Positions 1 to 64,000 of a stretch of DNA of 64,000 nt are shown here, piece after piece (the first letter of the stretch is position 1; the number at the start of each line of letters is the position of its first letter). The notes below the pieces were generated by a model. The model saw only the letters and a list, made by a program, of their open reading frames with translations, had not been told where the DNA came from and ran no database searches. A program made the translations under genes and the position numbers. The stretch comes from a virus, in the IMG/VR virus record IMGVR_UViG_3300027804_000039, positions 1 through 64,000 of that record; one strand, 5' to 3'.

Positions 1-170
1 AATGCTTTACCTTGGGTGCTTACAAAGTTTACACCATTTGAAAAAACATTAACAACAAATGTAGGTGCCAAAATAACAATTGCCAAAATAACAATCCACT
101 TAGTCACAATCTTCTCCTGTGTGTGTGTTGCGATAGTGTTAGTATATGTTCTATGTGTTCGAATGTCAAC

Positions 171-692
171 CTACCATTTATCCATAACAGTCCAAAGTTC
201 ATCATCGTTCTTACAAATTACACCTTTGGACATTTTTCCTTCAAATCGTTCGGTAAAGAAACGACATTTGGTACTATCATGTTTAAAGTATTTTGGTTTT
301 TTGGGATCAAAACTAAATTCGTTTTCCATAGCCGTGTCACCAATTTTCCAACGAACTTTGGTTGGTACTGGGCCTTCTTTACAAACAGTATGAACTTCGG
401 TCCTAAAGTCTCCACCTAATCTTATGTACAGCTCATTCATTCCGTTTTGGATGGCTTTTTGGCAACTAATTTCTGGATCGCCATAATCTTCGTGTGTCCA
501 ATCCACATTATGTGTGTCGCCGTCAACTTTGACGCTGAACTTAACACGACATTTTTGGTGACTCTTTTCTTTCACCAAATTCTCAATATCGCTAACTTGC
601 CTATCTTTAGTCAATTGGCTGGCTTGCCGCATGGTGCAATCTGCCCAAGCAACATTACTAATCAACAGTAAAGTTATAAGAATAGTTTTCAT
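171..692 (-). CDS. hypothetical exported protein
   Basis: 173 aa ORF with signal-peptide-like N-terminus; overlaps upstream gene by 4 nt. Confidence 0.6.
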   Translation of the reverse strand: MKTILITLLLISNVAWADCTMRQASQLTKDRQVSDIENLVKEKSHQKCRVKFSVKVDGDTHNVDWTHEDYGDPEISCQKAIQNGMNELYIRLGGDFRTEVHTVCKEGPVPTKVRWKIGDTAMENEFSFDPKKPKYFKHDSTKCRFFTERFEGKMSKGVICKNDDELWTVMDKW

Positions 693-940
693 TGTTCACA
701 GTTATAAGCAAACCACCAAATGTGTTCTTTCAAGAGAGAATGATATGCCTTGTCCTCTCCTTCGAGTTTTTCAGTACTACGATCCATGAATTTTAGACGT
801 AAGATATCCTTGAGATCCCAAATTTGGTCAGCACGTTTCTTACAATCTAGCGGATAGTTTTGAAGTTGTTGGTAAGTGGGCAAAGGCTGGCCACTACAGC
901 CAACCAGTGCCGCTGTCAACAAAACGATTAATGTTTTCAC
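689..940 (-). CDS. putative lipoprotein
   Basis: Hydrophobic N-terminus ending in LVGC lipobox. Confidence 0.6.
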   Translation of the reverse strand: MKTLIVLLTAALVGCSGQPLPTYQQLQNYPLDCKKRADQIWDLKDILRLKFMDRSTEKLEGEDKAYHSLLKEHIWWFAYNCEQ

Positions 941-1386
941 ACTCTGTGGTCATCAACAAGTTGAACATCGCTAAGACCAGCCAGCATTTGAAACTTTTGC
1001 CAAGCGGCCTTAACACCTGGGTTTTTATCTAGTTCTTCACTAGGTAGAATTGTTTCCAACCAAATATGCGGGAGCCTGCGTGGGTGAGCACCAAACTTCC
1101 TAGGCTCGTGGAACTTGCCAGATTCTACCAGAGCGATACTAACACTACGGAATTGTTCTTCATCTGCATCAGTATATCCAGCCCACTCTGGATGACTACC
1201 ACCAAAGAAGCCACGCATCATGTTGCCGTCACTGCCACCACCGTAGCCCTGCCAAATACTTTGCCATTGTAGATCATCTCTAGGGTCAAAATCTGTACGA
1301 GCAATGATAACAAGAACATCGTCAATGTCGACTTTGCCTTCTACAATGTCACGAACGCAACGGCTATAACTAAGACCAATTTTCAC
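937..1386 (-). CDS. hypothetical phage protein
   Basis: 149 aa ORF in overlapping gene string. Confidence 0.6.
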   Translation of the reverse strand: MKIGLSYSRCVRDIVEGKVDIDDVLVIIARTDFDPRDDLQWQSIWQGYGGGSDGNMMRGFFGGSHPEWAGYTDADEEQFRSVSIALVESGKFHEPRKFGAHPRRLPHIWLETILPSEELDKNPGVKAAWQKFQMLAGLSDVQLVDDHRV

Positions 1387-1712
1387 TTTATTTCCAATCT
1401 TACTTGTTTAATTGAATCCCAACGGAAACTTTTCCAATGCTTTGACTCCAAATCGTAAACAGGGCAAACATCTTCGTTTACCTTGCGTTCACGCTTTGGT
1501 GCCGGAAAGTTTATTGGACTGTCAGTGTTAGTATAATGCTTTTCTTCAGTTAAGTCAAGTGGAACAAGCGATGGAGCAGTTGTACACTCCATCACTCGTT
1601 CGGTACCATCTTTTTTGGTAAAGGTTACAGTTACTGGACCAAAAGCCAAATGGCCTTTTAGCCATTTTTTAAATAGTACCAATTCCTGTTCAGTTAGATT
1701 CAACTTTTCCAT
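1383..1712 (-). CDS. WYL_2/DUF2693-like SH3-fold phage protein
   Basis: VTFTKKDGTER and VYDLE..WKSFR motifs. Confidence 0.65.
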   Translation of the reverse strand: MEKLNLTEQELVLFKKWLKGHLAFGPVTVTFTKKDGTERVMECTTAPSLVPLDLTEEKHYTNTDSPINFPAPKRERKVNEDVCPVYDLESKHWKSFRWDSIKQVRLEIK

Positions 1713-1866
1713 TTTGGCTTTCTAGTTGGTTGACTCGTTCGTTAAGTCGAACGACTTCATACTCTAACTGCTCAATATGAGCCGCTACCTTTTCCATAAA
1801 CTCTGCGGTGTTATGACCGGTACGTCTGATCATATCAACAACAGACAATTTCTGTTCTTCTGCCAT

Positions 1867-2721
1867 TTAAACCTCCAAAATAATGTTAGGGTTCCAGCCA
1901 GTGTCCTCGCCGTAACCATCGCTTTGGTAACCGCGTGGGTTACATACAACACGGGTCTCGCCTACCATGTAATCAAAACAGTGATGAGTGTGTCCATGTG
2001 TCCACAATTTGATTTGTGGATGATCCAAAATAAACTCACTCAAGTCGCTGTGATAAGCACCGTTCATCAGTGTTTCGTGTGCATACTGTGGATGAACACT
2101 TTGGTGACTAGGACTGTGATGTCCTACAACAACAAATTTTTCATCGTGCTTTTCTGCTATAACAGTTTTGATGTATGCCAGCGTTTCGCGATGCCGCACT
2201 ACAGTATCCGCAGGCTTCAGGTTAGTGTAGCCCTTTTCGTCATTTTTAATGATACGGAAGTCGTTCATCATGTCGCGAACAGCGTGAAGTGTAAGCGGAT
2301 CATATTTGTTCATATCAGTCCACAAGGTACCACCGATGAAAGTTACATCATCAATTTTAACCGAGTCGCGTTCTAAGAAATGAACATTGGGGAATTTTGC
2401 ACACTCATCTCTGAGGTACTGAATACCCTTAACCCATTTGCCGTGATAGAATTCGTGATTACCTGCAACATAGACAACATGTGGAAACAGGTTACTCATA
2501 CGAGTCAGGAAGTCACGGAATGTCTGCACACGCTTCTGCTTACGACCTAGTTCAGCAAATGAACCGTATTCGTAGATGCTAGGAACATGAGGGTGGTCGT
2601 GCAGGTCCTCGGCAATCATAACATCACCGCCAAGGATCAACACGTCTGCATTGTTCTCGTTTTTAAGTTCGAAGCAGTCTGAAAACTCTAAGTGGAGGTC
2701 AGACGCTAGGGTAATTTTCAT
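1867..2721 (-). CDS. calcineurin-like metallophosphoesterase
   Basis: SDLH, GD, GNHE, GHH and HGHTH motifs. Confidence 0.85.
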   Translation of the reverse strand: MKITLASDLHLEFSDCFELKNENNADVLILGGDVMIAEDLHDHPHVPSIYEYGSFAELGRKQKRVQTFRDFLTRMSNLFPHVVYVAGNHEFYHGKWVKGIQYLRDECAKFPNVHFLERDSVKIDDVTFIGGTLWTDMNKYDPLTLHAVRDMMNDFRIIKNDEKGYTNLKPADTVVRHRETLAYIKTVIAEKHDEKFVVVGHHSPSHQSVHPQYAHETLMNGAYHSDLSEFILDHPQIKLWTHGHTHHCFDYMVGETRVVCNPRGYQSDGYGEDTGWNPNIILEV

Positions 2722-3268
2722 TTCGTTCTCTTATAAATTGCTGTGCATGTTCTTTGGTAAGTCGGCCAGCTTTGTGCTCTTCGATGGCAAAACGCAACGC
2801 TTCTTCAACGAGTTCGTTGAAAGTTATATCGCGTTCATGTGCCAGTTTCATGTATTTTAACAGTTCTTCATCAGTAAAGTCAACCGGAACTTTTACACGA
2901 TCATCGTATTCTTCTCCCCGGACTACTGCACAAATTTTTTCTAAAATATCTTCAGGAACGTCTAAGTCAATGAACTTACTATTGTCTAAACTTTCGGTTG
3001 GATCGATCTCGCGTTCAGATGCTTCTGCAAGAAACGCTTCTTTATAGTCAGGGTGTTGCCAGCGATATTCTTTACGGTTTACATAATCCCACAATTCAAC
3101 GGCATAGACAAATTGATCCTTGCTGTCAAACAGGGCACTAATACTATATTGGTCTTCTTTGTAGGAATCTAGATAACGGGCATCGGGTCCGTAGCAGTTC
3201 CAACCGTAATTGGATCCTTCGGTGATTTTAAATTGAATAGCTTCAAGATATTCTTGTAGTGTAATCAT
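2699..3268 (-). CDS. hypothetical phage protein
   Basis: 189 aa ORF, operonic. Confidence 0.6.
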   Translation of the reverse strand: MITLQEYLEAIQFKITEGSNYGWNCYGPDARYLDSYKEDQYSISALFDSKDQFVYAVELWDYVNRKEYRWQHPDYKEAFLAEASEREIDPTESLDNSKFIDLDVPEDILEKICAVVRGEEYDDRVKVPVDFTDEELLKYMKLAHERDITFNELVEEALRFAIEEHKAGRLTKEHAQQFIRERNENYPSV

Positions 3269-3510
3269 TGCAAATTCCTTTTTTCACTGTTATTAAAAGA
3301 GTTCATAAGTTGTTCTACAACCTCTTCTGGCAGTTCTTCAAAGTCGTCATCGTCTAGTGGACGACTCATTGCTTCTAGTTCTTCTGCGGTTTTACCCTCA
3401 AACATTTTTTGAATGTCTGCAATGAGCTCATCAAGTTCTTCTTGGGTGCCTTCAAAGTTATCAAAGCAACCTGGTGCAAAATTAATTTTCAATTCTTTTT
3501 TATCAGTCAT
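3265..3510 (-). CDS. acidic hypothetical protein
   Basis: 81 aa, overlaps neighbours by 4 nt. Confidence 0.55.
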   Translation of the reverse strand: MTDKKELKINFAPGCFDNFEGTQEELDELIADIQKMFEGKTAEELEAMSRPLDDDDFEELPEEVVEQLMNSFNNSEKRNLQ

Positions 3511-3935
3511 AGCTCTAAGCCATCCTTTCTTGCCTGTTCTTCAATACGAGCCTGACGCTCTGCTTCGTGTACATCACACAAGGTGCGTACCCATCCACCA
3601 CCACGAGTGGTGCCGAGCCCGCCACACTCTTCACAAAGGTGTCCAGTCATGCTTTCGGCAAGCCAAACTGCACCGCTAATAAATTCATCGCCGCCTTGAT
3701 AATAGAAGCGAAGTGTTCCAAATTTTTCTTTAACTTGTTCTACAATAACTTGCGGGCAAACCTCGCCACGTTTGTGTTTGTTGTCAATATGATTTTGGAT
3801 AGTTTCTGAAAGTTTTTCAATCAGAGGATACCATCCTTTGCCAATAGCAAACCCGCCGTACTTTCCACCATACATCTTTGGAAAACGACTTTCCATTCGT
3901 TTGGCATAAACTTCGTATTCGTGTTCTTCGCTCAT
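3507..3935 (-). CDS. hypothetical phage protein
   Basis: QVKEKFGTLRFY and CEECG motifs, as seen in large-phage hypotheticals. Confidence 0.6.
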   Translation of the reverse strand: MSEEHEYEVYAKRMESRFPKMYGGKYGGFAIGKGWYPLIEKLSETIQNHIDNKHKRGEVCPQVIVEQVKEKFGTLRFYYQGGDEFISGAVWLAESMTGHLCEECGGLGTTRGGGWVRTLCDVHEAERQARIEEQARKDGLEL

Positions 3936-4618
3936 TGCACCGCCTTTACATAGTTTAGTCTAGTCACAGGATTTTCAAATTTCCAATGTTTGTTATGATC
4001 TTTTACCTTTGCCTTCACAACAACAGCAGGTCCAAGTTTGAGTTCATATTTGCTCATCCAAGAAACCATTTTGTTATTAATTATAGCATCAATGTTAAAA
4101 GCATCAAAGTTTTTTGAACGTTGACATGATAACACTTCGCAGTCCAAGTCTAAAAGACTTTCACCAATGTCTGCTAGATATTCGGCATCGGCTTGTTTAA
4201 CTTTCTTTTCAACTTGATATCTACCATAGTCACGTTTGAATACGCTGGGCAAACAGGCAATAAAACCAAATTTATTTTCTGGGACGTCTGTAGAATTAAG
4301 AAGCGCATTAATTTCAGTTAGAAACTCGTTCTCGCCTTCAACAGCCGCAAACAACAACCTACGATAAAACTTTTGGATTTCGTCCGCCAAGTCTGTGTCT
4401 TCTTTATTGGTACATAGTAAAGGAGGTTTCAACCCGTCGTCTGCTGGTTTGAATATGGCCGGGTCCAGTGTCAGACGCATCAACAGTTTGTTATCCCATT
4501 TATAAGCCATGAGCTTATTGTCATCGGAATAAACGGGCTCGGTAAATTTAATGTAGTCTTTGTTGATGCGTTGGGCCGCACAAGCCAATTCCAACACCGT
4601 TTGGAGTGGGTGATTCAT
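3932..4618 (-). CDS. hypothetical protein
   Basis: 228 aa ORF downstream of a sigma70-like promoter. Confidence 0.6.
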   Translation of the reverse strand: MNHPLQTVLELACAAQRINKDYIKFTEPVYSDDNKLMAYKWDNKLLMRLTLDPAIFKPADDGLKPPLLCTNKEDTDLADEIQKFYRRLLFAAVEGENEFLTEINALLNSTDVPENKFGFIACLPSVFKRDYGRYQVEKKVKQADAEYLADIGESLLDLDCEVLSCQRSKNFDAFNIDAIINNKMVSWMSKYELKLGPAVVVKAKVKDHNKHWKFENPVTRLNYVKAVQ

Positions 4619-4647
4619 TTCGCTCTTTCAAATTAACAATATGTTAT

Positions 4648-4676
4648 ATTTTACTGGAAAATGTAGTCAGTGTCAA
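4648..4676 (-). promoter_or_regulatory. sigma70-type promoter
   Basis: TTGACA-17-TAAAAT on minus strand. Confidence 0.6.
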
Positions 4677-5325
4677 TCTTTTTCAAACGTACATAAACCT
4701 TTTTAGCCAAACGTCTTAAGATTGGACTAACTGGACGTTCAAAATGACTTACATACGCATTTAGGTTTGGGCTGGCAAAATCGCCGTTTATTTTCATTCT
4801 AGCCAACGTGGTAAATTTGGGCATATACCTCAGCGCACGATGTTTGCCCAAAGTACGACAAAGCTCTATAGCAATACTTAACGCATACGCATCAAGCTCG
4901 TCGGGGTCTTGTAAGTATTCTCTATAGTGGTAACCCGCATCATGATGATCCCAATATTGTTCATAGTTGCGTTTTCTACTTTGTCGCTGGTGTCTTTTTT
5001 CGTGTACCACTGCATCGTAAACTTGTATTAAAAAGTCTTTGACTTGTCTGATGTCCCACACTTGTTCTTTATTGAAATTATTATTAATAACAACTTCAAT
5101 TGGAATATCTAGGTTTTGATCATCGTAGGCGTCATAATATGCGTGAACATAAAACTCAGCAGAGTCTAACGTCTTGTCTTTTCGACTACGTATTTTTAAT
5201 TCAATGTCGTGGATTTTAAATTCTTTGCGTAGAGACTTTAGCACCTCAGTAAAGGTCGAACCGTTTGAATTATGTGCCTGCACTTTGTTACATACTAGGC
5301 AAACGGTTTCCATTACTGAGTTCAT
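4651..5325 (-). CDS. putative HExxH metallopeptidase-like protein
   Basis: VVHEKRH motif and downstream ELDAYA. Confidence 0.5.
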   Translation of the reverse strand: MNSVMETVCLVCNKVQAHNSNGSTFTEVLKSLRKEFKIHDIELKIRSRKDKTLDSAEFYVHAYYDAYDDQNLDIPIEVVINNNFNKEQVWDIRQVKDFLIQVYDAVVHEKRHQRQSRKRNYEQYWDHHDAGYHYREYLQDPDELDAYALSIAIELCRTLGKHRALRYMPKFTTLARMKINGDFASPNLNAYVSHFERPVSPILRRLAKKVYVRLKKIDTDYIFQ

Positions 5326-5326
5326 A

Positions 5327-5545
5327 TTATAACCTATAAGTTACTCTACCTTTTGTAAGGTCATATGGGCTGACTTCTATCTTAACTTTGTCGCCTAGAA
5401 TGATCCTAATCTTGTGCTGTTTTAACTTACCGCCCATGTAACAGAGTATAATTTGATTCATGTTATCAACCTTTACTCTAAACATGTTACCCGGTAGTAC
5501 TTCGTCAACTGTGCCTGTGAGTTCTAAAATGTCGTCTTTAGCCAT
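5327..5545 (-). CDS. infA: translation initiation factor IF-1
   Basis: 72 aa; MAKDDILELTGTVDEVLPGNMFRV...GDKVKIEVSPYDLTKGRVTYR is the IF-1 signature. Confidence 0.95.
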   Translation of the reverse strand: MAKDDILELTGTVDEVLPGNMFRVKVDNMNQIILCYMGGKLKQHKIRIILGDKVKIEVSPYDLTKGRVTYRL

Positions 5546-5723
5546 TCTTAGTTACTACGATTTTACCGTCCTCTAGTTTGATATCCAAAACGTCCCCTTC
5601 TTTCCATCCAGTAAGTTTTAATACTTCGTCTGGAAACTTCATCATGACATTTTCAGGATCTCCTGGGATTTCTTGAAAAATGTCTTCTGCTGTAAAAATG
5701 AATTTTTCGTTTTCTTGTTCCAT
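5538..5723 (-). CDS. AbrB/MazE-like small DNA-binding protein
   Basis: FPDEVLKLTGWKEGDVLDIKLEDGKIVV swapped-hairpin pattern. Confidence 0.55.
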   Translation of the reverse strand: MEQENEKFIFTAEDIFQEIPGDPENVMMKFPDEVLKLTGWKEGDVLDIKLEDGKIVVTKNG

Positions 5724-5730
5724 GGTATAT

Positions 5731-6285
5731 TTATTTTGTTAATTCGTCATCAGAGTAAGGTACTGGCCTCCACCCTAATTTATTCAAGTCGAATTCGATT
5801 TCTTCAGTTACACAACCTTCAGGGACATAGCCCGTGCGCTTTTGCCATTCTTCATTAGTTTCTTCACCTTCGTACTCTTGATTGAGTCCACCCATACCTG
5901 AACAGTACCAATCAATGTAATCACCTTCTTGACGCATGTCAGCAATTATACCGCCAGCATATCTCCAAGAGCAACTCCAAGTTTCACCTTTTAGTTCTTG
6001 CCAAAACTCACGGCTTTGCCATTGCATATTGCACATGGCAGCATATAGGTTTTGGGCGTAGGCATCGCTTTGGCGCACTTTGTCTAGCATCCACTCGCAA
6101 GTACGGAGGTCATACTCCATGTCGTTCTTGTGTTCTTTCTCAGCCCATTCAGCATCTTGCTTGGCTGTGTTTTCCCACATTTCGAGATATGCTTTGCTAG
6201 GTTCCTTGCCGTCTTTAGCACATCGTTCTAGATATGCTTCCTTTTGAAAGGTATGACGCTGGGGACTAGAAGATACAGGTTTCAA
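5731..6285 (-). CDS. hypothetical phage protein
   Basis: 184 aa ORF. Confidence 0.6.
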   Translation of the reverse strand: MKPVSSSPQRHTFQKEAYLERCAKDGKEPSKAYLEMWENTAKQDAEWAEKEHKNDMEYDLRTCEWMLDKVRQSDAYAQNLYAAMCNMQWQSREFWQELKGETWSCSWRYAGGIIADMRQEGDYIDWYCSGMGGLNQEYEGEETNEEWQKRTGYVPEGCVTEEIEFDLNKLGWRPVPYSDDELTK

Positions 6286-6638
6286 TGAAAGTCTCCTCGG
6301 AAACAGTGAAGAACTTCATGACCGACATTGTGAATGGTTGCCATACGTGGAGTGACAATAATACACTCTTTACCTTCCCAGAATGAACAGGCTTGTATGT
6401 TGTAGTTGAAAACTTTGCCTCCGCGGCGTACACTTTCTTCGCTACAGGCCTTGTTAACATCTTTTACAACCTTCCAACGCAAACGCACATCCATGACTTC
6501 GTTTTTTGTTGCATCAAATCGTGTCTCAGGATTTTCCCAACCAACGAAAGTCATAACCGGACCTTGGTCGCGTTCTTGTCCAACAAGAAAGAATACTGCA
6601 ATTAAAGCTATACAAGTACCAAAAATTGCCTTTTTCAT
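6282..6638 (-). CDS. membrane-anchored protein with HExxH motif
   Basis: N-terminal TM segment; GHEVLH near C-terminus. Confidence 0.55.
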   Translation of the reverse strand: MKKAIFGTCIALIAVFFLVGQERDQGPVMTFVGWENPETRFDATKNEVMDVRLRWKVVKDVNKACSEESVRRGGKVFNYNIQACSFWEGKECIIVTPRMATIHNVGHEVLHCFRGDFH

Positions 6639-6662
6639 GTGTGCCTCTGTGTGTTGTTAATC

Positions 6663-6775
6663 TGGTGTAGACGGTAGGATTCGAACCTACAAAGCCGCCA
6701 TATTGACTAGGCCCGTTCCCCCTGTGGCCGTTCGTTACACCACAGGGGAGGTCTACCAATTCCACTCACGTCTAC
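6663..6775 (-). ncRNA. tRNA-like RNA without a canonical anticodon loop
   Basis: Acceptor GTAGACG/CGTCTAC-ACCA, D loop GGAATTGGTAGAC, T arm GTAGG-TTCGAAT-CCTAC; 9-bp stem with 12-nt loop in place of the anticodon arm. Confidence 0.75.
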
Positions 6776-6781
6776 ATTGTT

Positions 6782-6810
6782 AGTATATATTCAATTTTGG
6801 TAAAAGTCAA
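6782..6810 (-). promoter_or_regulatory. sigma70-type promoter
   Basis: TTGACT-17-TATACT immediately upstream of the tRNA-like RNA. Confidence 0.7.
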
Positions 6811-6851
6811 CTTATTTTGGTACCTGTATAAACTACTGTTAAATACACCTG

Positions 6852-7826
6852 ATGAGCTTTAACCAAATACCATTCGAACACATAGTCCGTTTTGGACAGC
6901 AGACTATGCTGGACAGACCCTTGTTTTCAGTTAGTTGGATACTAGGTCGGTTTTGCAATTATAAATGTTCCTACTGCTGGCCCTATGCTAGAAGTGATCA
7001 ATTAGATTATCAATCTCTAGATGTTTACAAGTATACAGTCGATGAGATAAAACGTCAAGCCCAAAATAACGGGTTTACAGAGTTCCATTGGAGCTTTAGC
7101 GGTGGCGAACCTACAGCATATAAAGAACTATTAGATTTGGTTAGATACCTTGAAACAGACAAACGAAGTACATACCAAAGTATCCACATGACTACAAATT
7201 TAAGTCCAGGATCTAAATGGTGGAAAACTTGGTGCGATATCACATCAACTCTACAGCGCCGAAGCATTACTGCCAGCTATCACGCAGAGTTTGCTAAAGA
7301 ACAAGAGTTTGGAGATAAGTGCTTACAGTTAATGTATGAAAATGTTTTTGTTACTGTTAATCAAGTAATGGTTCCGGAAAAGTTTTATGAGCTATATGAT
7401 CGTATGTCTAGGTTACATCAACGAGGCATTAATGTTACCTTGAAGCCGCAAAGCAACGAAACCGCTAGTGCTATTGTAGACGGTTATACAGAAGACATGA
7501 TACACAAAATGCAAACTGGTTTTCCGCAAACAGCACATAATGAAGAAGTGTACCAAATAAGACTTAACGACGGATTTAAAGATTATTATTTTGACCAAGC
7601 CGAAAGATTCAATGCTTTTGGATTTAATAAGTTTAAAGGTTGGACTTGCAATAGCGGCTATCAAAGTGTTATAATTAGAGGTAATGAAGTTAAACGTAGT
7701 TACAGTTGCCACGATGTACCGTTAGGAACTCTAAAAGACTTTACCTTGTTTAAGGAACCAGTTAAATGTATTACACCCAGTTGTGTCAGCTCGGCAGATA
7801 GTAAGATACCAAAATGTCGAGATTAA
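6852..7826 (+). CDS. radical SAM protein with SPASM/twitch-like C-terminus
   Basis: CNYKCSYC, GGEP, C-terminal Cys cluster. Confidence 0.9.
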   Translation: MSFNQIPFEHIVRFGQQTMLDRPLFSVSWILGRFCNYKCSYCWPYARSDQLDYQSLDVYKYTVDEIKRQAQNNGFTEFHWSFSGGEPTAYKELLDLVRYLETDKRSTYQSIHMTTNLSPGSKWWKTWCDITSTLQRRSITASYHAEFAKEQEFGDKCLQLMYENVFVTVNQVMVPEKFYELYDRMSRLHQRGINVTLKPQSNETASAIVDGYTEDMIHKMQTGFPQTAHNEEVYQIRLNDGFKDYYFDQAERFNAFGFNKFKGWTCNSGYQSVIIRGNEVKRSYSCHDVPLGTLKDFTLFKEPVKCITPSCVSSADSKIPKCRD

Positions 7827-8479
7827 TTGTATTTGGATGCTCTATGTGTTACGGAGTTGGGTTACCTGATTGCTGGCCACCAACGTCTACACCTAGTAAG
7901 TTATGTTGGCCAGAAATAGTTGCCAAAGCATTGGGATATCAGTGTGTAAACATGTCAGCATCTGGATCTGGTAACAAAGCAATTTGGTATAAGATTAAGA
8001 ATTTTAAATTTGAGGAAGACGACCTTGTTTTGATTTTGTGGTCTTTTCCTAACAGGTATACACTAATAGAAGGACCTAACAACATAAAACATTTGCATCA
8101 TAATAATTACGATGAGTTATCAGTTGCATATTATAATAACTTATACGACGAGTATGATTCCCAAGTGATGTCAGAGTTATTTGTTGACCATGCAAATTAT
8201 ATTTTGAATTCGAAGAAAGTAAATTTTTATCAAATGGCAGTTAAAAAGCGATATTGGAAAATGTTTAAAGATCACCGCTATCTAAAAATAACAATGGATG
8301 CGTATGAAACATTATACCCAAGAGCACTAGACAACAGTCATGCAGGAATAGAAGGGCACAAAGCATTTTCTAAAGATTTGTTAGATATGCTTGGTTATAA
8401 AAATACTTTACCTAAAGTATCCCCTCCTAGATTTATAAACAAAATAAAACTTCCGTTATGGAAGTTATTCATTTGGTGA
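7814..8479 (+). CDS. SGNH-hydrolase-like protein
   Basis: FGCS near N-terminus, GSGN, DNSHAG. Confidence 0.5.
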   Translation: MSRLIVFGCSMCYGVGLPDCWPPTSTPSKLCWPEIVAKALGYQCVNMSASGSGNKAIWYKIKNFKFEEDDLVLILWSFPNRYTLIEGPNNIKHLHHNNYDELSVAYYNNLYDEYDSQVMSELFVDHANYILNSKKVNFYQMAVKKRYWKMFKDHRYLKITMDAYETLYPRALDNSHAGIEGHKAFSKDLLDMLGYKNTLPKVSPPRFINKIKLPLWKLFIW

Positions 8480-8482
8480 CGT

Positions 8483-9085
8483 ATGAACATTGACCTAGAT
8501 CATTTACATCATTGGATGTGTGCTATTAGAGAAAGCAAAGATCCTATGAGAACATTAGATGCGTTCTGGAGCGGCCAGATACGCAGTAAAGAATGGCTGA
8601 TTTCGGAACTACAACGGCTTAGATGCCACGTTGACGACTGGCCTTCTGTAGATATTCATGGAGGATGGGTTGGTGTACTTGCCAGTATGTTATTTCAAAG
8701 CAACCTTTACATTAAAAATATAAGAAGCATTGATATTGATCCTACGTGCGAACCTGTCGCTAACCGTATGAATCAACTTGAACTAGAAACAGGTAAGTTC
8801 AGAGCAGTGACAGCTGACATGTGTTCTATCCGAAGCGATGCAGATATTGTAATTAATACTAGTTGCGAACATATTACACAAGATGAGTTTGACCTATGGA
8901 AGAGCGGTTTGCCACAAAACAGTCTTTTAATTTTACAGGGTAACAATTATAGTATACCAGAACATAAAAGAATTTCCAGTTCATTAGATGATTTTAAAAC
9001 TCAGTGCAATTTAGATAATGTTTGGTATGCAGGCAAATTAGAATTGCCTTCTTATACACGCTTTATGGTAATTGGTAAAAAATAA
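8483..9085 (+). CDS. class I SAM-dependent methyltransferase-like protein
   Basis: GGWVG motif, IDID, ADM, NTSCEH. Confidence 0.6.
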   Translation: MNIDLDHLHHWMCAIRESKDPMRTLDAFWSGQIRSKEWLISELQRLRCHVDDWPSVDIHGGWVGVLASMLFQSNLYIKNIRSIDIDPTCEPVANRMNQLELETGKFRAVTADMCSIRSDADIVINTSCEHITQDEFDLWKSGLPQNSLLILQGNNYSIPEHKRISSSLDDFKTQCNLDNVWYAGKLELPSYTRFMVIGKK

Positions 9086-10134
9086 TGTATCAAGTAACTG
9101 CCGTACATATTGAATTAACTGACAAGTGCCAGGCCGCATGTCCAATGTGTGCTAGGAATCACAACGGCGGCAGTGAACGACCTTTTATTAAGAATACAGA
9201 AATTACATTTGATAATTTTAAACAATGGTTCCCAACTTCGTTCCTTTCTAAATTAAACAATTTTTATAGTTGCGGAAACTACGGTGATCCTGCATTTGCT
9301 ACAGACTGTTTTGAAATATATGACTATGTTAGAAATGCAAGTCCTACTGCTAGGTTAGCCATGCATACTAACGGTAGTTTAAGAAAGTCACAGTGGTGGG
9401 CAGACTTGGCAAAAGTAATGGGACAAAATGGAGAAGTTATCTTTGCTGTTGACGGATTTAAAGGAAAGCACGAATTATACAGGCGCCACACGGACTTTGA
9501 CAAAATAATTGAAAATATAAAAGCGTATGTCGGTGCTGGCGGAATTGCTAGAGTTGATAGTTTAATTTTTAAACACAATGAATCAGATGTTGAACAGTTA
9601 GAAAATTTTTTATTAGAACTGGGTGTAAAGTCTGTTAACTTTAAAAGCACAAAAAGATTCTACAACATGGATTCTTTTCCTGTGTACAATCGAGACAATA
9701 CGTTTGCATATAATATCTATCCTGCAGAAACACCTAATTTTAAACAAGAAGTAAAGATTCCTTTAGAAAACTTTTTAGACAAATCTTTTACAAAAAAAGT
9801 TATGGAGGAATCGTTAATTAATCCACAATGTGTTAATAAACAAGAAATTTATGTTGACCCGCATGGTAACATATTACCGTGTTGTTATATTGGAAGTGAT
9901 TATCTAGAACAGCCGTTAGAAGAAAAAATGGTTATACAGACACTTAGAAATATAACAGTTAACAATTCTAAACAAATGATGAACGCCATCGGTGTCCCTA
10001 ATCTACATAATGCAAATATAGAAGAACTACTAAGTCAACCAGGACTATGGGAAGATTTAGAAAATTATTGGACTGGAAAAGACAAATGTATGACCTGTGT
10101 TAAAACTTGTTCTAGTCAGCTTTACGATCTATAA
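9085..10134 (+). CDS. radical SAM/SPASM protein
   Basis: CQAACPMC and GNILPCC. Confidence 0.9.
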   Translation: MYQVTAVHIELTDKCQAACPMCARNHNGGSERPFIKNTEITFDNFKQWFPTSFLSKLNNFYSCGNYGDPAFATDCFEIYDYVRNASPTARLAMHTNGSLRKSQWWADLAKVMGQNGEVIFAVDGFKGKHELYRRHTDFDKIIENIKAYVGAGGIARVDSLIFKHNESDVEQLENFLLELGVKSVNFKSTKRFYNMDSFPVYNRDNTFAYNIYPAETPNFKQEVKIPLENFLDKSFTKKVMEESLINPQCVNKQEIYVDPHGNILPCCYIGSDYLEQPLEEKMVIQTLRNITVNNSKQMMNAIGVPNLHNANIEELLSQPGLWEDLENYWTGKDKCMTCVKTCSSQLYDL

Positions 10135-10858
10135 ATTTCAGCCATCCAAATTTTTCAAACAGTCTTGCATACCAATAAAACAAATCAAACTCAAACCATT
10201 TAATTCCAACATTTGCTCTATTAGGATATACATGGTGGTTGCTGTGCAGTTCAGCCATACCTCCAAAATAAATTCCTAACGGAAACATATTAAATGATCT
10301 ATCAGGATATTTGTTTCCTTCGTGTCGATACAGGCCAACTTTATGTGGTAGCCATGCACTTAGTAATACAAGGCCTACTTTGTCGGAAAACCACATAAGC
10401 ATTGGCGCAACTACTAAGCCTATCCACCCAAACAACATGCCATATATTAACGAAATCAAAACTATTCCGCCATACGGATATTTTGAATAGACATTGCGTT
10501 GCATCCAGTCATCGTATATAGGAACATCTGGTGCATGGTCTAGATGTGTATTTGGATCAACCCTTTTAAAATACGGATTGTGATTAGCGTTGAATAGGCC
10601 CTTTAATGAAATATGATAAGGAGAATGACTATCATTTTCCGAATCGCTGTTTTTATGATGTAGTCTGTGTGTACCAGCAGACATCCTTAACCATTGCGGC
10701 CAAGTACCCCACCGGATAGTCCAAAGTATAAATCTACAAACATGTTCAAAGCCAGGTGACACTTTAAGATATCCGTGAGAATAGCCTCTATGTACTAACA
10801 TATCCATAGTGAGAACTATGATGTGAAAATTTAACAAATAAAAAAAGAATAATTCCAT
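10112..10858 (-). CDS. membrane fatty-acid desaturase family protein
   Basis: His boxes HRGYSH, HRLHH, HSNHH plus TM segments. Confidence 0.85.
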   Translation of the reverse strand: MELFFFYLLNFHIIVLTMDMLVHRGYSHGYLKVSPGFEHVCRFILWTIRWGTWPQWLRMSAGTHRLHHKNSDSENDSHSPYHISLKGLFNANHNPYFKRVDPNTHLDHAPDVPIYDDWMQRNVYSKYPYGGIVLISLIYGMLFGWIGLVVAPMLMWFSDKVGLVLLSAWLPHKVGLYRHEGNKYPDRSFNMFPLGIYFGGMAELHSNHHVYPNRANVGIKWFEFDLFYWYARLFEKFGWLKFIDRKAD

Positions 10859-11535
10859 TATAGTTTTTCAACTTCTAAATTAATGCCGCATTGCTTTATA
10901 GACTCAACTGCTTCATCAAAGATACTAAAAATGTTTGTGTTCACTAATATTTCCTTTTCGCTTAGTCCTTTAAAACCTGTAATTTCTTTATTTTTTACAG
11001 CAGGATTAATAATACGCATTATTGGTGTATAAGCTAATTGTTTCCAGTTGTAATCTCCGTCAAGCACTTTGATCCTTAGTCCAGCGTTTAATGGATTGTA
11101 CTTAGGAAGCAACACTCTAATATTTAAGTGTACTCGTGTGCTTGCACCCCAATTTGCCGCCACATGAATTTTGCCAGTGTCCATGTGCCATATTTCTCCT
11201 GTTGCTGGTATATGATGAAGATGATTATCTGTGATACTGACTAGGTATGCATATGGATTAGTGATAATAGGCAAGTGTATTCTGTCATCGGGGTCGCAAT
11301 GTGCTGTATAACTTTCCCCAGAGTCTAATGATAGCAATCGTGCTTGTCCAATATTTTCTAAAGAATCCAGTACATCGCCCAAAGGAGTATTTTTAAATTC
11401 AGCTTTAGTTAACCATGGGTCGTTAAAGAATTGCCCAGTGCAAGTATTAAGTTCAAGTCTCTTAAATACGCCAAGAGATTTAACTTGTTCAACAATAGGA
11501 TCGATATTAAATTTTTTATCTAATAGTGTTAGCAT
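10858..11535 (-). CDS. Fe(II)/2OG oxygenase (Asp/Asn beta-hydroxylase-like)
   Basis: HCD...H facial triad, RVHL. Confidence 0.65.
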   Translation of the reverse strand: MLTLLDKKFNIDPIVEQVKSLGVFKRLELNTCTGQFFNDPWLTKAEFKNTPLGDVLDSLENIGQARLLSLDSGESYTAHCDPDDRIHLPIITNPYAYLVSITDNHLHHIPATGEIWHMDTGKIHVAANWGASTRVHLNIRVLLPKYNPLNAGLRIKVLDGDYNWKQLAYTPIMRIINPAVKNKEITGFKGLSEKEILVNTNIFSIFDEAVESIKQCGINLEVEKL

Positions 11536-12956
11536 AATAAATGCGCCAGTTCAGGAAACACTTTTTTAAAATCTGTATTACGTTGCTGGTCTAAAGCTGT
11601 AATGTACTCTTGGAAATCGGGAAGCAAGTTTGTGTGATCCTCTGAGTCCATCCAATCTAAAATCCCTTCCCATCGTTTCCATCCGTAAGGGTCAGTATTC
11701 CAAAAATGTTCATCAGTTCTATAGTTTTCTTTTAGCCAAGATTTAAGTTCGACAAATAACCGGCGAACTTCTTCTTTATCTTTTTTAGGTAGTACTCTTA
11801 AACTTAACCAAGTAGGTATCCATACTAAGTGAGCACTAAAGATTCCTCCGCTATGTGTTTCGCCTAGAATGTTATCGTCTAAATTAATTCTTTTAAACCC
11901 ACTAGTAACTTTCCACTTTATAAATTCTGGAATATGTTTAATATTTAATATTTGCACAGCGCAGGCAATGGTAGTTTCTATATTTGATGGTGCGTTGTCA
12001 AGTATTGTTAGATTTTTTACAATAGTATCCCAGTCTGCTGGATATCGGATATAGTGTAATCGTTCACCTATACCATCAATGCTAAACCCATACTTAACTT
12101 TTCTAAAGTGTTTCCATGTCTCAATGATAGAAGGATCAATTAATATTCCGTTGCTATTATATCGTAGTTCTATTTTAGCGGCATACCCTTGTTTTATAAT
12201 TTCTTGTAGGAATGTTTTGTGTTCCTTAATCATTAAAGGTTCGCCACCGGCAAAGTATATTTGTTTAATGTTAGGAATCTGTTCGTATATCTCTTCCCAG
12301 AATGCCGGGTTCTCGTGCCAGCGATTATCAAATCCTGTACGTTGCCAACTAAGTTGCTTTTTAATCAACGGGCTTTGAAAAAGCGGATAAATCTTTTTGT
12401 GGTCTTCAACCCACTTACTACTATCGTGTGGGCTACACATTACACACTTTAAATTGCAGGTATTGCCTAGTCGTAAATCAATATACTGTAACTTATAAGG
12501 AACATAGCCATCTTCTTGTGTTTGTGATATTAACGCAGGAATGTCTATTCCATGCTTGTGCCATGTGCCAGTTTCCCATATTCTTTTACTGACAACACCG
12601 TTGCTTTCTTCTTCAAAACACTTTTTACAACTTGCGGGAACATTCCCATCGAGCATGGTAGTTCGAACACTACGCATATACTCGTTGTTGAAAGCTTCGC
12701 TAGGTAAATCTTTTCCAAAGTTAGCCGGATCACCGTTTTCTTTTTTAACGAGTCCTACAGTATAGTTTCCGTCTTCTGCACCACTAGCATTGGCTACACA
12801 ACAGATACGCATATCACCGTTTGGGCGTGTTGCTAAATGTATCCACGGTAATACACAAAAACTGGCACTACCAGACACATCTTTGATTTGTTTCTGCCAA
12901 GTTCCTATCTGTGTGGATTCAGGTTGCATCCAAAATACTGTTTGAGTATTGTCCAT
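11529..12956 (-). CDS. radical SAM protein with N-terminal twitch/SPASM domain
   Basis: CVLPW...RICC, CNLKCVMC, FAGGEP. Confidence 0.9.
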   Translation of the reverse strand: MDNTQTVFWMQPESTQIGTWQKQIKDVSGSASFCVLPWIHLATRPNGDMRICCVANASGAEDGNYTVGLVKKENGDPANFGKDLPSEAFNNEYMRSVRTTMLDGNVPASCKKCFEEESNGVVSKRIWETGTWHKHGIDIPALISQTQEDGYVPYKLQYIDLRLGNTCNLKCVMCSPHDSSKWVEDHKKIYPLFQSPLIKKQLSWQRTGFDNRWHENPAFWEEIYEQIPNIKQIYFAGGEPLMIKEHKTFLQEIIKQGYAAKIELRYNSNGILIDPSIIETWKHFRKVKYGFSIDGIGERLHYIRYPADWDTIVKNLTILDNAPSNIETTIACAVQILNIKHIPEFIKWKVTSGFKRINLDDNILGETHSGGIFSAHLVWIPTWLSLRVLPKKDKEEVRRLFVELKSWLKENYRTDEHFWNTDPYGWKRWEGILDWMDSEDHTNLLPDFQEYITALDQQRNTDFKKVFPELAHLLC

Positions 12957-12967
12957 GAAATATTTAT

Positions 12968-13702
12968 ATGCTACTATTATGTAGTAAATATATCATGATT
13001 ATCCCATTCGAGTCTAATTGGAAAAATGTAGCTATCAGTGTAAGTGGCGGTGCGGACTCCGCATTATTGGCATATCTAGTTTGCGAACAAGCCTACGAGC
13101 ATGACACTACAATTCATATTATTAACCATGTGCGTATGTGGAAGACACGCCCGTGGCAACAATATGATGCCGACCGTGTATATAAATGGTTGTTCCAAAG
13201 ATTCTATCATACAAATTTTAAACGCCATACTAACTTTATTGCACCGGATATCGAGTACGGTAATATTGGCCCTAATTTAACCGACGAGTACGGTAAGAAG
13301 GTCAGTGGTGATAATATACAACAACGAGCATATGGAGAGTTTATTTGTAACAAGTATAATATAGATGCTTACTACAATGCTGTTACTCGAAATCCAAGAC
13401 TGGCATCTTTCAATGGTATGCGCGAGCGCGATATTGATCCGAATGAAGATAACAAACACTTAGAAAGAATGACACACATGGGTGTAGAAGTTTTACATCC
13501 TTTTAGATTTATTGACAAATCTGAAATTGTTAAAAAATATAAAGAATTAAACTTAATGGATTTATTTGAAATAACTCGCAGTTGTGAGGGCGAGTTCGAT
13601 GGTATTGATTATACAACGTATAAGCCAGGACAGGTTGTTCCCATATGCGGTGAATGCTTCTGGTGCAAGGAACGAGAGTGGGCAATTGAACAATCAAAGT
13701 AA
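12968..13702 (+). CDS. QueC-like PP-loop ATPase
   Basis: SGGADS, TRSC and CGECFWC motifs. Confidence 0.65.
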   Translation: MLLLCSKYIMIIPFESNWKNVAISVSGGADSALLAYLVCEQAYEHDTTIHIINHVRMWKTRPWQQYDADRVYKWLFQRFYHTNFKRHTNFIAPDIEYGNIGPNLTDEYGKKVSGDNIQQRAYGEFICNKYNIDAYYNAVTRNPRLASFNGMRERDIDPNEDNKHLERMTHMGVEVLHPFRFIDKSEIVKKYKELNLMDLFEITRSCEGEFDGIDYTTYKPGQVVPICGECFWCKEREWAIEQSK

Positions 13703-14948
13703 AACATTTTGTATGCATCCTTTTACAGGACTAGCAACTAGAGAAGATGGGGCTATCAAAGCCTGCTGTCGTAGCCATCCTGTTGGGTTTATTGATAAAG
13801 AAAGTTTGGAAGAAATTTGGAACAACGACACTATGAAGCGTATTCGTCAACAAGTGTTGAACAATGAAAGACCTCCGGAGTGTGAACCTTGTTTTAATTT
13901 AGAAGATCAAGGAGTAGTGAGTTTACGACAACGTCACGTAGAGGCACGTATACCAGAGGCACGTATTAATCTATACCCAACTGCGTTGAACAACCTTAAC
14001 AGTGATTATTCAATGCCTTTTGAAATTCCAACAATGGAGTTAAAGTTAAACAACTTGTGTAATTTGAAATGTCGTATGTGCCACCCCGGAGACAGCACTA
14101 GCTGGAATGATTGGGATCAAGTAGAAGATTTCTATAAAAAAGATAACAACATTATATTTCATTTAGTTGAAGATAATAATTTAAAAAACAAACCGTTCCT
14201 TGATAAGTTTCAAGATAACCCAGCATGGTGGACAAGTTTAGAAAAACTGTTACCATATTTTCGTCGTGTAGAATTTGCCGGAGGAGAACCTCTGATGGAT
14301 CCCCAACACTATCGTATTTTAGATATGCTAAGTCCTTACGGCAATCAGATTGAAATCAAGTATGCTACTAACCTAAGTATGTTAGGAAAGAGCAATAGAA
14401 CAATTTGGGAGTACTGGCCTAAATTTAAATCTGTTGCAGTTAACATAAGTATTGATGGAATTGATGAAAGCTACGAATATATTCGAGGCAACGCCAGTTG
14501 GACAGAGTTGATTGATAATATTAAAAAGATACAAACTATTCCTAACATAAGCAGAATTGTTGGTGCGGTTACTGTACAAGTTAGTAATGTTCTTGTGCTA
14601 GATAAAATTATCAAATATTTCTTAGATGATATTGGCATTGTTTTTCATTCGCATAGGGTAGAGTTTCCAAGAGAATTATCTGCTCAAGTGTTGCCACCAA
14701 AATTAACAGCGTTGGCCATACAGCGATTGCAGGAAGTCAGTTACCATGTTAAAGATTTTAAAATGGTCAAACAACATCCTCAACTTTTAAAATACACCTT
14801 GGATCAGATACAAGACAACATTAACTATCTACAAGCAAGGGATCAAAGTCATAGATGGAGCGATTGTGTAGAATTTAATCGTAGGCTAGATCAAACTCGA
14901 AATCAAAGTTTTACCAATGTAACTCCGGAGTTTAAATCGTATGTTTAA
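13584..14948 (+). CDS. radical SAM protein with N-terminal twitch/SPASM domain
   Basis: CMHPF...ACC, CNLKCRMC, FAGGEP; true start probably TTG at 13686. Confidence 0.9.
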   Translation: MRASSMVLIIQRISQDRLFPYAVNASGARNESGQLNNQSKTFCMHPFTGLATREDGAIKACCRSHPVGFIDKESLEEIWNNDTMKRIRQQVLNNERPPECEPCFNLEDQGVVSLRQRHVEARIPEARINLYPTALNNLNSDYSMPFEIPTMELKLNNLCNLKCRMCHPGDSTSWNDWDQVEDFYKKDNNIIFHLVEDNNLKNKPFLDKFQDNPAWWTSLEKLLPYFRRVEFAGGEPLMDPQHYRILDMLSPYGNQIEIKYATNLSMLGKSNRTIWEYWPKFKSVAVNISIDGIDESYEYIRGNASWTELIDNIKKIQTIPNISRIVGAVTVQVSNVLVLDKIIKYFLDDIGIVFHSHRVEFPRELSAQVLPPKLTALAIQRLQEVSYHVKDFKMVKQHPQLLKYTLDQIQDNINYLQARDQSHRWSDCVEFNRRLDQTRNQSFTNVTPEFKSYV

Positions 14949-15828
14949 AGTAACAAGTCGTTGGCCTCACCAAGATAGTATCAAGGTTGAATGGAATCTT
15001 GGCAAGAGATGTAATTACGATTGTAGCTATTGCCCTTCAGTTATACATGACAATTCTAGCCCTCACACAGATATTGAAGTCTTAAAAAAGACCATAGACA
15101 AATTACAAACTTTAGGCAAGCCAATACGTTTAAGTTTTACAGGTGGGGAACCTTGTGTGCATCCTAAGTTCGACGAGCTTATAAAATACGCAAAGTACAA
15201 AGGAGTTGCATGGATTAGTGTAACAACTAACGGAACTAGACCTTATGAGTTTTATGCCAGTTTACCAATTGACCAATGTGTTGTTAGTATACATTTAGAA
15301 TACGACTGGCGCCGTGTGTTCAATACTATAGAAAGTCTTGTTGATTTGACAAAAATAAAAGTATTAGCACAAATAATGGCCCATCATGATTATATGGATG
15401 CTGTGATGCAGTTACGTGCTCGATGCCTTCAAGCACAAATTCCAAACACTGTTAGGCGCATACGATGGACTGAAGGTGATCACGATTTATTTGATGATAT
15501 GCGTTATCATCCAGACGACCTTGCATGGATAAAAGAACAAGATGCTACTATTTCAGGAAACTGCGTAATTGACGATAAGGAAATTATTCATGCCAACGAT
15601 GTTATTAAACTTCATTTGAATAAATTTAAAGATTGGAGTTGTAATGCTGGCATTGAAAGTTTAATGATTAACTGGGATGGTGAGGTACATCGTGCAACTT
15701 GTAGAGTTGGTGGTAGTCTAGGAAATATATACCAAGGAACTTTTACACCAACAGAAGATCCTATTATATGCACAAGAAACTTCTGTACATGTTCTTCGGA
15801 TATTCCTATTACTAAACTTTCTCCTTAG
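14941..15828 (+). CDS. radical SAM/SPASM protein
   Basis: CNYDCSYC, TGGEP, C-terminal Cys cluster. Confidence 0.9.
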   Translation: MFKVTSRWPHQDSIKVEWNLGKRCNYDCSYCPSVIHDNSSPHTDIEVLKKTIDKLQTLGKPIRLSFTGGEPCVHPKFDELIKYAKYKGVAWISVTTNGTRPYEFYASLPIDQCVVSIHLEYDWRRVFNTIESLVDLTKIKVLAQIMAHHDYMDAVMQLRARCLQAQIPNTVRRIRWTEGDHDLFDDMRYHPDDLAWIKEQDATISGNCVIDDKEIIHANDVIKLHLNKFKDWSCNAGIESLMINWDGEVHRATCRVGGSLGNIYQGTFTPTEDPIICTRNFCTCSSDIPITKLSP

Positions 15829-16822
15829 TTAAATTTACTTCGGTAACGCAGAGGCAATTAGCTTGATTACAGATTACCGACTTAATCTCTGGACAAAAGT
15901 TTTCTTTAAAATTAATATCGTATAAATTGTAGTGGTACTTTTCGCCATACAGCAGTTGTCCGCAAGTACCAGATACTGTTCCGTCAACATTAATAAACAA
16001 CCTATCCACTCCAATGTTGCATGACCAACCTTTAAAATGATTCCAGTCATTTAGCATTGCTTCGTTGGACTGAAGTTTTCGTTTATTTCCGTCAACGAAT
16101 GTTGCAGTTGGTTCTTTTTGATAGTAGTATGATTTAAATATATTTTTTAACAAATACAACCAGTTTCCTTTTCTAACTAGAGAATTTGTTTTGATAAATT
16201 CTGCTTGTTCGTCTGTATAAGTAATTTTTCTTTTACTGTTATCTTCTAAACTTTGTAAATTGATTGCCCACGTATGTTTGCTAGTTTTTAATTGTTCGAT
16301 GGCCTCGGTGCACTGAATCCAGTAATCAGGATCCATCATAACTAGTCCTGTAACTACTATGTTGTTTTCATACAGCGCATCCGCAACAGATATGAAGTGA
16401 TCTATGTTTGTTTCTTGTATGTGAAAACTCAGAACAACTTGATCAAAGTATTTTGAATTTTCCTTCCACCAATCTAATGTTCTTGATCCGTTGGATACAA
16501 TCATTATTGAAACATTGTGATGTAATTTTAGTTTTGAACAAAACTCTGGAAGGTGCTTCCACAGCGTAGGTTCTCCGCCTAATAAGCTAATTTCAAACTT
16601 CTTCTTTCTTGAATGTTCTTTATAATAATCTAACAAGTGTATAAGATTATCGGATACTTTGATCCAATCTTCTTTGAATCGTTTTGTGCCGTCATTGCAA
16701 CCATCAAAACAATAGTTACATTTATAATTGCATACATTTGAAACCATGTATGCAATATTAAGTATATCTCTATAATTGCTTACTAGTTTTATCGGTTCTG
16801 ATAACATCAATGATTCGTCCAA
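15812..16822 (-). CDS. radical SAM/SPASM protein
   Basis: CNYKCNYC, LGGEP. Confidence 0.9.
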   Translation of the reverse strand: MDESLMLSEPIKLVSNYRDILNIAYMVSNVCNYKCNYCFDGCNDGTKRFKEDWIKVSDNLIHLLDYYKEHSRKKKFEISLLGGEPTLWKHLPEFCSKLKLHHNVSIMIVSNGSRTLDWWKENSKYFDQVVLSFHIQETNIDHFISVADALYENNIVVTGLVMMDPDYWIQCTEAIEQLKTSKHTWAINLQSLEDNSKRKITYTDEQAEFIKTNSLVRKGNWLYLLKNIFKSYYYQKEPTATFVDGNKRKLQSNEAMLNDWNHFKGWSCNIGVDRLFINVDGTVSGTCGQLLYGEKYHYNLYDINFKENFCPEIKSVICNQANCLCVTEVNLTKEKV

Positions 16823-17582
16823 TTAAATCCCATTCCCACCATTGCTCTCCAGCTCTATAGTTCTGTGGGTTAGCATGGTGATTGTTATGCCAACCGTCGC
16901 CCATACTAAAAATATTTGCTATCCAACTGTTAGTACTCAGGTCTCTAGTTTCGTAACTTCTATAACCGTGTACATGCCCAAGAACGTTAACAATGCCCAC
17001 AAGTAAGATAGTTGCACTCATAGGTATAGCATAGGCAAATAACACTAATATAGGGTTGATTAGAAATAACAAGAATATGTAAGCTATTAAAAGTTTAAAG
17101 TAATTGTCAAAGATAAATTTATGTACAGGGTTTCGTAATAAATCTTTTACAAGAAATGGTGTTAGTTTATGCATCTTCCAACCGTAGCCTATCCAAACTT
17201 GTAGTCCTCGTAAGATAGAAAACTTTCTGTTAATGTTTGGACTATGTGGATCATCATCTGTATCTGTCTTGGCATGATGTATTCTGTGTGTACTTACCCA
17301 GGACATAGTAGGCCCAACTGTTGATATAACACTTATTAACGATAGTAGTGTTTCTGTTGTTTTGTTAACTTTAAAACTTCTATGTGTTAGCAGTCTATGT
17401 AGGGTGAGTACTTGACTAATTGGTCCAACAAAAAACCACACTACTGACGAAATTAATAGTAGATAGTATTGGCCAGTTTGCATAATGTATGCAACTCCAC
17501 ATAAACTTAACAAATGACCTATAGTCTGAAACACTCTAATTTTTAAATTTAGATTCATAGTCCGGGCTCCAACTGCAACCAC
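16770..17582 (-). CDS. delta-9-type acyl desaturase family protein
   Basis: HRLLTH, HRIHH, HNNHH; DLIGRII tail. Confidence 0.88.
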   Translation of the reverse strand: MVAVGARTMNLNLKIRVFQTIGHLLSLCGVAYIMQTGQYYLLLISSVVWFFVGPISQVLTLHRLLTHRSFKVNKTTETLLSLISVISTVGPTMSWVSTHRIHHAKTDTDDDPHSPNINRKFSILRGLQVWIGYGWKMHKLTPFLVKDLLRNPVHKFIFDNYFKLLIAYIFLLFLINPILVLFAYAIPMSATILLVGIVNVLGHVHGYRSYETRDLSTNSWIANIFSMGDGWHNNHHANPQNYRAGEQWWEWDLIGRIIDVIRTDKTSKQL

Positions 17583-18175
17583 TCCTTGTGTGTAATTAAT
17601 TTAGGTTTCCATTGTTCAGTAATAACACCTGAAACTTTTTCATGATAAACAAAATTTTGCCAGCACTTTTGTACATTCCAAGGAGCAGTTTGTATATAGC
17701 CACCTCCGTTAGTATACGTTCCTTCGCTAGCAATCAACATGTGCTTAACAAATACTCTATCCCACCATCCTTTACTTTCTTTTTTATCTCTGTTTTGCAT
17801 TGTAAGAATATAACCGTCAAAGTTATTTACTGCTTCTAATGCTTTCATTAAACTGTAAGTGACTCTAAACCCGTCAGTCATGTCTCTCGGCGTCATTCTA
17901 AATTCTGGAAATGTAAACCCCCTGTGAACGATGTTTGCAACATTATGTGGATATCGTTCGTCGTGATATACACCCCCCATTACCATAGGTTTACCTGTAC
18001 TTGTTTGGTATACAACACCAAAGCCTTTGTGCTTTTCAACAACAAGTTTGTCTTTAGTATAGTTTGCACCTAACCAATTTCCTTCAGCAAGTACAATGTC
18101 ACGCACATCTTCAAACTCTGAACAAGACTCATAGTAAATTTTAATGTGTGTGTTTGATAAATCGTACCTATCCAT
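17555..18175 (-). CDS. hypothetical protein
   Basis: 206 aa ORF within the enzyme island. Confidence 0.55.
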   Translation of the reverse strand: MDRYDLSNTHIKIYYESCSEFEDVRDIVLAEGNWLGANYTKDKLVVEKHKGFGVVYQTSTGKPMVMGGVYHDERYPHNVANIVHRGFTFPEFRMTPRDMTDGFRVTYSLMKALEAVNNFDGYILTMQNRDKKESKGWWDRVFVKHMLIASEGTYTNGGGYIQTAPWNVQKCWQNFVYHEKVSGVITEQWKPKLITHKEWLQLEPGL

Positions 18176-18762
18176 TACTTGATTTTTCCTGTAATTATAT
18201 CCAAATTTTCTTTTGATATGTTAAATGCTGTTTTTGCTCTTTCAAGTGTAAAATCTGTTAGTTTAAACTCAAAAGAAATATTTGTAAATCTTGGGTTTCT
18301 TAACCAAAACTCTATAACATCGATTACTTCATTGTAAGAAATTAAAACATCGCTGTTCACAGCATCTTCTAGCATCGAAACTTGTATGTGTAAAATTTTT
18401 GTACTTGGCAATAAGCTAAGTTCTTTACAACGATTAGCAAGATCAAACTTGTGTTTACTATAGTCCGATAATAGTTGATTATGGAACTCTCCTGCCACAC
18501 TGCCAAGTACAATTTGTTTAATATTATGATTTACTGAATTCAAGAGTTCTAGCTGTGCTCTATCAACATTTGCGTTGTTAATAAATAAATCTGCATTGTT
18601 GATAATATCTACAATTGGTGTTAAATCGGCACGTAAGTCGTAACCAGTTTGTCGGCTTATTCCAACAACTTCCCAACCTGATGTTTGGAAATAATTGTAT
18701 AGGGCTTTACCTAATCCTGTTGTATGACCAGTTATTACGCATTTCATAAAGTGTCTCAGCAA
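18175..18762 (-). CDS. short-chain dehydrogenase/reductase-like protein
   Basis: ITGHTTGLG, INNA, YSKHK. Confidence 0.7.
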   Translation of the reverse strand: MLRHFMKCVITGHTTGLGKALYNYFQTSGWEVVGISRQTGYDLRADLTPIVDIINNADLFINNANVDRAQLELLNSVNHNIKQIVLGSVAGEFHNQLLSDYSKHKFDLANRCKELSLLPSTKILHIQVSMLEDAVNSDVLISYNEVIDVIEFWLRNPRFTNISFEFKLTDFTLERAKTAFNISKENLDIITGKIK

Positions 18763-18785
18763 TAGGATATTTACATAATTACTGT

Positions 18786-20279
18786 ATGTCCAAAAAATTT
18801 CATAGCTTACTGTTCTCTATAAACGACTCTAATAACTTTAGGGGAACGGGCGCACATCGTATAGCTCACGTGCTACGCCAAGAAGGTTGGGATTGTGAAG
18901 TTGTGGACTTTGTTTTATTTTGGGATTTTGAAAAACTCAAAGAGTTGATACGATCACGGGTTGGCAGCAACACAAAGATTTTTGGTTTTAGTTGTTTTGC
19001 AAATGCATGGAAGCCTGAAATTGATGATCTAACTCGCTGGCTTAAAGAGCAGTATCCAGATGTAGCTATAGTGCTTGGTAGCCAGGAAGTTTTAAGAACT
19101 AATGTTGATAAGAAATACATAGATTGGTACATTGATAGTTTTGGCGATAACGCCATACTATCTCTTGCAAAGTACATTGCCGGCAACGGAACTCGACCCC
19201 ATACTGACTTAGATGAACAAGCAAGAAGCGGCAAGCGTTTAATTAAGTCAAACAAAATGTACCCAGCGTTTCCTATGGCGAGTCTTACTCAAGACTATGA
19301 AGACCGAGACTTCATAGACGAGTATGAAATGCTTACAGTGGAAATTGGTCGTGGATGCAAATTCAAATGCGACTTTTGTAATTTTCCTATTTTAGGTGTC
19401 AAAGGCGATTACACTAGAGATGCACTAGATTTTGAAACCGACATGAAACGTAATTACGATAAATGGGGTATTAAAAATTATTATCTTGCAGATGAAACTT
19501 TTAACGACAGAACTGAAAAGATTATTAAGTTTGCAGATGTAGTTGATAAGTTACCGTTTGAGCCATGGTATGCTGCATTTATAAGAGCCGACTTGTTAGT
19601 TTCAAGACCACAAGACTGGGAACACCTAGCACGTATGCGAGTACTTGGACAACACTACGGTATTGAAAGTTTAAATCATGCCAGTGCTAAAAGCATTGGC
19701 AAAGGTATGGAAACTACAAAGCTAGTCAACGGTATATTAAAAGCGAGAGAGTACTTTTTAAGTCGTGGCCCTTATCGAGCAAGTATGTCTTTTATTGCAG
19801 GACTACAGTATGAGACTCTGGACACTTTAGAAAAAACAAAACAATGGTTACTAGATAACTGGACTGGAGAAAGTTTAATATACTACCCATTAACTATTCC
19901 TAGTGAAGAGAATGAAAACTTATCCACACTTTCTAAGGACTGGAATACCAGAGGATATTCTCTAGTAGATAGGGAAGTTGAAATCCCTGAAGAATTAAAA
20001 CGACAATCTTTACATGCATCAATGCCTCCATTAAAATGGAAGAACGAGCATATGGATATATTTGATGCGTATGCACACGTTGGCGATATCTATACTAACC
20101 ACTATCACAAATTTAAAGAAATTATGTGGAACTTTGGAAATCTACACAGAGATTTTAAATTACCAATTTCTGAATTATTAGATATACCTGCCGTAAATAA
20201 TTACACACCCGAAGCAGATGAAAACAGAAAAAAGTTCTTTGAAAATTATTTTGAGAAAAAATTAAATTATAGACCGTAA
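18786..20279 (+). CDS. B12-binding-domain radical SAM protein
   Basis: N-terminal cobalamin-binding-like domain; GRGCKFKCDFC, DETFN, GIES. Confidence 0.85.
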   Translation: MSKKFHSLLFSINDSNNFRGTGAHRIAHVLRQEGWDCEVVDFVLFWDFEKLKELIRSRVGSNTKIFGFSCFANAWKPEIDDLTRWLKEQYPDVAIVLGSQEVLRTNVDKKYIDWYIDSFGDNAILSLAKYIAGNGTRPHTDLDEQARSGKRLIKSNKMYPAFPMASLTQDYEDRDFIDEYEMLTVEIGRGCKFKCDFCNFPILGVKGDYTRDALDFETDMKRNYDKWGIKNYYLADETFNDRTEKIIKFADVVDKLPFEPWYAAFIRADLLVSRPQDWEHLARMRVLGQHYGIESLNHASAKSIGKGMETTKLVNGILKAREYFLSRGPYRASMSFIAGLQYETLDTLEKTKQWLLDNWTGESLIYYPLTIPSEENENLSTLSKDWNTRGYSLVDREVEIPEELKRQSLHASMPPLKWKNEHMDIFDAYAHVGDIYTNHYHKFKEIMWNFGNLHRDFKLPISELLDIPAVNNYTPEADENRKKFFENYFEKKLNYRP

Positions 20280-21032
20280 CCAGTTAGCCAGTGCTTGGTT
20301 ACTTTGTGTTCCTGGATGTATTAAATCTCTTCCTACATCAAGTTTAGGAAACTGTTCGTCTGTAAACTCTACGTGTTTGATTCCCAAGCAGTCTAAGAAA
20401 TTTAAAGTTGTTGTTCTAAACACATTAGCAAAGTGTTCAAAGTAACCAGCATCGCTAGCGGACACAAAGTTTTTGATTACCTTGTCATTTACAAAATCAT
20501 ACTTAGTAGCTTCTTTAACTTCCTGTGATACTATTCCGTTTCTAACAGCAATCCATGCACCTACAGGAGTAAGCCCGTCTTCAAATCTTTGATAATGTCT
20601 ATTAGGTGCCGGCCATTGAATAACGACTAGTTTTGGAATCTTATTAATGTTTTTAAACCACATACTTAGATTCTCAGATAACAAGTCGGCACCGCTACCA
20701 GCAAGTCCTAAATTGTAGTAGTCCATGTTTAGTTGTTGGGATAGTTTATAAGTGAACGAATCTTCTAATGTAACTCCTACACCTTCTGTCAAACTACATC
20801 CTATGAACAAGATAAAATCGTCACTGAGATCATCAAGCTCTTTACACCTATGTCCTAGGCTATTTCTAGTATATAAGACACGCTTAGTTCGATATTCCCA
20901 ATCCGCAGGTTGTGTTTTTAAATGTCCTTCGAAATGGTTCCTGCTGTCTGCACCGATAAGACTAAACTCCGGATCAGTGTAACCAGATCCGTAAATTTTA
21001 TTTTGGTAAAGTTTGATTAAATGTGTTCCCAT
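20262..21032 (-). CDS. SGNH-hydrolase-like protein
   Basis: GCSLTEG, GSG, RDLIHPG. Confidence 0.5.
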   Translation of the reverse strand: MGTHLIKLYQNKIYGSGYTDPEFSLIGADSRNHFEGHLKTQPADWEYRTKRVLYTRNSLGHRCKELDDLSDDFILFIGCSLTEGVGVTLEDSFTYKLSQQLNMDYYNLGLAGSGADLLSENLSMWFKNINKIPKLVVIQWPAPNRHYQRFEDGLTPVGAWIAVRNGIVSQEVKEATKYDFVNDKVIKNFVSASDAGYFEHFANVFRTTTLNFLDCLGIKHVEFTDEQFPKLDVGRDLIHPGTQSNQALANWLRSII

Positions 21033-21071
21033 AAAACTTTTTGACAGTTATATACTTAGTTAAATACTGAC

Positions 21072-22142
21072 ATGACATTTTATAACTTGATAGATGAGAT
21101 TGATATCGAGCATAGTTCTATTTGTAATGCCGCATGTCCTCAATGTACTAGAGAATTCAAACCTGGAGACTACTCTTGGTTTGCACAAACTTGGCTTCCG
21201 ACTGAGTTCTACGAAGAACGAATTCCACAAGAAGTGTACGACAATTTAAAAAACATCTATTTTAGCGGAATGGTAGGCGATCCATGTACTGCTCCAAACT
21301 TTTTAGAAGTTTGTAAGATTATAAGAAGAAAAGCACCGCATGTTTATATTACTGTAAGCACAAACGGTGGAATGAAGAGTCCAAAATTTTGGACAGAACT
21401 CGCCGAAGTTTTTGGGGACAAGGGGACAGTAAAATTTGCCATCGACGGTTTAGAAGATACTAACCACATCTACCGTGTTAACGTGAGATGGAATAATGTC
21501 ATGGCCAATGTCAAAGCATATAGGGATGCTGGCGGCAAAGCAGACTGGCAGTTTATTGTTTTTAAGCATAATGAACATCAAGTAGAAGAAGCAGAACGTT
21601 TTGCTAAGAGTTTAGGATTTGAACATTTTATTTTTAAACGCAGTAATAAATTTTTAGTTGACGATTTGTTTGAACTAACCAATCAGGGCAGTAACGGAAT
21701 TAAAATAGAGCCGCCAGCTCAAGAAGACTATGTACATCCTTTGATTTTTCAAAAGGATAGAGTTAGTCGTGTCAATGAAGCGTTAAAGATAACTGAGCCT
21801 AGCCCTATATCGTGCGAAGCACAACAAAGAAAGACTTGTTATATTTCAGCAGAAGGATACTTCTTTCCTTGCGTATATACTGCAACTAGTGTACACTTAT
21901 ACAAGTTTAAACCCCTACCAGATAAGTTTTTAGAAATATGGGAAGCACACGGCGGTGATAAGATTAACTTACTTAAAACAAATTGGAACGATGTAGTACA
22001 TGGAGAGTTCGTTAGTAAGATTGCCGAAGGGTGGAGCAAAACATATAAAGAAGGACGATTGTCCGCTTGCGGTTTATTTTGTAGCAAGTCAAGTGCTAGA
22101 ATTTTTGATCCGTGCGTAGTTAAGGAAATCGAGAATGTATAA
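21072..22142 (+). CDS. radical SAM/SPASM protein
   Basis: CNAACPQC; resembles 9085..10134. Confidence 0.9.
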   Translation: MTFYNLIDEIDIEHSSICNAACPQCTREFKPGDYSWFAQTWLPTEFYEERIPQEVYDNLKNIYFSGMVGDPCTAPNFLEVCKIIRRKAPHVYITVSTNGGMKSPKFWTELAEVFGDKGTVKFAIDGLEDTNHIYRVNVRWNNVMANVKAYRDAGGKADWQFIVFKHNEHQVEEAERFAKSLGFEHFIFKRSNKFLVDDLFELTNQGSNGIKIEPPAQEDYVHPLIFQKDRVSRVNEALKITEPSPISCEAQQRKTCYISAEGYFFPCVYTATSVHLYKFKPLPDKFLEIWEAHGGDKINLLKTNWNDVVHGEFVSKIAEGWSKTYKEGRLSACGLFCSKSSARIFDPCVVKEIENV

Positions 22143-23664
22143 TGTAGTCCTCTTTGCCGATACTCCAGGTGTTGACTGGTTCAGCCGAGGTTACGGTGCT
22201 TATAGGCTTGCCAGTGAAATTAGGAAAGCGGGTTATACTGTACTTGTTGTCGACTTTACATCGGCAATGAGTTTTGATTTGTTCAAAGAAATCATTGACA
22301 AAACTGTATCGGATCAAACACTATTAGTTGGCTTTAGTACTACTTGGTTTCCTTATAGACATGATGCTAGACCAAACAGTAGGTATAGTGTAGGTACCAG
22401 GACTCTTCAGAAGCCGTCACCGTGGGACGACTTTAGTGTTGAAGAACACGATTGGTATCGTAACAGTTTAAGTTACAGATTCAGTGGAGATGGCATAGAG
22501 GACTACGTAGACTATATTAGATCTAAAAATAAAAAGACCAAGGTAGTTATTGGTGGCGGAAAAAGTTACGAATATATAACTGAGCCTAGTGTTGATAATG
22601 TATTCATTGGATACAGTGAAAATCAAATGATTGATTATTTGCACAGTATTAGCGGTAAAGGACCTAAAAGGTTATTTAATAAGATTATTAATTACGATAT
22701 AAAAGCACAGAGCGGAGACTTTATATTCAACGAAGCTATTACAGAATATCAAGATTCTGATGGTATAACATCAGAAGAAGTTCTTACTATTGAGTTTAGT
22801 CGAGGCTGTATTTTCAATTGTAGTTTTTGCAGTTATCCACACAGAGGACAAAGTACAAGAGAATATGTAAAGTATCAAGAAGTCATTAGAAAAGAAATGA
22901 TGGACAACTGGGAAAAATGGGGAACCTATAAGTACTTGATTACCGACGATACTTTTAATGATTACACAGATAAGTTAAGATTAATCAATGAAGTAATACA
23001 AACACTTCCGTTCAAACCGCAGTTCTGGGCATATTTAAGGATGGATCTTATATCTGCAAACCCAGAGCAAGCACAGTTAATAAAAGACATTGGCATTGTA
23101 GAAGCATACTGGGGATTAGAAACTTGGTGTGATGCAACTGCTAAAGCAGTTAAAAAAGGCGGGAGTCATAAAAAGAAAATTGAAGGTTTAAAGATAGCTA
23201 AAGAGTGTTGGGGCGATAGTTTATACTTAACAGCAGGCATAGTTATTGGATTACCTAAAGATACAATTGAAAGTGTTAAAGCAGTTAGTCACTGGTATGT
23301 GGAAGAAGGTCACAAGTATATTGATTTATTAACCTTCTGGCCGTTAAGTCTTAGAGCAAATACTGATCTTGACCAGTATATGTTCTTGTCTGAAATTGAG
23401 ATGAATTTAGAAAAGTTTGGATATAATGTTCCAAACGACTTAACTTGGACTAGAAGTGACGAAGGCGATATTACTTCTAAAGAACAAGCCGATGCATTAA
23501 TGTTTGAATGCAACGATATTGTCAAAAATTACTGGACTATCAAAAGAGTAGTTTGGGACTATAGTCATTTAGAAAAAATGTGGCCCAGTAGTTCACGGAC
23601 AGAAACTGTATATAACTATATTACAAAACACTATTATCCTAATTTGCTAAAGCATTTAAGATAA
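22135..23664 (+). CDS. B12-binding-domain radical SAM protein
   Basis: SRGCIFNCSFC, DDTFND; resembles 18786..20279. Confidence 0.85.
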   Translation: MYNVVLFADTPGVDWFSRGYGAYRLASEIRKAGYTVLVVDFTSAMSFDLFKEIIDKTVSDQTLLVGFSTTWFPYRHDARPNSRYSVGTRTLQKPSPWDDFSVEEHDWYRNSLSYRFSGDGIEDYVDYIRSKNKKTKVVIGGGKSYEYITEPSVDNVFIGYSENQMIDYLHSISGKGPKRLFNKIINYDIKAQSGDFIFNEAITEYQDSDGITSEEVLTIEFSRGCIFNCSFCSYPHRGQSTREYVKYQEVIRKEMMDNWEKWGTYKYLITDDTFNDYTDKLRLINEVIQTLPFKPQFWAYLRMDLISANPEQAQLIKDIGIVEAYWGLETWCDATAKAVKKGGSHKKKIEGLKIAKECWGDSLYLTAGIVIGLPKDTIESVKAVSHWYVEEGHKYIDLLTFWPLSLRANTDLDQYMFLSEIEMNLEKFGYNVPNDLTWTRSDEGDITSKEQADALMFECNDIVKNYWTIKRVVWDYSHLEKMWPSSSRTETVYNYITKHYYPNLLKHLR

Positions 23665-24881
23665 TCTGTGCTCCGTGTTTTATCATAAAGTTTTAAAACT
23701 CGTTCTCTTTCTTTAGAAACTTCTTCAGTGTTGCTAACTGGAGTGTACATAAAATTATCAATCGATTTTACTAAGTTTAGCATATCAGGATTTTCTCTAA
23801 ATATTTTATAGTTAGAATTCTTAACCAGATACTCGTTAACAATTTTAGAAATTTCTTTCTTTTTGTCTGTGCTCAAATACTGAATGTTAAAATAATCAGG
23901 GTACATGACAAATTGAAAATTTATAATAAATCTTTTCTTATACTCCTGGCTTAGTAGTTCCCAGTGATCAAATATTTCTGGCAAGTCAAAAATATTAAAT
24001 ATGCTCCACGTGGTGCTTAATTTAATTTCTATTTGACTATTTGACATCAACGTTTTAAGATTATTATAAAAATGGTTGTAGTTTGCAGGATACCGAATAT
24101 AGTTAAACTTAACAGGATCAACATGGTCATAACTGACCATAATAATAGGATGTTTAAAACTACTGAAATACTTTATTATCTTTGGATTGATTGTTGTTAA
24201 ATTTGTAATCATGGACAACATCATATTTTGAGAATATCCTTGGTCAACACAATGCTTGATGAGCTCAAGTGCTACTGGATTAACTAACGGTTCTCCTCCT
24301 ACTAAGTTTAATTCTTTTGAAACACTTAGGCTAGGATCTAAATTTTTAATTACAGAATCAACATTGATGTTTTTAGGATTATACTCGTCCAAAGATATAT
24401 TAAGTTTTTTGAGTCTTTCGTCAAACAATTTAATTAGAGTTGGGGGCGTTTCTCCTTGCTCAATCCATTGCTCGACTTCTTCTTGATGCTGACTACTGGC
24501 TCCTGGATAACATGTAATACACTTTAAGTTACACAATGTGCCTACTTTAATGTTAAGCATAGTAGGCAACTGTTCAACTACTCCTTCAGTATAAAATCCT
24601 TCTAGTTCTTTTATACTCTGCTGTCGTTTACTAAACACCCCAGATGCTTCGTGTTTCCAGCAAGTTTGACAAGTCTCATTTTCAACTCCGTCAAGTAAAT
24701 CCTGTCTAAGTTGTTTATAAAAGTCACTGTTCCATACTTCTACAATGCTGTCCTTTCGCATATTATAAGAAGTACCGTCCTCTTTTAGTATTGCTGTTTC
24801 TTCGCTGTAGCAACACACACGATAGTTTCCATCGTTAGTTGAGCTTATGTGTACGAAAGGTAATGGACAAAATTTACTCAT
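23634..24881 (-). CDS. radical SAM protein with N-terminal twitch/SPASM domain
   Basis: CPLPF...RVCC, CNLKCITC, VGGEP. Confidence 0.9.
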   Translation of the reverse strand: MSKFCPLPFVHISSTNDGNYRVCCYSEETAILKEDGTSYNMRKDSIVEVWNSDFYKQLRQDLLDGVENETCQTCWKHEASGVFSKRQQSIKELEGFYTEGVVEQLPTMLNIKVGTLCNLKCITCYPGASSQHQEEVEQWIEQGETPPTLIKLFDERLKKLNISLDEYNPKNINVDSVIKNLDPSLSVSKELNLVGGEPLVNPVALELIKHCVDQGYSQNMMLSMITNLTTINPKIIKYFSSFKHPIIMVSYDHVDPVKFNYIRYPANYNHFYNNLKTLMSNSQIEIKLSTTWSIFNIFDLPEIFDHWELLSQEYKKRFIINFQFVMYPDYFNIQYLSTDKKKEISKIVNEYLVKNSNYKIFRENPDMLNLVKSIDNFMYTPVSNTEEVSKERERVLKLYDKTRSTDYLKCFSKLG

Positions 24882-25515
24882 ATACTTTTTTATAAATCTC
24901 TGGCAAAGGATCTCCAGGCCATTTTATGTAATCGTTAAAGGCGTGTTTAATCAACACGGACATATCTAGTCTTCCATCAACGCTTAGATTCTCTACTAAT
25001 GCCAATCTGTCATCGTTGAGTACAGGCTTGTAAAAGTCCATACCAATTGGTTGCTCTGAGTATTCGCTAGTACTATAAAATACAAAAGCATGAAGTATAT
25101 CGTTATCGTCGGTGTAAAAACACTTTGGATAGAAATTAGGCTTGTATAGTTTTTCTTTGTGCAAGTCTTTTACAATTTGTTCTAGTTGTGCTTTGTAGTT
25201 TTTAGGTAAGTAACTTTCAGCAGTATTATTGTACCATTTAAAAACAATTCGTTTTGCATACGGATTAATTTCAAGAATCTTAGGAGCCCAATTGTAGTGC
25301 AATATCTTTAACAACATATTCTTTTCTCTGTTAAAGCTAGACTCAATTAATTCAGCAGGATATTTTTTGCTCGTTGGATTAAAATTCATACAGGCAGTTG
25401 TGCCGTTAATTTCCAAAAAGAATATACCCTGGTCGATTATTTCCATCATGTATTTACTATGCCATAAATACCTCATGGATAATAATGAAGCACTGGTTCG
25501 TTGGTTGTTTGCCAA
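24874..25515 (-). CDS. hypothetical protein, possibly kinase-like fold
   Basis: Paralogous pattern with 30397..31101 (RE..L, P.I..I, S YF..D..L..FY). Confidence 0.45.
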   Translation of the reverse strand: MANNQRTSASLLSMRYLWHSKYMMEIIDQGIFFLEINGTTACMNFNPTSKKYPAELIESSFNREKNMLLKILHYNWAPKILEINPYAKRIVFKWYNNTAESYLPKNYKAQLEQIVKDLHKEKLYKPNFYPKCFYTDDNDILHAFVFYSTSEYSEQPIGMDFYKPVLNDDRLALVENLSVDGRLDMSVLIKHAFNDYIKWPGDPLPEIYKKVYE

Positions 25516-26113
25516 ACCAGAACGTATAGATTGGTTAGAATTAAAGGTACCATTTGATATAAGTCAATGGGAAGAGGAAGCCAAACAAGTAGAACCTTAC
25601 TATGTTTCTCACAGAGGTTCAGAAGAACATGATGGTTGGACTAGTTGCTGTTTACACGGGCTTGGTGTTGATAAAACAAACGGATACGAGTTTTATCAAG
25701 ACACTGATAACGGATACAATTGGACAGAATTAACTAAACTTGCTCCAAGTATAACACAATTTTGGAAGTCATTTCCAGCAGAGTCTTACAAAAGAATTCG
25801 CTTTATGAAATTAGCCGCAGGCGGCAGAATTAATTTACATAGAGACTGCGAGCCCGATGACCTACAAGGGTTTGATCCGTTTGAACACGACTTTGCTTTA
25901 AATGTAGCAATTATACAACCACAAGATTGTATCATGACAGTTGACGGGAAAACAGTACCTTGGGTTTCAGGCATGAGTATACTTTTAAATGTGAGCAAAG
26001 ATCACGAAGTAATTAATAACAGCAATCAGGATAGGATTCATATGATTGCACATTTTAAAGTAGGAAATAAAAAGGACGAGTTCTGCGAACTTGTCAGTAG
26101 GAGTAGAACGTGA
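25367..26113 (+). CDS. Fe(II)/2OG oxygenase (Asp/Asn beta-hydroxylase-like)
   Basis: RIRFMKL, HRD...H, RIHMI; likely start at 25475. Confidence 0.75.
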   Translation: MLVGLKFIQAVVPLISKKNIPWSIISIMYLLCHKYLMDNNEALVRWLFAKPERIDWLELKVPFDISQWEEEAKQVEPYYVSHRGSEEHDGWTSCCLHGLGVDKTNGYEFYQDTDNGYNWTELTKLAPSITQFWKSFPAESYKRIRFMKLAAGGRINLHRDCEPDDLQGFDPFEHDFALNVAIIQPQDCIMTVDGKTVPWVSGMSILLNVSKDHEVINNSNQDRIHMIAHFKVGNKKDEFCELVSRSRT

Positions 26114-27192
26114 TCAAATACGGAAATACAAATCACAGTGACATTCTAGTGTGCGTATTGGATCAAATTGACCAATGCGTACCTTCTTCTCGTAATTTAA
26201 TTAAAAATGTAAGCGATCAAACACTTTTTAAATTAAGTGAAAAATTTTTTATAGTAGTAAGTAAAGACTTAGAAGAGATGCTTATGTTTGCTAAAGCATT
26301 TTTTAAAGCAGCAGTTATTGTTCCTACGGGTATTGACATTCTTGATGTTAGTGTAGTTGATATAGAATTAACAGATAAATTTCAAATTATAAATTTAAAA
26401 GATAAAGCTAAAGACATTCTGTTGCACAAAGCAAACAAGATGGATTTAGCTAATAATATTTTTTATGTTGACGGGTCTACCGAGGAAGCATTTGAAAAAA
26501 GCCTAGAGTGGCAAAACAAAAAATTTAGTTTAGGGCATGGCGCATTCTTTTATCCGGTTAATAACGAGCCAATGCATGATTTACAAATGCCAAAAATACA
26601 ACAATTAGTTACACCTGCGGCAGGACTTAACTGGGTTAATTATTTAAATCGATACGGCTATGACGAGAATACTACAGTTCGTTTTTATGATTATAGTTAC
26701 CTAGCATTAGATTGTATGAAAGAAGTTGTTTTACATTACAATGGTGGATCCTATAAAGATTTTATTATGAAACTAGGTCGTAGTAAATTTAGATTTATAG
26801 GAAGAGAATGGGATTACGGCTTTGCTAGTATGTATAACGATAACGAACCAGAGAACTGGTTGCATATTGTTAACACAGTTAAATTTGATTTCGTTCATAT
26901 TAATGTACTTGAAAATTTTGATGTAAAGAGTTTAGTAGATGATTGCCCAGGAACGTTTGTTAATTTCAGTAACATATTCAGCTATTACTTAACTAGTGCA
27001 TTTTACAGTTTAAAGACAAGACTCGATGCTGAACAACGAATTATAAATGACTTAATGAGTTACGATTGCTATGTTGGTTTTGTTACAAGAGCCGGAAATG
27101 TTTATAACAAAGATCCACAACTTGCAGGACATATTAGCAAATTTAATAACGTTGAAAAATTACAGTTGCCTACATGGTATGAAACTAATTGA
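26110..27192 (+). CDS. hypothetical protein
   Basis: 360 aa ORF, operonic. Confidence 0.6.
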   Translation: MIKYGNTNHSDILVCVLDQIDQCVPSSRNLIKNVSDQTLFKLSEKFFIVVSKDLEEMLMFAKAFFKAAVIVPTGIDILDVSVVDIELTDKFQIINLKDKAKDILLHKANKMDLANNIFYVDGSTEEAFEKSLEWQNKKFSLGHGAFFYPVNNEPMHDLQMPKIQQLVTPAAGLNWVNYLNRYGYDENTTVRFYDYSYLALDCMKEVVLHYNGGSYKDFIMKLGRSKFRFIGREWDYGFASMYNDNEPENWLHIVNTVKFDFVHINVLENFDVKSLVDDCPGTFVNFSNIFSYYLTSAFYSLKTRLDAEQRIINDLMSYDCYVGFVTRAGNVYNKDPQLAGHISKFNNVEKLQLPTWYETN

Positions 27193-27682
27193 AATTACAG
27201 TAAACGATCATAACGAAGACAATCAGCTTCGTGCTATACCAGTTGAGTATGAGTATGCTATTGTTACTCGTGCTGGGCATTCTTTTTTAGATAAAGAATT
27301 GTTTATTAAAGAATTAGAAAACAAAAGATTTTTTATTATAGGTCATGTTCTTGATAGAGAACTTGTTAAGGGCTATTACGAGCTGCATGTGCAATGTTAT
27401 GTTATTCATTTGCCAACATACAGAGAATTAGGATGTCCTAGCATCGGACAACAACAGTTTCACGCCCCGCATATACAAGTATCTCCAAAACGTAGCGATG
27501 AGAACTACCACGATGATTATACACCTTGGTGGGTGGAATCAGGAACAAGTAAAAGGCAGTACGAACACAAAGCACACGGCTGGAATGTTTTGAGTATTGC
27601 TTTTGAAAAAAAATTACCTGTACTAGTTTTTAATAGTGCTATGCGTAAAACAAAGGAATTCAATTATGAAATTAATAGGTAA
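27071..27682 (+). CDS. hypothetical protein
   Basis: Likely start at 27179, overlapping the upstream stop. Confidence 0.55.
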   Translation: MLVLLQEPEMFITKIHNLQDILANLITLKNYSCLHGMKLIEITVNDHNEDNQLRAIPVEYEYAIVTRAGHSFLDKELFIKELENKRFFIIGHVLDRELVKGYYELHVQCYVIHLPTYRELGCPSIGQQQFHAPHIQVSPKRSDENYHDDYTPWWVESGTSKRQYEHKAHGWNVLSIAFEKKLPVLVFNSAMRKTKEFNYEINR

Positions 27683-28220
27683 TACTGGCGACAGCATTCT
27701 ATGGGACGCTGTTATTGAAAGTTGTTCTAAACACAAAGGTCAAACTCTAATTTATGATAGAGGTGCGTTTCCCAAAACTGAAGACTTTGACAAAATGGAT
27801 GCCATGATGCAAAAAGCAGGATATCAGTACGGAACAGATGCAGTTGAATGGACAAACTTTTTTCCAGGAGAACACTTTGATCAGATAGTTGCAGATGCGT
27901 TTGCAAAGATAGTCAATGCAACTCCTTGGATGGTTTGGATAAGCAAGATACGCCCAGGAAAAATTACACCGTGGCATTGGGACGCACATCAAGCCATAGT
28001 TGAATTTAAAAAGTTACCTAACCCTGTTCGGTATACTTGTTATATACAACAGCCGCACGACGGCCATGTTAGTATTGTCGAGGATACTGTTATATACAAA
28101 CCCAAGCAAGGATCTATATATCAATGGCCCACATGCTATTCGTGGCATGCAGGTTTAAACTGTGGGTATGCCGACAAGTATATGTTTAACTTCTGGGGAT
28201 ATCAATCGCAGACTGAATGA
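27636..28220 (+). CDS. Fe(II)/2OG oxygenase-like (cupin) protein
   Basis: HWD...WHAG; likely start at 27666. Confidence 0.65.
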   Translation: MLCVKQRNSIMKLIGNTGDSILWDAVIESCSKHKGQTLIYDRGAFPKTEDFDKMDAMMQKAGYQYGTDAVEWTNFFPGEHFDQIVADAFAKIVNATPWMVWISKIRPGKITPWHWDAHQAIVEFKKLPNPVRYTCYIQQPHDGHVSIVEDTVIYKPKQGSIYQWPTCYSWHAGLNCGYADKYMFNFWGYQSQTE

Positions 28221-28965
28221 TTAAACACCATTTTGCATCAAAGCCGTGTTTTTTCCAGTCATTGCTACAATGTAGTCTGTAAGCGTCCATTGTCATCATA
28301 GACTGTCGCTTCCAAGGAAAAACAGTTTCTAAACTTAGACCTTCCAGTGCTTGTTCTGTATGCTGGCTAACATGGTCATAGTTTGACATATCAAACAGTT
28401 TGTTTGTTTTTAACTCTACATCAAATATCTCAGCACCGTATGCTCTACGATACTGATACTGTTCAAACATAACTGTACTGATACCAGACCAGTCATCTGT
28501 AAATTTTCCATCACGTTCTGCTGCTAACGGAATTACGTAAGTAAATGACGGCAATCTATCTGGCCAATTGTAAACATGATCTGTATGCAATGGCAAACTA
28601 TTAACTGCTCTACGCACAAACATGTTGTCTATTTTAAAGTCGCCTCTGACAGCTTTGATTTTATCTACAGTTAATTCCATAATTCTATTGTAGTTAGGAT
28701 ACTCTGGATTAATATTTGCTAGAGCACTCCCTCCTTCCCAAAACAAATGCCATGTAGGGTTGTCTACAATTAAACTAGTAAGCTCTTTAAATTCTTCTGG
28801 TGTTAAAAACTCTTCTACTTTGCTAGAATGTTTTCTTTGACGCATCATATCAATTCGTTGTTCGTCGAAATCAATTTTCTGATGTTCTTTCCAAGCAGTG
28901 AATACTTCTAAGCAGTAATCAAAACCAGGTTGATCCTTATACATTACTGGAGGTGCATCGCTCAT
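28186..28965 (-). CDS. Fe(II)/2OG oxygenase-like protein
   Basis: LHTD...LHCS. Confidence 0.6.
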   Translation of the reverse strand: MSDAPPVMYKDQPGFDYCLEVFTAWKEHQKIDFDEQRIDMMRQRKHSSKVEEFLTPEEFKELTSLIVDNPTWHLFWEGGSALANINPEYPNYNRIMELTVDKIKAVRGDFKIDNMFVRRAVNSLPLHTDHVYNWPDRLPSFTYVIPLAAERDGKFTDDWSGISTVMFEQYQYRRAYGAEIFDVELKTNKLFDMSNYDHVSQHTEQALEGLSLETVFPWKRQSMMTMDAYRLHCSNDWKKHGFDAKWCLIIQSAIDIPRS

Positions 28966-29588
28966 ATCTTACCTGTTATTTTTAATAGTTCTGGCACATC
29001 TTCAATTTCAACTTTAAAGAACAAATGTACTCTAATTTCATTGCTTTGATTTAATACTGAGTGTTGCTGTGTTGTATTCCATGCATATATGCTGCCATCT
29101 GCTGGATAGTGTTCCCAATACACTGGCTCTTTGTTTTCGTTGTCCCATGTTAGAAAACTTTTTTCAGGACTGTACAAAGGCAAGTGTATATGCCAATGAC
29201 TATCTTGATGAGAAACTATACCTCCGCCAGGCGGCGTTTCACTTAGACTTAGCCATTTTGCCATTGGAATTTTCTTTAGTAGTTTTTCTGCAAAACCAAA
29301 AACCATTGGATTATCTTTTCTTAAAATAGGATTGTACGTGTCAACAATCCACGGAGCGCATACATCGTCTGTTTCTAAATGAGATTGTATGGCCCAACCG
29401 CCTGGATGCATCTCGTAAGCAACATTTTCAAATCCATACCATGCTTCTTTTGTAAGACGCTTTTCTCCCTCGTATACATTCCAACGTTTGTCAGCAAAAT
29501 CTTTTTTTAAAATTTCGTAGTATTCCTTAGCTTCGTCTAGGTCAGCATATACTTGTAATTTAATTGCTAGTTCGTCTAATGGTTTCAT
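28962..29588 (-). CDS. Fe(II)/2OG oxygenase (Asp/Asn beta-hydroxylase-like)
   Basis: HQD, HLPL, HSV, RVHL. Confidence 0.7.
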   Translation of the reverse strand: MKPLDELAIKLQVYADLDEAKEYYEILKKDFADKRWNVYEGEKRLTKEAWYGFENVAYEMHPGGWAIQSHLETDDVCAPWIVDTYNPILRKDNPMVFGFAEKLLKKIPMAKWLSLSETPPGGGIVSHQDSHWHIHLPLYSPEKSFLTWDNENKEPVYWEHYPADGSIYAWNTTQQHSVLNQSNEIRVHLFFKVEIEDVPELLKITGKI

Positions 29589-30388
29589 TAATAACTCTCT
29601 ATATGGTCTACACCCAGTTGTTTACGGAATGCCTCGGTAAACTTTCCATCAATCCTTAACCCATAACTTTGTTCCATAATTCTTTCGCCGCCGTGCCAAT
29701 CAGTATCATTCCACCAAGCTGCTCGACAATTAATATAAGTCTTGTTTTTATTTTCTGGATCCCATAAGTAAAATGCTTTCTTAGTATTAGGGCGAATGTG
29801 TATGAATTCGTTACGATGAGGTTTGACAATATTCATGCCGTTTTTAGCGTCCAAGTCTCTGTGTTCAAAAGGAATACCGTCTGCTTCACAATGAAAGAAT
29901 ATAACACGGCCGATATCTTGAAATATAGTTCCTACCATGCTCTCGACCCATTTGACTACATTAGGAAAGTATTGTGCTTCTTCCGTTAGTTTACGAGGCG
30001 CTGTTCTATCATCCCAGGATCCTTCTTCCCACAGAAAATAATATATGTAAGGATCGTATGCGCCCATGGCCATTTTAAGAAAACGTGTGAGTTTATTACG
30101 CATTTTGTAATCGCCAAAGTCTTTACAAAACTCACTACCAGCTAGTTTAATTGGATCGTTGTTGTCCAGAGCCATAAATTCTTCGAGGGCTTGGTACATT
30201 GGTTTCCAATTTGGAATGTAGCTCATATTTTCAAATGTAAATCCTGGCTTCATCCATGTACCTTCTTTTGCATACATTCTTGCTTCTGCAAACCCTGTGA
30301 TAATTTCTGGTTGCAGTTCTTGAAATTTAGCCATATCAATATACTGTTCCATATTGAAATAAGGTTGGCCGTTAATACCTCTTAACAT
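29588..30388 (-). CDS. Fe(II)/2OG oxygenase-like protein
   Basis: GRVIFF, EHRD, WHGG, LRIDG. Confidence 0.55.
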   Translation of the reverse strand: MLRGINGQPYFNMEQYIDMAKFQELQPEIITGFAEARMYAKEGTWMKPGFTFENMSYIPNWKPMYQALEEFMALDNNDPIKLAGSEFCKDFGDYKMRNKLTRFLKMAMGAYDPYIYYFLWEEGSWDDRTAPRKLTEEAQYFPNVVKWVESMVGTIFQDIGRVIFFHCEADGIPFEHRDLDAKNGMNIVKPHRNEFIHIRPNTKKAFYLWDPENKNKTYINCRAAWWNDTDWHGGERIMEQSYGLRIDGKFTEAFRKQLGVDHIESY

Positions 30389-30396
30389 ATCTATCC

Positions 30397-31101
30397 TTGA
30401 TAATTAAATGTATGAATTACGAATACTATTATAACAATGTGCCTGGACACGGGTTATGTCGCAATAATCTTATTTACACTAGTTTAATGAGTACTGATAA
30501 AAAAGTCTTTGTACAACATTATACAACAGAAGGAGATTATCATAAAGGGCAGAACCAAGTAGTAGATCCTTCTAAAATGACAGCTAAATGGTTGCGAGAA
30601 GTTAACTACCTTACCCAAATGCGTAATAGATATCCTGAACTTGTTCCAACAATTATCAATATAGATTTAGAAAGACAAAAACTATTCTTACAAGTAGATG
30701 GTCCTGACTTTTGGGAAATGTCAAAATGCAATAGTGCCAATTTTGATGAAGTATTACCCAACTGGCAAGACCAAATGCTGAACATTATTAAAGCACACAA
30801 GTCTTTAGGATTATACAAATACAGTATGCATCCTAGTAGCTATTTTGTAGTAGACGGAAAGTTAAAAAGTATCAACTACTTCTTCACTTATAACGGTAAT
30901 GAAGGTCCTATTACTATTGCTGATCATGCTAGTCACATTTATAGTACTAGACAAGACGAAATGAAAAAATATATTTCAGAATTAGGAATTGGTTGGGATC
31001 AACCTCAACCGTTGCCACTCATGGAAAAACTCTGTTGGAATAGTTTTAGAACTAACTACCCAACAGAGTTTATTGAAAAGGTACTTGCTATATTAGAATA
31101 A
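30397..31101 (+). CDS. hypothetical protein, possibly kinase-like fold
   Basis: Paralog-like to 24874..25515. Confidence 0.45.
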   Translation: MIIKCMNYEYYYNNVPGHGLCRNNLIYTSLMSTDKKVFVQHYTTEGDYHKGQNQVVDPSKMTAKWLREVNYLTQMRNRYPELVPTIINIDLERQKLFLQVDGPDFWEMSKCNSANFDEVLPNWQDQMLNIIKAHKSLGLYKYSMHPSSYFVVDGKLKSINYFFTYNGNEGPITIADHASHIYSTRQDEMKKYISELGIGWDQPQPLPLMEKLCWNSFRTNYPTEFIEKVLAILE

Positions 31102-32274
31102 TGCGTTCCATGTAGTACCGTCATAGTACACAGGATAGCTTCCGCCAGTTCCTTTGCCTGCTGGATCCCAGGTTGTTCTATCAGCAACAGCAATCATTCC
31201 TTCAGCTGGCGCACTTGGTGCAGCAGTTTGTTTTGCTAATAACATTACACCGTTAATGTCAATATGTGCAAGGGCATCATCGGTAATTTGTCTTCCGATA
31301 GTCATGTACCCTTTTCTGTTTATAAACACACCTTTGGCATTTGCTACGTTATTGTCAGGGAATGTTACAAAACCAATTAAACCAGGAACTTGTGTCCCTG
31401 AAACTGCGCCGGCTGGATCAACAAAGTGTCCTACAATGCTTGAAATTAAATAACCTGAACCAGTATGTCCCCAACCAGAACTTAATCCCAAAGCGTCTGC
31501 AGGTTGCACAGCAGCTAATGCAGATAACGATCCTCTTGATGAGTAGTGGTCAATAGCACAGCTAGATGCTTGTGGACCTTCAGTCATACCTTTTAGTGTT
31601 AATAATGTAGTAGGTTCGCCGGTTCGTTGCATTACGATACCAGTTTCACTGGTTAAACTTCCAAAAGTTAAATTCCCAGAAGTTACAGTAACTCTGTCGC
31701 TATCTAAACTTATTGTTCCGTTTCCTAATACTCCGGATGATGTAATATCACCTGTTGCGGCAATATATCCTGTTGCATCAATATCACCAGTTATATCTAT
31801 GTTACCTGTTCCTGTAATATCGTTGCTGTTTAAATCTAAATTGCCGCCTAGTTGGGGAGTGGTGTCGTTAACTACATCAGTGATACCAATTCCATCTAGT
31901 GCCACAGTTGCATTAATTCTGTCACCAGCATCTTGTGTTGCTGAATATGTAAATGTAATTCCAATGTTAGTTGCGTTACCTGCAACTAAAGCAGCACCAA
32001 CAGCGTCAACAGCCAACTCTGATGTAAAGTATTTGTTATTGATACCCTGTACTACATCGTCGGTGTTTAATCCTGAAACTTCAAGTTCCTTACTTACAGC
32101 GTTATAAGTCAATCCGTAGCCGGCTACCTTGTCGCTTACAGCAGGCTTGCCACCAGCAGTTAATCCGTCGCCGATCCAAAGTTGTTCTCCATCGGTAGTC
32201 CATACTAGTTCGCCGCTTTCAAAAACTACTCCTGAACGCTGAGCATCTGTGCCTCTTCTAATTCTTAGCGCCAT
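31093..32274 (-). CDS. tail fibre / virion structural protein
   Basis: MALRIRRGT...GELVWTTD...IGDG N-terminal motif and DTTPQLGGNLDLN repeat typical of phage fibre proteins. Confidence 0.75.
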   Translation of the reverse strand: MALRIRRGTDAQRSGVVFESGELVWTTDGEQLWIGDGLTAGGKPAVSDKVAGYGLTYNAVSKELEVSGLNTDDVVQGINNKYFTSELAVDAVGAALVAGNATNIGITFTYSATQDAGDRINATVALDGIGITDVVNDTTPQLGGNLDLNSNDITGTGNIDITGDIDATGYIAATGDITSSGVLGNGTISLDSDRVTVTSGNLTFGSLTSETGIVMQRTGEPTTLLTLKGMTEGPQASSCAIDHYSSRGSLSALAAVQPADALGLSSGWGHTGSGYLISSIVGHFVDPAGAVSGTQVPGLIGFVTFPDNNVANAKGVFINRKGYMTIGRQITDDALAHIDINGVMLLAKQTAAPSAPAEGMIAVADRTTWDPAGKGTGGSYPVYYDGTTWNALF

Positions 32275-32359
32275 TGTGCTATCTCCGTTATTTTTAAGTC
32301 TTTTAGACCATTACAACGTATTTATTCAAACGAAGAAAACCGCACTCGCAAAAAGTCGT

Positions 32360-32384
32360 AAAAATAGGGCCCGTAGGCCCTATT
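32360..32384 (-). terminator. intrinsic terminator after rIIB
   Basis: AATAGGGC-CTACGG-GCCCTATT hairpin followed by T run on minus strand. Confidence 0.7.
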
Positions 32385-32398
32385 ATATGCTATGTTAA

Positions 32399-33385
32399 TT
32401 ATTGCTTAGGAAACGGCCAAGACTTGCTGGCTGTTGGAGCAACGTAGCGATAACGCTCTTGGTTGCCCCACATACGGTCCTGACTGCCTTTAGCATAGCC
32501 TTCACTATAGTCGGTATACTCTTTGCCGTACAATTCACCGCTGACATTGTACTCGTTGCGCCAACCAGCAGTATAGCCTCGGTAGAACTGGCTAGAACCA
32601 GTCTTCATTGGCTTGTCGTAGTTGGTACTGTTAGATTGGACAGAACGGGTAAATGCTTGGTCTGCTTTGTCCTGATCAATTTCACCAACCACTTCGTAGC
32701 GGCAAGCACGGCCTTTGGTAGCGTTATAATCGCTAGGAATACTAACCACATCACGTGGGTTAATCTTAACGATAACGGTACGCTCGCCGCCAAACGAGTT
32801 CAAGTAATCCTTGCTACAGAAGTGAAGTCCTGTAGAACAAGTATTGTCCTTGTTGTCGTCAACGTTGTAGCGTTCCATTTCAACAACCTTACCAACACTA
32901 TTGTCCATAGTGCCGCTGTGAACGTCCATATAGTTAGCACGAACTTTCTTGTAAGCAAGGAAGTGGCCATCCGGAGTGATAGGCAAGTTGCCCTTTTCCA
33001 AGAAACCGTACAGTTCGTCGACTGCCCGCTTGCTTGGGTTTTGGTACAGGTTGTCCATAAACATAACCATAGGCTCAATTGGGAAACCTTCCTTGAGCAT
33101 ATCAATCATCTTTACAGCCAAAGTAGTGTGCAGTTCCACACCCTTCCAAAACAAGGTTTCGCCTTGGATGGAAACATTGCCCTTACCATAGTTAAGAACA
33201 ATTTTCTTAGGCTCGATTGCGTCCTTTACAGCATCCCAATCTCCTGCCTTAATAGCATCAACTACCTTAGAGTAGGTAATGTGTGTTTTGTTGATAGTGT
33301 GTGGTTTGTTATCAATAACAACTACAACATTATCGCCTTGAATCAAAAACGGATAGCTCATTTTAAATACCTTTCTGTGTGTCAA
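32399..33385 (-). CDS. rIIB: RIIB-like protein
   Basis: LYGFLE...PITPDGHFLAYK...CSTGLH...VKINPRDVVSIP..KGRACRYEV; follows rIIA. Confidence 0.9.
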   Translation of the reverse strand: MTHRKVFKMSYPFLIQGDNVVVVIDNKPHTINKTHITYSKVVDAIKAGDWDAVKDAIEPKKIVLNYGKGNVSIQGETLFWKGVELHTTLAVKMIDMLKEGFPIEPMVMFMDNLYQNPSKRAVDELYGFLEKGNLPITPDGHFLAYKKVRANYMDVHSGTMDNSVGKVVEMERYNVDDNKDNTCSTGLHFCSKDYLNSFGGERTVIVKINPRDVVSIPSDYNATKGRACRYEVVGEIDQDKADQAFTRSVQSNSTNYDKPMKTGSSQFYRGYTAGWRNEYNVSGELYGKEYTDYSEGYAKGSQDRMWGNQERYRYVAPTASKSWPFPKQ

Positions 33386-35528
33386 TCACATTAATATAAT
33401 CTGCCAATTCACCTGCCGGAACACTACGCAGATATGCCAACAATGGGTAGCGATTATTCAACGCATGACATTCTTTGACATACTGGTTAACTTGTGCTTC
33501 TGGGCTAAACGACACGCCAGCGGCATAACGATTGCACAAACGCTTCAAGCTCTGTTCGTTGTAACGAATTTTATCAAAACCTTTCAGTTTCTCCACAAAC
33601 ACTTTGTAAGGACTATTGCTGTTGGCAATAACACTTACTACTGTGCTATTATAGTGAATGTTGGTGTTATTGTCAATAGCCTGGAGCACCAAACTCATAA
33701 CAAGTTTGTTATCAATTGGTTTGCTCAAAACTTTGGCAATATGCTCTTCGATGTTAACCCAGTTCTTTTGAGTTTTGATAAACTCAATGTCACCTTTACG
33801 AACACCATAAATGGTAGTCTTCAAACCATCAATACCACAGTCCTTCAAGTCATTGTAGAACTCTTTAGCATTACCCAAACCAAATTTGGACTCGATGTTA
33901 AAGCCACTCAAAGGCAAGTAATAGTGAATAGTGTTAGCATCAAAGCTATCAGCCTTACCAGCATCACGCCACACCATTTCCTTCTCACGATAGTAACCAC
34001 CATTGCCACGTTCTTGTAGCGACAAGATAGTGACATTTTTAGCAACACCTGCTTGACGTTCTTTCTTCAAAAGCGCACTCGCCTTAGAAACATAAGCAGA
34101 AGGAGGATTGCTAATTGCCTTCAAGAATGCCTTGAGCTTCATGTTTTTAGTCTTGTCTGCACGATCCAACACATAGACATAAACACTATTGTCCGGTTTG
34201 TTTGTACGATAGTCGAACTTAGCACGTTCAACAGCACCAATGTTAGTATCGTTCTCAATAAAGCGAACACGGTCACTGACAGTAAAGCCCCAGTAATGAA
34301 ACATGTCGTAACTATTAGTTTGCGGATTACGCTGGTCACTATAACTGGTACTATTCTTCAAGTTAGAGTACGCTTTGCTATTTTTAGAATAGTCAAAGCC
34401 TCGAACGACAATGTTATACTTCTTAGCAAGCTCGTCAATACCCAACTTGAATTCTTTGGTGCCGCCGTAACGGTTAGCATCGTAAGTTACCAAGTTAGTG
34501 TCAATGGCATACTTCTTAACGGCCGTAGACCACAGACTATGATTAGAACGCTTGGCAAGGAATACGGCACGATTCCACAGGTTAGGAATTGCATTTGCTT
34601 CTTTAGCCAGCACAGATGCTAGTGCAGTATTCAACGATTCTAGCTTAGTCTTAATAGCCGCAATAGTTTGCGGAATATAAGACAAGCCTTCACGTGACGC
34701 TTGGAAGTCCAGTTCGCCGATACCAAAGTGCATTTCCAAACCACAGTTCAGTAGGTGACGCAAATCACCCAATGAATTGTCTGCTTGCGGAATCTCAATA
34801 GGGTAAGCAATATTACCCATGATAGCAATGCTACGACGGCTGTCTTTGTACGAGTGGACACCTGGAATAATATCTTTGTCCAAGTATTCAACATCGCGGA
34901 ATTCAAAATTAGTCTTGCCGCTTACAACAGGACGCAGAGCAAAGTAAGTATATACTTGGCGAGCTTCGTCGACAAACTTGCTGAAGTCCCATTGGTCGTT
35001 GACGCTGAATTTAACTTCAACACCAGCAGGTTCGTCAGACTGTTCGTTAGTCATCAATGCAATACTAGGAACGCCTTGCTCATTGATAAAGGCAGTATAG
35101 ATACCTTTTACACCATCCTTGACAGCAGTTACAGTAAAGTTATCAGTGTAAGAAAAAGGAGACTTACTACCGAGGCCAAGAGCACCAATAAACTCGTTTG
35201 AATTAGTTTTAGTAGACTCGAAATAAGTTGTATAGATGTTAGTAACTTGTTCATGATTAAGACCAGTACCGTAGTCACGAATACTAAACCAAGGCTCCAA
35301 TTGGTTAGGCAAATGCACATCAAACGGAACATCACTCTTGCCAGCGGCAATATGACTGTCCACAGCATTACAACTCAGTTCGCGGACGATAGCACGGATC
35401 TTGTTAGCATACAAGCCCGAGCTCAAAATGTTAAATGCCTTAGCAGAGTTGCGAATACGGAACTCGCCAATTTCGCCCACGTTGGACATAATTGCTTCGT
35501 TTTGGGGAGTAGTATTAATGATTGCCAT
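33363..35528 (-). CDS. rIIA: RIIA-like protein (GHKL ATPase N-terminus)
   Basis: LYANKIRAIVRELSCNAVDSH, IRDYGTG, GALGLGSKSPFSY, SREGLSY. Confidence 0.9.
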   Translation of the reverse strand: MAIINTTPQNEAIMSNVGEIGEFRIRNSAKAFNILSSGLYANKIRAIVRELSCNAVDSHIAAGKSDVPFDVHLPNQLEPWFSIRDYGTGLNHEQVTNIYTTYFESTKTNSNEFIGALGLGSKSPFSYTDNFTVTAVKDGVKGIYTAFINEQGVPSIALMTNEQSDEPAGVEVKFSVNDQWDFSKFVDEARQVYTYFALRPVVSGKTNFEFRDVEYLDKDIIPGVHSYKDSRRSIAIMGNIAYPIEIPQADNSLGDLRHLLNCGLEMHFGIGELDFQASREGLSYIPQTIAAIKTKLESLNTALASVLAKEANAIPNLWNRAVFLAKRSNHSLWSTAVKKYAIDTNLVTYDANRYGGTKEFKLGIDELAKKYNIVVRGFDYSKNSKAYSNLKNSTSYSDQRNPQTNSYDMFHYWGFTVSDRVRFIENDTNIGAVERAKFDYRTNKPDNSVYVYVLDRADKTKNMKLKAFLKAISNPPSAYVSKASALLKKERQAGVAKNVTILSLQERGNGGYYREKEMVWRDAGKADSFDANTIHYYLPLSGFNIESKFGLGNAKEFYNDLKDCGIDGLKTTIYGVRKGDIEFIKTQKNWVNIEEHIAKVLSKPIDNKLVMSLVLQAIDNNTNIHYNSTVVSVIANSNSPYKVFVEKLKGFDKIRYNEQSLKRLCNRYAAGVSFSPEAQVNQYVKECHALNNRYPLLAYLRSVPAGELADYINVIDTQKGI

Positions 35529-35566
35529 TGTAAGCCTTTCGGTGCTTGTTTGTTTAGTATGTGTAT

Positions 35567-35595
35567 ATTATAACGCAGATATCCTGATATGTCAA
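35567..35595 (-). promoter_or_regulatory. sigma70-type promoter for rIIA-rIIB
   Basis: TTGACA-17-TATAAT. Confidence 0.8.
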
Positions 35596-35645
35596 CTGTT
35601 GATGGTTTCAAAATTTGGAGTCATTGACAGGTTTCTGTCCAAAAT

Positions 35646-35667
35646 AAATGGGCCCAAAGGCCCATTT
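35646..35667 (-). terminator. intrinsic terminator
   Basis: AAATGGGC/GCCCATTT hairpin. Confidence 0.6.
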
Positions 35668-35670
35668 TGG

Positions 35671-35865
35671 TTAATCAATCTTTTCTATGCGAGCTCTCCA
35701 ATAGTAGTCTGGGCTACCGCCTTCTTCCCAATGTGCCGCATACTTTTTGGCTTCTTCTAGTGTAGTAAAGAACTTAGTATCGTTTGGGTCAACTCTTTGT
35801 CCCCAACCACGCTCATATTCGGTTACTGTGACTTTATAGAGTCCGGAAAGTTTAACTTCTGCCAT
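35671..35865 (-). CDS. hypothetical protein
   Basis: 64 aa with AGGAG SD, own promoter and terminator. Confidence 0.65.
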   Translation of the reverse strand: MAEVKLSGLYKVTVTEYERGWGQRVDPNDTKFFTTLEEAKKYAAHWEEGGSPDYYWRARIEKID

Positions 35866-35892
35866 TTTGGGCTCCTTTCTTACTAGGCTTTT

Positions 35893-35920
35893 AGTATAGC
35901 ATCTTAGCCAGAAAAGTCAA
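35893..35920 (-). promoter_or_regulatory. sigma70-type promoter
   Basis: TTGACT-16-TATACT. Confidence 0.6.
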
Positions 35921-35931
35921 CCAAAAAAAAG

Positions 35932-35949
35932 TGTTGTATTTCTACAACA
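35932..35949. promoter_or_regulatory. palindromic operator-like site, copy 1
   Basis: TGTTGTA-N4-TACAACA, also at 39619 and 50060. Confidence 0.5.
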
Positions 35950-35993
35950 CCTTTTCCACATAGTTGCCAGTGACTAGTTGAACGGCTATGTGT

Positions 35994-37124
35994 TTAAAAA
36001 GCGTCCCAGTAACGGTAGCTTTGTTCTTTGACTCTAGTTAGTACAAGTTGAGCGCCATCTGCGTTGGCAAACACATACTTGTTACCATTGTCGTCAATCT
36101 TCTTAAGATTGGCTGGCTCAAAGATTATTCCGTCCCAATCCCAGTCGCCGTCGGCCTCTGGGTCTTGGTTATAGTTCTTGTAGTTAACATGAACACGTTT
36201 AGTCAACGGATTGCCATGCCACTCCTTGTCTTCAAAGCTGGTCTCGCCAATTTCTTCACCGTTAAGTAGAAGTTTGATTTTGTAACGACCTTCATCTGAA
36301 TACTCTGGCTTGGCATTAAGCATAGCCATTGCTTCTTGAGGAGTTTCGCCAAAGCGGTTCATTTCTTCAACAAGAGCTTTGAGCATGTCAAAGTTAAACT
36401 GACCAAACGTACCAGCGATGCCGATAATCTTATCAATGTGTTCTTTTGCTTTCAAATTGTCTTCGCAGTATTCACGAATGAAGTCTGCTTCGAGCCCTTT
36501 GTATTCTAGTGCATAGAACACACGACCAGGACGGTTACGCATGTGTTGATTAACACGCCACTTGTCGTTACAGGTAAGAACAAACAACTTCTTAGTTGGA
36601 TACACACCGTCAAGCAAGGTAAGCATAGCTTCTTGCTCTTGCTCGTCGTAGACCTTTTCGAATTCGTCGAACACAACAATAACGGGCTGTTCAATGCTTT
36701 GAATAAATGCATTGAAAGAATCTCCACACCACGGTGCATTAATCACAATAGTTGGAATATCCTTTTCGTATCCTTTGATAGAAAGCATTTTAGCCAGCAG
36801 AGTCTTGCCTGAACCTTTTTCACCGGTAAGCATTACCCCAGTAGCTGCAGGCCGATCGTTAAATGCATAAAGAATACGGTCGGCACGTTTGGTAGTATCG
36901 CCGTAGACTTTGCCTTTGAATTCAAATTTGTCAATTGCCTCAAGGAACAACTGCCCAGTCATTTCATCTTTCTTGATGACATAGTTACCAGCGGGAAGTT
37001 TCTCTTGGATGTCAAGAGCTTCCTTTTTAGAAACTTTGTAAGTGTTACCTTGTTTTAGAAAATAAGTCATTGTGTTAAATCTTTCAATGAGGGGATAAAA
37101 ACTGTATGTATCTATTATATGCAT
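35994..37124 (-). CDS. AAA+ ATPase
   Basis: GEKGSGKT Walker A, VVFDEFEK Walker B, NRPGR. Confidence 0.85.
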   Translation of the reverse strand: MHIIDTYSFYPLIERFNTMTYFLKQGNTYKVSKKEALDIQEKLPAGNYVIKKDEMTGQLFLEAIDKFEFKGKVYGDTTKRADRILYAFNDRPAATGVMLTGEKGSGKTLLAKMLSIKGYEKDIPTIVINAPWCGDSFNAFIQSIEQPVIVVFDEFEKVYDEQEQEAMLTLLDGVYPTKKLFVLTCNDKWRVNQHMRNRPGRVFYALEYKGLEADFIREYCEDNLKAKEHIDKIIGIAGTFGQFNFDMLKALVEEMNRFGETPQEAMAMLNAKPEYSDEGRYKIKLLLNGEEIGETSFEDKEWHGNPLTKRVHVNYKNYNQDPEADGDWDWDGIIFEPANLKKIDDNGNKYVFANADGAQLVLTRVKEQSYRYWDAF

Positions 37125-37142
37125 TTAGACACATACAGTCAA
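37114..37142 (-). promoter_or_regulatory. sigma70-type promoter
   Basis: TTGACT-17-TATAAT. Confidence 0.7.
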
Positions 37143-37152
37143 CAACGTTTGG

Positions 37153-37620
37153 TTATACGTACCAAATTTCTTTGAAGCCTTCATCTTCGGTTGGTTCTTG
37201 CCAACCGTCGATCATTTGATCCACAACGTATTGTGGAATCACCTTACCAGGACGATTAGCCAATCTGCGATCCAATTCTGCTCTGTTAGGAGTGCGGAAT
37301 ACAATAGCAATATGTTCGTATCTTGGCAAAGTATTAAACTTGCGAGCTCGACTTGCAACGGTTGTGCTAGTCTGATCCCAAATCAAATCTAAGTTATTTG
37401 CTTCACAAATCTTTGCTTGGTTAACCATTAACTTAACAGCGATTGGCATATAGTCGTCAAATACTTCAGAATAGGTCTTACCTTGTTCTTTAGCATAAGC
37501 TTCTACAAACGAATCTGTACAAACTACAGGCATGTCCTTTGCCCAATCCTGGTTAGAAACCCAAGTGCTCTTGCCTGCGGCAGGAACTCCAATTAATTGA
37601 TAACATTTTGGCATTACCAA
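37153..37620 (-). CDS. P-loop kinase (AAA_33, polynucleotide-kinase-like)
   Basis: GVPAAGKS, D at the PNK acid position, WDQTS, R...R lid. Confidence 0.75.
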   Translation of the reverse strand: MVMPKCYQLIGVPAAGKSTWVSNQDWAKDMPVVCTDSFVEAYAKEQGKTYSEVFDDYMPIAVKLMVNQAKICEANNLDLIWDQTSTTVASRARKFNTLPRYEHIAIVFRTPNRAELDRRLANRPGKVIPQYVVDQMIDGWQEPTEDEGFKEIWYV

Positions 37621-37805
37621 GTCTCCACACCTGAAATATCTACTCTAACTTTAGCAGGACGATCGTTGATATCCATGTCCATAGTAAGTGTCAGGATACT
37701 ACCAATGCCGCTAGAATTATCTGATTTTAGTTCGTAAGATCTAGCATCGTCGAACTCGTTCATGACTGCTAGAATCTTCTCAACTTCTTGTTTAGTAATA
37801 TACAT
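37614..37805 (-). CDS. hypothetical protein
   Basis: 63 aa, operonic. Confidence 0.5.
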   Translation of the reverse strand: MYITKQEVEKILAVMNEFDDARSYELKSDNSSGIGSILTLTMDMDINDRPAKVRVDISGVETW

Positions 37806-37909
37806 TATGCTTTCCTATTCAAAATAAAACCCTTAGAATAGATTAAGAATGCCTTACCGCTTCTAATCATTTGTTTGAAATAATATTCACGATAAGACAT
37901 TCTTGTTCC

Positions 37910-38518
37910 TTACATTGTAGGACCGTTGCCGTTCCTAAAACCCACATTACCACCTTCTGCTTCAATTCGCTTTAACACATCTTCAAATAAGATAGGTGCA
38001 AAGTCTGGTGTTTGTTCTACGCAAACGCAATGGTAGCGTGGATCAATTTCGTCACCGTATAACACTTCGCCGGTCTTAGCATCAACTCCGCGGGCCTTAC
38101 GCACTCGATTTGCGTGTAAGTGTCCGTGAATGTTAACACCAAAACGTCCTAAGCTATCTGCGTGTACAGGAATATGACTTAAGATCATTCCGTTCATAAC
38201 ATGGTATGCCCGTAATTCTCTAAAGTATTGTCTGTACTCGTCATCTCTAAAGATGTCGTGGTTACCGCGAATTAAGACCTTGTCGCCGTTTAAGCGTCTT
38301 AAAGTTCCTAACGCCTTACGGTTAATAACAACGTCACCTAAGTGGTAGACTTTATCTGTGGGCTTGACTCTTTCGTTCCAAGCCTTAACCATGGCTTCGT
38401 CCATTTCGTCCGGGTCATCCCACGGACGTAACTTTGTAAAGCCATCGCTACGTGTGAAGCGGCAAACACCTGTGTGACCAAAGTGCGTGTCGCTGACTAA
38501 AAATACACTAGGCATCAT
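37910..38518 (-). CDS. calcineurin-like phosphoesterase
   Basis: SDTHFGH, LGDV, GNHD, SHIP, HGHLH. Confidence 0.85.
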   Translation of the reverse strand: MMPSVFLVSDTHFGHTGVCRFTRSDGFTKLRPWDDPDEMDEAMVKAWNERVKPTDKVYHLGDVVINRKALGTLRRLNGDKVLIRGNHDIFRDDEYRQYFRELRAYHVMNGMILSHIPVHADSLGRFGVNIHGHLHANRVRKARGVDAKTGEVLYGDEIDPRYHCVCVEQTPDFAPILFEDVLKRIEAEGGNVGFRNGNGPTM

Positions 38519-38529
38519 GCCCTCCTTTC

Positions 38530-38997
38530 TTAAAAATCATTTCTAAAAGCTCGCCAATCATCTATGTTTGGCGTTTCATCTGCATCATAAGTCCAACCCA
38601 ATGCTTTCATCATACGGTGCTTGACTAGTAAGTTAGGGCTACGAAATCTTTCTGTATCTTGAAATCCCATCATAACTCCTACTTCGCAGACAGCACCGCT
38701 ACGACAAATGCCAGCAAAGCAATGAACAATAACGTCCATGTGATTGTCTAGTGCATGTTGGAGCAAACGAACAAGCTCGTTGGCTTGCTCTTGGCTGCAC
38801 TTCATTGCTTCTTCTAACACTTCGTCTTTTTCTTCTACGTCAAGAAATTCAAAACGATGTACTTCTTTGAATTGATGCTTTGGTGTTGGGAACCAACTTG
38901 CTGGGTCAGCAATTTGGATCAACATTGAATTTTCTTTTACAGCAACATGGAATCCTTTTGGAATATCATCTGCTGCACAATTTTGAATCCACGGCAT
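38530..38997 (-). CDS. CX5R (PTP/dual-specificity-like) phosphatase
   Basis: VHCFAGICRS. Confidence 0.8.
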   Translation of the reverse strand: MPWIQNCAADDIPKGFHVAVKENSMLIQIADPASWFPTPKHQFKEVHRFEFLDVEEKDEVLEEAMKCSQEQANELVRLLQHALDNHMDVIVHCFAGICRSGAVCEVGVMMGFQDTERFRSPNLLVKHRMMKALGWTYDADETPNIDDWRAFRNDF

Positions 38998-39547
38998 TTT
39001 CTTTTTTCCTTTTTCTATATGTTTCGTTGTTACAATAAGGCCAAATTGCAGGAATTACCGCTTCTTCAATTTCACTTATCTGTTTGGCAGTTAAGTGGTC
39101 CAAACTCCAAACTAGAACTTCCAATGTATCTACATCAACTTTATGCTTTACAGGAAAGTCTAGCACTCCGGGTGCAACAAGTTTCTTACCAATCTTAACA
39201 TAGTGACTGGGAATTTCTGTTACACCTTCAATTATATACTTACAAACACCTTCTTTCCAACCTTCTGGGAACATCCATTTTGGTTCTACTTTTTCAACGG
39301 GTGTACTGTACAATGTGGCCAAATCAACATCCAATTTAGGACGATGTGTTTGGTGACGATTAATTACAGTATTTGTTGCCGCTTTACCAAAATAGAAATT
39401 CACGTCAGGATAGATGTAGTATAAACCACGATGGTTTCCTACTTCTGCTCTGTTAATTGCGCCTTCGGTAGTGCTATAGGGTTCAACCCATGCATGACCT
39501 AACTGCTCAAATACTTCACGAATTTTGGCTAAGTGTTTACTTTTCAT
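38966..39547 (-). CDS. GIY-YIG-like hypothetical protein
   Basis: GLYYIY...FYFGKA...R..H...E...N pattern. Confidence 0.45.
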   Translation of the reverse strand: MKSKHLAKIREVFEQLGHAWVEPYSTTEGAINRAEVGNHRGLYYIYPDVNFYFGKAATNTVINRHQTHRPKLDVDLATLYSTPVEKVEPKWMFPEGWKEGVCKYIIEGVTEIPSHYVKIGKKLVAPGVLDFPVKHKVDVDTLEVLVWSLDHLTAKQISEIEEAVIPAIWPYCNNETYRKRKKENAVDSKLCSR

Positions 39548-39553
39548 ACTATA

Positions 39554-39582
39554 ATTATAGCACCAAATTTTGGTATTGTCAA
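39554..39582 (-). promoter_or_regulatory. sigma70-type promoter
   Basis: TTGACA-17-TATAAT. Confidence 0.8.
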
Positions 39583-39585
39583 TCT

Positions 39586-39612
39586 AAAAAAATAGGGCCC
39601 AAAGGCCCTATT
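39586..39612 (-). terminator. intrinsic terminator after the Ro60-like gene
   Basis: AATAGGGC/GCCCTATT hairpin plus T run. Confidence 0.7.
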
Positions 39613-39618
39613 CAAAAG

Positions 39619-39636
39619 TGTTGTATTTCTACAACA
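39619..39636. promoter_or_regulatory. palindromic operator-like site, copy 2
   Basis: TGTTGTA-TTTC-TACAACA. Confidence 0.5.
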
Positions 39637-39642
39637 TAACTT

Positions 39643-41049
39643 TTAGATATCGTAGCGTGGGACCATTACAGTCTTAAGCATGATACCTTCTGGAGTGAAT
39701 TGATCCAAATCAGCTGAAAGCAAGGCCTTCATGATGCTTGGGCTAAATCCACTTACCAGTGCCGCACCACTCTTGTCTGCCTTTACAGGCACGTTACCAG
39801 AACTGTTTAGGTTCCAGAACACAATTTGTGGAACAGTATAACCTGCATCTGCGAACTTGCGTTCAATCATTTGCATTGCTGTGTCGTCGAAACGAGCACA
39901 TTGGTTAAACTGCATGTCGCTCAAGATAAGCAACATCTTTGGCATATCGCTTTCTGGGACGTTACCCTTGACAGCAACACTAAGGATCTTGTCCATAGCC
40001 TTGTGCAAGTCGGTACTCATTTCCCAGTTACTACGTGACATTTGGTCAACCTTTTGAACGATGTTACCCTTTAGAGTAACAAGTTCTGGCTTGCTTGAGA
40101 AGGTCAAGAATGTGTCCTTGAACGCACCCTTGTTCTTGTCTGCTAGGTACAAACCTAAACCAACTGCAACGTCCAAGCAACGAACAGACGAACCTGGAAC
40201 AGGTGTGGTCATAGAACCACTTACGTCGACTAGAGGTAGGATACTTGCGTCACCTACATAGTTAGGCAGAGCGTCCCATTGTGCGATGACATGGTCGGTT
40301 TCTGTCTTGTCCAGCTTGGTGTAGCTGTGTGCGATGCCCTTAAGGACATCGTGTGGGAAGATTGCATCGGCGTTAACCTTTACAGTCTTATCCCCTGCCA
40401 CCAACTTGGCCACATACTCTGCAAATGCAGGTGTGTGACGGTTGAATGCCTTCTTGTAGTTGCGAGCAGCTACAGAAGGAACATGTGAGAAGTTAATGTT
40501 GTCCCAGTCGTTGGCACACATTTGTGTTTCAACAACTGTAGTGAGAGCAACAAGACTCTTACGATATTGCTTAGGAGTCATTCCGAAGAATGCTCGTACT
40601 TCAGCCGCAATCTTACCCTTACGTGGAGTCCACTTAGCGGCAAGACCGTTCTTCGCACGAAGGGCATCGCCCAACATGGTATAAGCGGCTGACTTTAGGA
40701 CCGGACTTTGGAAGACAAAGATATCATCCCAGCGGCCTACTTCAGGCACCTTCTTTAGCAAAGCCAAAGCGGCGTCTGGATCGCGTTGTTCTAGATGAAC
40801 TAGAATATCGCGGAACAGTTGACGTTCACCTGCACCGCCACGGACATCACGTGCCCATTGTGCAATGCGAAGTGCTACATCAGAATTCTCGACATACGCG
40901 GCAGTAAATGCCTTAGTGATGTCCTTACCACGGCTTGCGCCGATGTTGTAAAACAGGTCAACTGTAGCCTTAGCTGTTGACTTACGTGCCTTCATACCGT
41001 TTGCGGTACGGGCTTCTTGGTTTGCTACTGCTGTTACAAATGCGTTCAT
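39643..41049 (-). CDS. Ro60/Rsr-like TROVE + vWA protein (DUF2828-type)
   Basis: RDVRGGAGER, GRWDD, LAAKW.PR, vWA MIDAS DVSGSM, TFS, ILSDMQF, VFWNL. Confidence 0.85.
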   Translation of the reverse strand: MNAFVTAVANQEARTANGMKARKSTAKATVDLFYNIGASRGKDITKAFTAAYVENSDVALRIAQWARDVRGGAGERQLFRDILVHLEQRDPDAALALLKKVPEVGRWDDIFVFQSPVLKSAAYTMLGDALRAKNGLAAKWTPRKGKIAAEVRAFFGMTPKQYRKSLVALTTVVETQMCANDWDNINFSHVPSVAARNYKKAFNRHTPAFAEYVAKLVAGDKTVKVNADAIFPHDVLKGIAHSYTKLDKTETDHVIAQWDALPNYVGDASILPLVDVSGSMTTPVPGSSVRCLDVAVGLGLYLADKNKGAFKDTFLTFSSKPELVTLKGNIVQKVDQMSRSNWEMSTDLHKAMDKILSVAVKGNVPESDMPKMLLILSDMQFNQCARFDDTAMQMIERKFADAGYTVPQIVFWNLNSSGNVPVKADKSGAALVSGFSPSIMKALLSADLDQFTPEGIMLKTVMVPRYDI

Positions 41050-41062
41050 GTGTGTTTCCTTT

Positions 41063-41119
41063 CAGAATGTATTTTGTTTTCGATATGCTTGAAAATTTAA
41101 GGTTGCTGTTAACATTCTA
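41063..41119 (-). ncRNA. Y-like RNA element Y1 (in 5' UTR of the Ro60-like gene)
   Basis: AGAAUGU-UAA-CAGCAA ... ACAUUCUG terminal stem. Confidence 0.6.
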
Positions 41120-41128
41120 TGTCTCTAG

Positions 41129-41381
41129 CAGGATGAGCGGAACGGTTTTTATTTTCTGCTTGACCCCATCCCCTGTATATCGGTTCAGTTCCTCAAGCCT
41201 ATTATGTAAGTTCTGTACATAAACATATAGGTCTTTCCCTAGTCGTTAGTTCCGTAAGCGTCTGTATTGCTACAGATAGGGCACCTTCAATGGATTTCTC
41301 CTCCAGTGTTCCAAGCCTTGCGAGCCACCGTCTACTACATTAAGTGCAGTCAGTATAGTTTAAATTGCTGAAATCATCCTA
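41129..41381 (-). ncRNA. Y-like RNA Y2 (long, ~250 nt)
   Basis: AGGAUGA-UUU-CAGCAA ... UCAUCCUG terminal stem. Confidence 0.65.
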
Positions 41382-41389
41382 GAAATCAA

Positions 41390-41511
41390 CAGATTAGTTT
41401 TGTGCCCACTCTTTTACATGTTTGAGCTACATGTTTGATAGGCTGTGAAGTTATCTCTGCCCATCGTTTGATACGGGTATTAGCCGTGAATGATTTGCTG
41501 TAACTAATCTA
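41390..41511 (-). ncRNA. Y-like RNA Y3
   Basis: AGAUUAGUU-A-CAGCAA ... AACUAAUCUG terminal stem. Confidence 0.65.
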
Positions 41512-41529
41512 AAATCTTACAATAGTTCT

Positions 41530-41558
41530 ATTGTATGTTCTTTCCCAGTGTGTGTCAA
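41530..41558 (-). promoter_or_regulatory. sigma70-type promoter for the Y3-Y2-Y1-Ro60 unit
   Basis: TTGACA-17-TACAAT. Confidence 0.8.
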
Positions 41559-42493
41559 ATGCTTTTGGGCATCTCAGTCCAAAAATATTTAGATACTAAT
41601 TGTGCCATTTCGTTATCACCAAAAACGGACGGTGCTGTTAGTACTGTCTCTTTTGTTGCCAAATCCACAAGTTTAATATCCCCATGAATACGATTATCAA
41701 CAAACTCTATTTGATGTGTTTTGTTAATCAATCTATTATTCGTTTGTCCTTGTTTTAGATGAAATATCATAGATGCAAATTTATCTGAATTCCAACTAAA
41801 AAGTTCTTCGTCATCTCTAACAATGTATACCGTTTCACTTCTGTGAACAAAATCACAATGAAAATTGCCTAACGTTGTACTAGGGCTTGGTAGTTTCCAG
41901 TCAATAAGAAAACAAGGCAGTCTTAATAAATGCGATAAGTGTGCCATACCGCCTTCATAACTTATGATTGCCTTACAATGTTTGGCCAAAATCTCAATTT
42001 TAGTTTCAAGATCAAATCCTGAACGGTCTACAGTGATTACTTCATAGTCCATGGACTTTAGCCAACCAAAGATTCGTTGCCAGTATTCTAAATCTCTACG
42101 CTTACACCAAGGCCATTGTGTTATATCTGCGCCTTCGGGTGGAGTTTCATAAAACCCTGCAACGGCTATACACTTTTTCTCTGTTGTGTGATCAATTTTA
42201 ATGACCTGTCCGTTTACATAAACAAACATTGGCCTGTAGTAATTTGTAAATAATTTAAAAGGCCATCCAGTGTTAGGAAATTTTCCGTTGCCGGACGTTT
42301 GTTTTACTTCTAAATTACCTTTTGGAATTCTAAATATCTGAGAATATTTTTTTAGTTTATCAAAAGTCTCGTGGTCATTAGAAGTATACAAATTTACCTT
42401 GTCAGGAATATTTGCAAGAGCAGATAACAGGCAAAGATTGTCCCCTAGACCAACACTATGCTTGTTGTCTATGTGAACATTAATTTCTGGCAT
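41555..42493 (-). CDS. putative glycosyltransferase (GT-B, GT9-like)
   Basis: GLGDNL near N-terminus; EGGMAHLSHLL C-terminal motif. Confidence 0.5.
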   Translation of the reverse strand: MPEINVHIDNKHSVGLGDNLCLLSALANIPDKVNLYTSNDHETFDKLKKYSQIFRIPKGNLEVKQTSGNGKFPNTGWPFKLFTNYYRPMFVYVNGQVIKIDHTTEKKCIAVAGFYETPPEGADITQWPWCKRRDLEYWQRIFGWLKSMDYEVITVDRSGFDLETKIEILAKHCKAIISYEGGMAHLSHLLRLPCFLIDWKLPSPSTTLGNFHCDFVHRSETVYIVRDDEELFSWNSDKFASMIFHLKQGQTNNRLINKTHQIEFVDNRIHGDIKLVDLATKETVLTAPSVFGDNEMAQLVSKYFWTEMPKSI

Positions 42494-42725
42494 TCTTTTT
42501 TTCTAAATATGTTTGACAGTCAATACACATTCTACAACCACTAATAGCCTGTTGTCTAGCCTTGGGAATCTCTTCCCCGCACTCTTCACAATGGCTTAGA
42601 CTAGGCCCTTTACCAATCTTTGCTCTAATGGCATCGACTGCGGCCGTGTTTCGCTGTAGTGCAAGAATCTGTGCAATTTCTGCTTCTTCTTCGTTATTAC
42701 TTTCAAAAGTCTCTAAATCAGACAT
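42480..42725 (-). CDS. DksA/TraR C4-type zinc-finger protein
   Basis: CEECGEEIPKARQQAISGCRMCIDCQ. Confidence 0.9.
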   Translation of the reverse strand: MSDLETFESNNEEEAEIAQILALQRNTAAVDAIRAKIGKGPSLSHCEECGEEIPKARQQAISGCRMCIDCQTYLEKKNARN

Positions 42726-42740
42726 CTATGCTTCCTTGTT

Positions 42741-42815
42741 TGGTACCTGGACACGGTTTCGAACCGCGGACCTTCGCCGTGTAAAGGCGTTGCTCTACCC
42801 CTGAGCTATCCAGGC
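42741..42815 (-). tRNA. tRNA-Val(TAC)
   Basis: Cloverleaf, loop TTTACAC, encoded CCA. Confidence 0.9.
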
Positions 42816-42816
42816 A

Positions 42817-43047
42817 TTATTTAATTTTTCGAATATACTCTTTTCCAATTTTGCCTTCTTCAAATTCTAGAAGTGCTGTAACTGGAGTATGTCTGTGTTC
42901 AAAACGTTCGCTTGAACTTTGTTGTCTTTTAATTTCTCTTGCACGGGCTGCGGCCATTAGTACTAGTTCAAAGCGATTGCCGCCTGCATTTTCTACGCAC
43001 AAGTCCATGTCAATATTTGCGCTACGTTCACTCATAGATAACTCCAA
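42817..43047 (-). CDS. rpoZ: RNA polymerase omega subunit-like protein
   Basis: NRFELVLMAAARAREI...PVTALLEFEEGKI. Confidence 0.85.
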   Translation of the reverse strand: MELSMSERSANIDMDLCVENAGGNRFELVLMAAARAREIKRQQSSSERFEHRHTPVTALLEFEEGKIGKEYIRKIK

Positions 43048-43053
43048 AAATAA

Positions 43054-43082
43054 ATTGTAACATACTTATCTATAAATGTCAA
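43054..43082 (-). promoter_or_regulatory. sigma70-type promoter
   Basis: TTGACA-17-TACAAT upstream of rpoZ. Confidence 0.75.
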
Positions 43083-43086
43083 CATC

Positions 43087-43161
43087 TGGCCTCGCCAACA
43101 GGAATCGAACCTGTATTTAATTCTTAGGAGGAACTCGTTCTATCCATTGAACTATAGCGAG
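43087..43161 (-). tRNA. tRNA-Arg(CCT)
   Basis: Loop CTCCTAA, CCA. Confidence 0.9.
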
Positions 43162-43166
43162 CTGTT

Positions 43167-43265
43167 TGGTGCCTCTGGCAGGACTCGAACCTGCACACTC
43201 AGGCTTATCTGGCCTGTGCTTTGGCGAGGTATAAGCTCGCTTCTTTACCATTAAGCTACAGAGGC
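43167..43265 (-). tRNA. tRNA-Ile(TAT) with long variable arm
   Basis: Stem GCGAG/CTCGC, loop CTTATAC, ~29-nt variable region containing a CAGGC/GCCTG stem. Confidence 0.8.
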
Positions 43266-43270
43266 ATGAT

Positions 43271-43344
43271 TGGTTGCGGGTCCCGGAATCGAACCAGGAT
43301 CTAGAGCTTATGAGACTCTTGAGTTACCGTTTCTCTAACCCGCG
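43271..43344 (-). tRNA. tRNA-Met(CAT), initiator-like
   Basis: Loop CTCATAA; C1xA72 mismatch. Confidence 0.8.
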
Positions 43345-43352
43345 ATTGAAAT

Positions 43353-43429
<77 letters not shown>

Positions 43430-43436
43430 ATTAAAC

Positions 43437-43509
43437 TGGAGCGGGTAGTCGGATTCGAACCGGCTTCATTAGCTTGGAAGGCTAAGTCCTCTCCCAGGAG
43501 AATACCCGC
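43437..43509 (-). tRNA. tRNA-Gly(TCC)
   Basis: Loop CTTCCAA, U73. Confidence 0.88.
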
Positions 43510-43513
43510 ATAA

Positions 43514-43603
43514 TTTATGTAAACACACTCCGCACTTTTCGCAACGGTGGTGTGCAGTCCTTCCAACTTAGAACTATGTCTAAGCAAAGTGTGTTTACAT
43601 AAA
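43514..43603 (-). ncRNA. unassigned structured RNA
   Basis: Perfect 16-bp terminal inverted repeat enclosing small hairpins. Confidence 0.45.
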
Positions 43604-43812
43604 GTGTCTAGCTACTCTCACCACAAGAGCCCTAAACTGGGTGGCCTACCCCGTCGACGTACTTTTCCATTTAGACAGGTTAGCGTCCCTGCCTTTGTGA
43701 TTTCTTAAGTCGCCCATGTAAGCGGGCCTTACGGTAGATCCAATGCACCGTGTCTTTTATGGTACAGACAATTGACCCCCGTTTACTAACGGCTACGGGA
43801 TGCCGGGTTATT

Positions 43813-43887
43813 TGGTGCTGGTTGTCGGATTTGAACTGACGACCTACTGCTTACAAGGCAGTTGCTCTACCCCTGAGCTAAACCAGC
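43813..43887 (-). tRNA. tRNA-Thr(TGT)
   Basis: Loop CTTGTAA. Confidence 0.92.
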
Positions 43888-43893
43888 GTAAAA

Positions 43894-44052
43894 TTATTTA
43901 ACTCTAGACTCAAGTGTTCTAATACGATTTAGAATTTTACCCTTGTCTTTAGCACGACTAGTTTTTTCTAACATATCTTTCAACTGCGTAATGCTCAATG
44001 GTCCTAAACGTGTTTTACCTGTTTTAGTTTTCATTGGATCTGCGTGTGACAT
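43894..44052 (-). CDS. small basic hypothetical protein (52 aa)
   Basis: GAGG SD; MSHADPMKTKTGKTRLGPL... Confidence 0.5.
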   Translation of the reverse strand: MSHADPMKTKTGKTRLGPLSITQLKDMLEKTSRAKDKGKILNRIRTLESRVK

Positions 44053-44069
44053 AATTTCCTCTTTTTGTT

Positions 44070-44145
44070 TGGTGGAGGTAAACGGGATCGAACCGATGAC
44101 CTTTAGCTTGCAAAGCTACTGCTCTCCCAGCTGAGCTATACCCCC
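44070..44145 (-). tRNA. tRNA-Ala(TGC)
   Basis: Loop TTTGCAA, G3-U70. Confidence 0.92.
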
Positions 44146-44147
44146 AA

Positions 44148-44333
44148 TTAATCTGTTGTATCACCTTCTCCGTCCAAATCATAATATTCGTTTTTCATTA
44201 TAACTTGTTCGTCGAATTTCTCTGCGTCTGTCTTTTTATCTTTTTTAAAGATGTTATCGTAGTTATCACGATATGCATTAGTAACGCCTTTCGTTTGAAT
44301 TGCATCTCCTGTGATATCATTTTTTGCTACCAT
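44148..44333 (-). CDS. hypothetical phage protein
   Basis: MVAKNDITGDAIQTK; start trimmed to avoid tRNA-Asn. Confidence 0.55.
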   Translation of the reverse strand: MVAKNDITGDAIQTKGVTNAYRDNYDNIFKKDKKTDAEKFDEQVIMKNEYYDLDGEGDTTD

Positions 44334-44351
44334 CTTACTTCTCCGAATAAT

Positions 44352-44428
44352 TGGCTCCCCGAGCTGGGCTCGAACCAGCGACACCTTGATTAACAGTCAA
44401 GTGCTTCTACCAACTGAGCTATCAGGGA
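44352..44428 (-). tRNA. tRNA-Asn(GTT)
   Basis: Loop CTGTTAA, G73. Confidence 0.92.
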
Positions 44429-44439
44429 ACAGAAATTAT

Positions 44440-44628
44440 TTATTCACTGGTAGGAGTACCAGTTGTAAATCGTTCTTTCTTACTTGTCTTGGGAACAATG
44501 CTTGCAGAATGTTCTGCTTCGATGAACATTCTCTTCCAACCATTTCTATATTCATTAGTTCCACCCATTAGAGCAATCATGCGTTTTGCAGTCTTACTCA
44601 GTCTAAATGATGCAGTAGTCTTTGCCAT
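44440..44628 (-). CDS. hypothetical protein
   Basis: 62 aa with AAGGA SD. Confidence 0.55.
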   Translation of the reverse strand: MAKTTASFRLSKTAKRMIALMGGTNEYRNGWKRMFIEAEHSASIVPKTSKKERFTTGTPTSE

Positions 44629-44645
44629 ACTTTTTCCTTTTAAAT

Positions 44646-44740
44646 TGGCAGTGAGTAAGGGATTCGAACCCTTGATCCCCGTTTTTGCAGGAATGCCTTC
44701 TTAGCAGGAAGGTGCCTTCGACCAGCTCGGCCAACTCACT
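44646..44740 (-). tRNA. tRNA-Ser(GCT)
   Basis: Loop CTGCTAA, long V arm. Confidence 0.92.
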
Positions 44741-44747
44741 ATTATTC

Positions 44748-44832
44748 TGGTACGACTGGCCGGAATCGAACCGGCACGCCTTTCGGCGAGAGATTTTAAG
44801 TCTCTTGTGTCTACCTATTTCACCACAGTCGC
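44748..44832 (-). tRNA. tRNA-Leu(TAA)
   Basis: Loop CTTAAAA, V arm. Confidence 0.92.
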
Positions 44833-44840
44833 ATTACAAA

Positions 44841-45041
44841 TTAAATTCTACGCTTCTTCCAGTCGTATGTAAAGCCGTTTGGCAATACACCTTCTACAAT
44901 TTCGTCAGCACCAAAGATGCCAACTAGCTCAAACTCTTTGCTCTTAATAGTTACATACTCATTCATTACTTTGGCTGTTTTCATAGCCTCGTCTAGAGTC
45001 ATAACATTAAAAGTTATATCTTTTCCTTTTACTTCATACAT
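44841..45041 (-). CDS. hypothetical phage protein
   Basis: MYEVKGK...YDWKKRRI; start trimmed to avoid tRNA-Trp. Confidence 0.55.
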   Translation of the reverse strand: MYEVKGKDITFNVMTLDEAMKTAKVMNEYVTIKSKEFELVGIFGADEIVEGVLPNGFTYDWKKRRI

Positions 45042-45092
45042 ATTGTCGATTTCCTTTTCTTTTCCACACATCGCGACAACGACATTATTGAT

Positions 45093-45166
45093 TGGCATCC
45101 CGCCAGGGACTCGAACCCCGACCAACAGTTTTGGAGACTGGTATGCTGCCATTACACTAGCGAGAT
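45093..45166 (-). tRNA. tRNA-Trp(CCA)
   Basis: Loop CTCCAAA, G73. Confidence 0.9.
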
Positions 45167-45173
45167 ATAAACT

Positions 45174-45250
45174 TGGCGACCTGTACCGGGCTCGAACCGG
45201 TGACCCCCGCCGTGACAGGGCGGTGCGCTGACCAACTGCGCTAACAGGCC
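45174..45250 (-). tRNA. tRNA-Asp(GTC)
   Basis: Loop CTGTCAC. Confidence 0.92.
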
Positions 45251-45255
45251 AATAT

Positions 45256-45347
45256 TGGTGGAAGCGGTGAGATTCGAACTCACGGACCCTGTTAAGGATC
45301 GTCGGTTTTCAAGACCGGTGCAATAAACCAGACTCTGCCACACTTCC
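45256..45347 (-). tRNA. tRNA-Ser(TGA)
   Basis: Loop CTTGAAA, long V arm. Confidence 0.9.
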
Positions 45348-45352
45348 ATTAT

Positions 45353-45435
45353 TGGTGCCCCAGGACGGACTCGAACCGTCACGCTCGCGCACTGGCTTCT
45401 AAGACCAGCGTGTCTACCAATTTCACCACCGGGGC
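45353..45435 (-). tRNA. tRNA-Leu(TAG)
   Basis: Loop CTTAGAA. Confidence 0.92.
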
Positions 45436-45442
45436 ATAATTT

Positions 45443-45585
45443 CCATTTAGTAATAGCACAGTTTACTATTCTCACTCTACCCAATGTTGCTCTGCTACGC
45501 AGAAACAATTACTAGTATCATGGGCCCCGATTTGAACAAGGTTAGCCGTGTACATTGGCCTACGAGCTGTGCTATTACTAAATGG
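45443..45585 (-). ncRNA. unassigned structured RNA
   Basis: Perfect 19-bp terminal inverted repeat; 3 bp of it overlap the tRNA-Glu CCA. Confidence 0.45.
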
Positions 45586-45658
45586 TACTCGATAGGGGAA
45601 TCGAACCCCTCTTCCCACCGTGAAAGGGTGGTGTCCTAGACCGATAGACGAATCGAGC
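45583..45658 (-). tRNA. tRNA-Glu(TTC)
   Basis: Loop CTTTCAC. Confidence 0.92.
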
Positions 45659-45719
45659 AAATTAACTTTTGAATTTTTAACGAACGATTTTAGTCAGTTG
45701 TTTATCTAACTAAGTCTCT

Positions 45720-45748
45720 ATTATATAGCCTCTGCACACTCTTGTCAA
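45720..45748 (-). promoter_or_regulatory. sigma70-type promoter inside the tRNA array
   Basis: TTGACA-17-TATAAT. Confidence 0.8.
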
Positions 45749-45768
45749 TAATAAAGTGGCATTTTGGT

Positions 45769-45843
45769 TGGCCGGGCTTGCAGGAATCGAACCCACACCG
45801 CTTGTTTCGAAGACAAGCATGATATCCATTTCACCAAAGCCCG
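45769..45843 (-). tRNA. tRNA-Arg(TCG)
   Basis: Loop CTTCGAA. Confidence 0.85.
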
Positions 45844-45855
45844 AACGTATATTTA

Positions 45856-45930
45856 TGGCACCGCGAGTTGGACTCGAACCAACATCTTACGCTTTAGAAG
45901 AGCGTTGCCTATCCTTTAGACTATCGCGGT
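45856..45930 (-). tRNA. tRNA-Arg(TCT)
   Basis: Loop CTTCTAA. Confidence 0.9.
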
Positions 45931-45931
45931 A

Positions 45932-46008
45932 TGGTGCTCTTGAAGAGATTCGAACTCTTACTGTCAGCGACCTCAACGCTGTGCGTCTACCAATTGCGCC
46001 ACAAGAGC
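45932..46008 (-). tRNA. tRNA-Leu(GAG) with short variable loop
   Basis: Loop TTGAGGT; 5-nt variable region. Confidence 0.8.
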
Positions 46009-46009
46009 A

Positions 46010-46083
46010 TGGTGCTCTAGCCAAGAATCGAACTTGAAATACATTCTTACCAAGAATGCGTTATGCCATTTAACTACAAGAGC
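46010..46083 (-). tRNA. tRNA-Thr(GGT)
   Basis: Loop TTGGTAA. Confidence 0.88.
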
Positions 46084-46091
46084 AAATAAAT

Positions 46092-46194
46092 CGGGATGAG
46101 GTGCCTAAGACCGGGACTCGAACCCACGGCACACCCCCAAGCGGGCCGGCCTCGCGAGAATGGAGCGAGTAAGTTGTTTGCTGTAATCATCCCT
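46092..46194 (-). ncRNA. Y-like RNA Y4
   Basis: GGGAUGA-UUA-CAGCAA ... UCAUCCCG; internal T-loop-like GGGUUCGAGUCCC. Confidence 0.65.
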
Positions 46195-46198
46195 AAAC

Positions 46199-46318
46199 TG
46201 GTGGAGCCCCGTGGATTCGAACCACGATCACGTCCTTATGCATGGAATTTGTAAATTGCTGACTGTATCCTTGTCAGGATAACCTTTTTTACGTATGCTA
46301 CCATTACACCAGAGCTCC
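46199..46318 (-). ncRNA. tRNA/Y-RNA chimera Y5
   Basis: tRNA acceptor, D and T arms with CCA; anticodon loop replaced by AUCCUG-ACA-AGGAUACAGUCAGCAA. Confidence 0.7.
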
Positions 46319-46327
46319 AAAATAAAA

Positions 46328-46444
46328 CAGGATAGAATTTAACATAGTGCTACCGTTACACCAAACCTTTCGGCTGCGGAGTCGAACCGCTCCCTTACTT
46401 TTCAAGAGTAGTAGTTGTTATTAAATTTTGCTGTTACTATCCTT
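46328..46444 (-). ncRNA. YrlA-like RNA Y6
   Basis: Terminal stem plus CAGCAA; internal order T arm (GCGGUUCGACUCCGC), closed acceptor-like hairpin, D loop (UGGUGUAACGGUAGC). Confidence 0.75.
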
Positions 46445-46448
46445 AAAC

Positions 46449-46530
46449 TGGTACCCCTCCCCGGACTCGAACCGGGAGAAACTAACACTCCTTTTGAGAG
46501 AGCTGCCTTTACCAATTTGGCCAGAGGGGC
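46449..46530 (-). tRNA. tRNA-Leu(CAA)
   Basis: Loop CTCAAAA. Confidence 0.9.
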
Positions 46531-46540
46531 ATAAACTTGT

Positions 46541-46615
46541 TGGTAGTTCCTACTGGGATCGAACCAGTGACCCACACCATGTCAAGGTGTTGCGCTACCG
46601 CTACGCTAAGGAACT
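46541..46615 (-). tRNA. tRNA-Val(GAC)
   Basis: Loop TTGACAT. Confidence 0.9.
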
Positions 46616-46813
46616 ATTGTTTGAACTTTTCTTTGACACGTTCTAATGCCTCTTTACGCATTAAATAAGAACGCTGTTCATTTATTTTATGAACATAGAT
46701 GTATTCGACACCGTCGATTATCTCAACTCTACGAGTGTCTTCACATATAAATTTATCGTTGTTCATGCGATTTTTAAATGTTACAGGTTTCATAACACTC
46801 TCCTTGAATAAAA

Positions 46814-46928
46814 CGGGATACTATCGTTTTGACGAATGCTCTACCTAATGAGCTAAACTGGCATGAAGCCAACTGTTGGACTCGAACCAACTACCTATCG
46901 TTTGGATAGATTTGCTGTGAGTATCCCT
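46814..46928 (-). ncRNA. YrlA-like RNA Y7
   Basis: GGGAUAC-UCA-CAGCAA ... GUAUCCCG; T arm GUUGGUUCGAGUCCAAC, acceptor-like hairpin, D arm GCUCAUUAGGUAGAGC. Confidence 0.75.
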
Positions 46929-46933
46929 AAACT

Positions 46934-47008
46934 TGGAGCAGGATATCGGGTTCGAACCGATGACATTCTCGTTGGCAACGAGACATTCTACCACTGAATT
47001 AATCCTGC
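46934..47008 (-). tRNA. tRNA-Gly(GCC)
   Basis: Loop TTGCCAA, U73. Confidence 0.92.
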
Positions 47009-47260
47009 ATTGTCTAAAGAAAAAGAGCTCACAAAGTTTTGGTTTGCCGAAGCTGAGGCGACCTGATGTTACCGCACCACTTTATTTGTCTCGCCTAACA
47101 TGGAGCGATTCAATCTGTCAACGGACTCGCGCAGTACCACTATCCGCACATGTTCAGATCAGTTGTGATTTTTATAAAACCTTTAAGCCAGCCCTTCCGG
47201 AGCCATCTATCGTCCTTGCGGAACAACTATATCGCCTTGAGCACTTTTACTTTAGACAAT
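47009..47260 (-). ncRNA. unassigned ~250-nt structured RNA
   Basis: ~20-bp interrupted terminal helix (47009-47031 with 47238-47260). Confidence 0.45.
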
Positions 47261-47319
47261 TTATTTATAAATGCCAGGTTGTTCACCGCACAACCATGGC
47301 AAAGCGGGGGTCTGTTCTT

Positions 47320-47395
47320 TGGGGTGCTCTATGAGGATCGAACTCATACTCTCAAGGTCACAACATGATGTGCAGTCCACTACACTAAGAGCACC
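47320..47395 (-). tRNA. tRNA-His(GTG)
   Basis: Loop TTGTGAC; G-1:C73. Confidence 0.88.
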
Positions 47396-47402
47396 ATAGA
47401 AT

Positions 47403-47478
47403 TGGTAGTAACGGTCGGACTCGAACCGACGATAAACACCGTATGAAGGTGGTGCATTAGCCACTATGCTACGTTACC
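47403..47478 (-). tRNA. tRNA with CAT anticodon (elongator Met or Ile2)
   Basis: Loop TTCATAC. Confidence 0.85.
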
Positions 47479-47483
47479 ATAAA

Positions 47484-47699
47484 GGATGACAACTAGATTC
47501 TTCCACCACATACATTGGAAGCATTATCCGCAAATTATGCCGGCTGCGGTTATGATAGTCAAGCTCTTTTACAGATAACTTGTTTTCTCTTAGGGTACAT
47601 AAGTAATAGTGCTACTTGTTTGCTACTAGGATAATTAGTCCCAACTCACAAGAATTTCGAGGCTCTTGCTTTCACACATCTCACACCTAATTGTCATTC
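47484..47699 (-). ncRNA. unassigned ~215-nt structured RNA
   Basis: 13-bp terminal helix GAAUGACAAUUAG/CUAGUUGUCAUCC with wobble and mismatch positions. Confidence 0.4.
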
Positions 47700-47703
47700 G
47701 TTA

Positions 47704-47778
47704 TGGTAGGGGCACAGAGAATCGAACTCTGATTAATAGGTTAAAAGCCTACTACTTTAGCCGTTAAGTTATACCCCC
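47704..47778 (-). tRNA. tRNA-Lys(TTT)
   Basis: Loop CTTTTAA. Confidence 0.9.
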
Positions 47779-47781
47779 ATA

Positions 47782-47857
47782 TGGTCCCTCCAGACGGATT
47801 CGAACCGTCACCTCATCGGGTAAGAGCCGAGTATGCTACCAGTAACACCTCGAAGGG
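47782..47857 (-). tRNA. tRNA-Lys(CTT)
   Basis: Loop CTCTTAC. Confidence 0.85.
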
Positions 47858-47962
47858 ATGATCCGTAATCATTTGATTTTACGTGCCATCCGGACCATAC
47901 GGGGATCGCGGATGACACTAACGTTTACCTGAACGTTTCATGTCATTCTCCTTAAAAAACAA

Positions 47963-47991
47963 ATTATATATTCATTTCAAATTCTTGTCAA
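47963..47991 (-). promoter_or_regulatory. sigma70-type promoter inside the tRNA array
   Basis: TTGACA-17-TATAAT. Confidence 0.8.
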
Positions 47992-48059
47992 TGAACATAA
48001 TCAGTACTACGAGTAAAAGTAAAACAGCCACCGCCCCATGATTGTTCTCCTTAAAAAAA

Positions 48060-48123
48060 CAGGATGTATTTTTACGGTTTAGATTAAAAGTCTAATGTAT
48101 AAATTTTTGCTGTTAACATCCTT
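48060..48123 (-). ncRNA. minimal Y-like RNA Y8
   Basis: AGGAUGU-UAA-CAGCAA ... ACAUCCUG. Confidence 0.6.
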
Positions 48124-48128
48124 AAACT

Positions 48129-48204
48129 TGGTGCCGCCTCGTGGGATCGAACCACGTTCCGACGCTCTTCAGGCGCCTGCTATGACCACATCAGCTAAAG
48201 CGGC
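48129..48204 (-). tRNA. tRNA-Phe(GAA)
   Basis: Loop CTGAAGA. Confidence 0.88.
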
Positions 48205-48365
48205 AAATAGATTGGGTGCCTAACTATCCTCCTGGGAAGACTCGCTAGATTGTCTCGAATAGTCAAGTTTAACATACCGGCTTCAGTCATACTGTAGTGT
48301 CACCACAGTTAACCCCACTGTGGCTAGACTGGCAGGGACTCTAAACTATCGTCTATCCCAAAACT

Positions 48366-48440
48366 TGGTGCTCCGTGACGGACTCGAACCGCCATCGCCG
48401 GACTACAAAACCGGAATTCTAGCCTTTGAAATAACAGAGC
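48366..48440 (-). tRNA. atypical tRNA, probably Thr(TGT)
   Basis: Loop TTTGTAG with U31xU39 mismatch; anticodon register slightly ambiguous. Confidence 0.65.
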
Positions 48441-48445
48441 AAAAT

Positions 48446-48523
48446 TGGTCTCCATGGTAGGATTCGAACCTACAGCCTCCTGACTCCAGATCAGGCCGTC
48501 TACCAGATTGACATTACACAGAG
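48446..48523 (-). tRNA. atypical tRNA-Pro(TGG)
   Basis: Loop TCTGGAG (C33 instead of U33). Confidence 0.75.
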
Positions 48524-48529
48524 ATAACT

Positions 48530-48604
48530 TGGTGGAGACCGAGGGAATCGAACCCTTCTAGACATCTTCCTTGCAAGGGAAGACCGTAGCCCACTACTGC
48601 CCCC
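48530..48604 (-). tRNA. atypical tRNA-Ala(TGC)
   Basis: Loop CTTGCAA, G3-U70, 4-nt D loop. Confidence 0.75.
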
Positions 48605-48614
48605 AAATTCTTTT

Positions 48615-48692
48615 TGGCACCCCAGGAAGGACTCGAACCTCCGACTCCCACGTTCGTAGCGTAGTACTCTTATTCCTCTGAGTTACTGGGGT
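48615..48692 (-). tRNA. tRNA-Arg(ACG)
   Basis: Loop CTACGAA. Confidence 0.88.
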
Positions 48693-48698
48693 ATAAAT

Positions 48699-48776
48699 TG
48701 GAGTAGGGAGTCGGATTCGAACCGACGGCTTTAGAGTTTTGCAGACTCTTGCATTGGGCCTCTCTGCCATCCCTAC
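48699..48776 (-). tRNA. tRNA-Cys(GCA)
   Basis: Loop CTGCAAA, U73. Confidence 0.92.
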
Positions 48777-48783
48777 ATAATAT

Positions 48784-48858
48784 TGGCGCCGTAGACGAGA
48801 ATCGAACTCGCCTTAGTCGGATAGACAATCCGTTGCCCTCCCAGAGAACTACTACGGC
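48784..48858 (-). tRNA. atypical tRNA-Asp(GTC)
   Basis: Loop TTGTCTA (U37), G73. Confidence 0.78.
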
Positions 48859-48862
48859 ATGT

Positions 48863-48936
48863 TGGTATCGCGTACGGGGATCGAACCCGCCTGATCAGGT
48901 TGAAAGCCTGAGGACCTCCCAGAAGTCTAACGCGAT
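48863..48936 (-). tRNA. tRNA-Glu(TTC), second copy
   Basis: Loop CTTTCAA. Confidence 0.85.
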
Positions 48937-48945
48937 ATAAAAAAA

Positions 48946-49005
48946 CAGGATACATTTTCTTTTTTCACCAATTGAAAGTTGAATAAAGTTTGCTGTGAGT
49001 ATCCT
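48946..49005 (-). ncRNA. minimal Y-like RNA Y9
   Basis: AGGAUAC-UCA-CAGCAA ... GUAUCCUG. Confidence 0.6.
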
Positions 49006-49011
49006 TAAACT

Positions 49012-49085
49012 TGGCAGGGGCATTAGGGATCGAACCTAAACTAACAGAGTCAAAGTCTGTTGTGCTACCATTACACAATGCCCCA
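49012..49085 (-). tRNA. tRNA-Gln(TTG)
   Basis: Loop CTTTGAC. Confidence 0.9.
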
Positions 49086-49091
49086 ACAAAT

Positions 49092-49169
49092 TGGCTGTGC
49101 GTCTAGGAATCGAACCCAGCTCATTCTTCGTTAACAGCGAAGCGCCTACACCTTGCTTGCTCACGCACA
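49092..49169 (-). tRNA. tRNA-Asn(GTT), second copy
   Basis: Loop CTGTTAA, G73, divergent D arm. Confidence 0.85.
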
Positions 49170-49176
49170 ATAAATT

Positions 49177-49250
49177 TGGTTCCCAGAACAAGAATCGAAC
49201 TTGTAATGACCGGTTATCAGCCGATTGTTATACCATTTAACTATCCGGGA
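49177..49250 (-). tRNA. tRNA-Ile(GAT)
   Basis: Loop CTGATAA. Confidence 0.9.
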
Positions 49251-49255
49251 ATAAT

Positions 49256-49344
49256 TGGTGGAGCCTGAAGGAATCGAACCTAATTGCCAACCACCCTACA
49301 TATTAAGGCAACGGATTTACAGTCCGCCGTAGGGATCAAGCTCC
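49256..49344 (-). tRNA. atypical tRNA-Tyr(GTA) lacking a D arm
   Basis: Loop CTGTAAA; D region is only GATCCCTACG; long V arm. Confidence 0.7.
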
Positions 49345-49363
49345 AAAATTTTCACACACTCTT

Positions 49364-49461
49364 TAGAATGTGTCGTATAAAATAAGCTAGTTCATCCCGT
49401 CAAGGGGGAAACGTTATACGATTCCTAACTTGCTTTATACGCTACCTTTTTACACATTCTA
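49364..49461 (-). ncRNA. unassigned structured element
   Basis: Stacked 10-bp and 8-bp helices (49364-81 with 49434-61). Confidence 0.4.
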
Positions 49462-49557
49462 GTTATCGCCTAGAACTTACCATCCGGTAGGCCGCCCACA
49501 TTAAGCCGATGTTTTAAGTGCCAGCAGGGTCGCGTTCCCTATACACACTTTTTGCGA

Positions 49558-49722
49558 TTATTCGTGCTCTACGAGCTCGTCTTTTCGCTTGTGAAATGCT
49601 TCATAATAAGCCTTTGCACGTATAAACTTATTTTCAATAAGCCTTTCGAGCTCATCTTCACTAAGTTCATGCCTGGCTAAAAATTCAGCATCTCTTTGTT
49701 TTCTAAAATCTAAAGTTTCCAT
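49558..49722 (-). CDS. small charged hypothetical protein (54 aa)
   Basis: METLDFRKQRDAEFLARHE...; AGGA SD; first gene after the attenuator. Confidence 0.55.
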   Translation of the reverse strand: METLDFRKQRDAEFLARHELSEDELERLIENKFIRAKAYYEAFHKRKDELVEHE

Positions 49723-49739
49723 TTCAAATCCTACAAAAC

Positions 49740-49767
49740 AAAAAACCCTGGGTGTTTAGTCCAGGGT
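49740..49767 (-). terminator. intrinsic terminator of the attenuator
   Basis: ACCCUGG-9nt-CCAGGGU followed by a U run; 5' arm shared with the antiterminator. Confidence 0.8.
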
Positions 49768-49823
49768 CCTTTTAAAGTTTGAGTGTTAGTTTATGTTAAC
49801 TTACACTATCCTCCAAGGACCCT
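49763..49823 (-). promoter_or_regulatory. antiterminator hairpin
   Basis: AGGGUCCUU (49815-23) pairs with AAGGACCCU (49763-71); upper stem AGUGUAAGUU/AACUAACACU contains the leader stop codon. Confidence 0.7.
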
Positions 49824-49954
49824 ACGGTAATCTCAGGTGTACGATCATTACCTAGACTGCCGGTACTAAACTGTGACCAATAGGCAGACATACATGCCGG
49901 CACTTTGGCTACTTGTTTAGATATCAGTTGTCTATGTAAACTGTTCGTTTTCAT
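49796..49954 (-). CDS. candidate attenuator leader peptide (52 aa, all 20 amino acids)
   Basis: MKTNSLHRQLISKQVAKVPACMSAYWSQFSTGSLGNDRTPEITVGSLEDSVS; lies between promoter and terminator. Confidence 0.65.
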   Translation of the reverse strand: MKTNSLHRQLISKQVAKVPACMSAYWSQFSTGSLGNDRTPEITVGSLEDSVS

Positions 49955-50010
49955 TTTTTGTTTCTCTTCATTACCTTAAAAAATTGTAGCGGAATTGCTA
50001 CTGTTTCGTT

Positions 50011-50039
50011 ATTGTAACGTCTTTCAACGCTACTGTCAA
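50011..50039 (-). promoter_or_regulatory. sigma70-type promoter at the head of the tRNA array
   Basis: TTGACA-17-TACAAT. Confidence 0.8.
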
Positions 50040-50059
50040 CAACTTTTTGAAATATTTTT

Positions 50060-50077
50060 TGTTGTATTTTTACAACA
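50060..50077. promoter_or_regulatory. palindromic operator-like site, copy 3
   Basis: TGTTGTA-TTTT-TACAACA. Confidence 0.5.
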
Positions 50078-50110
50078 GTTGCTACTTCACTAACTTGCTG
50101 ACTGAACCTT

Positions 50111-50139
50111 ATTGTATAGTTATTTAGTCTCTGTGTCAA
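50111..50139 (-). promoter_or_regulatory. second tandem sigma70-type promoter
   Basis: TTGACA-17-TACAAT. Confidence 0.7.
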
Positions 50140-50246
50140 CCTCTATTTGCATTTTTGAGCAAAAAAGATTCACCAACTATCTAACTAGTCTCGATTGTAT
50201 AGTATATATGCCTATGTGTCAAGACCGGTACGGAAATGTTGTTTTT

Positions 50247-50603
50247 TTACGACATTTGACTGTCTCCGGGCAGAACACGATAGTTGTCCTCTGCAGAGTC
50301 TGCTGTACTTACTTCTATTATAGTACCTTCTTCAAAACAAATCAACTGGTGCGGACTCATTGGAGGGTTGTGCCACACATCACCTGCTTTGAGTTCTTGT
50401 ATAGACTGCTGTGCGTTTTTGGTATTGATGAATCTCAATTCAAATCGTCCGCTTAACACGTACCAAGTTTCATCCTTGTCCTTGTGAAAGTGCATACTAA
50501 ATCTTGCACCAGCTTTGAAGTTTAAGAATTTACCACAGTACTTGTCTGTGTTTGCCCATATAACTTCTTCGCCCCATCCTTTTGGTACATGTCCTGTTTT
50601 CAT
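50247..50603 (-). CDS. cupin protein (sugar isomerase-like)
   Basis: KGWGEE, SMHFH..KDETW, HNPP..PHQ, EVST. Confidence 0.8.
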   Translation of the reverse strand: MKTGHVPKGWGEEVIWANTDKYCGKFLNFKAGARFSMHFHKDKDETWYVLSGRFELRFINTKNAQQSIQELKAGDVWHNPPMSPHQLICFEEGTIIEVSTADSAEDNYRVLPGDSQMS

Positions 50604-51358
50604 CGTATTTCCTCTAGTCTAGGAGCATAGCATCCTAGGTGTTGTACTGTTACTGCGGCAGCTCGGTTGGCAAATTCTATGGCTACTTTTATGTCCTTTG
50701 TTTCCAAGTACATGTAGGTCAGTGCTGATAAAAATGTGTCGCCTGCTCCTGTCACATCAATAACTTCTACTCTTGGAGCAGACGACTTAAACTCGTGATG
50801 CTTTGCTTCAGCACCATTTGCTCCTAGTGTAACAATAAGTCCCGAGCATTCTGAAGTAATTTTACTGTATTCTACTTCGTTTATCTTAACCCAAGCGCCT
50901 TGAAATCTTTCCAAGTTAGTTTTTTTAGTGTCTACAAATACAGGAACACGACTTTCGATAGCCTGTTCTATTAGTTCATAGGTAACAGTTCCTTTACCGT
51001 AGTCAGCAACAACAATAGCATCATAGTCCTTGAACATATCAGCTGTCATTAATAGTGGAACGCTGTGTGCATCTTCGTCTACCCTAAGGACTTGTTGTTT
51101 GCTACGACTGTCAATAAATCTAGTTTTTCTACTTATTTCGCCTGTTTTTAGTGTTACACTACAGCCCAGTGCTATCAAGTTGTTAAACACATTACCAACC
51201 ATGCCTGGCTTTCCAATGGACTGTGTTGGGCTAAAAACTGGTACAGGTGCTTCTGGGCTAATCCTGTCTACCGTTCCAAATTGATAAACATCAAGTCCGT
51301 TGTCGCCTATCAATAATATGTTGTATTGTTTTGGTTGTTGAATGTTCTGTTCTGTCAT
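50600..51358 (-). CDS. PfkB-family kinase, HldE/RfaE kinase-domain-like
   Basis: DRISPEAPVPV, DYGKG, DVTGAGDT. Confidence 0.88.
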   Translation of the reverse strand: MTEQNIQQPKQYNILLIGDNGLDVYQFGTVDRISPEAPVPVFSPTQSIGKPGMVGNVFNNLIALGCSVTLKTGEISRKTRFIDSRSKQQVLRVDEDAHSVPLLMTADMFKDYDAIVVADYGKGTVTYELIEQAIESRVPVFVDTKKTNLERFQGAWVKINEVEYSKITSECSGLIVTLGANGAEAKHHEFKSSAPRVEVIDVTGAGDTFLSALTYMYLETKDIKVAIEFANRAAAVTVQHLGCYAPRLEEIR

Positions 51359-51692
51359 AATAAATTACTTTCTGGCAATAAGTTTCTCCGATGACACTTT
51401 TGCCTCGATAATCACTACCTTTTACCATTGTACAGCCTTTAACGATTTCAATCAATTCTTCCGGTGAATTGAAAAGTTCTACTCGATCAACCGCCTTGAG
51501 ATTTTCCAAAAATAATTTTCTATCATTTTGGTTATTGATTGGGCGATCAGGGCCCTTGAGCTGTTGGACACGTTCGTCCGTGTCTATTGCTACAATAAGA
51601 AAATCCCCGAGCGATCTAGCATAGTTTAACAACGCCAAATGCCCAGGGTGTAATATATCAAAAGTTCCGTTGACTACTATTTTCTTCATCAA
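51291..51692 (-). CDS. cytidylyltransferase-family protein, HldE adenylyltransferase-domain-like
   Basis: NGTFDILHPGH, KGPDRPIN, VKGSDY, STT. Confidence 0.88.
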   Translation of the reverse strand: MMKKIVVNGTFDILHPGHLALLNYARSLGDFLIVAIDTDERVQQLKGPDRPINNQNDRKLFLENLKAVDRVELFNSPEELIEIVKGCTMVKGSDYRGKSVIGETYCQKVIYYDRTEHSTTKTIQHIIDRRQRT

Positions 51693-51895
51693 CTATTTAC
51701 GGCTATTATCGATTCATCACGTACATTGTGATTTCGAATCCATAGCGCATTTCAACTGCTTCTGGTTTGGTCCACATAGTATTTCTCCTTTGATTAACAA
51801 ATTAACATACTGTCTGTGTAACTGTATGTATCTGTATTGTACAGGAGAAATACCCTGTTTCACATACTGAAAATCATTAATCTTGTATCACAAAA

Positions 51896-52414
51896 TTAAC
51901 TATTCAAAACCTTAGCCACTGCATTCATTACTGAGGCAATACGACCAATGTCACGAAGTTGTTCTACTGTGTAGCCTTCCTTCTTGAGTGTGTCGTAGTG
52001 TGCCTTAACACAGAAATGGCACTTGCCAACAATACTTGCGGCAAGACTGAACGCTTCAAAGTTTGCCTTTGTAGTTCCACCATGACTAGCAATAGCGTTC
52101 ATGCGTAACTGTGCTGGCAATCCTTTTAGTTGTTCATCATCAGCCATTTCAATATACGGATACCATACATTGTTCTGTGCCATGATGCTTGCGGCACACA
52201 TAGCTGACTCTGCGTGTACTGGAGCATCGGCTAACATAACAGCCAATACCTTACCGTTACCAGTTGCGGCCAGTGCGGCTACAGCACAACCCATAGCCAC
52301 ATCTGCATCCAATGTGCTACGCAAAAGGACAGCGTCCAAGTTTAACTTAGTGTCCTTTGCGTATTCTGGCAACGCTTCTTTAATCGATTCAATAAAACTC
52401 ATTTTCGTCCCCAT
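51896..52414 (-). CDS. ahpD: alkyl hydroperoxide reductase AhpD
   Basis: LPEYAKDTKLNL, MAQNNVWY, SIVGKCHFCVKAH. Confidence 0.92.
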   Translation of the reverse strand: MGTKMSFIESIKEALPEYAKDTKLNLDAVLLRSTLDADVAMGCAVAALAATGNGKVLAVMLADAPVHAESAMCAASIMAQNNVWYPYIEMADDEQLKGLPAQLRMNAIASHGGTTKANFEAFSLAASIVGKCHFCVKAHYDTLKKEGYTVEQLRDIGRIASVMNAVAKVLNS

Positions 52415-52599
52415 TTAATATTTGCCCAAAGTCTATCATACAAATAGTATGACGTCATCCAGACACAATTTATAACGATAGTAGGAACAAGGGCCTGTGT
52501 TAGACTTTGTCCTGTTATTAACAACATCACATAGGTTGAGCATATGACCCAAATTCTATAGATGATAGTCTTGACTAAGGTCCTTGTCCTAGTTTCCAT
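52399..52599 (-). CDS. DUF2061-like small membrane protein
   Basis: RTLVKTIIYR...YYLYDRLWANIKWG. Confidence 0.7.
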   Translation of the reverse strand: METRTRTLVKTIIYRIWVICSTYVMLLITGQSLTQALVPTIVINCVWMTSYYLYDRLWANIKWGRK

Positions 52600-53132
52600 T
52601 AAAGTGTTTCGCCGCCTACTGAACGATTACAAGCACATAGCTCGCCAGTTTGTAGAGCATCTAAAACACGAAGTGTTTCTTCTGGACTACGACCGACGTT
52701 CAAGTTATTGACAGTAACGTGTTGAATAACGCCTTCTGGATCAACAATAAATGTTGCGCGAAGTGCTGCACCTGCTGGAGCATAGAATACACCAAGCTGA
52801 TTAATCAGGCTGAGATCACCACGTTGTGTGTCTGCAAATTGTGTATGTGTAATCTTAGCAAGATCAGGATGAGCTTTTTGCCATGCAAGTTTACAGAACT
52901 CGTTGTCTGTAGAGCCTGTTAGCAAAACAGCATCACGGTCTTTGAAATCATTTGCCAACTTGTCATAGGCAACGATTTCAGTTGGACATACGAATGTGAA
53001 GTCCTTTGGGTAATATACAATCACTTTCCACTTGCCTGCGAAAGATTCGTCAGTAATGTCAAAGAATTGATCACTACCTGGGTTAACGCCTGTTACGGCA
53101 AACTTTTCAATTTTATCACCAACTGTTTTCAT
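52599..53132 (-). CDS. ahpC: peroxiredoxin AhpC
   Basis: YYPKDFTFVCPTE, GRSPEETLRVLDALQTGELC. Confidence 0.95.
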   Translation of the reverse strand: MKTVGDKIEKFAVTGVNPGSDQFFDITDESFAGKWKVIVYYPKDFTFVCPTEIVAYDKLANDFKDRDAVLLTGSTDNEFCKLAWQKAHPDLAKITHTQFADTQRGDLSLINQLGVFYAPAGAALRATFIVDPEGVIQHVTVNNLNVGRSPEETLRVLDALQTGELCACNRSVGGETL

Positions 53133-53278
53133 AATATCTCCTTTTGTGTGTGTTTGAAAACTTTTAGAACACGTTGTTCATGTTCTTATTATAATAGTAT
53201 TTAACTATAAAATCAAGCATTTTATTGATTTTTTCTATGGTATTTTTCAATGAGTATAATTGAAAAAATCAATAACCT

Positions 53279-53815
53279 TTAGCTATATTCATATGGTGTA
53301 CTAGGGTGTCCATAGTCCACTGGTATATCTCCTTTGAAATTATCGTAGTCTTGATAATATCCTTCATTTGGTTTGAGCTCTCTCCAATCATCGTATTTGA
53401 TTCGGGCAAGTAATACTTCATTCTTGCTTAGTAAATCGCAAACAATAAATGAACTAGCACATGCACCTCTAATAGTTTTAATTGGGGCATGTTTATATTC
53501 GTTGGCCAATAAAGCCTTGTGCATTTGACTACCATGTCTAGCCATAATGCGAGTAATACCTAATTTTTGATTACGTAAACGGAACTTATCGTAAATTGTA
53601 AGTTCTGCTAATGTAGCTTCGTTGTTGTCGTTGACACGCAACAATGCGTTCTTAACTTTGATGCTACCTTTGGTATGACTGTTATCGGGTGTTTCCTTAG
53701 TACTCCAAGGCAACTGACAGTCTACGTGATTGACATACAATGTTTCCCCATGAAATTTTAAGACCCACATGGGAATGGTTTGGTCTTCTAAGTGTTTTTT
53801 GTTAAAATGGAACAC
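53279..53815 (-). CDS. hypothetical protein
   Basis: 178 aa ORF. Confidence 0.55.
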   Translation of the reverse strand: MFHFNKKHLEDQTIPMWVLKFHGETLYVNHVDCQLPWSTKETPDNSHTKGSIKVKNALLRVNDNNEATLAELTIYDKFRLRNQKLGITRIMARHGSQMHKALLANEYKHAPIKTIRGACASSFIVCDLLSKNEVLLARIKYDDWRELKPNEGYYQDYDNFKGDIPVDYGHPSTPYEYS

Positions 53816-53852
53816 TACATCCTTACAAGCATATTCAATCTATTTTGACATT

Positions 53853-54086
53853 TTACATCTCCTTTAAAATTTTAATGTCTTTGTGTTTGACGATTATAAT
53901 AGTATTTACTTTGTTGTTAAACTTGATAGGTAAATCTGAATGTACTAAGATATGATCTTTTTCTCTGTCGGCAACAATGCTACCGATAAACGGAATTTTA
54001 TTCCAATATCCAAAGACACGAGTATTACGTTCCCACTTTGGTTTATAGTGGTCTAGTTTGGCAAAGTATTCTGCTAAGTTTGTCAT
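53853..54086 (-). CDS. hypothetical protein
   Basis: 77 aa, overlaps upstream gene. Confidence 0.5.
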   Translation of the reverse strand: MTNLAEYFAKLDHYKPKWERNTRVFGYWNKIPFIGSIVADREKDHILVHSDLPIKFNNKVNTIIIVKHKDIKILKEM

Positions 54087-54724
54087 TTTCTTATTATACT
54101 ATCAACAAAATCTAATAGCAACTGATGTTGGCGGCCTTGGTGATATTTTCCCCGCATCCAACTATAATTTTCGTACCAATGGTTTTCACTTTCGGGATGA
54201 CAACCAATAAGTCCAGTTCGATTTTGTATGATGGCCATAGCATCACCGTTTGCGTATGTAGCTACAGTTTCAAAATTTCCGTTGCCTACTAACGCACAAC
54301 CGTCATAGAAGTACATCTTTGTAGGTTGTCCTCTCCATGTTATATCTATGTTTTTAGCATGTGGCCTGCGTGTATCAGTTTTTGGTCGTGTAATATATTG
54401 TTCTGCATCAACACCTTCTAGTATGTCCAGATAGTATTGCCCTGCCCAGTATGCGCCCATGCATATACCCAAGTAGGCTCCGCCTTGCTGGACAAATTCT
54501 TTGATCCGTGTTCCGTTTTCACTTAGTAGATAGTCAAAACTTTCTGCATCTCCAAAGCCGCCCGGTATGCAGACCATATCTACATCGTCAAAAAAATCCG
54601 CCTCTAGTTCATGGCGGGTAAAAATCTTAAAAGAATAGAAAGGGCTAAGTGCTCGCATAATACCGTTTCCACTCTGTACTGAGCACTTGGGCTGGTGTAA
54701 AAATAATGCAATTTTACCCTTCAT
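54083..54724 (-). CDS. class I glutamine-amidotransferase-like (BPL_N) protein
   Basis: IPGG, YLGICMGAY, GCHPE. Confidence 0.8.
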   Translation of the reverse strand: MKGKIALFLHQPKCSVQSGNGIMRALSPFYSFKIFTRHELEADFFDDVDMVCIPGGFGDAESFDYLLSENGTRIKEFVQQGGAYLGICMGAYWAGQYYLDILEGVDAEQYITRPKTDTRRPHAKNIDITWRGQPTKMYFYDGCALVGNGNFETVATYANGDAMAIIQNRTGLIGCHPESENHWYENYSWMRGKYHQGRQHQLLLDFVDSIIRK

Positions 54725-54738
54725 GACGTATTTATCGA

Positions 54739-54746
54739 TATAAATA
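54739..54746 (+). promoter_or_regulatory. T4-like late promoter motif
   Basis: TATAAATA immediately before the riboswitch. Confidence 0.5.
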
Positions 54747-54835
54747 GTTGCGGGGAGTAGTTAACCTGAAAAGGTTCTAAATATCGTCAACACGGCATCA
54801 GCCCGGTATTTGGACAAAGAGACGAGACCATAACT
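54746..54835 (+). promoter_or_regulatory. yybP-ykoY (Mn2+) riboswitch
   Basis: GGGGAGUAG ... UCGUCAACA ... GAGACC core, P1 AGUUG.GG/CC.UAACU, directly upstream of a TerC gene. Confidence 0.8.
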
Positions 54836-54850
54836 TTTAAAGGAAAAATT

Positions 54851-55540
54851 ATGGAACTCTTTACGCTCCAAGCCCTTTGGGCATTTCTCGCTATCATTTT
54901 GATAGACATTGTATTAGCCGGTGATAACGCTCTTGTTATTGGAATGGCGGCTAATAAATTACCAGATCACTTACGCAAGAAGGCAATCTTTTGGGGTACC
55001 TTTGGTGCTATTGCTATACGATTTGTATCAGTGGCGGCACTAACATATCTATTAATGATTCCAGGCCTACGTGCTATTGGTGCCGCGGCATTGATATGGA
55101 TTGGTTGGAAACTAGTATTCAATAATGAAGAACATAACATTGAAGCCAAGGATACCTTCTGGGGAGCAATTGGTACCATTGTAGTTGCTGATGCTGTTAT
55201 GGGTATAGACAACGCACTAGGTATTGCCGCAGCCGCTAACGGAAGTTTTGTTCTAGTCATTGCTGGATTACTAATCAGTGTGCCAATTATTTTGTTTGGT
55301 GCTACTATGGTCAGCAAGATTCTACAACGTTGGCCTGACACTGTATTTGTAGGATCATTTGTACTATTTGCTGTTGCCATGTTAATGTTAATGAAAGAAC
55401 CATTAATGGCTGGATGGTGGGCAGGACTTGTTCCTTGGGCCGCGGCTATCGTGCCTTGGGCAGTTGCTCTTGTTATAACATTTGTTCAGTATAACAAAGC
55501 AAGACTACATCTACATAAAAGATATTTGTTTAAGTCATAA
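54851..55540 (+). CDS. TerC-family (YjbE/Alx-like) membrane protein
   Basis: IDIVLAGDNALVI, ADAVMGIDNAL, GLLISVPII. Confidence 0.92.
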   Translation: MELFTLQALWAFLAIILIDIVLAGDNALVIGMAANKLPDHLRKKAIFWGTFGAIAIRFVSVAALTYLLMIPGLRAIGAAALIWIGWKLVFNNEEHNIEAKDTFWGAIGTIVVADAVMGIDNALGIAAAANGSFVLVIAGLLISVPIILFGATMVSKILQRWPDTVFVGSFVLFAVAMLMLMKEPLMAGWWAGLVPWAAAIVPWAVALVITFVQYNKARLHLHKRYLFKS

Positions 55541-55560
55541 AAAAGCCCCTTCGGGGGCTA
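55539..55560. terminator. terminator between convergent genes
   Basis: AGCCCC-TTCG-GGGGCT with a flanking A run. Confidence 0.7.
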
Positions 55561-55591
55561 GCCAATAATTTATCCTATTTTACGCCATTGG

Positions 55592-56596
55592 CTAGGGCGA
55601 ATTCTTTTCTATTAAATTATCTCTAAAGATTTCCCAGGCACGTTCCCAAGTCCAACGATTGCTGCCTTCCCAAACTCTTTGTCTGTTCAACATCAGTGCA
55701 TCTTTGACTGCTTGTTTTAACTCGTCATTCATACAACCTGTAATGCCTTCGTCAACTACGTCTAATGGACCTTGACACGGATAAGCCGCAACTGGTGTGC
55801 CACAAGCCATAGCTTCTATCATAACAAGACCAAATGTTTCCCATCGGCTAGGAAATACAAATGCATCCGCTAGATTATAATAGTAGGCCAATTCAGCACC
55901 AGTTTTAAAACCTACAAATTCTACCTTAGGGTATTGTGCTTTGTATTCTTCTAGCATGGGCCCTCCGCCGACCATAATCTTTTTTGCTCCCGGATAATCT
56001 AATTCAAAAAAATCTTCTAAATTCTTTTCTTTACTAACACGACTAACACATACTAATGTGAGTTGTGTATTTCTACGATGCTGTCTTGGATAAAATACAT
56101 CACGGTCAACACCGCGAGTCCATGGAATAACATCACCATCAAATCCATGATCTCTTAACTCCTTAACCATCGTATCTGTAGTGGTCAATACTTTACCACT
56201 ATGCTTGTGGAACCATCTAACTAGAGGCCAAGTGAGACTCTCAGGTATTCCAAATAGGGCTCTAAGTCCTTCAGGGAACTTAGTATGATAAGCAGTATTG
56301 TACCTAAGATTATGTTTTGAAAGATATTTTCTAGCAGACAGACCAATAGGACCCTCTGTGGCGATGTGGATATAATCCGGACTGATCTCCTCAATCTTCT
56401 GGCCCATCTTCCTTGGATAGGCAATCTTGACTTCGTTGTAGCCAGGACAATCAAAGTAGCGGAAGTCCCCGGGAGTAATGTAAACAACGCGATAACCATC
56501 CAGAAGCGCCATAGCCTCAATGTTTTTATAGGTCGTAACCACGCCATTAATTTGCTCCGGTAAGTTGTCTGTAACTATTAAGATTGTTTTTTGCAT
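55592..56596 (-). CDS. GT4 glycosyltransferase (Agt-like glycolipid synthase)
   Basis: NGVV, HIATEGPIG, TAYHTKFPE, RVSKEKN, FPSRWETFGLVMIEAMACG. Confidence 0.88.
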   Translation of the reverse strand: MQKTILIVTDNLPEQINGVVTTYKNIEAMALLDGYRVVYITPGDFRYFDCPGYNEVKIAYPRKMGQKIEEISPDYIHIATEGPIGLSARKYLSKHNLRYNTAYHTKFPEGLRALFGIPESLTWPLVRWFHKHSGKVLTTTDTMVKELRDHGFDGDVIPWTRGVDRDVFYPRQHRRNTQLTLVCVSRVSKEKNLEDFFELDYPGAKKIMVGGGPMLEEYKAQYPKVEFVGFKTGAELAYYYNLADAFVFPSRWETFGLVMIEAMACGTPVAAYPCQGPLDVVDEGITGCMNDELKQAVKDALMLNRQRVWEGSNRWTWERAWEIFRDNLIEKNSP

Positions 56597-56617
56597 TCTG
56601 CTATTACCTTGAATGAA

Positions 56618-57502
56618 TCAAATTTTAACCAGCTCTTTATCGTTGTCCGTGCTCGTTCGCACTCCATCTGTGTTGGAAATTCCAAGGTCACTCTGCCTGG
56701 TATGTCCTTTGGATCGTTTACGTGTATTGCCAGTATTATCAGTATCCACATTATCGCTCTCCTTGGTCCAAGTTACAATTTCCCAGCGACCATCGTGATG
56801 TTCTACAAGTGCTGTACAACTTTCGACCCAGTCGCCGTCATTCATGTAGACAACGCCGTCTATTTCTTTTATTTCTGCATGATGTATGTGTCCACATATA
56901 ACACCATCAAAGCCGCGCTTTTTACAGTATGCGGCAAGATTTTTTTCAAATTGGAACATGAAGTCTACAGCTTTCTTAACTCTATGTTTAAGATACTTAC
57001 TGAGACTCCAGTAACCAAAACCTAACTTGTGTCTAATCCAATTAAACTTGCCGTTGAGCATGAGCACAAAGTCATAGGCTTTGTCACCTAAAAAAGTTAA
57101 CCAAGGTGCCAGTCTAGTAATGCCGTCAAACAAGTCGCCATGCACTACAAGATAGTGTTTGCCATCTGCACCTATGTGTTCTATTTGATTGTGTATTTCT
57201 ACTAGACCAAAACTGAAACCATACGGTATCATTGGTCTTAGGAATTCATCGTGATTGCCTGCTATGAATACAACACGGGTGCCGCGTTTGGCATGCCCTA
57301 GTACACGACGCACAACGTTAGTATGACTTTGTTTCCAGCGCCATTTGTTTTGTTGTATTTTCCAAGCGTCAATGATATCACCTACGAGATAAAGAGTGTC
57401 GCAAGTGTTGTGTTTGAGAAAATTATTGAGCTGTTCCGCCTTACAGTCTTTTGTACCTAAGTGGACGTCACTCACAAAAATACTGCGATAAGTTTTTTGC
57501 AT
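56618..57502 (-). CDS. PlcP/LpxH-like metallophosphoesterase (phospholipase C-like)
   Basis: SDVHLG, GDIID, GNHDE, HGD, GHIH, GDWVES; adjacent to the GT4 gene. Confidence 0.85.
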   Translation of the reverse strand: MQKTYRSIFVSDVHLGTKDCKAEQLNNFLKHNTCDTLYLVGDIIDAWKIQQNKWRWKQSHTNVVRRVLGHAKRGTRVVFIAGNHDEFLRPMIPYGFSFGLVEIHNQIEHIGADGKHYLVVHGDLFDGITRLAPWLTFLGDKAYDFVLMLNGKFNWIRHKLGFGYWSLSKYLKHRVKKAVDFMFQFEKNLAAYCKKRGFDGVICGHIHHAEIKEIDGVVYMNDGDWVESCTALVEHHDGRWEIVTWTKESDNVDTDNTGNTRKRSKGHTRQSDLGISNTDGVRTSTDNDKELVKI

Positions 57503-57546
57503 AGCAATATTTATCGCAGTATAGTGTGTGTAATATTACAGTTCGA

Positions 57547-57705
57547 TTAAATCTGAACTACGGTCCAACGGTGTGTAAAATGCTTACCTTCGGCCTTGCG
57601 TTTCAAGATTTTTTGGAACTCAATTTGTTTAAGTTCTGCCATCTTCTTGGCGTCGTGGTCGACGCAAGCACGATACAGTTGAACTAGAAGTTTCTTCTGT
57701 TTCAT
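57547..57705 (-). CDS. small hypothetical protein
   Basis: AGGAG SD before MKQKKLL. Confidence 0.5.
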
Positions 57706-57728
57706 GATTGTGTCCTCCTGAAAAATAT

Positions 57729-58517
57729 TTATGCAAAGATTTCTAAAGCTGTCCCACACTCGACACAAAACTTAGAATGAGCTTTATTTTGCTTGCCACA
57801 AGTTACACACTTTGGTTTATGTTGTACTGTGACTGGTTTAGTAACAGGTTTATTGTTGCCTAAGTCTCCAACAAGTTTCAACACAATGTTGTGTACTGTA
57901 GATTCTAGTGCGCCAACAGTTGTAGTTTGAAAACTTTGTGTTGACTTACTACCAGGAACAGTAATGCCAACTTCGTTTTGAAAACTAGCACCACTTGCTG
58001 TTACTTTAAAATTATCTGTGGATACAGAGTTAAGTGAAGCAGAGCAAGTAACTGATCCCTGTGGCCAGGCGACGTCAGATGCGCTACCACTAACACCTCG
58101 CATTACGTTACTTCCGTAAATTGGTTGATTCCAAAGTGTTTGTGAAATGTTAATGATAGGACTTGGAATTTCAAATTGGTATTCAATGCGAACAAGTCCG
58201 TCTTCTAATTTGATGCCGCGTGGGCCGTCTTCAATAGCACCGGTACGTTCAATAAATTTGAACTTGTTGCCTTCAGATAAGTTGCCGTTCTTAATCCAAC
58301 GCTCTAAGTCGATAGTCCGACCCGGGTCAATGACCAATCCGCCAGGAACGGCATTCTCGCCATCAATGTAAACATTTACGACAGCTCGAACTGTATTTAG
58401 GTTCTTGAGTAAAATGCTATATTCGCTTGCAAATGGAATATAGACTGTGTCTTTGAATTCACGAAGAATTTTGCCTTTTGATTTGATAGAGGCTACTAAC
58501 TTTTGATTAAACATCAT
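57729..58517 (-). CDS. hypothetical protein with C-terminal zinc ribbon
   Basis: CVTCG...FCVECG. Confidence 0.65.
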
Positions 58518-58593
58518 GGTTCTTCCTTTTTACGGTACACACTCTAAGTACCTAGTAATTTAAAGAGTGTTAGTGTAGGACCATCCTACAAAA

Positions 58594-58818
58594 TTATTTA
58601 GTTTCTTTGTCTAGCGTTGGAGCAACTTTAGACATTTCTTCGGGTGTTGCAAATCGCTGCGGCTCTTGTGCCCAGTGTGGCATCCATGACCAGCCCCAAG
58701 ATTTCCAATACTTGGCAACAAGATTATTAGCAATAAGAACTCCTCCGAGAATTACTAAGAACCCTATAACTGTTAAAATACTACCTGCTAGAAATACTGC
58801 TGCTTGATCCATGTCCAT
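58594..58818 (-). CDS. small membrane protein
   Basis: One TM segment. Confidence 0.55.
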   Translation of the reverse strand: MDMDQAAVFLAGSILTVIGFLVILGGVLIANNLVAKYWKSWGWSWMPHWAQEPQRFATPEEMSKVAPTLDKETK

Positions 58819-58840
58819 GTGTGTAACGCTTTCTTAAAAG

Positions 58841-58916
58841 TGGTGCGCTGAGTGGGAATCGAACCCACGCATCTGGAGTTTTAGAGGCTCCCGCTGTTCC
58901 ATTTAGCTATCAGCGC
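58841..58916 (-). tRNA. tRNA with CTA anticodon (amber suppressor candidate)
   Basis: GGAGC-CTCTAAA-ACTCC, acceptor GCGCTGA/TCAGCGC-ACCA. Confidence 0.7.
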
Positions 58917-58936
58917 ATTCGTGAATTATACTTAAT

Positions 58937-58961
58937 AAAAAAGGGCCCGTCAAGGCCCTTT
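58937..58961 (-). terminator. intrinsic terminator
   Basis: AAAGGGC/GCCCTTT hairpin plus T run. Confidence 0.7.
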
Positions 58962-58978
58962 GAATGAATCTAAATATA

Positions 58979-59428
58979 TTAGAATCGATATTTTGCGCCA
59001 ACAGTAACGCGATTACCGTCAAATTGATCTACTCGATCTTGACCATATTGACGATCAACTGCTAGTCCAATACTTACTTGTTTAGTGACTGGAACAGATG
59101 CACCAACACCAACAGTTGCGGCATAGCCGTTGCTGCCGGTTTGGTTATCTAGGTATGCAACACCTAAACGTGGAGCAACAGTAACAGAACCTAGTTTGGC
59201 TACATCATAGCCTGCAACTAGACTGTAACGATCTTGATCATTACTACCAACAGTAGAACGCTCAAAGCCTGCGGTAGCATTTAGCTTACCAAAAGACTGT
59301 CCAAGGGTAATACCACCGAAGTTACGATTGTCGCCACTGTAATCACGAGTTGCAGTAACTCCGACTTCGACGGCAGAAGCTGCGGTTGCAGCCAAAGCGA
59401 TTGCTGTTGCTAAAACGATTTTTTTCAT
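58979..59428 (-). CDS. outer-membrane beta-barrel protein
   Basis: Signal peptide, alternating beta pattern, C-terminal KYRF. Confidence 0.8.
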   Translation of the reverse strand: MKKIVLATAIALAATAASAVEVGVTATRDYSGDNRNFGGITLGQSFGKLNATAGFERSTVGSNDQDRYSLVAGYDVAKLGSVTVAPRLGVAYLDNQTGSNGYAATVGVGASVPVTKQVSIGLAVDRQYGQDRVDQFDGNRVTVGAKYRF

Positions 59429-59546
59429 ACTAAATTTTTCCTTATGTGTTTCACTGTGTGTGATGTCTTTCTATATATCTACGAAAAACACACAGCTTAG
59501 AGTATTATATATTCACGTAAACCATGAGAGCAAATTTTTTTACTCC

Positions 59547-59574
59547 AAAAAAATAGCACCCGAAGGTGCTATTT
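59547..59574 (-). terminator. terminator after the tmRNA coding piece
   Basis: AAATAGCACC-TTCG-GGTGCTATTT plus T run. Confidence 0.75.
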
Positions 59575-59579
59575 GTTAT

Positions 59580-59925
59580 TTTGGGTGACAAGGTATAACT
59601 ACCCCGGTTCCGCTGTTTCTTAGGCAGCTAAAGCAAACTTGCTGTCGTTGACAGCTACGTCTACTTCGTAGAACTTAAATGCTGATTTTGCATTTATAAG
59701 TTTTGCTTGATTTACGGTCATCGCCTACCGTGTTGCCGTCTCTACTATCTACCCCTGTCGAAACCATGGCAGGCCCATCATAAAATGACTAGGAAAACTA
59801 TAGCAACTGCGATAAATCCAACTAGTGTACTATATCCAGTGTCCATACTAATCTCCTTATGGTGGACCTGGCGGGAGTCGAACCCGCGTCCAGAAGTCCT
59901 TCGCTTTGAAGGGATTACAACAATT
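59580..59925 (-). ncRNA. ssrA: circularly permuted (two-piece) tmRNA
   Basis: Acceptor piece with T arm and CAGGUCC-ACCA (ending 59860) precedes the GGGCCUG..GUUUCGAC 5' end (59776); G3-U70; tag AKSAFKFYEVDVAVNDSKFALAA* at 59620-59691; outer ends approximate. Confidence 0.88.
59778..59846 (-). CDS. 22-aa hydrophobic micropeptide in the tmRNA intervening segment
   Basis: AAGGAG SD, MDTGYSTLVGFIAVAIVFLVIL*. Confidence 0.55.
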   Translation of the reverse strand: MDTGYSTLVGFIAVAIVFLVIL

Positions 59926-59927
59926 CT

Positions 59928-60011
59928 TTACTTACTATTGCGTCTTCTAGTAGCTTTAGCTCTAGAAGCTGCTTTCGTACGTGCCGCACGGGCTCTTACT
60001 AATCTTCCCAT
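59928..60011 (-). CDS. 27-aa Arg/Ala/Lys-rich peptide
   Basis: GGAG SD, MGRLVRARAARTKAASRAKATRRRNSK*. Confidence 0.55.
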   Translation of the reverse strand: MGRLVRARAARTKAASRAKATRRRNSK

Positions 60012-60012
60012 A

Positions 60013-60123
60013 TTAATCTCCGTCTGGAAACTTATCGTGCCAGTCCATGATCCACCAAACGGCGTATCCTACAACTGCTACAACGATTAGCCAAAATAAT
60101 ATTGCCATACTGTATTTAAACAT
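60013..60123 (-). CDS. 36-aa membrane peptide
   Basis: MFKYSMAILFWLIVVAVVGYAVWWIMDWHDKFPDGD*. Confidence 0.45.
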   Translation of the reverse strand: MFKYSMAILFWLIVVAVVGYAVWWIMDWHDKFPDGD

Positions 60124-60156
60124 TTCTAGCCCATATAGTCAAATATTTAGGCTAGA

Positions 60157-60164
60157 TATAAATA
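60157..60164 (+). promoter_or_regulatory. T4-like late promoter motif
   Basis: TATAAATA upstream of 60193. Confidence 0.5.
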
Positions 60165-60192
60165 CTTTTGTCAATAAACGGGGGCGAATCGT

Positions 60193-60474
60193 ATGAGTGA
60201 CATATTTAAACTTATTGGGGATCTTGGGTTTCCCATAGCTGTAGCACTTTCGGGCGGATATTTCGTCTATCTAACAATCAAACTACTATTACAGGGCGTA
60301 CTGGGCTCAATTAACGGTATGAAGGGTATTATTATTGCCCTTGATAATCGTGTTAAAACCATGAACCACGATGTTGTACGTATTGACACAATCGTAAGTA
60401 ATGCATTGGGTTTAAAGCCCGATGTAGACCGGATTGCTAGAGCGGATGGAAAAACTGATGCAAGAAGAGACTAA
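60193..60474 (+). CDS. membrane protein, paralog of 61101..61478
   Basis: GFPIAVA..G, ALDNRVKTMNHDVVR. Confidence 0.65.
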   Translation: MSDIFKLIGDLGFPIAVALSGGYFVYLTIKLLLQGVLGSINGMKGIIIALDNRVKTMNHDVVRIDTIVSNALGLKPDVDRIARADGKTDARRD

Positions 60475-60628
60475 AATTTCAGAAATTGAATTGGCGATGT
60501 TAGATCAAGATGTGATTGATCTACACAATATTGCTAGAAGAATTGAACTATACGTTGGGCACGGGCAACTAAGCTCTGATCTTAGAAATGTTGCCGACCG
60601 CCTGCACAGTATATTAAAAAGGTATTGA
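60434..60628 (+). CDS. hypothetical protein
   Basis: Operonic; likely start at 60458. Confidence 0.45.
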   Translation: MLERMEKLMQEETKISEIELAMLDQDVIDLHNIARRIELYVGHGQLSSDLRNVADRLHSILKRY

Positions 60629-60828
60629 TAATGTTGTACATAGACTACAACTGGGATTGCAGCCCTCGCGGGATTATCCTAGACGAAGAATTTAATAGTG
60701 ATAAGTTAGGCTGGAAAGGTGGAGATCTTTTTAAATTTATAAATGTCAACGGTAGACAAATGTTAGTTAAAGTAGATCCAGTTGAGGCATTTGCCAAAGG
60801 ACACAAAGTAAATGTTCAAGAAGAATAA
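60625..60828 (+). CDS. hypothetical protein
   Basis: 67 aa. Confidence 0.5.
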   Translation: MIMLYIDYNWDCSPRGIILDEEFNSDKLGWKGGDLFKFINVNGRQMLVKVDPVEAFAKGHKVNVQEE

Positions 60829-61100
60829 ATGGGACGTATGGTATGATGCTCAACCAGAGCACATTAAACGATGGATGGATCAGGATAATCCAATATGGTA
60901 TGATCGTGACATGTGGAAAGCATTTGCAGTTGGCTTATTCTTTGGAGTATTAATTGGACTTGCTATTTGAGTCTTTCATGGTGTTTTATCTTTTAGAATG
61001 TTTGGTATTGATATCAGCATTTGTTTATTACTACCATGAGCCTAAGAAAGAAGAGAAAAAAGTATGGGACCCGTGGGGTATTTGGAAGGAGACAAAATAA

Positions 61101-61478
61101 ATGGATGTAGTAGACTTAATTAACAAGTATGGTTTTCCTATAGTAATGGCTGTTGGATTAGGCTATATTATTAAGTATGTATGGGAATGGGCTACTAAAG
61201 AAGTAAAACCTGTTATCAGTGAGGCCAACACAGTTTTAGTTGCACTGATAGATCGTATTCGTATGCTAGACAATGATTTGATTCGTTTGAATCAAAAAGT
61301 CAACACAGTATTACACTTACGTGGTAAAATGATTGAAAGTGATCGTGTTATGGAAACAGTTAAAGTTGAACGCGAAGCTGCAAAACAATTTGATAAAGCT
61401 GTTCGCATGGACGATCCTAAACCTGCAAAGAAAGAAAAATCAAGCGACGATAAAGAAGCTGCCGGCGGCAGTAGTTAA
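61101..61478 (+). CDS. membrane protein, paralog of 60193..60474
   Basis: YGFPIVMAVG, ALIDRIRMLDNDLIR. Confidence 0.65.
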   Translation: MDVVDLINKYGFPIVMAVGLGYIIKYVWEWATKEVKPVISEANTVLVALIDRIRMLDNDLIRLNQKVNTVLHLRGKMIESDRVMETVKVEREAAKQFDKAVRMDDPKPAKKEKSSDDKEAAGGSS

Positions 61479-61481
61479 GAA

Positions 61482-61570
61482 TTCACCTTAGGACCTTTGT
61501 AGTTAGGTGATGGGCGGCCACTGCCCGGGAGCTCCACGATTCGCTACCGTATCTCCCAAAAGTGGCATTT
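61482..61570 (+). ncRNA. candidate cis-regulatory structured RNA with pseudoknot
   Basis: Three hairpins; loop GCCACU pairs with downstream AGUGGC; 5' of a desaturase. Confidence 0.45.
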
Positions 61571-62320
61571 TTACGGATAAATATATGTTCACAGACACAG
61601 TTTATCGGAGAATATATGTTTACAATCTTAATCACCTTGGTAATGGTGCAAATTACCATAGCGTGTGTTACTCTATACTTACATAGAAGTCAAGCACACA
61701 GAGCAGTAACATTTCATCCTGTAGTTGCTCACTTTATGAGACTATGGTTGTGGTTAACAACTGGCATGAACACCAAGGAGTGGGTCGCTGTTCATCGCAA
61801 ACACCATCAAGCAAGCGACACTTTACACGATCCCCATAGTCCGCAAATATATGGAATTTGGACTGTATTGTTTAGTGGAGCATTTCTATATGTACAGGCA
61901 AAGAAAGATCCAGAAGTAATGAAGTTAGGAATAGGCACCCCTGACGACTGGATTGAAAATAAAGTTTATACACCCCACCCCTTTGCAGGAATTCTTTTAA
62001 TGCTGGTTATTGACCTATTGTTCTTTGGTCCTGTTGGGTTTATAGTGTGGGGTGTTCAGATGTTGTGGATTCCGTTTTGGGCGGCAGGTGTGGTTAATGG
62101 ACTAGCTCATTGGTGGGGATATCGAAACTATGATGTTGCAGATACAAGTCGTAATTTAACACCAATTGCTATTTGGATTGGCGGCGAGGAACTGCATAAT
62201 AATCATCACGGAGAAGGAGCCAGTGCCAAGTTTAGTAAAAAGTCCTGGGAGTTTGATATAGGTTGGTTTTATATTAAGATACTAGAAAAATTTAATCTAG
62301 CAACTGTTAGGAGTTCGTAG
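61562..62320 (+). CDS. acyl-CoA/fatty-acid desaturase (DesA-like)
   Basis: HRSQAH, HRKHH, HNNHH, WEFDIGW; likely start 61616 after GGAG. Confidence 0.92.
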   Translation: MAFLRINICSQTQFIGEYMFTILITLVMVQITIACVTLYLHRSQAHRAVTFHPVVAHFMRLWLWLTTGMNTKEWVAVHRKHHQASDTLHDPHSPQIYGIWTVLFSGAFLYVQAKKDPEVMKLGIGTPDDWIENKVYTPHPFAGILLMLVIDLLFFGPVGFIVWGVQMLWIPFWAAGVVNGLAHWWGYRNYDVADTSRNLTPIAIWIGGEELHNNHHGEGASAKFSKKSWEFDIGWFYIKILEKFNLATVRSS

Positions 62321-63026
62321 CAAGATAAAATGCTTCTGGAATACGTGTTTTAGTATTCTTACTATTCAATAGGACAACAATACGTTGTCCTATTTTTGTA
62401 TTCACTAGCATAACAATGCAACCACCGCTGGCCCTAATCCATCCTGTTTTGCTTACTACAAAATCATGTGTTGCAACCAGCGGATTAGTATTCTTAAACA
62501 CAAGAGTCTTTTTCTTCTGGTGTATCTTAACTTCGCTCATATTACTAGCTTGAACAATTTCTGGATAATGTTCTGCAGCACGTACTAATTTTATCAAATC
62601 ATAAGCAGTACTAGAGTTCATTACGCCCAATCCTGTTGGATCAGTAAAGTAACTGCTGATCATTCCTAATGATTTTGCCTTGGCATTCATTGCTGAAACA
62701 CAACCGTTTCTACCAGTCGGAAAGTTTCTACACAACAACTCAGATGCATGGTTATCAGAATGAACTATAGCTAATTGTATTAGTTCTCTTCTAGAATAAG
62801 GTTTAATAAATTCGTCTAAGTCTTGTCTAGCATCTAAGACAACCATAACTGTCATTAGTTTGGTTATACTGGCAATGCTACGTTGTTGATACATGTTCTC
62901 ACTTTGAATAACATGTCCGTCGGCATCTGCTACCAACCAACTAGTAGCAGTTATTTTTTCTGCCATTGCCAAAGAAGACAAAGACACCAACAGCATAGAA
63001 ATTATACATTTAATCATTATTGACAA
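62307..63026 (-). CDS. D-Ala-D-Ala carboxypeptidase / PBP7-like (peptidase S11)
   Basis: ASITKLM (SxxK), SDN, KTG. Confidence 0.9.
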   Translation of the reverse strand: MSIMIKCIISMLLVSLSSLAMAEKITATSWLVADADGHVIQSENMYQQRSIASITKLMTVMVVLDARQDLDEFIKPYSRRELIQLAIVHSDNHASELLCRNFPTGRNGCVSAMNAKAKSLGMISSYFTDPTGLGVMNSSTAYDLIKLVRAAEHYPEIVQASNMSEVKIHQKKKTLVFKNTNPLVATHDFVVSKTGWIRASGGCIVMLVNTKIGQRIVVLLNSKNTKTRIPEAFYLATNS

Positions 63027-63211
63027 ATACTAAAAGATTTAATACCGTTAAGGCTAAACTTTTTCAAATAATCTTGCATCTCGTCGTTGTAACCAATTAG
63101 TTTAGCCGGATACATAAATTTGTATTGTAGCATAAGCCATACAGAATAGTCAATCCACCAATCAACCGGAGTATAAATCATTTTTCGTGTGCGACAAATT
63201 CGCCGTTCCAA
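63017..63211 (-). CDS. hypothetical protein
   Basis: Likely start at MIYTPVDWW. Confidence 0.4.
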   Translation of the reverse strand: MERRICRTRKMIYTPVDWWIDYSVWLMLQYKFMYPAKLIGYNDEMQDYLKKFSLNGIKSFSICQ

Positions 63212-63957
63212 TTATCTGGTAAGTCTTGTTGCTTCATGAACTCACAACGTTCAATCCAGATTTTGTAGTACTTGTCCATTTGTCCACCAAAAGTTCCTTT
63301 TAGCTCTCCACATAGAATTGCGGCTGCATCAAATTGTTTGGCTCGATACAATTCTTGCATTGTATTGTAACGCTTTAAGTCTCCTGACCAATCGGCACCG
63401 TTAGGACGCAATGCTGTATAGATTAAGTCTGCTACAGACTTTCCTTTTGGTTGTAAGTTGTCAATGCACAAGTAGAAGAAATCGTCTTTAGTTCTGTTGT
63501 ATGTTTCAGCACCAATGATACATAATACACCGTATGCTTTACAACGTGCTTCTAGTCGCGCGGCTGTTGAAACCATATCACCTAATATGTCATAACTATG
63601 TCTATCAGTGCTTCCCATTTCGCCAATAAAGCCAATACCTGTATTACAACCCCAACCCATTGCAGCCGGTGGTAAACCCTGTGCTTCCATTTCTTTTGTG
63701 TAAGCATCAACAGCATCTAACATCTGTAAACCAACAGCAACAATAGTACGAGCATGATTAGGATCTTCAATAGGAGCACCATGTATGTGCATACTTGCAT
63801 CGCCTACGTACTTAATAACCATACCCTTGTTGTCCATGATAGGACGACTAATAGCATCCATATAGCCGTTCATATACTTGCCTAATCCGGCAACGTCATC
63901 TCCGTAGTGTTCACCGATTGGTGTAAATCCACGTAAGTCACTAAACATAACTGACAC
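63178..63957 (-). CDS. class III adenylate/guanylate cyclase (N-terminus beyond the window)
   Basis: MFSDLRGFT, KYVGDA, GEMGS...YDILGDMVSTAARLE; frame stays open to 64000. Confidence 0.9.
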   Translation of the reverse strand: MSVMFSDLRGFTPIGEHYGDDVAGLGKYMNGYMDAISRPIMDNKGMVIKYVGDASMHIHGAPIEDPNHARTIVAVGLQMLDAVDAYTKEMEAQGLPPAAMGWGCNTGIGFIGEMGSTDRHSYDILGDMVSTAARLEARCKAYGVLCIIGAETYNRTKDDFFYLCIDNLQPKGKSVADLIYTALRPNGADWSGDLKRYNTMQELYRAKQFDAAAILCGELKGTFGGQMDKYYKIWIERCEFMKQQDLPDNWNGEFVAHEK

Positions 63958-64000
63958 ATCTTTTCTTACACCACGCTTAATTAAATCTGGGTCTTTCTGT

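Follow-up and report, generated by a model that had tools for sequence, protein, structure and literature searches.

The window analysed here (64,000 nucleotides, positions 1 to 64,000 of IMGVR_UViG_3300027804_000039) belongs to an uncultured, giant, T4-like freshwater phage, whose 191-kb contig represents about half of its genome. Positions 6852-31101 hold a 24-kb island of 28 genes, named below by their first coordinate, in which neighbouring genes touch or overlap and the biggest intergenic gap is 39 nt. The island has a GC content of 0.358 versus 0.405 in the remaining contig, and is organised in many short units of alternating orientation. Ten of its proteins match the Pfam Radical_SAM model above the cut-off (6852, 9085, 11529, 13584, 14941, 15812, 18786, 21072, 22135 and 23634) and the CxxxCxxC motif is intact in every one of them, which bears out the count given in the initial annotation of this DNA; no further Radical_SAM match was found in the whole 191-kb contig. 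By subtype, three are N-terminal-twitch enzymes (NF033640), two are B12-type and five are short. Besides these, the island encodes five verified oxygenases of the 2OG/AspH type, a PP-loop ATPase and two desaturase-like membrane di-iron proteins, and several proteins have no family match.

The N-terminal-twitch enzymes exceed the cut-off of the NF033640 N_Twi_rSAM model (170 bits) with 409.5 bits for 11529 (11529-12956, minus strand), 337 bits for 13584 (13584-14948, plus) and 276.8 bits for 23634 (23634-24881, minus). The true start of 13584 is likely the TTG at 13686, and its predicted structure has a pLDDT of 82. Just downstream lies its partner 14941 (14941-15828, plus), a short radical SAM gene with a C-terminal Cys cluster, whose first 8 nt here, and in relatives mostly 4 nt, are shared with the end of 13584; the orthologs of both genes are directly consecutive in 53 of 62 loci, and the pair appears to be translationally coupled. 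14941 forms one paralogue set with the short enzymes 6852 (6852-7826, plus; Radical_SAM 47 bits, CxxxCxxC at residue 35, no N-terminal domain) and 15812 (15812-16822, minus). This set adds to the three described initially (9085/21072, 18786/22135 and 11529/13584/23634), which were confirmed with identities of 22-29%. In the first of these, 9085 (9085-10134, plus) is weakly like the W-cofactor maturase and BlsE, and 21072 (21072-22142, plus) was identified by Pfam Radical_SAM. Concerning 18786 (18786-20279, plus) and 22135 (22135-23664, plus), the proposed B12-type assignment agrees with their best resemblance, which is to B12-radical SAM families, but the B12-binding matches are weak and below the cut-off.

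Six Fe/2OG-type oxygenases had been proposed, and five of them are upheld by Pfam, hhalign or fold. Pfam Asp_Arg_Hydrox (cut-off 22.6) identified 10858 (10858-11535, minus; 26 bits), 25367 (25367-26113, plus; 56 bits) and 28962 (28962-29588, minus; 34 bits) as AspH-type enzymes, with H79, D81 and H124 invariant in the 10858 family. The AspH-like cupin 27636 (27636-28220, plus) was linked to that family by profile-profile comparison (hhalign 90%, E 1.6e-6) with the HxD and H aligned; H104, D106 and H161 are invariant in its own family, which is often multi-copy in relatives. The model of 29588 (29588-30388, minus; pLDDT 78.5) presents the 2OG double-stranded beta-helix fold, with H176, D178 and H232 invariant and 87 PDB matches at E<=0.001, all those listed being 2OG oxygenases. 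The sixth gene, 28186 (28186-28965, minus), is a candidate that shows the HxD...H motif only. As for the two desaturases, 16770 (16770-17582, minus) is a strong match to Pfam FA_desaturase (71 bits) in the variable part of the island, with relatives solely in the closest related phage (L002). The match of 10112 (10112-10858, minus) to Pfam FA_hydroxylase is weak, but this protein carries three His boxes and is a paralogue of 16770 and 61562; no homologue of it was found in 73 phage loci.

The QueC-like gene of the initial annotation, 12968 (12968-13702, plus), encodes a PP-loop ATP pyrophosphatase whose C-terminus bears a QueC-like Cys motif. It scores 28 bits with Pfam QueC, above the cut-off of 22, yet 20 bits with the NCBIfam QueC equivalog, far from the cut-off of 150. 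The TilS, NadE and MnmA equivalog cut-offs are likewise far from reached. The dehydrogenase, methyltransferase, SGNH-like and kinase-like assignments can be kept as leads only. Thus, 18175 (18175-18762, minus) is weakly short-chain dehydrogenase-like (Pfam Epimerase E 0.008), and the conserved 200-aa protein 8483 (8483-9085, plus; no Pfam or PDB sequence match) probably adopts a class I methyltransferase fold, its atlas look-alikes being virus clusters and the closest named one Methyltransf_31. The proteins 7814 (7814-8479, plus; 221 aa, no Pfam or NCBIfam match) and 20262 (20262-21032, minus; 256 aa, weak DUF6473 match) are connected by an intermediate homologue and are SGNH-like by motif, the motif being all there is in 7814. 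A weak protein-kinase-like fold was detected for 30397 (30397-31101, plus; profile versus PDB E 1e-3), which has HPSS at the catalytic-loop Asp position and forms a conserved pair with 29588. The second gene called kinase-like, 24874 (24874-25515, minus), has no family match; relatives commonly have a member of its family (29 of the 41 long loci). Neither 17555 (17555-18175, minus; 206 aa) nor 27071 (27071-27682, plus; Pfam and NCBIfam searches) matched a family. The 360-aa protein 26110 (26110-27192, plus), also with no Pfam or NCBIfam match, has an atlas lead to LIC_10091/DUF7790 clusters; synteny shows that 25367, 26110 and 27071 move together as a trio.

The same start-proximal TAAATA box is present on four transcription units, ahead of 6852 (N6-ATG), 11529 (N4-ATG), 18175 (N5-TTG) and 21072 (N5-ATG). 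The neighbour of the island, outside the enzyme set, is 31093 (31093-32274, minus), encoding a 393-aa fibre-like protein with a Pfam Mtd_N match just under the cut-off and a motif that also occurs in cyanophage and pelagiphage proteins annotated as fibres; rIIB and then rIIA lie beyond it. The neighbour first described as a tail fibre is, then, an adjoining fibre-like gene and not a proven tail fibre.

Comparison with 73 related phage contigs, the loci in which orthologs of 11529 were found, revealed that 794 of 974 island ORFs (82%) belong to the families of the window. The core is formed by 6852, 8483, 11529, 12968 and the pair 13584 and 14941, and it is retained though gene order is shuffled. 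Among the 41 long loci, 13584 and 14941 have orthologs in all, and so does the 9085 family have members; ortholog-level matches were obtained for 6852 in 33, for 8483 in 30 and for 12968 in 24. On the other hand, about 14 kb (15812-29588) are common to the closest relative only, the desaturases occurring in 1/41 and the B12 enzymes in 9/41 long loci. Individual shuffling with no conserved set, which had been named as the outcome against a common pathway, is not what these loci present. Publications mention such cassettes in passing only. Among cultured phages, the cluster is carried by Ralstonia phage RsoM2USA and Vibrio phage K566.

Furthermore, the same kit is carried by chromosomes of Pseudobdellovibrionaceae, a Bdellovibrio-like family whose known members are predators. 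It includes the block 8483/11529/9085/6852, with identities of 51-53% for 6852, 47-48% for 11529 and 34-37% to bacterial genes for 8483. In five chromosomal islands, 72 of 140 ORFs have homologues in the island of the window, and each genome contains 2-29 N-terminal-twitch copies. The kit of the bacterial locus L075 has an FA_desaturase-family gene inside it and a SIS sugar-phosphate isomerase gene as a neighbour. In one of the bacterial genomes (G001) the Pfam model of the T4-type portal had no match, which carries little weight, since neither the phage contig nor any control genome was matched by this model. Taken together, the core kept in phages and bacterial chromosomes supports a coherent enzyme set and no random collection.

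The initial annotation had suggested that this set decorates virion proteins or glycans, hypermodifies DNA or tRNA, or makes a small molecule, and that the product cannot be deduced from the sequence, which is also our opinion. Regarding this data, the island could tentatively be read as a modular tailoring kit for one substrate class, most likely of carbohydrate type, that is, a nucleotide-sugar or a glycan of the host envelope or the virion. The gene context points to sugars indirectly. In 12 phage loci a gene of the UDP-glucose/GDP-mannose dehydrogenase family is inside the island, an NAD epimerase/dehydratase is present in 9, and an aminotransferase also occurs. Single N-terminal-twitch genes in Acidobacteriota and Gammaproteobacteria MAGs have GT2 (16/108) and GT1 (8/108) genes among their neighbours, and the 2-29 paralogues per bacterial genome fit diverse glycan-type substrates. 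Pelagimyophages have host-recognition islands in which radical SAM cassettes are found together with tail fibres and glycosyltransferases (PMC7029224). Nevertheless, no glycosyltransferase was found in the island of the window or in the 73 phage loci, and no nucleotide-sugar enzyme within the former; the sole glycosyltransferase of the contig, a GT4, is 24 kb off and does not move with the island. In the Pseudobdellovibrionaceae islands a glycosyltransferase accounts for 1/52 non-kit ORFs, and therefore the glycosyltransferase link is one of single-gene lineages and not of whole-kit ones.

The chemical steps, the timing of expression and the destination of the product that we infer for this substrate class are the following. 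The starting sugar would come from the host and, in some relatives, from the UDP-sugar dehydrogenase and epimerase of the phage itself. Pairs of N-terminal-twitch and short radical SAM enzymes with the C-terminal Cys cluster would take hydrogen from unactivated C-H bonds, which could lead to epimerisation, deoxygenation, dehydrogenation or C-C chemistry. C-methyl groups would be added by the B12-type enzymes and hydroxyl groups by the AspH/2OG oxygenases, while the PP-loop enzyme may activate a carboxylate, for example to give an amide, and the methyltransferase-like and kinase-like proteins could cap the product. The kit would probably be expressed with the gene class bearing the TAAATA box 4-6 nt ahead of the start codon.

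A leader-peptide (RiPP) route was also considered and is unsupported. As in the initial annotation, no precursor peptide was found in the island, whose gap-free arrangement leaves no room for one. Its radical SAM enzymes showed no leader-binding domain, and in five of them CxxxCxxC begins within 35 residues, leaving no space for such a domain; this architecture is of small-molecule type and would favour the carbohydrate reading.

Of the destinations suggested initially, modification of the fibre-like protein remains besides sugar-type editing. The enzymes would act directly on side chains of phage proteins, above all this one, with no leader peptide; hydroxylation, C-methylation, cross-links or epimerisation could then tune receptor binding or stability. 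Since the fibre-like gene also borders the island, on the same side, in three relatives (G027, G028 and G030), this is a live rival, though a doubtful one in our view. The AspH family is best known on protein side chains (Asp/Asn hydroxylation) and lipid A acyl chains, and the TAAATA box common to four transcription units is also compatible. The structural comparison of the N-terminal-twitch model is ambivalent: SkfB, anSME and CteB, which act on peptides or proteins, are among its top matches, with Z 10.2 for peptide maturases versus 10.1 for the nucleoside-sugar enzyme BlsE. Neither structural nor sequence likeness separates sugar from peptide enzymes, and no tested activity of any NF033640 member was found in the literature. 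Bacterial operons of beta-hydroxylase-type dioxygenases and sulfotransferases have been predicted by Iyer et al. to modify co-encoded tail-collar/collagen-like proteins (PMC2938197), and the island of one relative contains an APS kinase and a sulfotransferase. However, the fibre-like protein shares 38-43% identity with those of the three relatives versus 55-89% for the island enzymes, and therefore the co-variation that had been proposed as a check is not visible; the gene appears to be fast-evolving. The presence of the same kit in bacterial chromosomes also argues against this explanation, ten radical SAM enzymes for a single 393-aa protein are hard to justify, and a search for a Cys/His-repeat or other repeat substrate found none.

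It is unlikely that there is no common pathway and that a hypervariable slot by the fibre gene collects independent auxiliary enzymes for separate host metabolites. T4-like aquatic phages typically carry hypervariable islands at fixed positions (PMC7029224), and the short alternating units, the shuffled order, the 14 kb restricted to the closest relative and the age of the paralogues, as suggested by their low identities, would agree with it. Against it, the repertoire is closed, the core genes accompany one another in almost every long locus and form a block in bacterial chromosomes, and 13584 and 14941 seem to be coupled. The lowest probability is given to hypermodification of the phage DNA or of its 38 tRNAs, for instance of 7-deazaguanine type by QueC-like and QueE-like genes. 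This very large tRNA set, the Pfam QueC match at the C-terminus of 12968 and the weak likeness of the short radical SAM enzymes to QueE, MoaA, viperin and TYW1, all nucleotide-acting, point to it. However, no DpdA/TGT, QueD, FolE or thymidylate-synthase-type hydroxymethylase was detected in the 191 kb that make up about half of the genome, the equivalog score of 12968 is low, and 2-29 paralogues per genome are unlike a nucleic-acid modification system, so the DNA/tRNA branch of the initial proposal finds no support. Quite improbable too, if less so, is that the infected cell has its membrane lipids or lipid A remodelled through desaturation, C-methylation and the hydroxylation of acyl chains: every lipid-family match is far under the cut-off, the core consists of predicted soluble enzymes, and the desaturases and B12 enzymes are in the variable part. 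In its favour, the window has three FA_desaturase-family genes (10112, 16770 and 61562) besides that of the bacterial kit, LpxO, the lipid A hydroxylase, is a member of the AspH family, and the best weak matches of the B12 enzymes are lipid/hopanoid methylases and the tetraether synthase. Moreover, in Vibrio phage K566 a PagP-like gene is located a few genes from the radical SAM cluster.

All ten genes of the island at 6852-31101 that the initial annotation had called radical SAM enzymes pass the gathering cut-off of the Pfam Radical_SAM model (PF04055) with the CxxxCxxC motif intact, and they are the only Radical_SAM matches in the whole 191-kb contig. Three of them (genes are named by their start in the window), 11529, 13584 and 23634, match the NCBIfam family NF033640 (N_Twi_rSAM) over the full length of the model, with 409.5, 337.1 and 276.8 bits against a cut-off of 170. 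In these N-twitch enzymes a Cys-rich domain (FCxxP...CC...CxxC) precedes the CxxxCxxC motif, the invariant C34, C52, C53, C110 and C113 being located upstream of C167, C171 and C174, and a Pfam SPASM match at residues 5-113 lies ahead of the Radical_SAM match. The other seven enzymes matched no NCBIfam family above its cut-off, and none of the ten reached the cut-off of any named functional (equivalog) family of NCBIfam; PHROGs offers the generic label 'radical SAM domain-containing protein' for them. NF033640 is itself a family by name, with no tested function. The locus can be classed as a phage island of putative tailoring enzymes.

In the short radical SAM enzymes the cluster motif starts at residues 15-35, with no N-terminal domain ahead of it. 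The B12-type N-terminal domains proposed for 18786 and 22135 survive as a subthreshold resemblance, with 16.8 and 19.2 bits to PF02310 (cut-off 32.1) and best NCBIfam matches to B12-radical SAM families that are far below their cut-offs. The proposed paralogue sets, the pair 9085 and 21072 among them, were recovered at 22-29% identity, which indicates old duplications, and a further group is formed by the trio 6852, 14941 and 15812. Single-sequence PDB searches with 22135 and 21072 gave no match. The N-twitch model (pLDDT 82) matched the folds of SkfB, BlsE, anSME, CteB and viperin about equally, and this fold search did not separate sugar from peptide enzymes. A complex prediction for 13584 with 14941 scored 0.00 in both runs, a result that speaks neither for nor against pairing.

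Regarding the oxygenases, five of the six claimed genes were verified (10858, 25367, 28962, 27636 and 29588). The Pfam AspH model (PF05118, cut-off 22.6 bits) recognizes 10858, 25367 and 28962 with 26.1, 55.8 and 33.9 bits, and their HxD...H iron triads are visible; the 27636 family is AspH-type by profile-profile comparison, and 29588 is a 2OG oxygenase by its predicted fold, with an invariant HxD...H. No relation between the 29588 and 10858 families was found with hhalign. As for the two desaturases, 16770 is a clear member of the FA_desaturase family and 10112 a weaker paralogue with three His boxes; a third gene of this family is present at 61562-62320 (+), 30 kb off the island, with 27% identity to both. 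The gene first described as QueC-like, 12968, encodes a PP-loop ATPase with a QueC-like tail: Pfam QueC covers no more than its last 75 residues, and the protein does not qualify as the QueC equivalog TIGR00364 (20.3 bits against a cut-off of 150.3). The methyltransferase, SDR, SGNH and kinase labels remain leads only. The kinase-like protein at 30397-31101 (+) shows an invariant H145-P146-x-S148 where protein kinases carry HxD, and it may be a pseudokinase or perform a different chemistry. The family profiles of 8483 and 29588 returned nothing usable from the PDB sequences, and NCBIfam searches with ten unassigned island proteins matched only the PP-loop protein, far below the cut-off.

The source is a single IMG/VR virus contig of 191,095 bp, about 50% complete according to CheckV, the window being its first 64 kb, and it comes from a T4-like phage. 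It carries 38 tRNAs and one tmRNA, with 37 of the tRNA genes in an array at 42741-49250. No close cultured relative of the contig was found: by megablast, the island had no match in 50,697 phage records, and the flank matched via tRNAs only. The 28 ORFs of the island abut or overlap, with a largest internal gap of 39 nt, and its GC content is 0.358 versus 0.405 in the rest of the contig. It is flanked by rIIB (32399-33385) and rIIA (33363-35528), and the neighbour proposed as a tail fibre (31093-32274, - strand) is a 393-aa protein that can be called fibre-like.

Relatives were collected by one IMG/VR scan with the 11529 protein, which yielded 73 loci, all with 54-81% identity but for one at 35%. 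Within the island bounds of these loci, 794 of 974 ORFs belong to families of the window. Each of the 41 loci of at least 18 kb has orthologs of 13584 and 14941, and the next most frequent are 6852 (33), 8483 (30), 12968 (24), 29588 (20) and 30397 (18). In 53 of 62 loci gene 14941 comes directly after 13584, the usual overlap being 4 nt; the gene order otherwise varies between lineages. Hence, the enzymes are a set, with a core conserved across the 73 loci despite the reordering, and not a collection of individually shuffled genes. Only the closest relative, G027, shares the stretch 15812-29588; its whole island is collinear at 55-89% identity and contains one additional radical SAM gene. The commonest accessory gene of the relatives (L020:7396-8568, with homologues in 25 of the 73 loci and none in the contig) has no Pfam match and carries an S-L-S-K-G motif, which is typical of PLP enzymes.

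The slot of the island is also fixed, with genes 3932, 4651 and 5731 on one side in several relatives and the fibre-like gene on the other in G027 and two further relatives (G028 and G030). As for the proposed check of co-variation with the fibre gene, the fibre-like gene shows only 38-43% identity where the enzymes show 55-89%, so the two are linked in position, but co-variation could not be shown. At this spot in G027 (locus L149, G027:C1:9440-11676) the fibre-like gene is directly followed by a homologue of window gene 37910-38518 (89% identity), which places rIIB, rIIA and 35994 elsewhere in that phage, or implies that they are absent from it at that spot.

Outside phages, a scan of one genome per prokaryotic species revealed two contexts. 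The first is that of single N-twitch genes in MAGs of Acidobacteriota and Gammaproteobacteria, with many glycosyltransferases among the six closest neighbours (GT2 in 16 and GT1 in 8 of 108). The second context is the Pseudobdellovibrionaceae, whose known members are predators of other bacteria: 23 of 26 genomes hold 2-29 copies of NF033640 above the cut-off, versus 0 of 14 control genomes. In five chromosomal islands of this family, 72 of 140 ORFs are homologous to the window island. Among them are a block of 8483, 11529 (47-48%), 9085 and 6852 (51-53%), PP-loop, AspH and B12-radical SAM genes, and the 26110/27071 pair. The rest of these islands is mostly without a Pfam family, with a single glycosyltransferase in 52 ORFs; the bacterial locus L075 additionally carries an FA_desaturase, a SIS domain protein and a methyltransferase. 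One Pseudobdellovibrionaceae chromosome (G025:C1:745513-774880, loci L137 and L138) packs at least ten N-twitch-type radical SAM genes into 30 kb, interleaved with 14941-like, AspH-like and 26110/27071-like genes. A T4 portal search of the contig and of the Pseudobdellovibrionaceae genome G001 gave no match, and it is uninformative as the model did not match any control either.

Concerning expression, 15 of the 281 contig ORFs are preceded by a TAAATA box at 4-6 nt from the start codon, a sharp positional peak over a flat background (for instance at 6838-6843, 12961-12966, 18768-18773 and 21061-21066), and such boxes lead four island units (6852, 11529, 18175 and 21072). If the box were a T4-type late promoter, so tight a spacing would leave the transcripts with almost no leader. 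Contigs of 150-400 nt identical to parts of 6852, 7814, 8483, 10858, 16770, 18786, 25367 and 26110 are present in two metatranscriptome libraries, which come from two studies; since RNA-library contigs may include DNA, they do not demonstrate transcription of the island, and the uncovered parts carry no meaning. Freshwater metagenomes from no fewer than seven studies (2019-2025) contain DNA of the island, with strain-level variation.

Candidate substrates of the enzymes can be proposed from these contexts. The editing of a carbohydrate-type substrate is our tentative preference, although it falls short of an even chance. It draws on indirect signs: on the glycosyltransferase-rich surroundings of the single homologues, on the UDP-sugar dehydrogenase (UGDH) family genes in 12 and epimerase/dehydratase genes in 9 of the relatives' islands, which also hold an aminotransferase and a sulfation pair, and on the mix of fibre, glycosyltransferase and radical SAM genes in pelagimyophage islands. 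However, no glycosyltransferase or nucleotide-sugar enzyme was found in the window island, nor any glycosyltransferase among the 66 accessory clusters of the 73 related loci; the only GT4 of the contig (55592-56596) shows no linkage to the island and lacks a homologue in those loci, the bacterial kit islands are poor in such genes, and the N-twitch model resembles peptide and sugar enzymes about equally. Direct modification of fibre or virion proteins would agree with predictions made for phage dioxygenase arrays (PMC2938197), and we regard it as unlikely. The other alternatives are ranked lower, among them lipid remodelling, for which all the suggestive genes belong to the variable part of the island. 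A broader and quite improbable version holds that a mobile kit built around N-twitch/short SPASM-like pairs is common, as one block, to aquatic T4-like phages and Pseudobdellovibrionaceae, and that it would perform a novel kind of C-H editing on envelope or surface glycoconjugates, either the attacker's or those of the attacked cell. If true, the kit would be a joint surface-chemistry tool of two unrelated bacterial predators.

Two further routes lack support. A leader-peptide (RiPP) pathway would need a precursor gene, for which the 39-nt largest gap leaves no room. Searches of the contig, of the 73 phage loci and of the bacterial islands found neither Cys/His/Ser-repeat peptides nor CHxS, HxS or CH-repeat tails, a lone match in the locus L021 looking like chance, and a search limited to Pfam gave no match to a leader-recognition (RRE/PqqD-like) domain, leader peptidase or exporter in the island proteins. 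The HXS antiphage system (HxsA, HxsB/HxsC; PMC13128918), a case of radical SAM RiPP maturation, likewise has paired radical SAM enzymes, but a protein with HxS or CHxS repeats is missing from the contig, from all 73 loci and from the bacterial islands. No (HxS)n repeat was seen in six frames, and the HxsB/HxsC matches stay at 20-30 bits against cut-offs of 268-370. Nucleic-acid modification is opposed by the dozens of paralogues per bacterial genome, and no DpdA/TGT, QueD (PTPS) or FolE (GTP cyclohydrolase I), as expected next to QueE and QueC for the 7-deazaguanine (Dpd or phage preQ0) pathway, and no hydroxymethylase was found in the 191 kb, which represent about 50% of the genome.

Several described systems share features with the island. 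The N-twitch enzymes are full-length matches to NF033640 with the same Cys-rich domain ahead of CxxxCxxC, whereas here they are phage-encoded and belong to a conserved kit that also comprises AspH oxygenases, a PP-loop enzyme and short radical SAM partners. The host recognition cluster of pelagimyophages and cyanomyophages is also a hypervariable block beside fibre genes in aquatic T4-like phages, where radical SAM cassettes differ between close relatives, an AspH gene is core to the group and a curli operon is present (Zaragoza-Solas et al. 2020, PMC7029224). Nevertheless, that cluster combines tail fibres with many glycosyltransferases and its radical SAM cassettes are mentioned in one sentence, unanalysed (PMC7029224), while the island is flanked by rIIB/rIIA, lacks glycosyltransferases and consists almost purely of redox tailoring enzymes. 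In cyanophage Syn9, Fe/2OG dioxygenases of several unrelated kinds, the beta-hydroxylase type among them, are encoded in tandem arrays, and the target proposed for their tailoring is a metabolite or a fibre/collagen-like protein (Iyer, Abhiman and Aravind 2010, PMC2938197); Syn9 has ten dioxygenases and no radical SAM set, in contrast to an island dominated by radical SAM enzymes. The aminoglycoside and nucleoside antibiotic enzymes BtrN, BlsE, DesII and AprD4 are similarly short radical SAM proteins without leader-binding domains, and BlsE ties for first place among the structural matches of the N-twitch model (Z 10.1), with BlsE, BtrN and DesII among the weak sequence or fold matches. However, identity is 10-16%, their auxiliary-cluster domain is C-terminal and not N-terminal as in the island, and the island has no antibiotic scaffold genes.

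Cultured phages come nowhere near ten radical SAM enzymes in a single island, and the kit occurs in at least 73 phage contigs and in up to 29 copies per Bdellovibrio-like genome. In the searchable literature, only the one-sentence mention of radical SAM cassettes in pelagimyophages and the Syn9 dioxygenase arrays were found, and no paper combines radical SAM, SPASM and Bdellovibrio. As the kit is widespread, discovery of the substrate would assign a function to a large block of unannotated enzymology, and it could also reveal a new phage or host surface modification bearing on host range and superinfection. The N-twitch enzyme matches only 4 of the 50,697 phage records, and the question can be tested in two cultured carriers, Ralstonia phage RsoM2USA and Vibrio phage K566/K567.

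Other observations were made in these genomes. Vibrio phage K566 (locus L148, record positions 158052-177239) contains a tandem series of about four N-twitch-like radical SAM genes, most of which bear the annotation 'hypothetical'; genes for a PagP-like lipid A acyltransferase and a nicotinamide phosphoribosyltransferase are located a few genes away. In the window, an auxiliary gene run at 50600-57502 includes a PfkB-like kinase fragment, a peroxiredoxin, a class I glutamine amidotransferase, a TerC membrane protein, the GT4 and a metallophosphoesterase. Finally, a tRNA with the amber-reading anticodon CTA (labelled tRNA-Pyl by ARAGORN) is located at 58841-58916 (-), outside the 37-gene array, and adjoins the tmRNA gene (59529-59952, - strand); the island ORFs are normal under table 11.

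What the first reader, a model, noticed from the sequence alone, without database searches (positions are those of the whole stretch)
46199..46318. CCA-ended tRNA whose anticodon loop is replaced by a permuted Y-RNA stem
Seen: a normal acceptor (GGAGCUC/GGGCUCC-ACCA), D arm and T arm. Between the ACGU/ACGU anticodon stem halves lies ~55 nt holding the Y motif in reversed order (AUCCUG, then AGGAUACAGUCAGCAA). It is the circular permutation of its neighbours Y6 and Y7. Inference: an aminoacylatable or EF-Tu-binding Y RNA, or an evolutionary intermediate between tRNA and YrlA.
Basis: partly seen in the sequence, partly recalled or inferred. Interest (0 to 1): 0.7.

Follow-up and report, generated by a model that had tools for sequence, protein, structure and literature searches.

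The report
tRNA-shaped partner RNA of phage Ro60-like protein
This phage gene makes an RNA with the shape and CCA end of a tRNA, but where the anticodon loop should be it carries the conserved "handle" that marks the small RNAs encoded beside a Ro60-like protein, so it is most likely a non-decoding partner RNA of that protein, in a layout not described in the papers I searched.

Summary
Window 46199-46318 (minus strand) encodes a 120-nt RNA with a 7-bp acceptor stem, canonical D and T arms and an encoded A-CCA end. In place of an anticodon loop it has a hairpin capped by a GNNA loop, followed by the motif CAGCAA. Eight linear RNAs in the window carry the same module, here closed at the other end.

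It belongs to a family. A covariance model built from 24 homologues, without the window sequence, finds it at 120.6 bits (E 2.6e-31); ordinary tRNAs reach at most 40 bits. Across 34 members, 98.5% of cells pair and 17 of 22 pairs show compensatory changes. Members occur in many uncultured phages, the Vibrio phage KVP40 group and a cyanophage.

The Y-RNA reading is partly supported. The handle lacks the YrlA Ro-binding motif, and no Pfam TROVE gene is present. However, a DUF2828/DUF7788 gene 5 kb downstream on the same strand folds as Ro60. In 80 loci holding homologues of that gene, handles occur 274 times on the gene strand and 14 times on the other.

Aminoacylation, EF-Tu binding and expression are untested. 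The intron reading is disfavoured.

This scan had already noted the same family on other DNA. Verdict: a new variant of a known kind (Ro60/Y-RNA particles).

The parts
46199..46318 (-). The candidate: a 120-nt tRNA-shaped RNA with the CAGCAA handle in place of the anticodon loop.
   Evidence: Sequence. Leave-one-out model R2 gives 120.6 bits, E 2.6e-31. Homologues are aligned in A1, A3 and A4.
46312..46318 (-). Acceptor stem, 5' strand (RNA 1-7). It pairs with 46203-46209.
   Evidence: All 7 pairs show compensatory changes across 34 members, and 100% of cells are paired.
46295..46309 (-). D arm (RNA 10-24): a 4-bp stem and a 7-nt loop with the GG pair. It is nearly identical to the D arm of the neighbour at 46319-46448.
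   Evidence: 3 of 4 pairs covary.
46266..46281 (-). Handle helix (RNA 38-43 paired with 48-53), closed by the GNNA-type loop at RNA 44-47. The linear family members have their 5' and 3' ends at the position of this loop.
   Evidence: 4 of 6 pairs covary once the KVP40 and cyanophage members are included. The loop letters vary as G-N-N-A.
46256..46261 (-). The CAGCAA motif (RNA 58-63). It is unpaired and sits 3-4 nt after the handle helix.
   Evidence: Invariant in A1. It reads C-A/U/G-GCAA in the KVP40 and cyanophage members.
46233..46246 (-). Second small hairpin (RNA about 73-86), between the handle and the T arm.
   Evidence: Constrained folds. One homologue (L167) replaces the pyrimidine and purine strands by U and A runs. 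The boundaries are uncertain.
46230..46233 (-). 3' half of the short 'anticodon stem' (RNA 86-89). It pairs with 46291-46294 (RNA 25-28).
   Evidence: Read by hand from alignment A1. Three of the pairs change together among subgroups, but the pairing is absent in one subgroup. Weak support.
46210..46226 (-). T arm (RNA 93-109): a 5-bp stem and a UUCGAAU loop.
   Evidence: 3 of 5 pairs covary.
46199..46209 (-). Acceptor 3' strand (RNA 110-116), discriminator A117 and the encoded CCA (118-120). The next handle RNA starts directly after the CCA.
   Evidence: In A1, 19 of 21 members end in N-CCA.
46319..46448 (-). Linear handle RNA with YrlA topology: handle, T arm, acceptor stem closed by a loop, D arm, closing strand.
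46084..46198 (-). Linear handle RNA with a T-arm-like hairpin but no D arm.
46811..46933 (-). Linear handle RNA with YrlA topology.
   Evidence: Weak full-length Rfam YrlA match: 27.3 bits against a threshold of 69. Also.
48937..49011 (-). Short linear handle RNA with no tRNA-like part.
   Evidence: Weak match to Dictyostelium Class I RNA (24 bits).
48060..48128 (-). Short linear handle RNA.
41063..41510 (-). Three linear handle RNAs (about 120, 250 and 55 nt) directly upstream of the Ro60-like gene. Their handle helices differ in sequence but all pair.
   Evidence: The same trio sits upstream of the gene in most of the 80 homologous loci.
39643..41049 (-). Gene for a 468-aa Ro60-fold protein (Pfam DUF2828 + DUF7788; PHROG 850 'RNA-binding protein'). 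Proposed binding partner of the handle.
   Evidence: Pfam E 7e-28 and 3e-52. PHROG 475 bits. AlphaFold2 model with pLDDT 91. The top 13 Foldseek PDB hits are all Ro60/TROVE, over the full length.

Best explanation
The gene encodes a non-decoding, tRNA-shaped RNA that is one of nine 'handle' RNAs of this phage.

The handle is a 6-7-bp helix of free sequence, ended by a conserved A/G pair of letters and followed by 3-4 nt and the unpaired motif CAGCAA. I infer that it is the binding site of the phage's Ro60-like ring protein (DUF2828/DUF7788, 39643-41049), in the way the conserved stem of a Y RNA binds Ro60.

In the eight linear RNAs the 5' and 3' ends lie in the handle. In two of them a tRNA-like module sits inside with its acceptor stem closed, as in YrlA. 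In this RNA the handle is closed by a tetraloop and the acceptor stem is open. The RNA therefore has the order of a real tRNA and a free N-CCA 3' end.

Shown here:
- the structure;
- membership in a conserved family;
- linkage of the handle to the Ro60-like gene;
- the Ro60 fold of the protein.

Inferred:
- The protein binds the handle.
- The tRNA body lets RNase P and the tRNA 3'-end enzymes cut the RNA, and thereby its two handle-RNA neighbours, out of the array transcript.
- The tRNA fold and CCA end protect the RNA from exonucleases.
- The body docks the particle onto tRNA-binding factors.

The likely biological setting is RNA repair, RNA surveillance or counter-defence.
For: Structure and family membership:
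- Leave-one-out model R2 gives 120.6 bits against at most 40 bits for the window's tRNAs.
- Across 34 members, 98.5% of cells are paired, against 72% in shuffles and 40-52% in slid controls. 17 of 22 pairs show compensatory changes.
- The elbow letters are conserved: U8, A14, GG, the T loop, and A15 with a near-invariant U before the T stem.
- The rotated candidate aligns end to end with the neighbour at 46319-46448.

Handle as a shared module:
- Nine copies lie on the minus strand of the window and none on the plus strand.
- The helix sequence differs between copies, and between phage groups, while CAGCAA stays.

Partner protein:
- DUF2828 + DUF7788.
- The model has pLDDT 91 and pTM 0.89.
- The 13 best PDB matches are all Ro60/TROVE chains, aligned over about 500-570 columns with TM up to 0.64.
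- The best profile-to-PDB sequence hits are Ro60 at the MIDAS motif.

Linkage:
- In 80 loci chosen by the protein alone, strict handles occur 274 times on the gene strand and 14 times on the other. 78 of 80 loci have at least one, mostly just upstream of the gene.
- 4 of 5 records that hold tRNA-shaped members hold the gene, including both complete genomes.
- In cyanophage BUCT-ZZ01 two tRNA-shaped members follow the gene directly.

Precedents in papers:
- Ro60 genes with adjacent tRNA-like Y RNAs. M. smegmatis YrlA is cut by RNase P in its acceptor loop and receives CCA (PMC4201824).
- Phage phiLo Ro60 binds phage Y-like RNAs and host PNPase (PMC12135203).
- The Ro60-like gp130 of the Felix O1-type phage Bas63, encoded upstream of its tRNA genes, scored as a counter of the Ppl defence (preprint 10.1101/2024.10.10.617714). 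I did not align gp130 with the window protein. An E. coli phage of the same genus encodes a DUF2828 homologue upstream of its tRNA array, with four handles in the array.
Against: - No binding, expression or processing data exist.
- The handle does not contain the Ro-binding motif of YrlA or of animal Y RNAs. Pfam TROVE does not match the protein. The protein could therefore recognise RNA differently, or could bind something else.
- The central part of the RNA (short stem, second hairpin) folds ambiguously and differently between subgroups.
- Only one of the nine handle RNAs in this phage has this layout, and the E. coli Felixounavirus examined has none. The layout is therefore not essential to the system.
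- Genomic linkage alone does not prove a physical complex.
Confidence: 0.65

Rival explanations
1. It is charged with an amino acid and acts through EF-Tu or the ribosome. This is the first reader's stronger reading: a Y-like RNA that is also a working acceptor, somewhat like the tRNA part of tmRNA.
For: It has a full 7-bp acceptor stem, a discriminator and an encoded CCA, with an intact elbow. One subgroup of homologues has G1:C72, G2:C71, G3:U70, G4:C69 and A73. From established knowledge, this is the alanine identity set shared by tRNA-Ala and tmRNA. Another subgroup has a possible G-1 with C73, which is histidine-like. Chen et al. raised possible aminoacylation of the CCA-tailed M. smegmatis YrlA.
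Against: The window copy has A3:U70, not G3:U70. From established knowledge, that change abolishes charging of E. coli tRNA-Ala. Acceptor stems and discriminators vary freely across the family (up to six pair types per position). This fits selection for pairing only, not for one synthetase identity. No anticodon is present for the many synthetases that need one.
Confidence: 0.1
2. The tRNA shape works independently of the Ro60-like protein. It serves either as a processing signal in the array, or as a decoy or inhibitor for a host enzyme that attacks or binds tRNAs. The handle is bound by some other factor or serves only as a stable cap.
For: It sits between two linear handle RNAs, exactly where real tRNAs flank the others. 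RNase P and 3'-end cuts on it would release both neighbours. Phage tRNA arrays are widely linked to evasion of tRNA-targeting defences (general knowledge). The Bas63 Ro60-like protein scored as a counter-defence gene.
Against: An ordinary tRNA would serve as punctuation. The handle, with CAGCAA invariant, is kept in all 34 members, which argues that it is used. Without an anticodon loop the RNA cannot be a decoy for anticodon nucleases.
Confidence: 0.15
3. It is a tRNA gene interrupted by an intron or a mobile insert that is removed to give a normal decoding tRNA.
For: tRNAscan-type annotation of the KVP40-group phage phi-pp2 lists the homologues as 113-123-nt tRNA-Phe, -Asn, -Val or 'tRNA-OTHER'. 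In one of them the insert follows an apparently complete 7-nt loop and 5-bp stem.
Against: With introns allowed, ARAGORN gives unrelated anticodons and intron positions for close homologues and finds nothing in 12 of 34. The window copy has only a 3-4-bp stem and no 7-nt loop. The same insert is a stand-alone, conserved module in the linear RNAs. At about 55 nt it is far below group I intron size, and I know of no bacterial or phage splicing system for such inserts (general knowledge).
Confidence: 0.04
4. It is a non-functional by-product of recombination between two adjacent handle RNA genes.
For: A deletion spanning from the middle of one tandem copy to the middle of the next would produce this order of parts.
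Against: The layout is conserved, with compensatory changes, in at least 34 copies from distant phage groups. The acceptor stem and CCA are kept.
Confidence: 0.01

Closest known systems
YrlA-type bacterial and phage Y RNAs bound by Ro60/Rsr (Rfam RF02553; Chen et al. 2014, PMC4201824)
   Same: Both are small RNAs made of a protein-binding stem plus a tRNA-like module with D and T arms. Both are encoded on the same strand near the gene of a Ro60-fold protein. The two linear neighbours have the same order of parts as YrlA, and one gets a weak full-length Rfam match.
   Different: The binding motif differs: a covarying helix plus CAGCAA here, GNCGAAN0-1G in YrlA. The candidate has the opposite connectivity: the ends lie in an open acceptor stem with an encoded CCA, and the binding stem is closed by a loop. 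The candidate gets no Rfam match. The partner protein is DUF2828/DUF7788, which Pfam TROVE misses.
RNase P-cleaved, CCA-tailed form of Mycobacterium smegmatis YrlA (PMC4201824, section 8)
   Same: It is a Ro60-bound Y RNA whose tRNA-like module has an open 7-bp acceptor stem and a CCA end.
   Different: That form consists of two RNA pieces made by cleavage, with CA added afterwards. Here a single chain is encoded in that form, CCA included.
Deinococcus radiodurans Yrn1
   Same: It is a Y RNA whose tRNA-like part has the normal tRNA order of D and T elements.
   Different: In Yrn1 the Ro-binding stem takes the acceptor position and the anticodon-like arm is closed. Here it is the reverse.
Dictyostelium Class I RNAs (Rfam RF01414; Kjellin et al. 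2021, PMC7919456)
   Same: Both have a short terminal stem of free sequence, a conserved motif ending in CAGCAA next to its 5' strand, and a 3' end reading CUG. A short linear handle RNA of this window matches the model over its full length (24 bits).
   Different: The score is below the family threshold (41.5). The paper reports the family only in dictyostelids, with an RRM protein as binder. The candidate itself is the permuted form and is not matched.
tRNA, and phage T4 stable RNAs C and D in the T4 tRNA cluster
   Same: The candidate is encoded in a phage tRNA array, with a tRNA-like T arm and a CCA-type end. The function of T4 rnaC and rnaD is also unknown.
   Different: The candidate has no anticodon loop and is not called as a tRNA. 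T4 rnaC and rnaD show no clear handle and score at most 19.5 bits with model R1.

Membership tests
CAGCAA-handle RNAs linked to DUF2828 Ro60-like genes (not in Rfam, nor in the papers I searched) | A helix of 6-7 bp of free sequence with conserved end letters, then 3-4 nt, then unpaired C-A/U-GCAA. | tested here: met
   RNA 38-63 of the candidate. The helix covaries.
CAGCAA-handle RNAs linked to DUF2828 Ro60-like genes (not in Rfam, nor in the papers I searched) | Encoded on the same strand as, and near, a DUF2828/DUF7788 gene. | tested here: met
   The gene lies at 39643-41049, 5.1 kb downstream. The linkage was quantified in 80 loci and in 4 of 5 records.
CAGCAA-handle RNAs linked to DUF2828 Ro60-like genes (not in Rfam, nor in the papers I searched) | Physical binding of the handle by the protein. 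| not testable with these tools
   Needs a pull-down or a gel shift.
tRNA-shaped (handle-in-anticodon-arm) subfamily | Full-length match to a covariance model built from other members. | tested here: met
   R2, built without the window sequence, gives 120.6 bits, E 2.6e-31.
YrlA (RF02553) | Score at or above the Rfam gathering threshold (69 bits). | tested here: not met
   No YrlA match to the candidate at E up to 10. The neighbour at 46811-46928 reaches 27.3 bits.
YrlA (RF02553) | The GNCGAAN0-1G motif near the 5' end, the proposed Ro60 contact. | tested here: not met
   The motif is defined in PMC4201824. It is absent from the candidate and from the other handle RNAs.
YrlA (RF02553) | The order binding stem, T arm, closed acceptor-like stem, D arm, binding stem. 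| tested here: not met
   The candidate has the tRNA order with an open acceptor stem.
YrlA (RF02553) | Encoded near a Ro60 orthologue on the same strand. | tested here: inconclusive
   The record has no Pfam TROVE match. A Ro60-fold protein is encoded 5.1 kb downstream on the same strand.
tRNA (RF00005) | A 7-bp acceptor stem, D and T arms with conserved elbow letters, and an N-CCA end. | tested here: met
tRNA (RF00005) | A 5-bp anticodon stem with a 7-nt loop and a defined anticodon. | tested here: not met
   Not called by ARAGORN or by the Rfam tRNA model. The stem has 3-4 bp only.
Intron-containing tRNA | Removing the insert leaves a consistent anticodon arm across homologues. | tested here: not met
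   ARAGORN with introns allowed gives unrelated anticodons and positions, and finds nothing in 12 of 34.
Ro60/TROVE proteins (for the partner gene) | A HEAT-repeat ring plus a vWA domain with a MIDAS motif. | tested here: met
   The 13 best Foldseek PDB hits are Ro60/TROVE over the full length. The letters D275, S277, S279, T346 and D378, which fit a DxSxS..T..D MIDAS pattern, are invariant. Pfam TROVE itself does not match.
Dictyostelium Class I RNA (RF01414) | Score at or above the threshold (41.5 bits). | tested here: not met
   24 bits for the linear RNA at 48946-49004. No match for the candidate.

The most novel reading that the evidence does not exclude
The tRNA-ordered form is the original state of this RNA family. 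In this reading, handle RNAs arose when the binding site of a Ro60-like protein was inserted into the anticodon arm of a tRNA, and the YrlA-like closed-acceptor forms are later circular permutations. The open, CCA-ended form is still used as an acceptor: it is charged, or at least handled by CCA-adding enzyme, synthetases or EF-Tu. That would bring the Ro60-like ring to the tRNA or translation machinery during infection, for example to counter a host defence that targets tRNAs.
Probability: 0.12. Interest if true: 0.85.

Novelty: new variant of a known kind. Interest (0 to 1): 0.62.

Why it matters
Ro60/Y-RNA particles are known from animals to bacteria, but what the tRNA-like part of bacterial Y RNAs does is an open question.

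Here a divergent and very widespread phage branch is seen. The protein occurs in 709 isolated phage records and in 6337 sequence clusters. This branch uses a different RNA handle and offers the tRNA mimic in two connectivities within one genome. One of them has a real, encoded acceptor end.

That makes direct tests possible:
- Is a Y-like RNA processed, CCA-repaired or charged like a tRNA?
- Does the Ro60-like protein ride on it?

Members occur in cultivable phages: the KVP40 group has five, and a Synechococcus phage has two. A Felix O1-type phage with linear handles was also examined, and a Ro60-like protein of that phage type has been reported as a counter-defence gene. The experiments are therefore feasible.

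There is also a practical point. These genes are currently annotated as odd tRNAs ('tRNA-OTHER', or 113-123-nt tRNA-Phe, -Asn and -Val in phi-pp2) or not annotated at all. This inflates or distorts phage tRNA counts.

Tried and rejected
- Thermodynamic folding of the candidate and its neighbours alone gave no significant z-scores. I did not use it as evidence.
- Rfam at gathering and at permissive thresholds found no family for the candidate.
- megablast against isolated phages found only tRNA-Ser similarity. Only the sensitive blastn search found the KVP40 and cyanophage homologues.
- Pfam TROVE in the window's own record gave no hit.
- A single-sequence search of the protein against PDB sequences found nothing useful. 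The profile gave only weak Ro60 hits. The fold search was needed.
- T4 rnaC and rnaD were checked as possible homologues. They show no clear handle and score low, so I rejected them.
- I looked for the parent tRNA of the candidate's body among the window's 38 tRNAs. None was convincingly closest: Trp, Phe, Lys, Gln and Arg types are all similar. I make no ancestry claim.
- Hand reading suggested a consistent 3-bp 'anticodon stem' covarying among subgroups, but one subgroup lacks it and constrained folds prefer other pairings. I kept it only as weakly supported.
- The apical loop read as a 7-nt anticodon loop is one nucleotide short and would break two conserved pairs. Rejected.
- Two review papers on bacterial Y RNAs (PMC10870794, PMC6047535) were not held.
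- A literature search for DUF2828 returned only incidental plant and tardigrade mentions.

Full report
**What is in the sequence.**
The window is the first 64 kb of a 191-kb uncultured virus record, about half complete. Its minus strand carries an array of 38 tRNA genes (42741-49250) and a permuted tmRNA gene.

The finding lies in a 365-nt gap of that array. Read on the minus strand, 46318-46199 has these parts:
- a 7-bp acceptor stem;
- U8;
- a D arm with the GG loop;
- a T arm with a UUCGAAU loop;
- discriminator A and an encoded CCA.

Between the D and T arms there is no anticodon arm. Instead, in order:
- an A-rich linker;
- a perfect 6-bp hairpin capped by a four-letter loop;
- 3-4 nt and the motif CAGCAA;
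- a linker;
- a second small hairpin.

ARAGORN and the Rfam tRNA model do not call it. No ORF above 52 aa overlaps it.

**Relation to the neighbours.**
Eight other minus-strand elements of the window carry the same module with the ends the other way round. Each has a 7-nt strand, 3 nt, CAGCAA, a variable body and the complementary strand followed by G. None lies on the plus strand.

Two of them (46319-46448 and 46811-46933) hold a T arm, an acceptor-like stem closed by a loop and a D arm. This is the order of parts of bacterial YrlA. The second gets a weak full-length Rfam YrlA match, 27.3 bits against a threshold of 69.

When the candidate is rotated to start at its module, it aligns end to end with 46319-46448, with a near-identical D arm. 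The observation of a circular permutation is therefore correct for this neighbour type. The other neighbour (46084-46198) lacks a D arm.

**It is a conserved family.**
- A pattern for the closed module found about 25 distinct copies of the same tRNA-shaped RNA in IMG/VR contigs.
- A sensitive blastn search found it in the Vibrio phage KVP40 group and in Synechococcus phage BUCT-ZZ01.
- In phi-pp2 the five copies are annotated as 113-123-nt 'tRNA-OTHER', tRNA-Phe, tRNA-Asn and tRNA-Val.
- A covariance model built from 24 homologues without the window sequence finds the candidate at exactly its coordinates with 120.6 bits (E 2.6e-31). The best ordinary tRNA scores 40 bits.
- On 34 members, 98.5% of cells form standard pairs, against 72% in shuffles and 40-52% when partners are slid. 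17 of 22 pairs have compensatory changes, including all seven acceptor pairs and four of six handle pairs.
- 19 of 21 members in the first alignment end in N-CCA.
- The loop that closes the handle varies as G-N-N-A. The G and the A are the letters that end the helix in the linear RNAs. The loop therefore looks like a simple cap on the same helix.
- The centre of the RNA is less certain. The short stem covaries among some subgroups but is missing in one, and alternative pairings exist.

**The partner protein.**
I tested that.
- The ORF at 39643-41049, on the same strand and downstream of the array, matches Pfam DUF2828 (E 7e-28) and DUF7788 (E 3e-52). It also matches PHROG 850 'RNA-binding protein'.
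- Pfam TROVE does not match anywhere in the record. Sequence searches against PDB give only weak Ro60 hits at the MIDAS motif.
- An AlphaFold2 model from a 59-sequence alignment (pLDDT 91, pTM 0.89) has Ro60/TROVE structures as its 13 best Foldseek matches. These are from Xenopus, human, Deinococcus and Thermus phage phiLo. They align over the full length, with E down to 1.7e-8 and TM up to 0.64. Generic vWA domains come only after them.
- The protein is thus a Ro60-fold ring with a vWA domain.
- Three handle RNAs lie directly upstream of its start codon.

**Linkage test.**
I fetched 80 viral loci by the protein alone (66-93% identity). Strict handles occur 274 times on the gene strand and 14 times on the opposite strand. 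78 of 80 loci have at least one, typically a trio ending at the ribosome-binding site.
- Five further tRNA-shaped members lie upstream of the gene in these loci.
- Of five records chosen because they hold tRNA-shaped members, four hold the gene, including both complete genomes.
- In the cyanophage two linear handles precede the gene and two tRNA-shaped ones follow it.
- The protein occurs in 709 isolated phage records, some annotated 'Ro-like RNA binding protein'.
- An E. coli Felix O1-type phage has the gene followed by four linear handle RNAs with yet another helix sequence, but no tRNA-shaped one.

**Comparison with what is known.**
- Chen et al. 2014 (PMC4201824) described YrlA RNAs next to Ro60 genes and their tRNA-like module. 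They defined the likely Ro contact GNCGAAN0-1G.
- They showed that M. smegmatis YrlA is cut by RNase P in its acceptor loop and gains CCA.
- They noted that YrlA and Deinococcus Yrn1 have different orientations of the tRNA-like part.
- Phage phiLo Ro60 binds two phage Y-like RNAs with a CGAA motif, and host PNPase (PMC12135203).
- A preprint found that the Ro60-like gp130 of phage Bas63, encoded upstream of its tRNA genes, counters the Ppl defence. It guessed that some 'tRNA genes' may be Y RNAs.
- None of these papers describes the CAGCAA handle or a single-chain, CCA-ended, tRNA-ordered form, and Rfam has no model for either.
- The handle resembles the stem plus 11-nt motif of Dictyostelium Class I RNAs (PMC7919456). 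A short linear handle RNA matches that Rfam model at 24 bits, below its threshold of 41.5. I record this as a resemblance only.

**What it most likely does.**
The handle is the part under sequence constraint in every copy and is tied to the Ro60-like gene. I therefore take it as the protein's binding site (inferred).

The tRNA body has all the elements that RNase P, the CCA-adding enzyme and T-loop modifying enzymes recognise. It sits between two linear handle RNAs, where real tRNAs flank the others. Its processing would release itself and define the neighbours' ends (inferred from position).

A tRNA fold with a CCA end would also protect the RNA from exonucleases, as proposed for M. smegmatis YrlA. 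It could dock the particle on tRNA-binding factors.

Downstream genes include a metallophosphoesterase, a phosphatase-like protein and a weak kinase-like ATPase. This fits an RNA end-healing setting, but only loosely.

**Rivals.**
- Charging and EF-Tu binding are possible but unproven. Acceptor identities vary freely. Only one subgroup has the alanine-type G3:U70 with A73, and the window copy has A3:U70.
- The intron reading fails. Allowing introns gives unrelated anticodons among close homologues and none in 12 of 34. The 'insert' is also a stand-alone module elsewhere.
- A role independent of the protein cannot be excluded.
- A non-functional rearrangement is excluded by the covariation.

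**Limits.**
- There are no expression data.
- Binding is inferred from genomic linkage and from the protein's fold.
- This scan had already noted the same family on other DNA, with similar readings. I treated those notes as leads and re-tested the points I use.

Noticed in passing
window 41129-41380 (-): A ~250-nt handle RNA sits directly upstream of the Ro60-like gene. A similar element, about 225-260 nt, lies upstream of the gene in many homologous loci. Its large body is conserved in sequence in many contigs and matches no Rfam family.
   Followed up: partly
window 48946-49004 (-): A short linear handle RNA matches the Rfam model of Dictyostelium Class I RNAs over its full length (24 bits, below the threshold of 41.5). 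It shares the terminal stem, the motif ending in CAGCAA and the 3' CUG. The published view is that Class I RNAs are confined to dictyostelids.
   Followed up: partly
window 59529-59973 (-): The phage encodes a circularly permuted (two-piece type) tmRNA (Rfam 139.7 bits). The same genome therefore holds permuted versions of two different tRNA-related RNAs.
   Followed up: no
window 43170-43265 (-): A 96-nt tRNA is called by Rfam (59.7 bits) but missed by ARAGORN. By eye it has a UAU anticodon loop and a long extra arm, which is unusual for an isoleucine-type tRNA.
   Followed up: no
window 58841-58916 (-): A tRNA with anticodon CUA (amber suppressor type, labelled Pyl by ARAGORN) lies outside the main array.
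   Followed up: no
window 43510-43812, 47009-47319, 47479-47703 and 48205-48365 (-): These four long gaps in the tRNA array (161-311 nt) have no ORF-like content, no handle and no Rfam match at E up to 10. The start of the 48205-48365 element recurs after a tRNA-shaped handle RNA in another contig (L175). They are possibly further structured RNAs.
   Followed up: no
window 42816-43086, 43888-44069, 44146-44351, 44429-44645, 44833-45092 and 46616-46810 (-): Small ORFs with ribosome-binding sites are interspersed between the tRNA genes, as in T4-like and T5-like arrays.
   Followed up: no
L298 (Escherichia phage vB_EcoM_LMP25) 6711-7620: Four unannotated linear handle RNAs lie in the tRNA array just after the DUF2828 gene. 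Short 'hypothetical protein' CDSs are annotated on the opposite strand over tRNA and handle-RNA genes; these are probably spurious.
   Followed up: partly
window 37153-39547 (-): Downstream of the Ro60-like gene, on the same strand, lie an unassigned 193-aa ORF, a dual-specificity phosphatase-like ORF (weak), a metallophosphoesterase (PHROG 547) and a P-loop ATPase with a weak polynucleotide-kinase match. This may be an RNA end-healing set.
   Followed up: partly

Follow-up and report, generated by a model that had tools for sequence, protein, structure and literature searches.

The window analysed here, which spans the opening 64 kb of an IMG/VR virus record (191 kb, completeness estimated at ~50%), carries on its minus strand between 49735 and 50222, in order, three tandem promoter-like sites, a small 5' hairpin, a 52-codon open reading frame (ORF) and an intrinsic terminator. 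The three promoter-like sites (distal, 50194-50222; middle, 50111-50139; proximal, 50011-50039) all read TTGACA-17-TACAAT and match 11 of 12 consensus positions. A first-pass annotation of this DNA had noted only the proximal one, which is indeed present at 50039-50011 and is conserved in alignment A2; with those beginning at 50139 and 50222, the promoters ahead of the leader are three in tandem. Two consensus promoters ~100 nt apart are found upstream of the leader in all relatives. At the transcript start is a 5'-proximal hairpin (GUAGC-loop-GCUAC, 49986-50001, minus strand) that is nearly invariant among close relatives and may serve as a stabiliser or as a weak stop for upstream transcripts. 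There is no second copy of the leader in the genome fragment. Just upstream of the promoters are cupin, PfkB-type sugar kinase and cytidylyltransferase genes (50247-51692, minus strand); the remote relative L063 contains a fused cytidylyltransferase-cupin gene a few kb upstream of its leader, with other genes between.

The leader ORF (49796-49954, minus strand), identified by ORF calling and by homolog comparison, has 52 codons plus a stop codon and encodes all 20 amino acids. The earlier counts for this ORF are exact: the set of 20 amino acids is complete by codon 41, and 37 distinct sense codons are used, 34 of them within the first 42, with ATA, AGA, CCG and CTA among them. At least 37 distinct codons per 52 are found in only 0.66% of windows from the phage's own long ORFs. 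The codons of the leader are not significantly rare (11th percentile), and a run of one regulatory codon is absent, with 37 distinct codons in 52.

The intrinsic terminator (49735-49770, minus strand) consists of ACCCUGG, a 9-nt loop and CCAGGGU followed by U6-G-U4, with a folding energy of -13.6 kcal/mol. Its 5' arm can also pair with a strand inside the ORF. Region 2 (UAGGGUCCUU, 49815-49824, minus strand) is the 5' strand of this antiterminator, and region 3 (AAGGACCCUG, 49762-49771, minus strand) is the shared strand, serving as both the antiterminator 3' strand and the terminator 5' arm. As proposed from the first reading of the sequence, codons 44-47 (GTA GGG TCC TTG) hold AGGGUCCUU, which is complementary to AAGGACCCU in the terminator arm, and the helix reaches 10 contiguous pairs when the flanking U.G is counted. 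The inner stem reported with it is also present, and folding gives an inner antiterminator hairpin at 49782-49807 (minus strand) with 9 of 10 pairs and the stop codon at its tip. A Shine-Dalgarno-like GGAGGA, whose possible role is discussed below, is located just 3' of region 2 (49809-49814, minus strand).

Relatives of the leader were collected from three sources. A large protein collection contains 57 homologs of the leader peptide, 47-58 aa in length (one called at 77 aa); 61 matching loci include 44 from metagenomes and 17 viral ones (16 real, one false positive); and a profile search gave 16 further remote cluster representatives. The trimmed set from the protein homologs, loci and remote representatives contains 100 unique leaders of 44-58 aa, and the leaders come from uncultured phage contigs. 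All loci whose downstream sequence is long enough have a tRNA array starting 450-830 nt past the beginning of the ORF, and the identity of the first tRNAs differs from locus to locus. Because the same order is kept across relatives, the promoters, leader, terminator, small protein gene and tRNA array form a conserved unit. A phage collection held no DNA match to the region and only chance-level peptide matches (E of 6 or more), and Pfam and PHROGs have no family for the leader peptide or for the small protein behind the terminator. A search of 49250-50250 against Rfam 15 at E up to 1 returned nothing but a weak tRNA-like match at 49259-49345, by which a T-box or other curated RNA family is excluded.

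Comparison of these leaders suggests, along four lines of evolutionary evidence, that the ORF is translated, as had been assumed. An ATG-initiated ORF is retained in 100 of the 100 unique leaders, and indels in its core are in-frame. Over all pairs of leaders, the synonymous share of single-base codon differences is 0.49, compared with 0.23 expected. The leader peptide is under purifying selection, with variation in its conserved motif mostly at third positions, and its C-terminal tail is free to shift frame. In one clade (L014, L016, L017, L054, L061 and L063; e.g. L063:9960-10005), there is no 5' UTR, and the -10 box is only 7-10 nt before the ATG of an ATGATG start, which points to an mRNA that is leaderless, or nearly so, with AUG at its 5' end.

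The alternative pairing is conserved as well. A GC-rich stem and a U-run are found in all homologs, and the terminator stem covaries. RNAalifold on MAFFT alignments found the terminator and neither the antiterminator nor P1, the long hairpin described below, because clades were aligned one base out of register; antiterminator pairs were therefore counted from sequence anchors. In all 38 unique leaders tested, there is a contiguous antiterminator helix of 6-15 pairs, and in all 38 it shares 6-10 nt with the terminator 5' arm. Where GGGU[C/U]C pairs with G[G/A]ACCC, the variable pair is C:G in 30 leaders and U:A in 8, and mismatches are absent. A three-way covariation links the nucleotide immediately 5' of GGG in region 2, the one immediately 3' of CCC in region 3 and the region 4 partner of the latter (A/U/A in 27 leaders and G/C/G in 4; a further 4 have a wobble pair and 3 are exceptions), and three bases changing together indicate that both alternative helices are under selection. 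The nucleotides of region 2 are conserved in two reading frames: GGGUCC is read as V-G-S or, in one clade, as R-V, where a 2-nt indel shifts the frame and leaves both the GGGUCC nucleotides and the stop-codon distance intact. The distance from the Glu codon to the antiterminator strand is 8-12 nt. The stop codon is always inside the antiterminator loop, 11-26 nt after the antiterminator 5' strand and 17-29 nt before the other strand, and 48-57 nt separate it from the U-run. The terminator and antiterminator are thus mutually exclusive and covary in relatives, in agreement with the original proposal.

Most of the ORF is itself folded. Minimum free energy folds of all divergent homologs agree on P1, a long irregular hairpin over codons 3-38 (49841-49948, minus strand), which is ~100 nt in length, covers most of the ORF and is common to all homologs, with z-scores of -0.5 to -3.8; the fold z-score of the window leader is -3.2. 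In alignment A4, 82.7% of P1 cells are paired, compared with 26-42% for slid controls, a count that used the structure taken from the window, a choice that favours P1. In all homologs P1 pairs AUG-proximal codons with the codons of a conserved Asn-Asp-Arg (N-D-R) stretch, and in the leaderless variants the 5' AUG is predicted to pair inside P1. A pairing between Y-W-S and N-D-R codons, proposed by RNAalifold, was dropped, being absent in distant homologs.

Folding energies favour the antiterminator hairpin (-22 to -32 kcal/mol) over the terminator (-13.6 to -18 kcal/mol), which suggests that untranslated RNA folds into the read-through state. In thermodynamic folds of the window and of divergent homologs, untranslated RNA forms P1 plus the antiterminator, and no anti-antiterminator (1:2 pairing) was found in these folds. 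To mimic a ribosome, a 30-nt footprint was masked at each A-site codon. With the A site at codons 2 to ~36-40, the masked RNA is predicted to fold into the antiterminator; with the A site in the last quarter of the ORF, it is predicted to form the terminator, and 10 of 11 divergent leaders follow the same pattern, with the antiterminator at early stalls and the terminator at late positions. Folding with and without ribosome-covered segments is thus consistent with the earlier suggestion that a ribosome finishing the leader would let the terminator form and a stalled one would allow read-through.

The amino acid composition of the leader is maintained to an unusual degree. All 20 amino acids are present in 94 of the 100 unique leaders, and the rest are without Cys or Val only; complete leaders account for 38 of 39 from loci and 55 of 57 from the protein collection. 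Windows from the phage's own long ORFs contain all 20 in 1.2% of cases at a length of 44 aa and in 3.9% at 52 aa. Although Cys makes up only 1.2% of the background, 96 of the 100 leaders contain it, 85 of them once, and across the alignment it is found in 18 columns. Every leader contains His, 97 of them once, spread over 9 columns. What is conserved is therefore the presence of these residues and not their position. Of 13 clade representatives (28-82% pairwise identity), 12 are complete, and when residues were shuffled within columns the mean was ~5 and none of 20000 trials reached 12; these statistics are inflated by shared ancestry, and a conservative estimate that counts relocations as independent events gives p ~0.001-0.02. 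The neighbouring small protein, although as long as the leader peptide, contains 14-17 kinds of amino acids in nearly all homologs, and one 64-65-aa variant has 20. A codon-sampling sensor would predict presence kept without position and a functional small protein would not; with 94 of 100 divergent leaders complete despite the moving Cys and His, the pan-amino-acid reading of the first-pass annotation is thus favoured. In many leaders, Asp and Glu occur only in a conserved D-R-T-P-E, at the boundary where read-through flips to termination, and in the clade with the R-V frame, Val occurs only inside region 2.

The aligned leaders keep the ORF, the compensatory pairs and the amino acid completeness, but the peptide divergence expected from the first reading holds only in part, as Y-W and N-D-R-T-P-E-I are conserved. 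The latter motif (codons 36-42, 49829-49849, minus strand) spans the 3' strand of P1, formed by the N-D-R codons, and a single-stranded linker. Of 39 unique leaders, 37 have an identical peptide here. Codon differences at N, R, P and I are confined to synonymous third positions, and the one amino acid change seen, Asp to Gly (GAT to GGC), occurs in two leaders. In remote homologs the motif takes the form D-R-T/A-P/T/V-E, so that D-R-x-x-E persists in them. ACA and GAG within the motif never vary, even at third positions, and nucleotide conservation in the linker exceeds coding needs; since the motif is also partly the P1 3' strand, some of the conservation is at the RNA level. TAT-TGG pairs with the GCC of the A-K/Q codons, and the spacing from the upstream W to the N of the motif varies by 7-12 residues. 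GGAGG, AAGGAG or AAGGAA is found at the Shine-Dalgarno-like place in all homologs, whatever the frame (alignment A3). A pure codon-sampling sensor has no need of the conserved Y-W and N-D-R-T-P-E-I and leaves both unexplained. The invariance of D-R-T-P-E and the Shine-Dalgarno-like motif after region 2 point to a possible extra built-in function in pausing or parking the ribosome.

The terminator at 49770-49735 had been described as leading straight into tRNA genes. The terminator is there, but the tRNA genes are not directly adjacent, as a 54-aa ORF and ~210 nt intervene. This conserved ORF (orf54, 49558-49722, minus strand) has a good Shine-Dalgarno sequence and is the first gene behind the attenuator. 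In nearly all loci an orf54-like protein of 50-65 aa starts 20-25 nt past the U-run. Its conserved residues are H18, L20, L28, I29, K32, R35 and A36, its AlphaFold model is a helical hairpin (helix-turn-long-helix, pLDDT 83) that is itself uninformative, and such proteins were found only in this phage group. The gene that is always under direct control is orf54, not a tRNA.

The array that follows begins with a probable atypical tRNA-Tyr (anticodon GUA, 49259-49345, minus strand), which ARAGORN missed; its anticodon loop is readable, and its tRNA-clan match of 28.6 bits is below threshold. A first tRNA block, from Ile to Phe (48129-49250, minus strand, from ARAGORN and a promoter scan), precedes the next consensus promoter. 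Counting the probable tRNA-Tyr, the array encodes tRNAs for all 20 amino acids. In the window, the stretch from the terminator to the first tRNA block contains no consensus promoter, and the same applies to 8 of the 10 relatives examined. A weak promoter-like site does precede the first tRNA of the window (TTGACG-18-TATACG, 49374-49403, minus strand), and in the equivalent position, immediately ahead of the first tRNA, L012 and L015 carry a 12/12 promoter. With these sites, the tRNAs do not depend wholly on read-through. The internal promoters reported at 47963, 45720 and 43054 are confirmed.

Based on these observations, we propose that the element is a ribosome-dependent leader-peptide transcription attenuator through which a freshwater jumbo phage controls a small protein gene and its tRNA array and gauges tRNA supply or decoding speed, a reading to which we assign a probability of roughly 0.6. 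We are fairly confident in the part of it that describes a translated attenuator; that it gauges the whole aminoacyl-tRNA supply has about an even chance. Strong sigma-70-type promoters would start a transcript whose first ~215 nt hold an ORF of 44-54 codons. With no ribosome, or with a ribosome held in the first ~3/4 of the ORF, the strand in codons 44-47 would pair with the terminator 5' arm, and transcription would continue through the antiterminator state into orf54 and the tRNA genes. A ribosome in the last quarter of the ORF or at the stop codon would leave region 2 unpaired, the terminator would form, and transcription would stop. Since the leader is kept complete and a tRNA for each amino acid is encoded in the array, the switch most likely reads overall decoding speed, in the sense of how well any charged tRNA is supplied, or general translation capacity. 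The phage tRNAs would feed back negatively on their own synthesis, as faster translation of the leader would shut the switch. A shortage of charged tRNA could stem from host shut-off or from tRNA-cleaving immunity; since extra tRNA genes cannot relieve amino acid starvation, the useful signal should be tRNA loss or slow decoding. A homeostatic pan-tRNA feedback, in which a shortage of any charged tRNA opens the full tRNA set and which would also amount to a regulated counter-defence, is plausible, though we put it at slightly under an even bet.

The conserved motif could instead mark a nascent-peptide sensor, in which D-R-T-P-E stalls the ribosome for one specific signal, e.g. a metabolite, a factor or a drug-like molecule, the stall position picks the terminator or antiterminator, and completeness is secondary. 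Such a sensor would account for the constancy of the motif peptide (37 of 39 unique leaders, with codon changes mainly synonymous), for its persistence as D-R-x-x-E in remote homologs, and for the Shine-Dalgarno-like motif that follows region 2 in all homologs. With 8-12 nt between the end of the motif and region 2, a ribosome halted just past the motif would also cover region 2. The single-copy Cys and His at 18 and 9 positions would be left unexplained, however; a W-to-N spacing that varies by 7-12 residues leaves no fixed exit-tunnel geometry, and the ACA/GAG invariance and the P1 strand put some of the conservation at the RNA level. To our knowledge, D-R-T-P-E matches no known arrest motif, and we consider this explanation unlikely. 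Another possibility, which we regard as quite improbable, is that the leader senses ribosome availability or initiation and reports the supply of free ribosomes, e.g. after host shut-off or ribosome hibernation. P1 would sequester the start region once transcribed, so that only a promptly loading ribosome would reach region 2 in time. The pairing of AUG-proximal with N-D-R codons by P1 in all homologs, the 5' AUG inside P1 in leaderless variants and the antiterminator state of untranslated RNA all agree with this, but it gives no reason for completeness, and it is compatible with the pan-tRNA attenuator as an added input rather than as a replacement.

Two further explanations do without a switch that is read by a ribosome on the leader, and both seem very improbable to us. 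The locus could hold an ordinary small protein gene and an ordinary terminator, the pairing being incidental and the peptide acting in trans. The purifying selection on the peptide and its conserved motifs are in line with this, and trans-acting leader peptides such as peTrpL are known. An incidental pairing would not be expected to covary, to be kept in two frames or to take part in a three-way covariation with the terminator, nor would an ordinary protein be expected to have a frame-free C-terminal tail, a single Cys and His that wander, and no family match. The locus could also encode a non-coding structured RNA with an incidental ORF, which would act in trans as an sRNA or bind a protein, a tRNA or a ligand as a riboswitch-like leader. 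A strong promoter, ~215 nt of highly structured RNA and a terminator do resemble an sRNA gene, and nucleotide conservation in the linker is above coding needs. Against this, none of the 100 variants has lost the ORF, core indels are in-frame, synonymous changes are enriched, the leaderless clade has acquired a 5'-terminal ATG, and no Rfam family, including T-box, matches.

The proposed pan-tRNA attenuator shares its logic with known systems. The trpL, hisL, leuL and pheL leaders have a translated short ORF and a terminator whose 5' arm alternatively pairs with an upstream strand; in these classical attenuators the position of the ribosome picks the helix, and a hairpin in the ORF may synchronise RNA polymerase and ribosome. 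The phage leader resembles them in its leader ORF, intrinsic terminator and alternative pairing. It differs in lacking a codon run, with every amino acid present mostly once or a few times, in being 3-4 times longer, in having the antiterminator 5' strand inside the ORF and the stop codon in the antiterminator loop, and in controlling a small protein and tRNAs rather than biosynthetic enzymes. As no anti-antiterminator was found in the phage leader, its untranslated state is expected to give read-through, not classical super-attenuation. Multivalent attenuators are also known, the ilvGMEDA leader sensing Ile, Leu and Val and the thr leader Thr and Ile. Like these, the phage leader would sense more than one aminoacyl-tRNA, but they do so for 2-3 amino acids via clustered codons, whereas the phage leader covers all 20 over ~40 codons. 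T-boxes are untranslated and directly bind one specific uncharged tRNA, which decides between terminator and antiterminator. The phage element would likewise read tRNA charging status and control genes of the translation apparatus; unlike T-boxes, it has an ORF under coding selection and gives no T-box match.

Arrest-peptide leaders such as TnaC, SecM and the Erm leaders have, like the phage leader, a conserved peptide motif near the site where the fate of the RNA is decided. In contrast to them, the phage leader has no recognised arrest motif and a variable spacing to the upstream W, and a stall in it is only postulated. In pyrBI, a closely following ribosome prevents termination; the phage element would similarly read the coupling of the leading ribosome and RNA polymerase, with the opposite predicted polarity. 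The closest general stall sensor is the toiL uORF, which acts on translation and Rho-dependent termination and responds to antibiotics. It is located upstream of topAI-yjhQ in E. coli and is reported to sense general translation stress by stalling at several positions (PMC12121999). Unlike toiL, the phage element combines an intrinsic terminator with an antiterminator that covaries with it, and tRNA supply is the signal to which its composition points. The first-pass annotation knew of no general tRNA-shortage attenuator for a phage tRNA operon, and in full-text literature searches we likewise found no published precedent or description of such control of phage tRNAs. The logic is that of leader-peptide attenuation; the differences are the absence of a codon run, the sampling of all amino acids, the read-through default, the stop codon in the loop and the tRNA target.

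Why phages carry tRNA genes and how these genes are expressed has been debated for decades. Recent work has tied phage tRNAs to escape from tRNA-targeting host defences (PMC10264068). If our proposal is true, the phage measures the decoding capacity of its host and doses its own tRNAs to match. Leader-peptide attenuation would then extend from 1-3 amino acids to the whole aminoacyl-tRNA pool, and reporters that track translation speed globally could be built around the leader as a compact natural component.

Several other features were observed in and around the array. A 72-aa ORF inside it (42817-43035, minus strand), located behind the internal promoter at 43082-43054, matches RNA polymerase omega (Rpb6/RpoZ; PF01192, E 1.3e-9). 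Two mini-ORFs with a strong AAGGAG ribosome-binding site are also found on the minus strand of the array, M-G-R-W-L-F-Y-F-Y-S at 48006-48038 and M-K-R-S-G-K-R at 47917-47940, the latter between the consensus promoter at 47991 and two tRNA-Lys genes; no obvious terminator switch was seen. A 96-nt tRNA (43170-43265, minus strand; Rfam, 59.7 bits), missed by ARAGORN, may hold an intron or a long insertion, and there are weak YrlA-like Rfam matches within the array (46811-46928). A protein with DUF2828 and DUF7788 domains (39643-41049, minus strand) adjoins the array. Farther away, a tRNA with the anticodon CTA (58841-58916, minus strand), labelled Pyl by ARAGORN, is a possible amber suppressor. 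The phage also encodes a tmRNA (59529-59973, minus strand) that matches the betaproteobacterial and permuted (two-piece) models at ~138-140 bits, which hints at a betaproteobacterial host.
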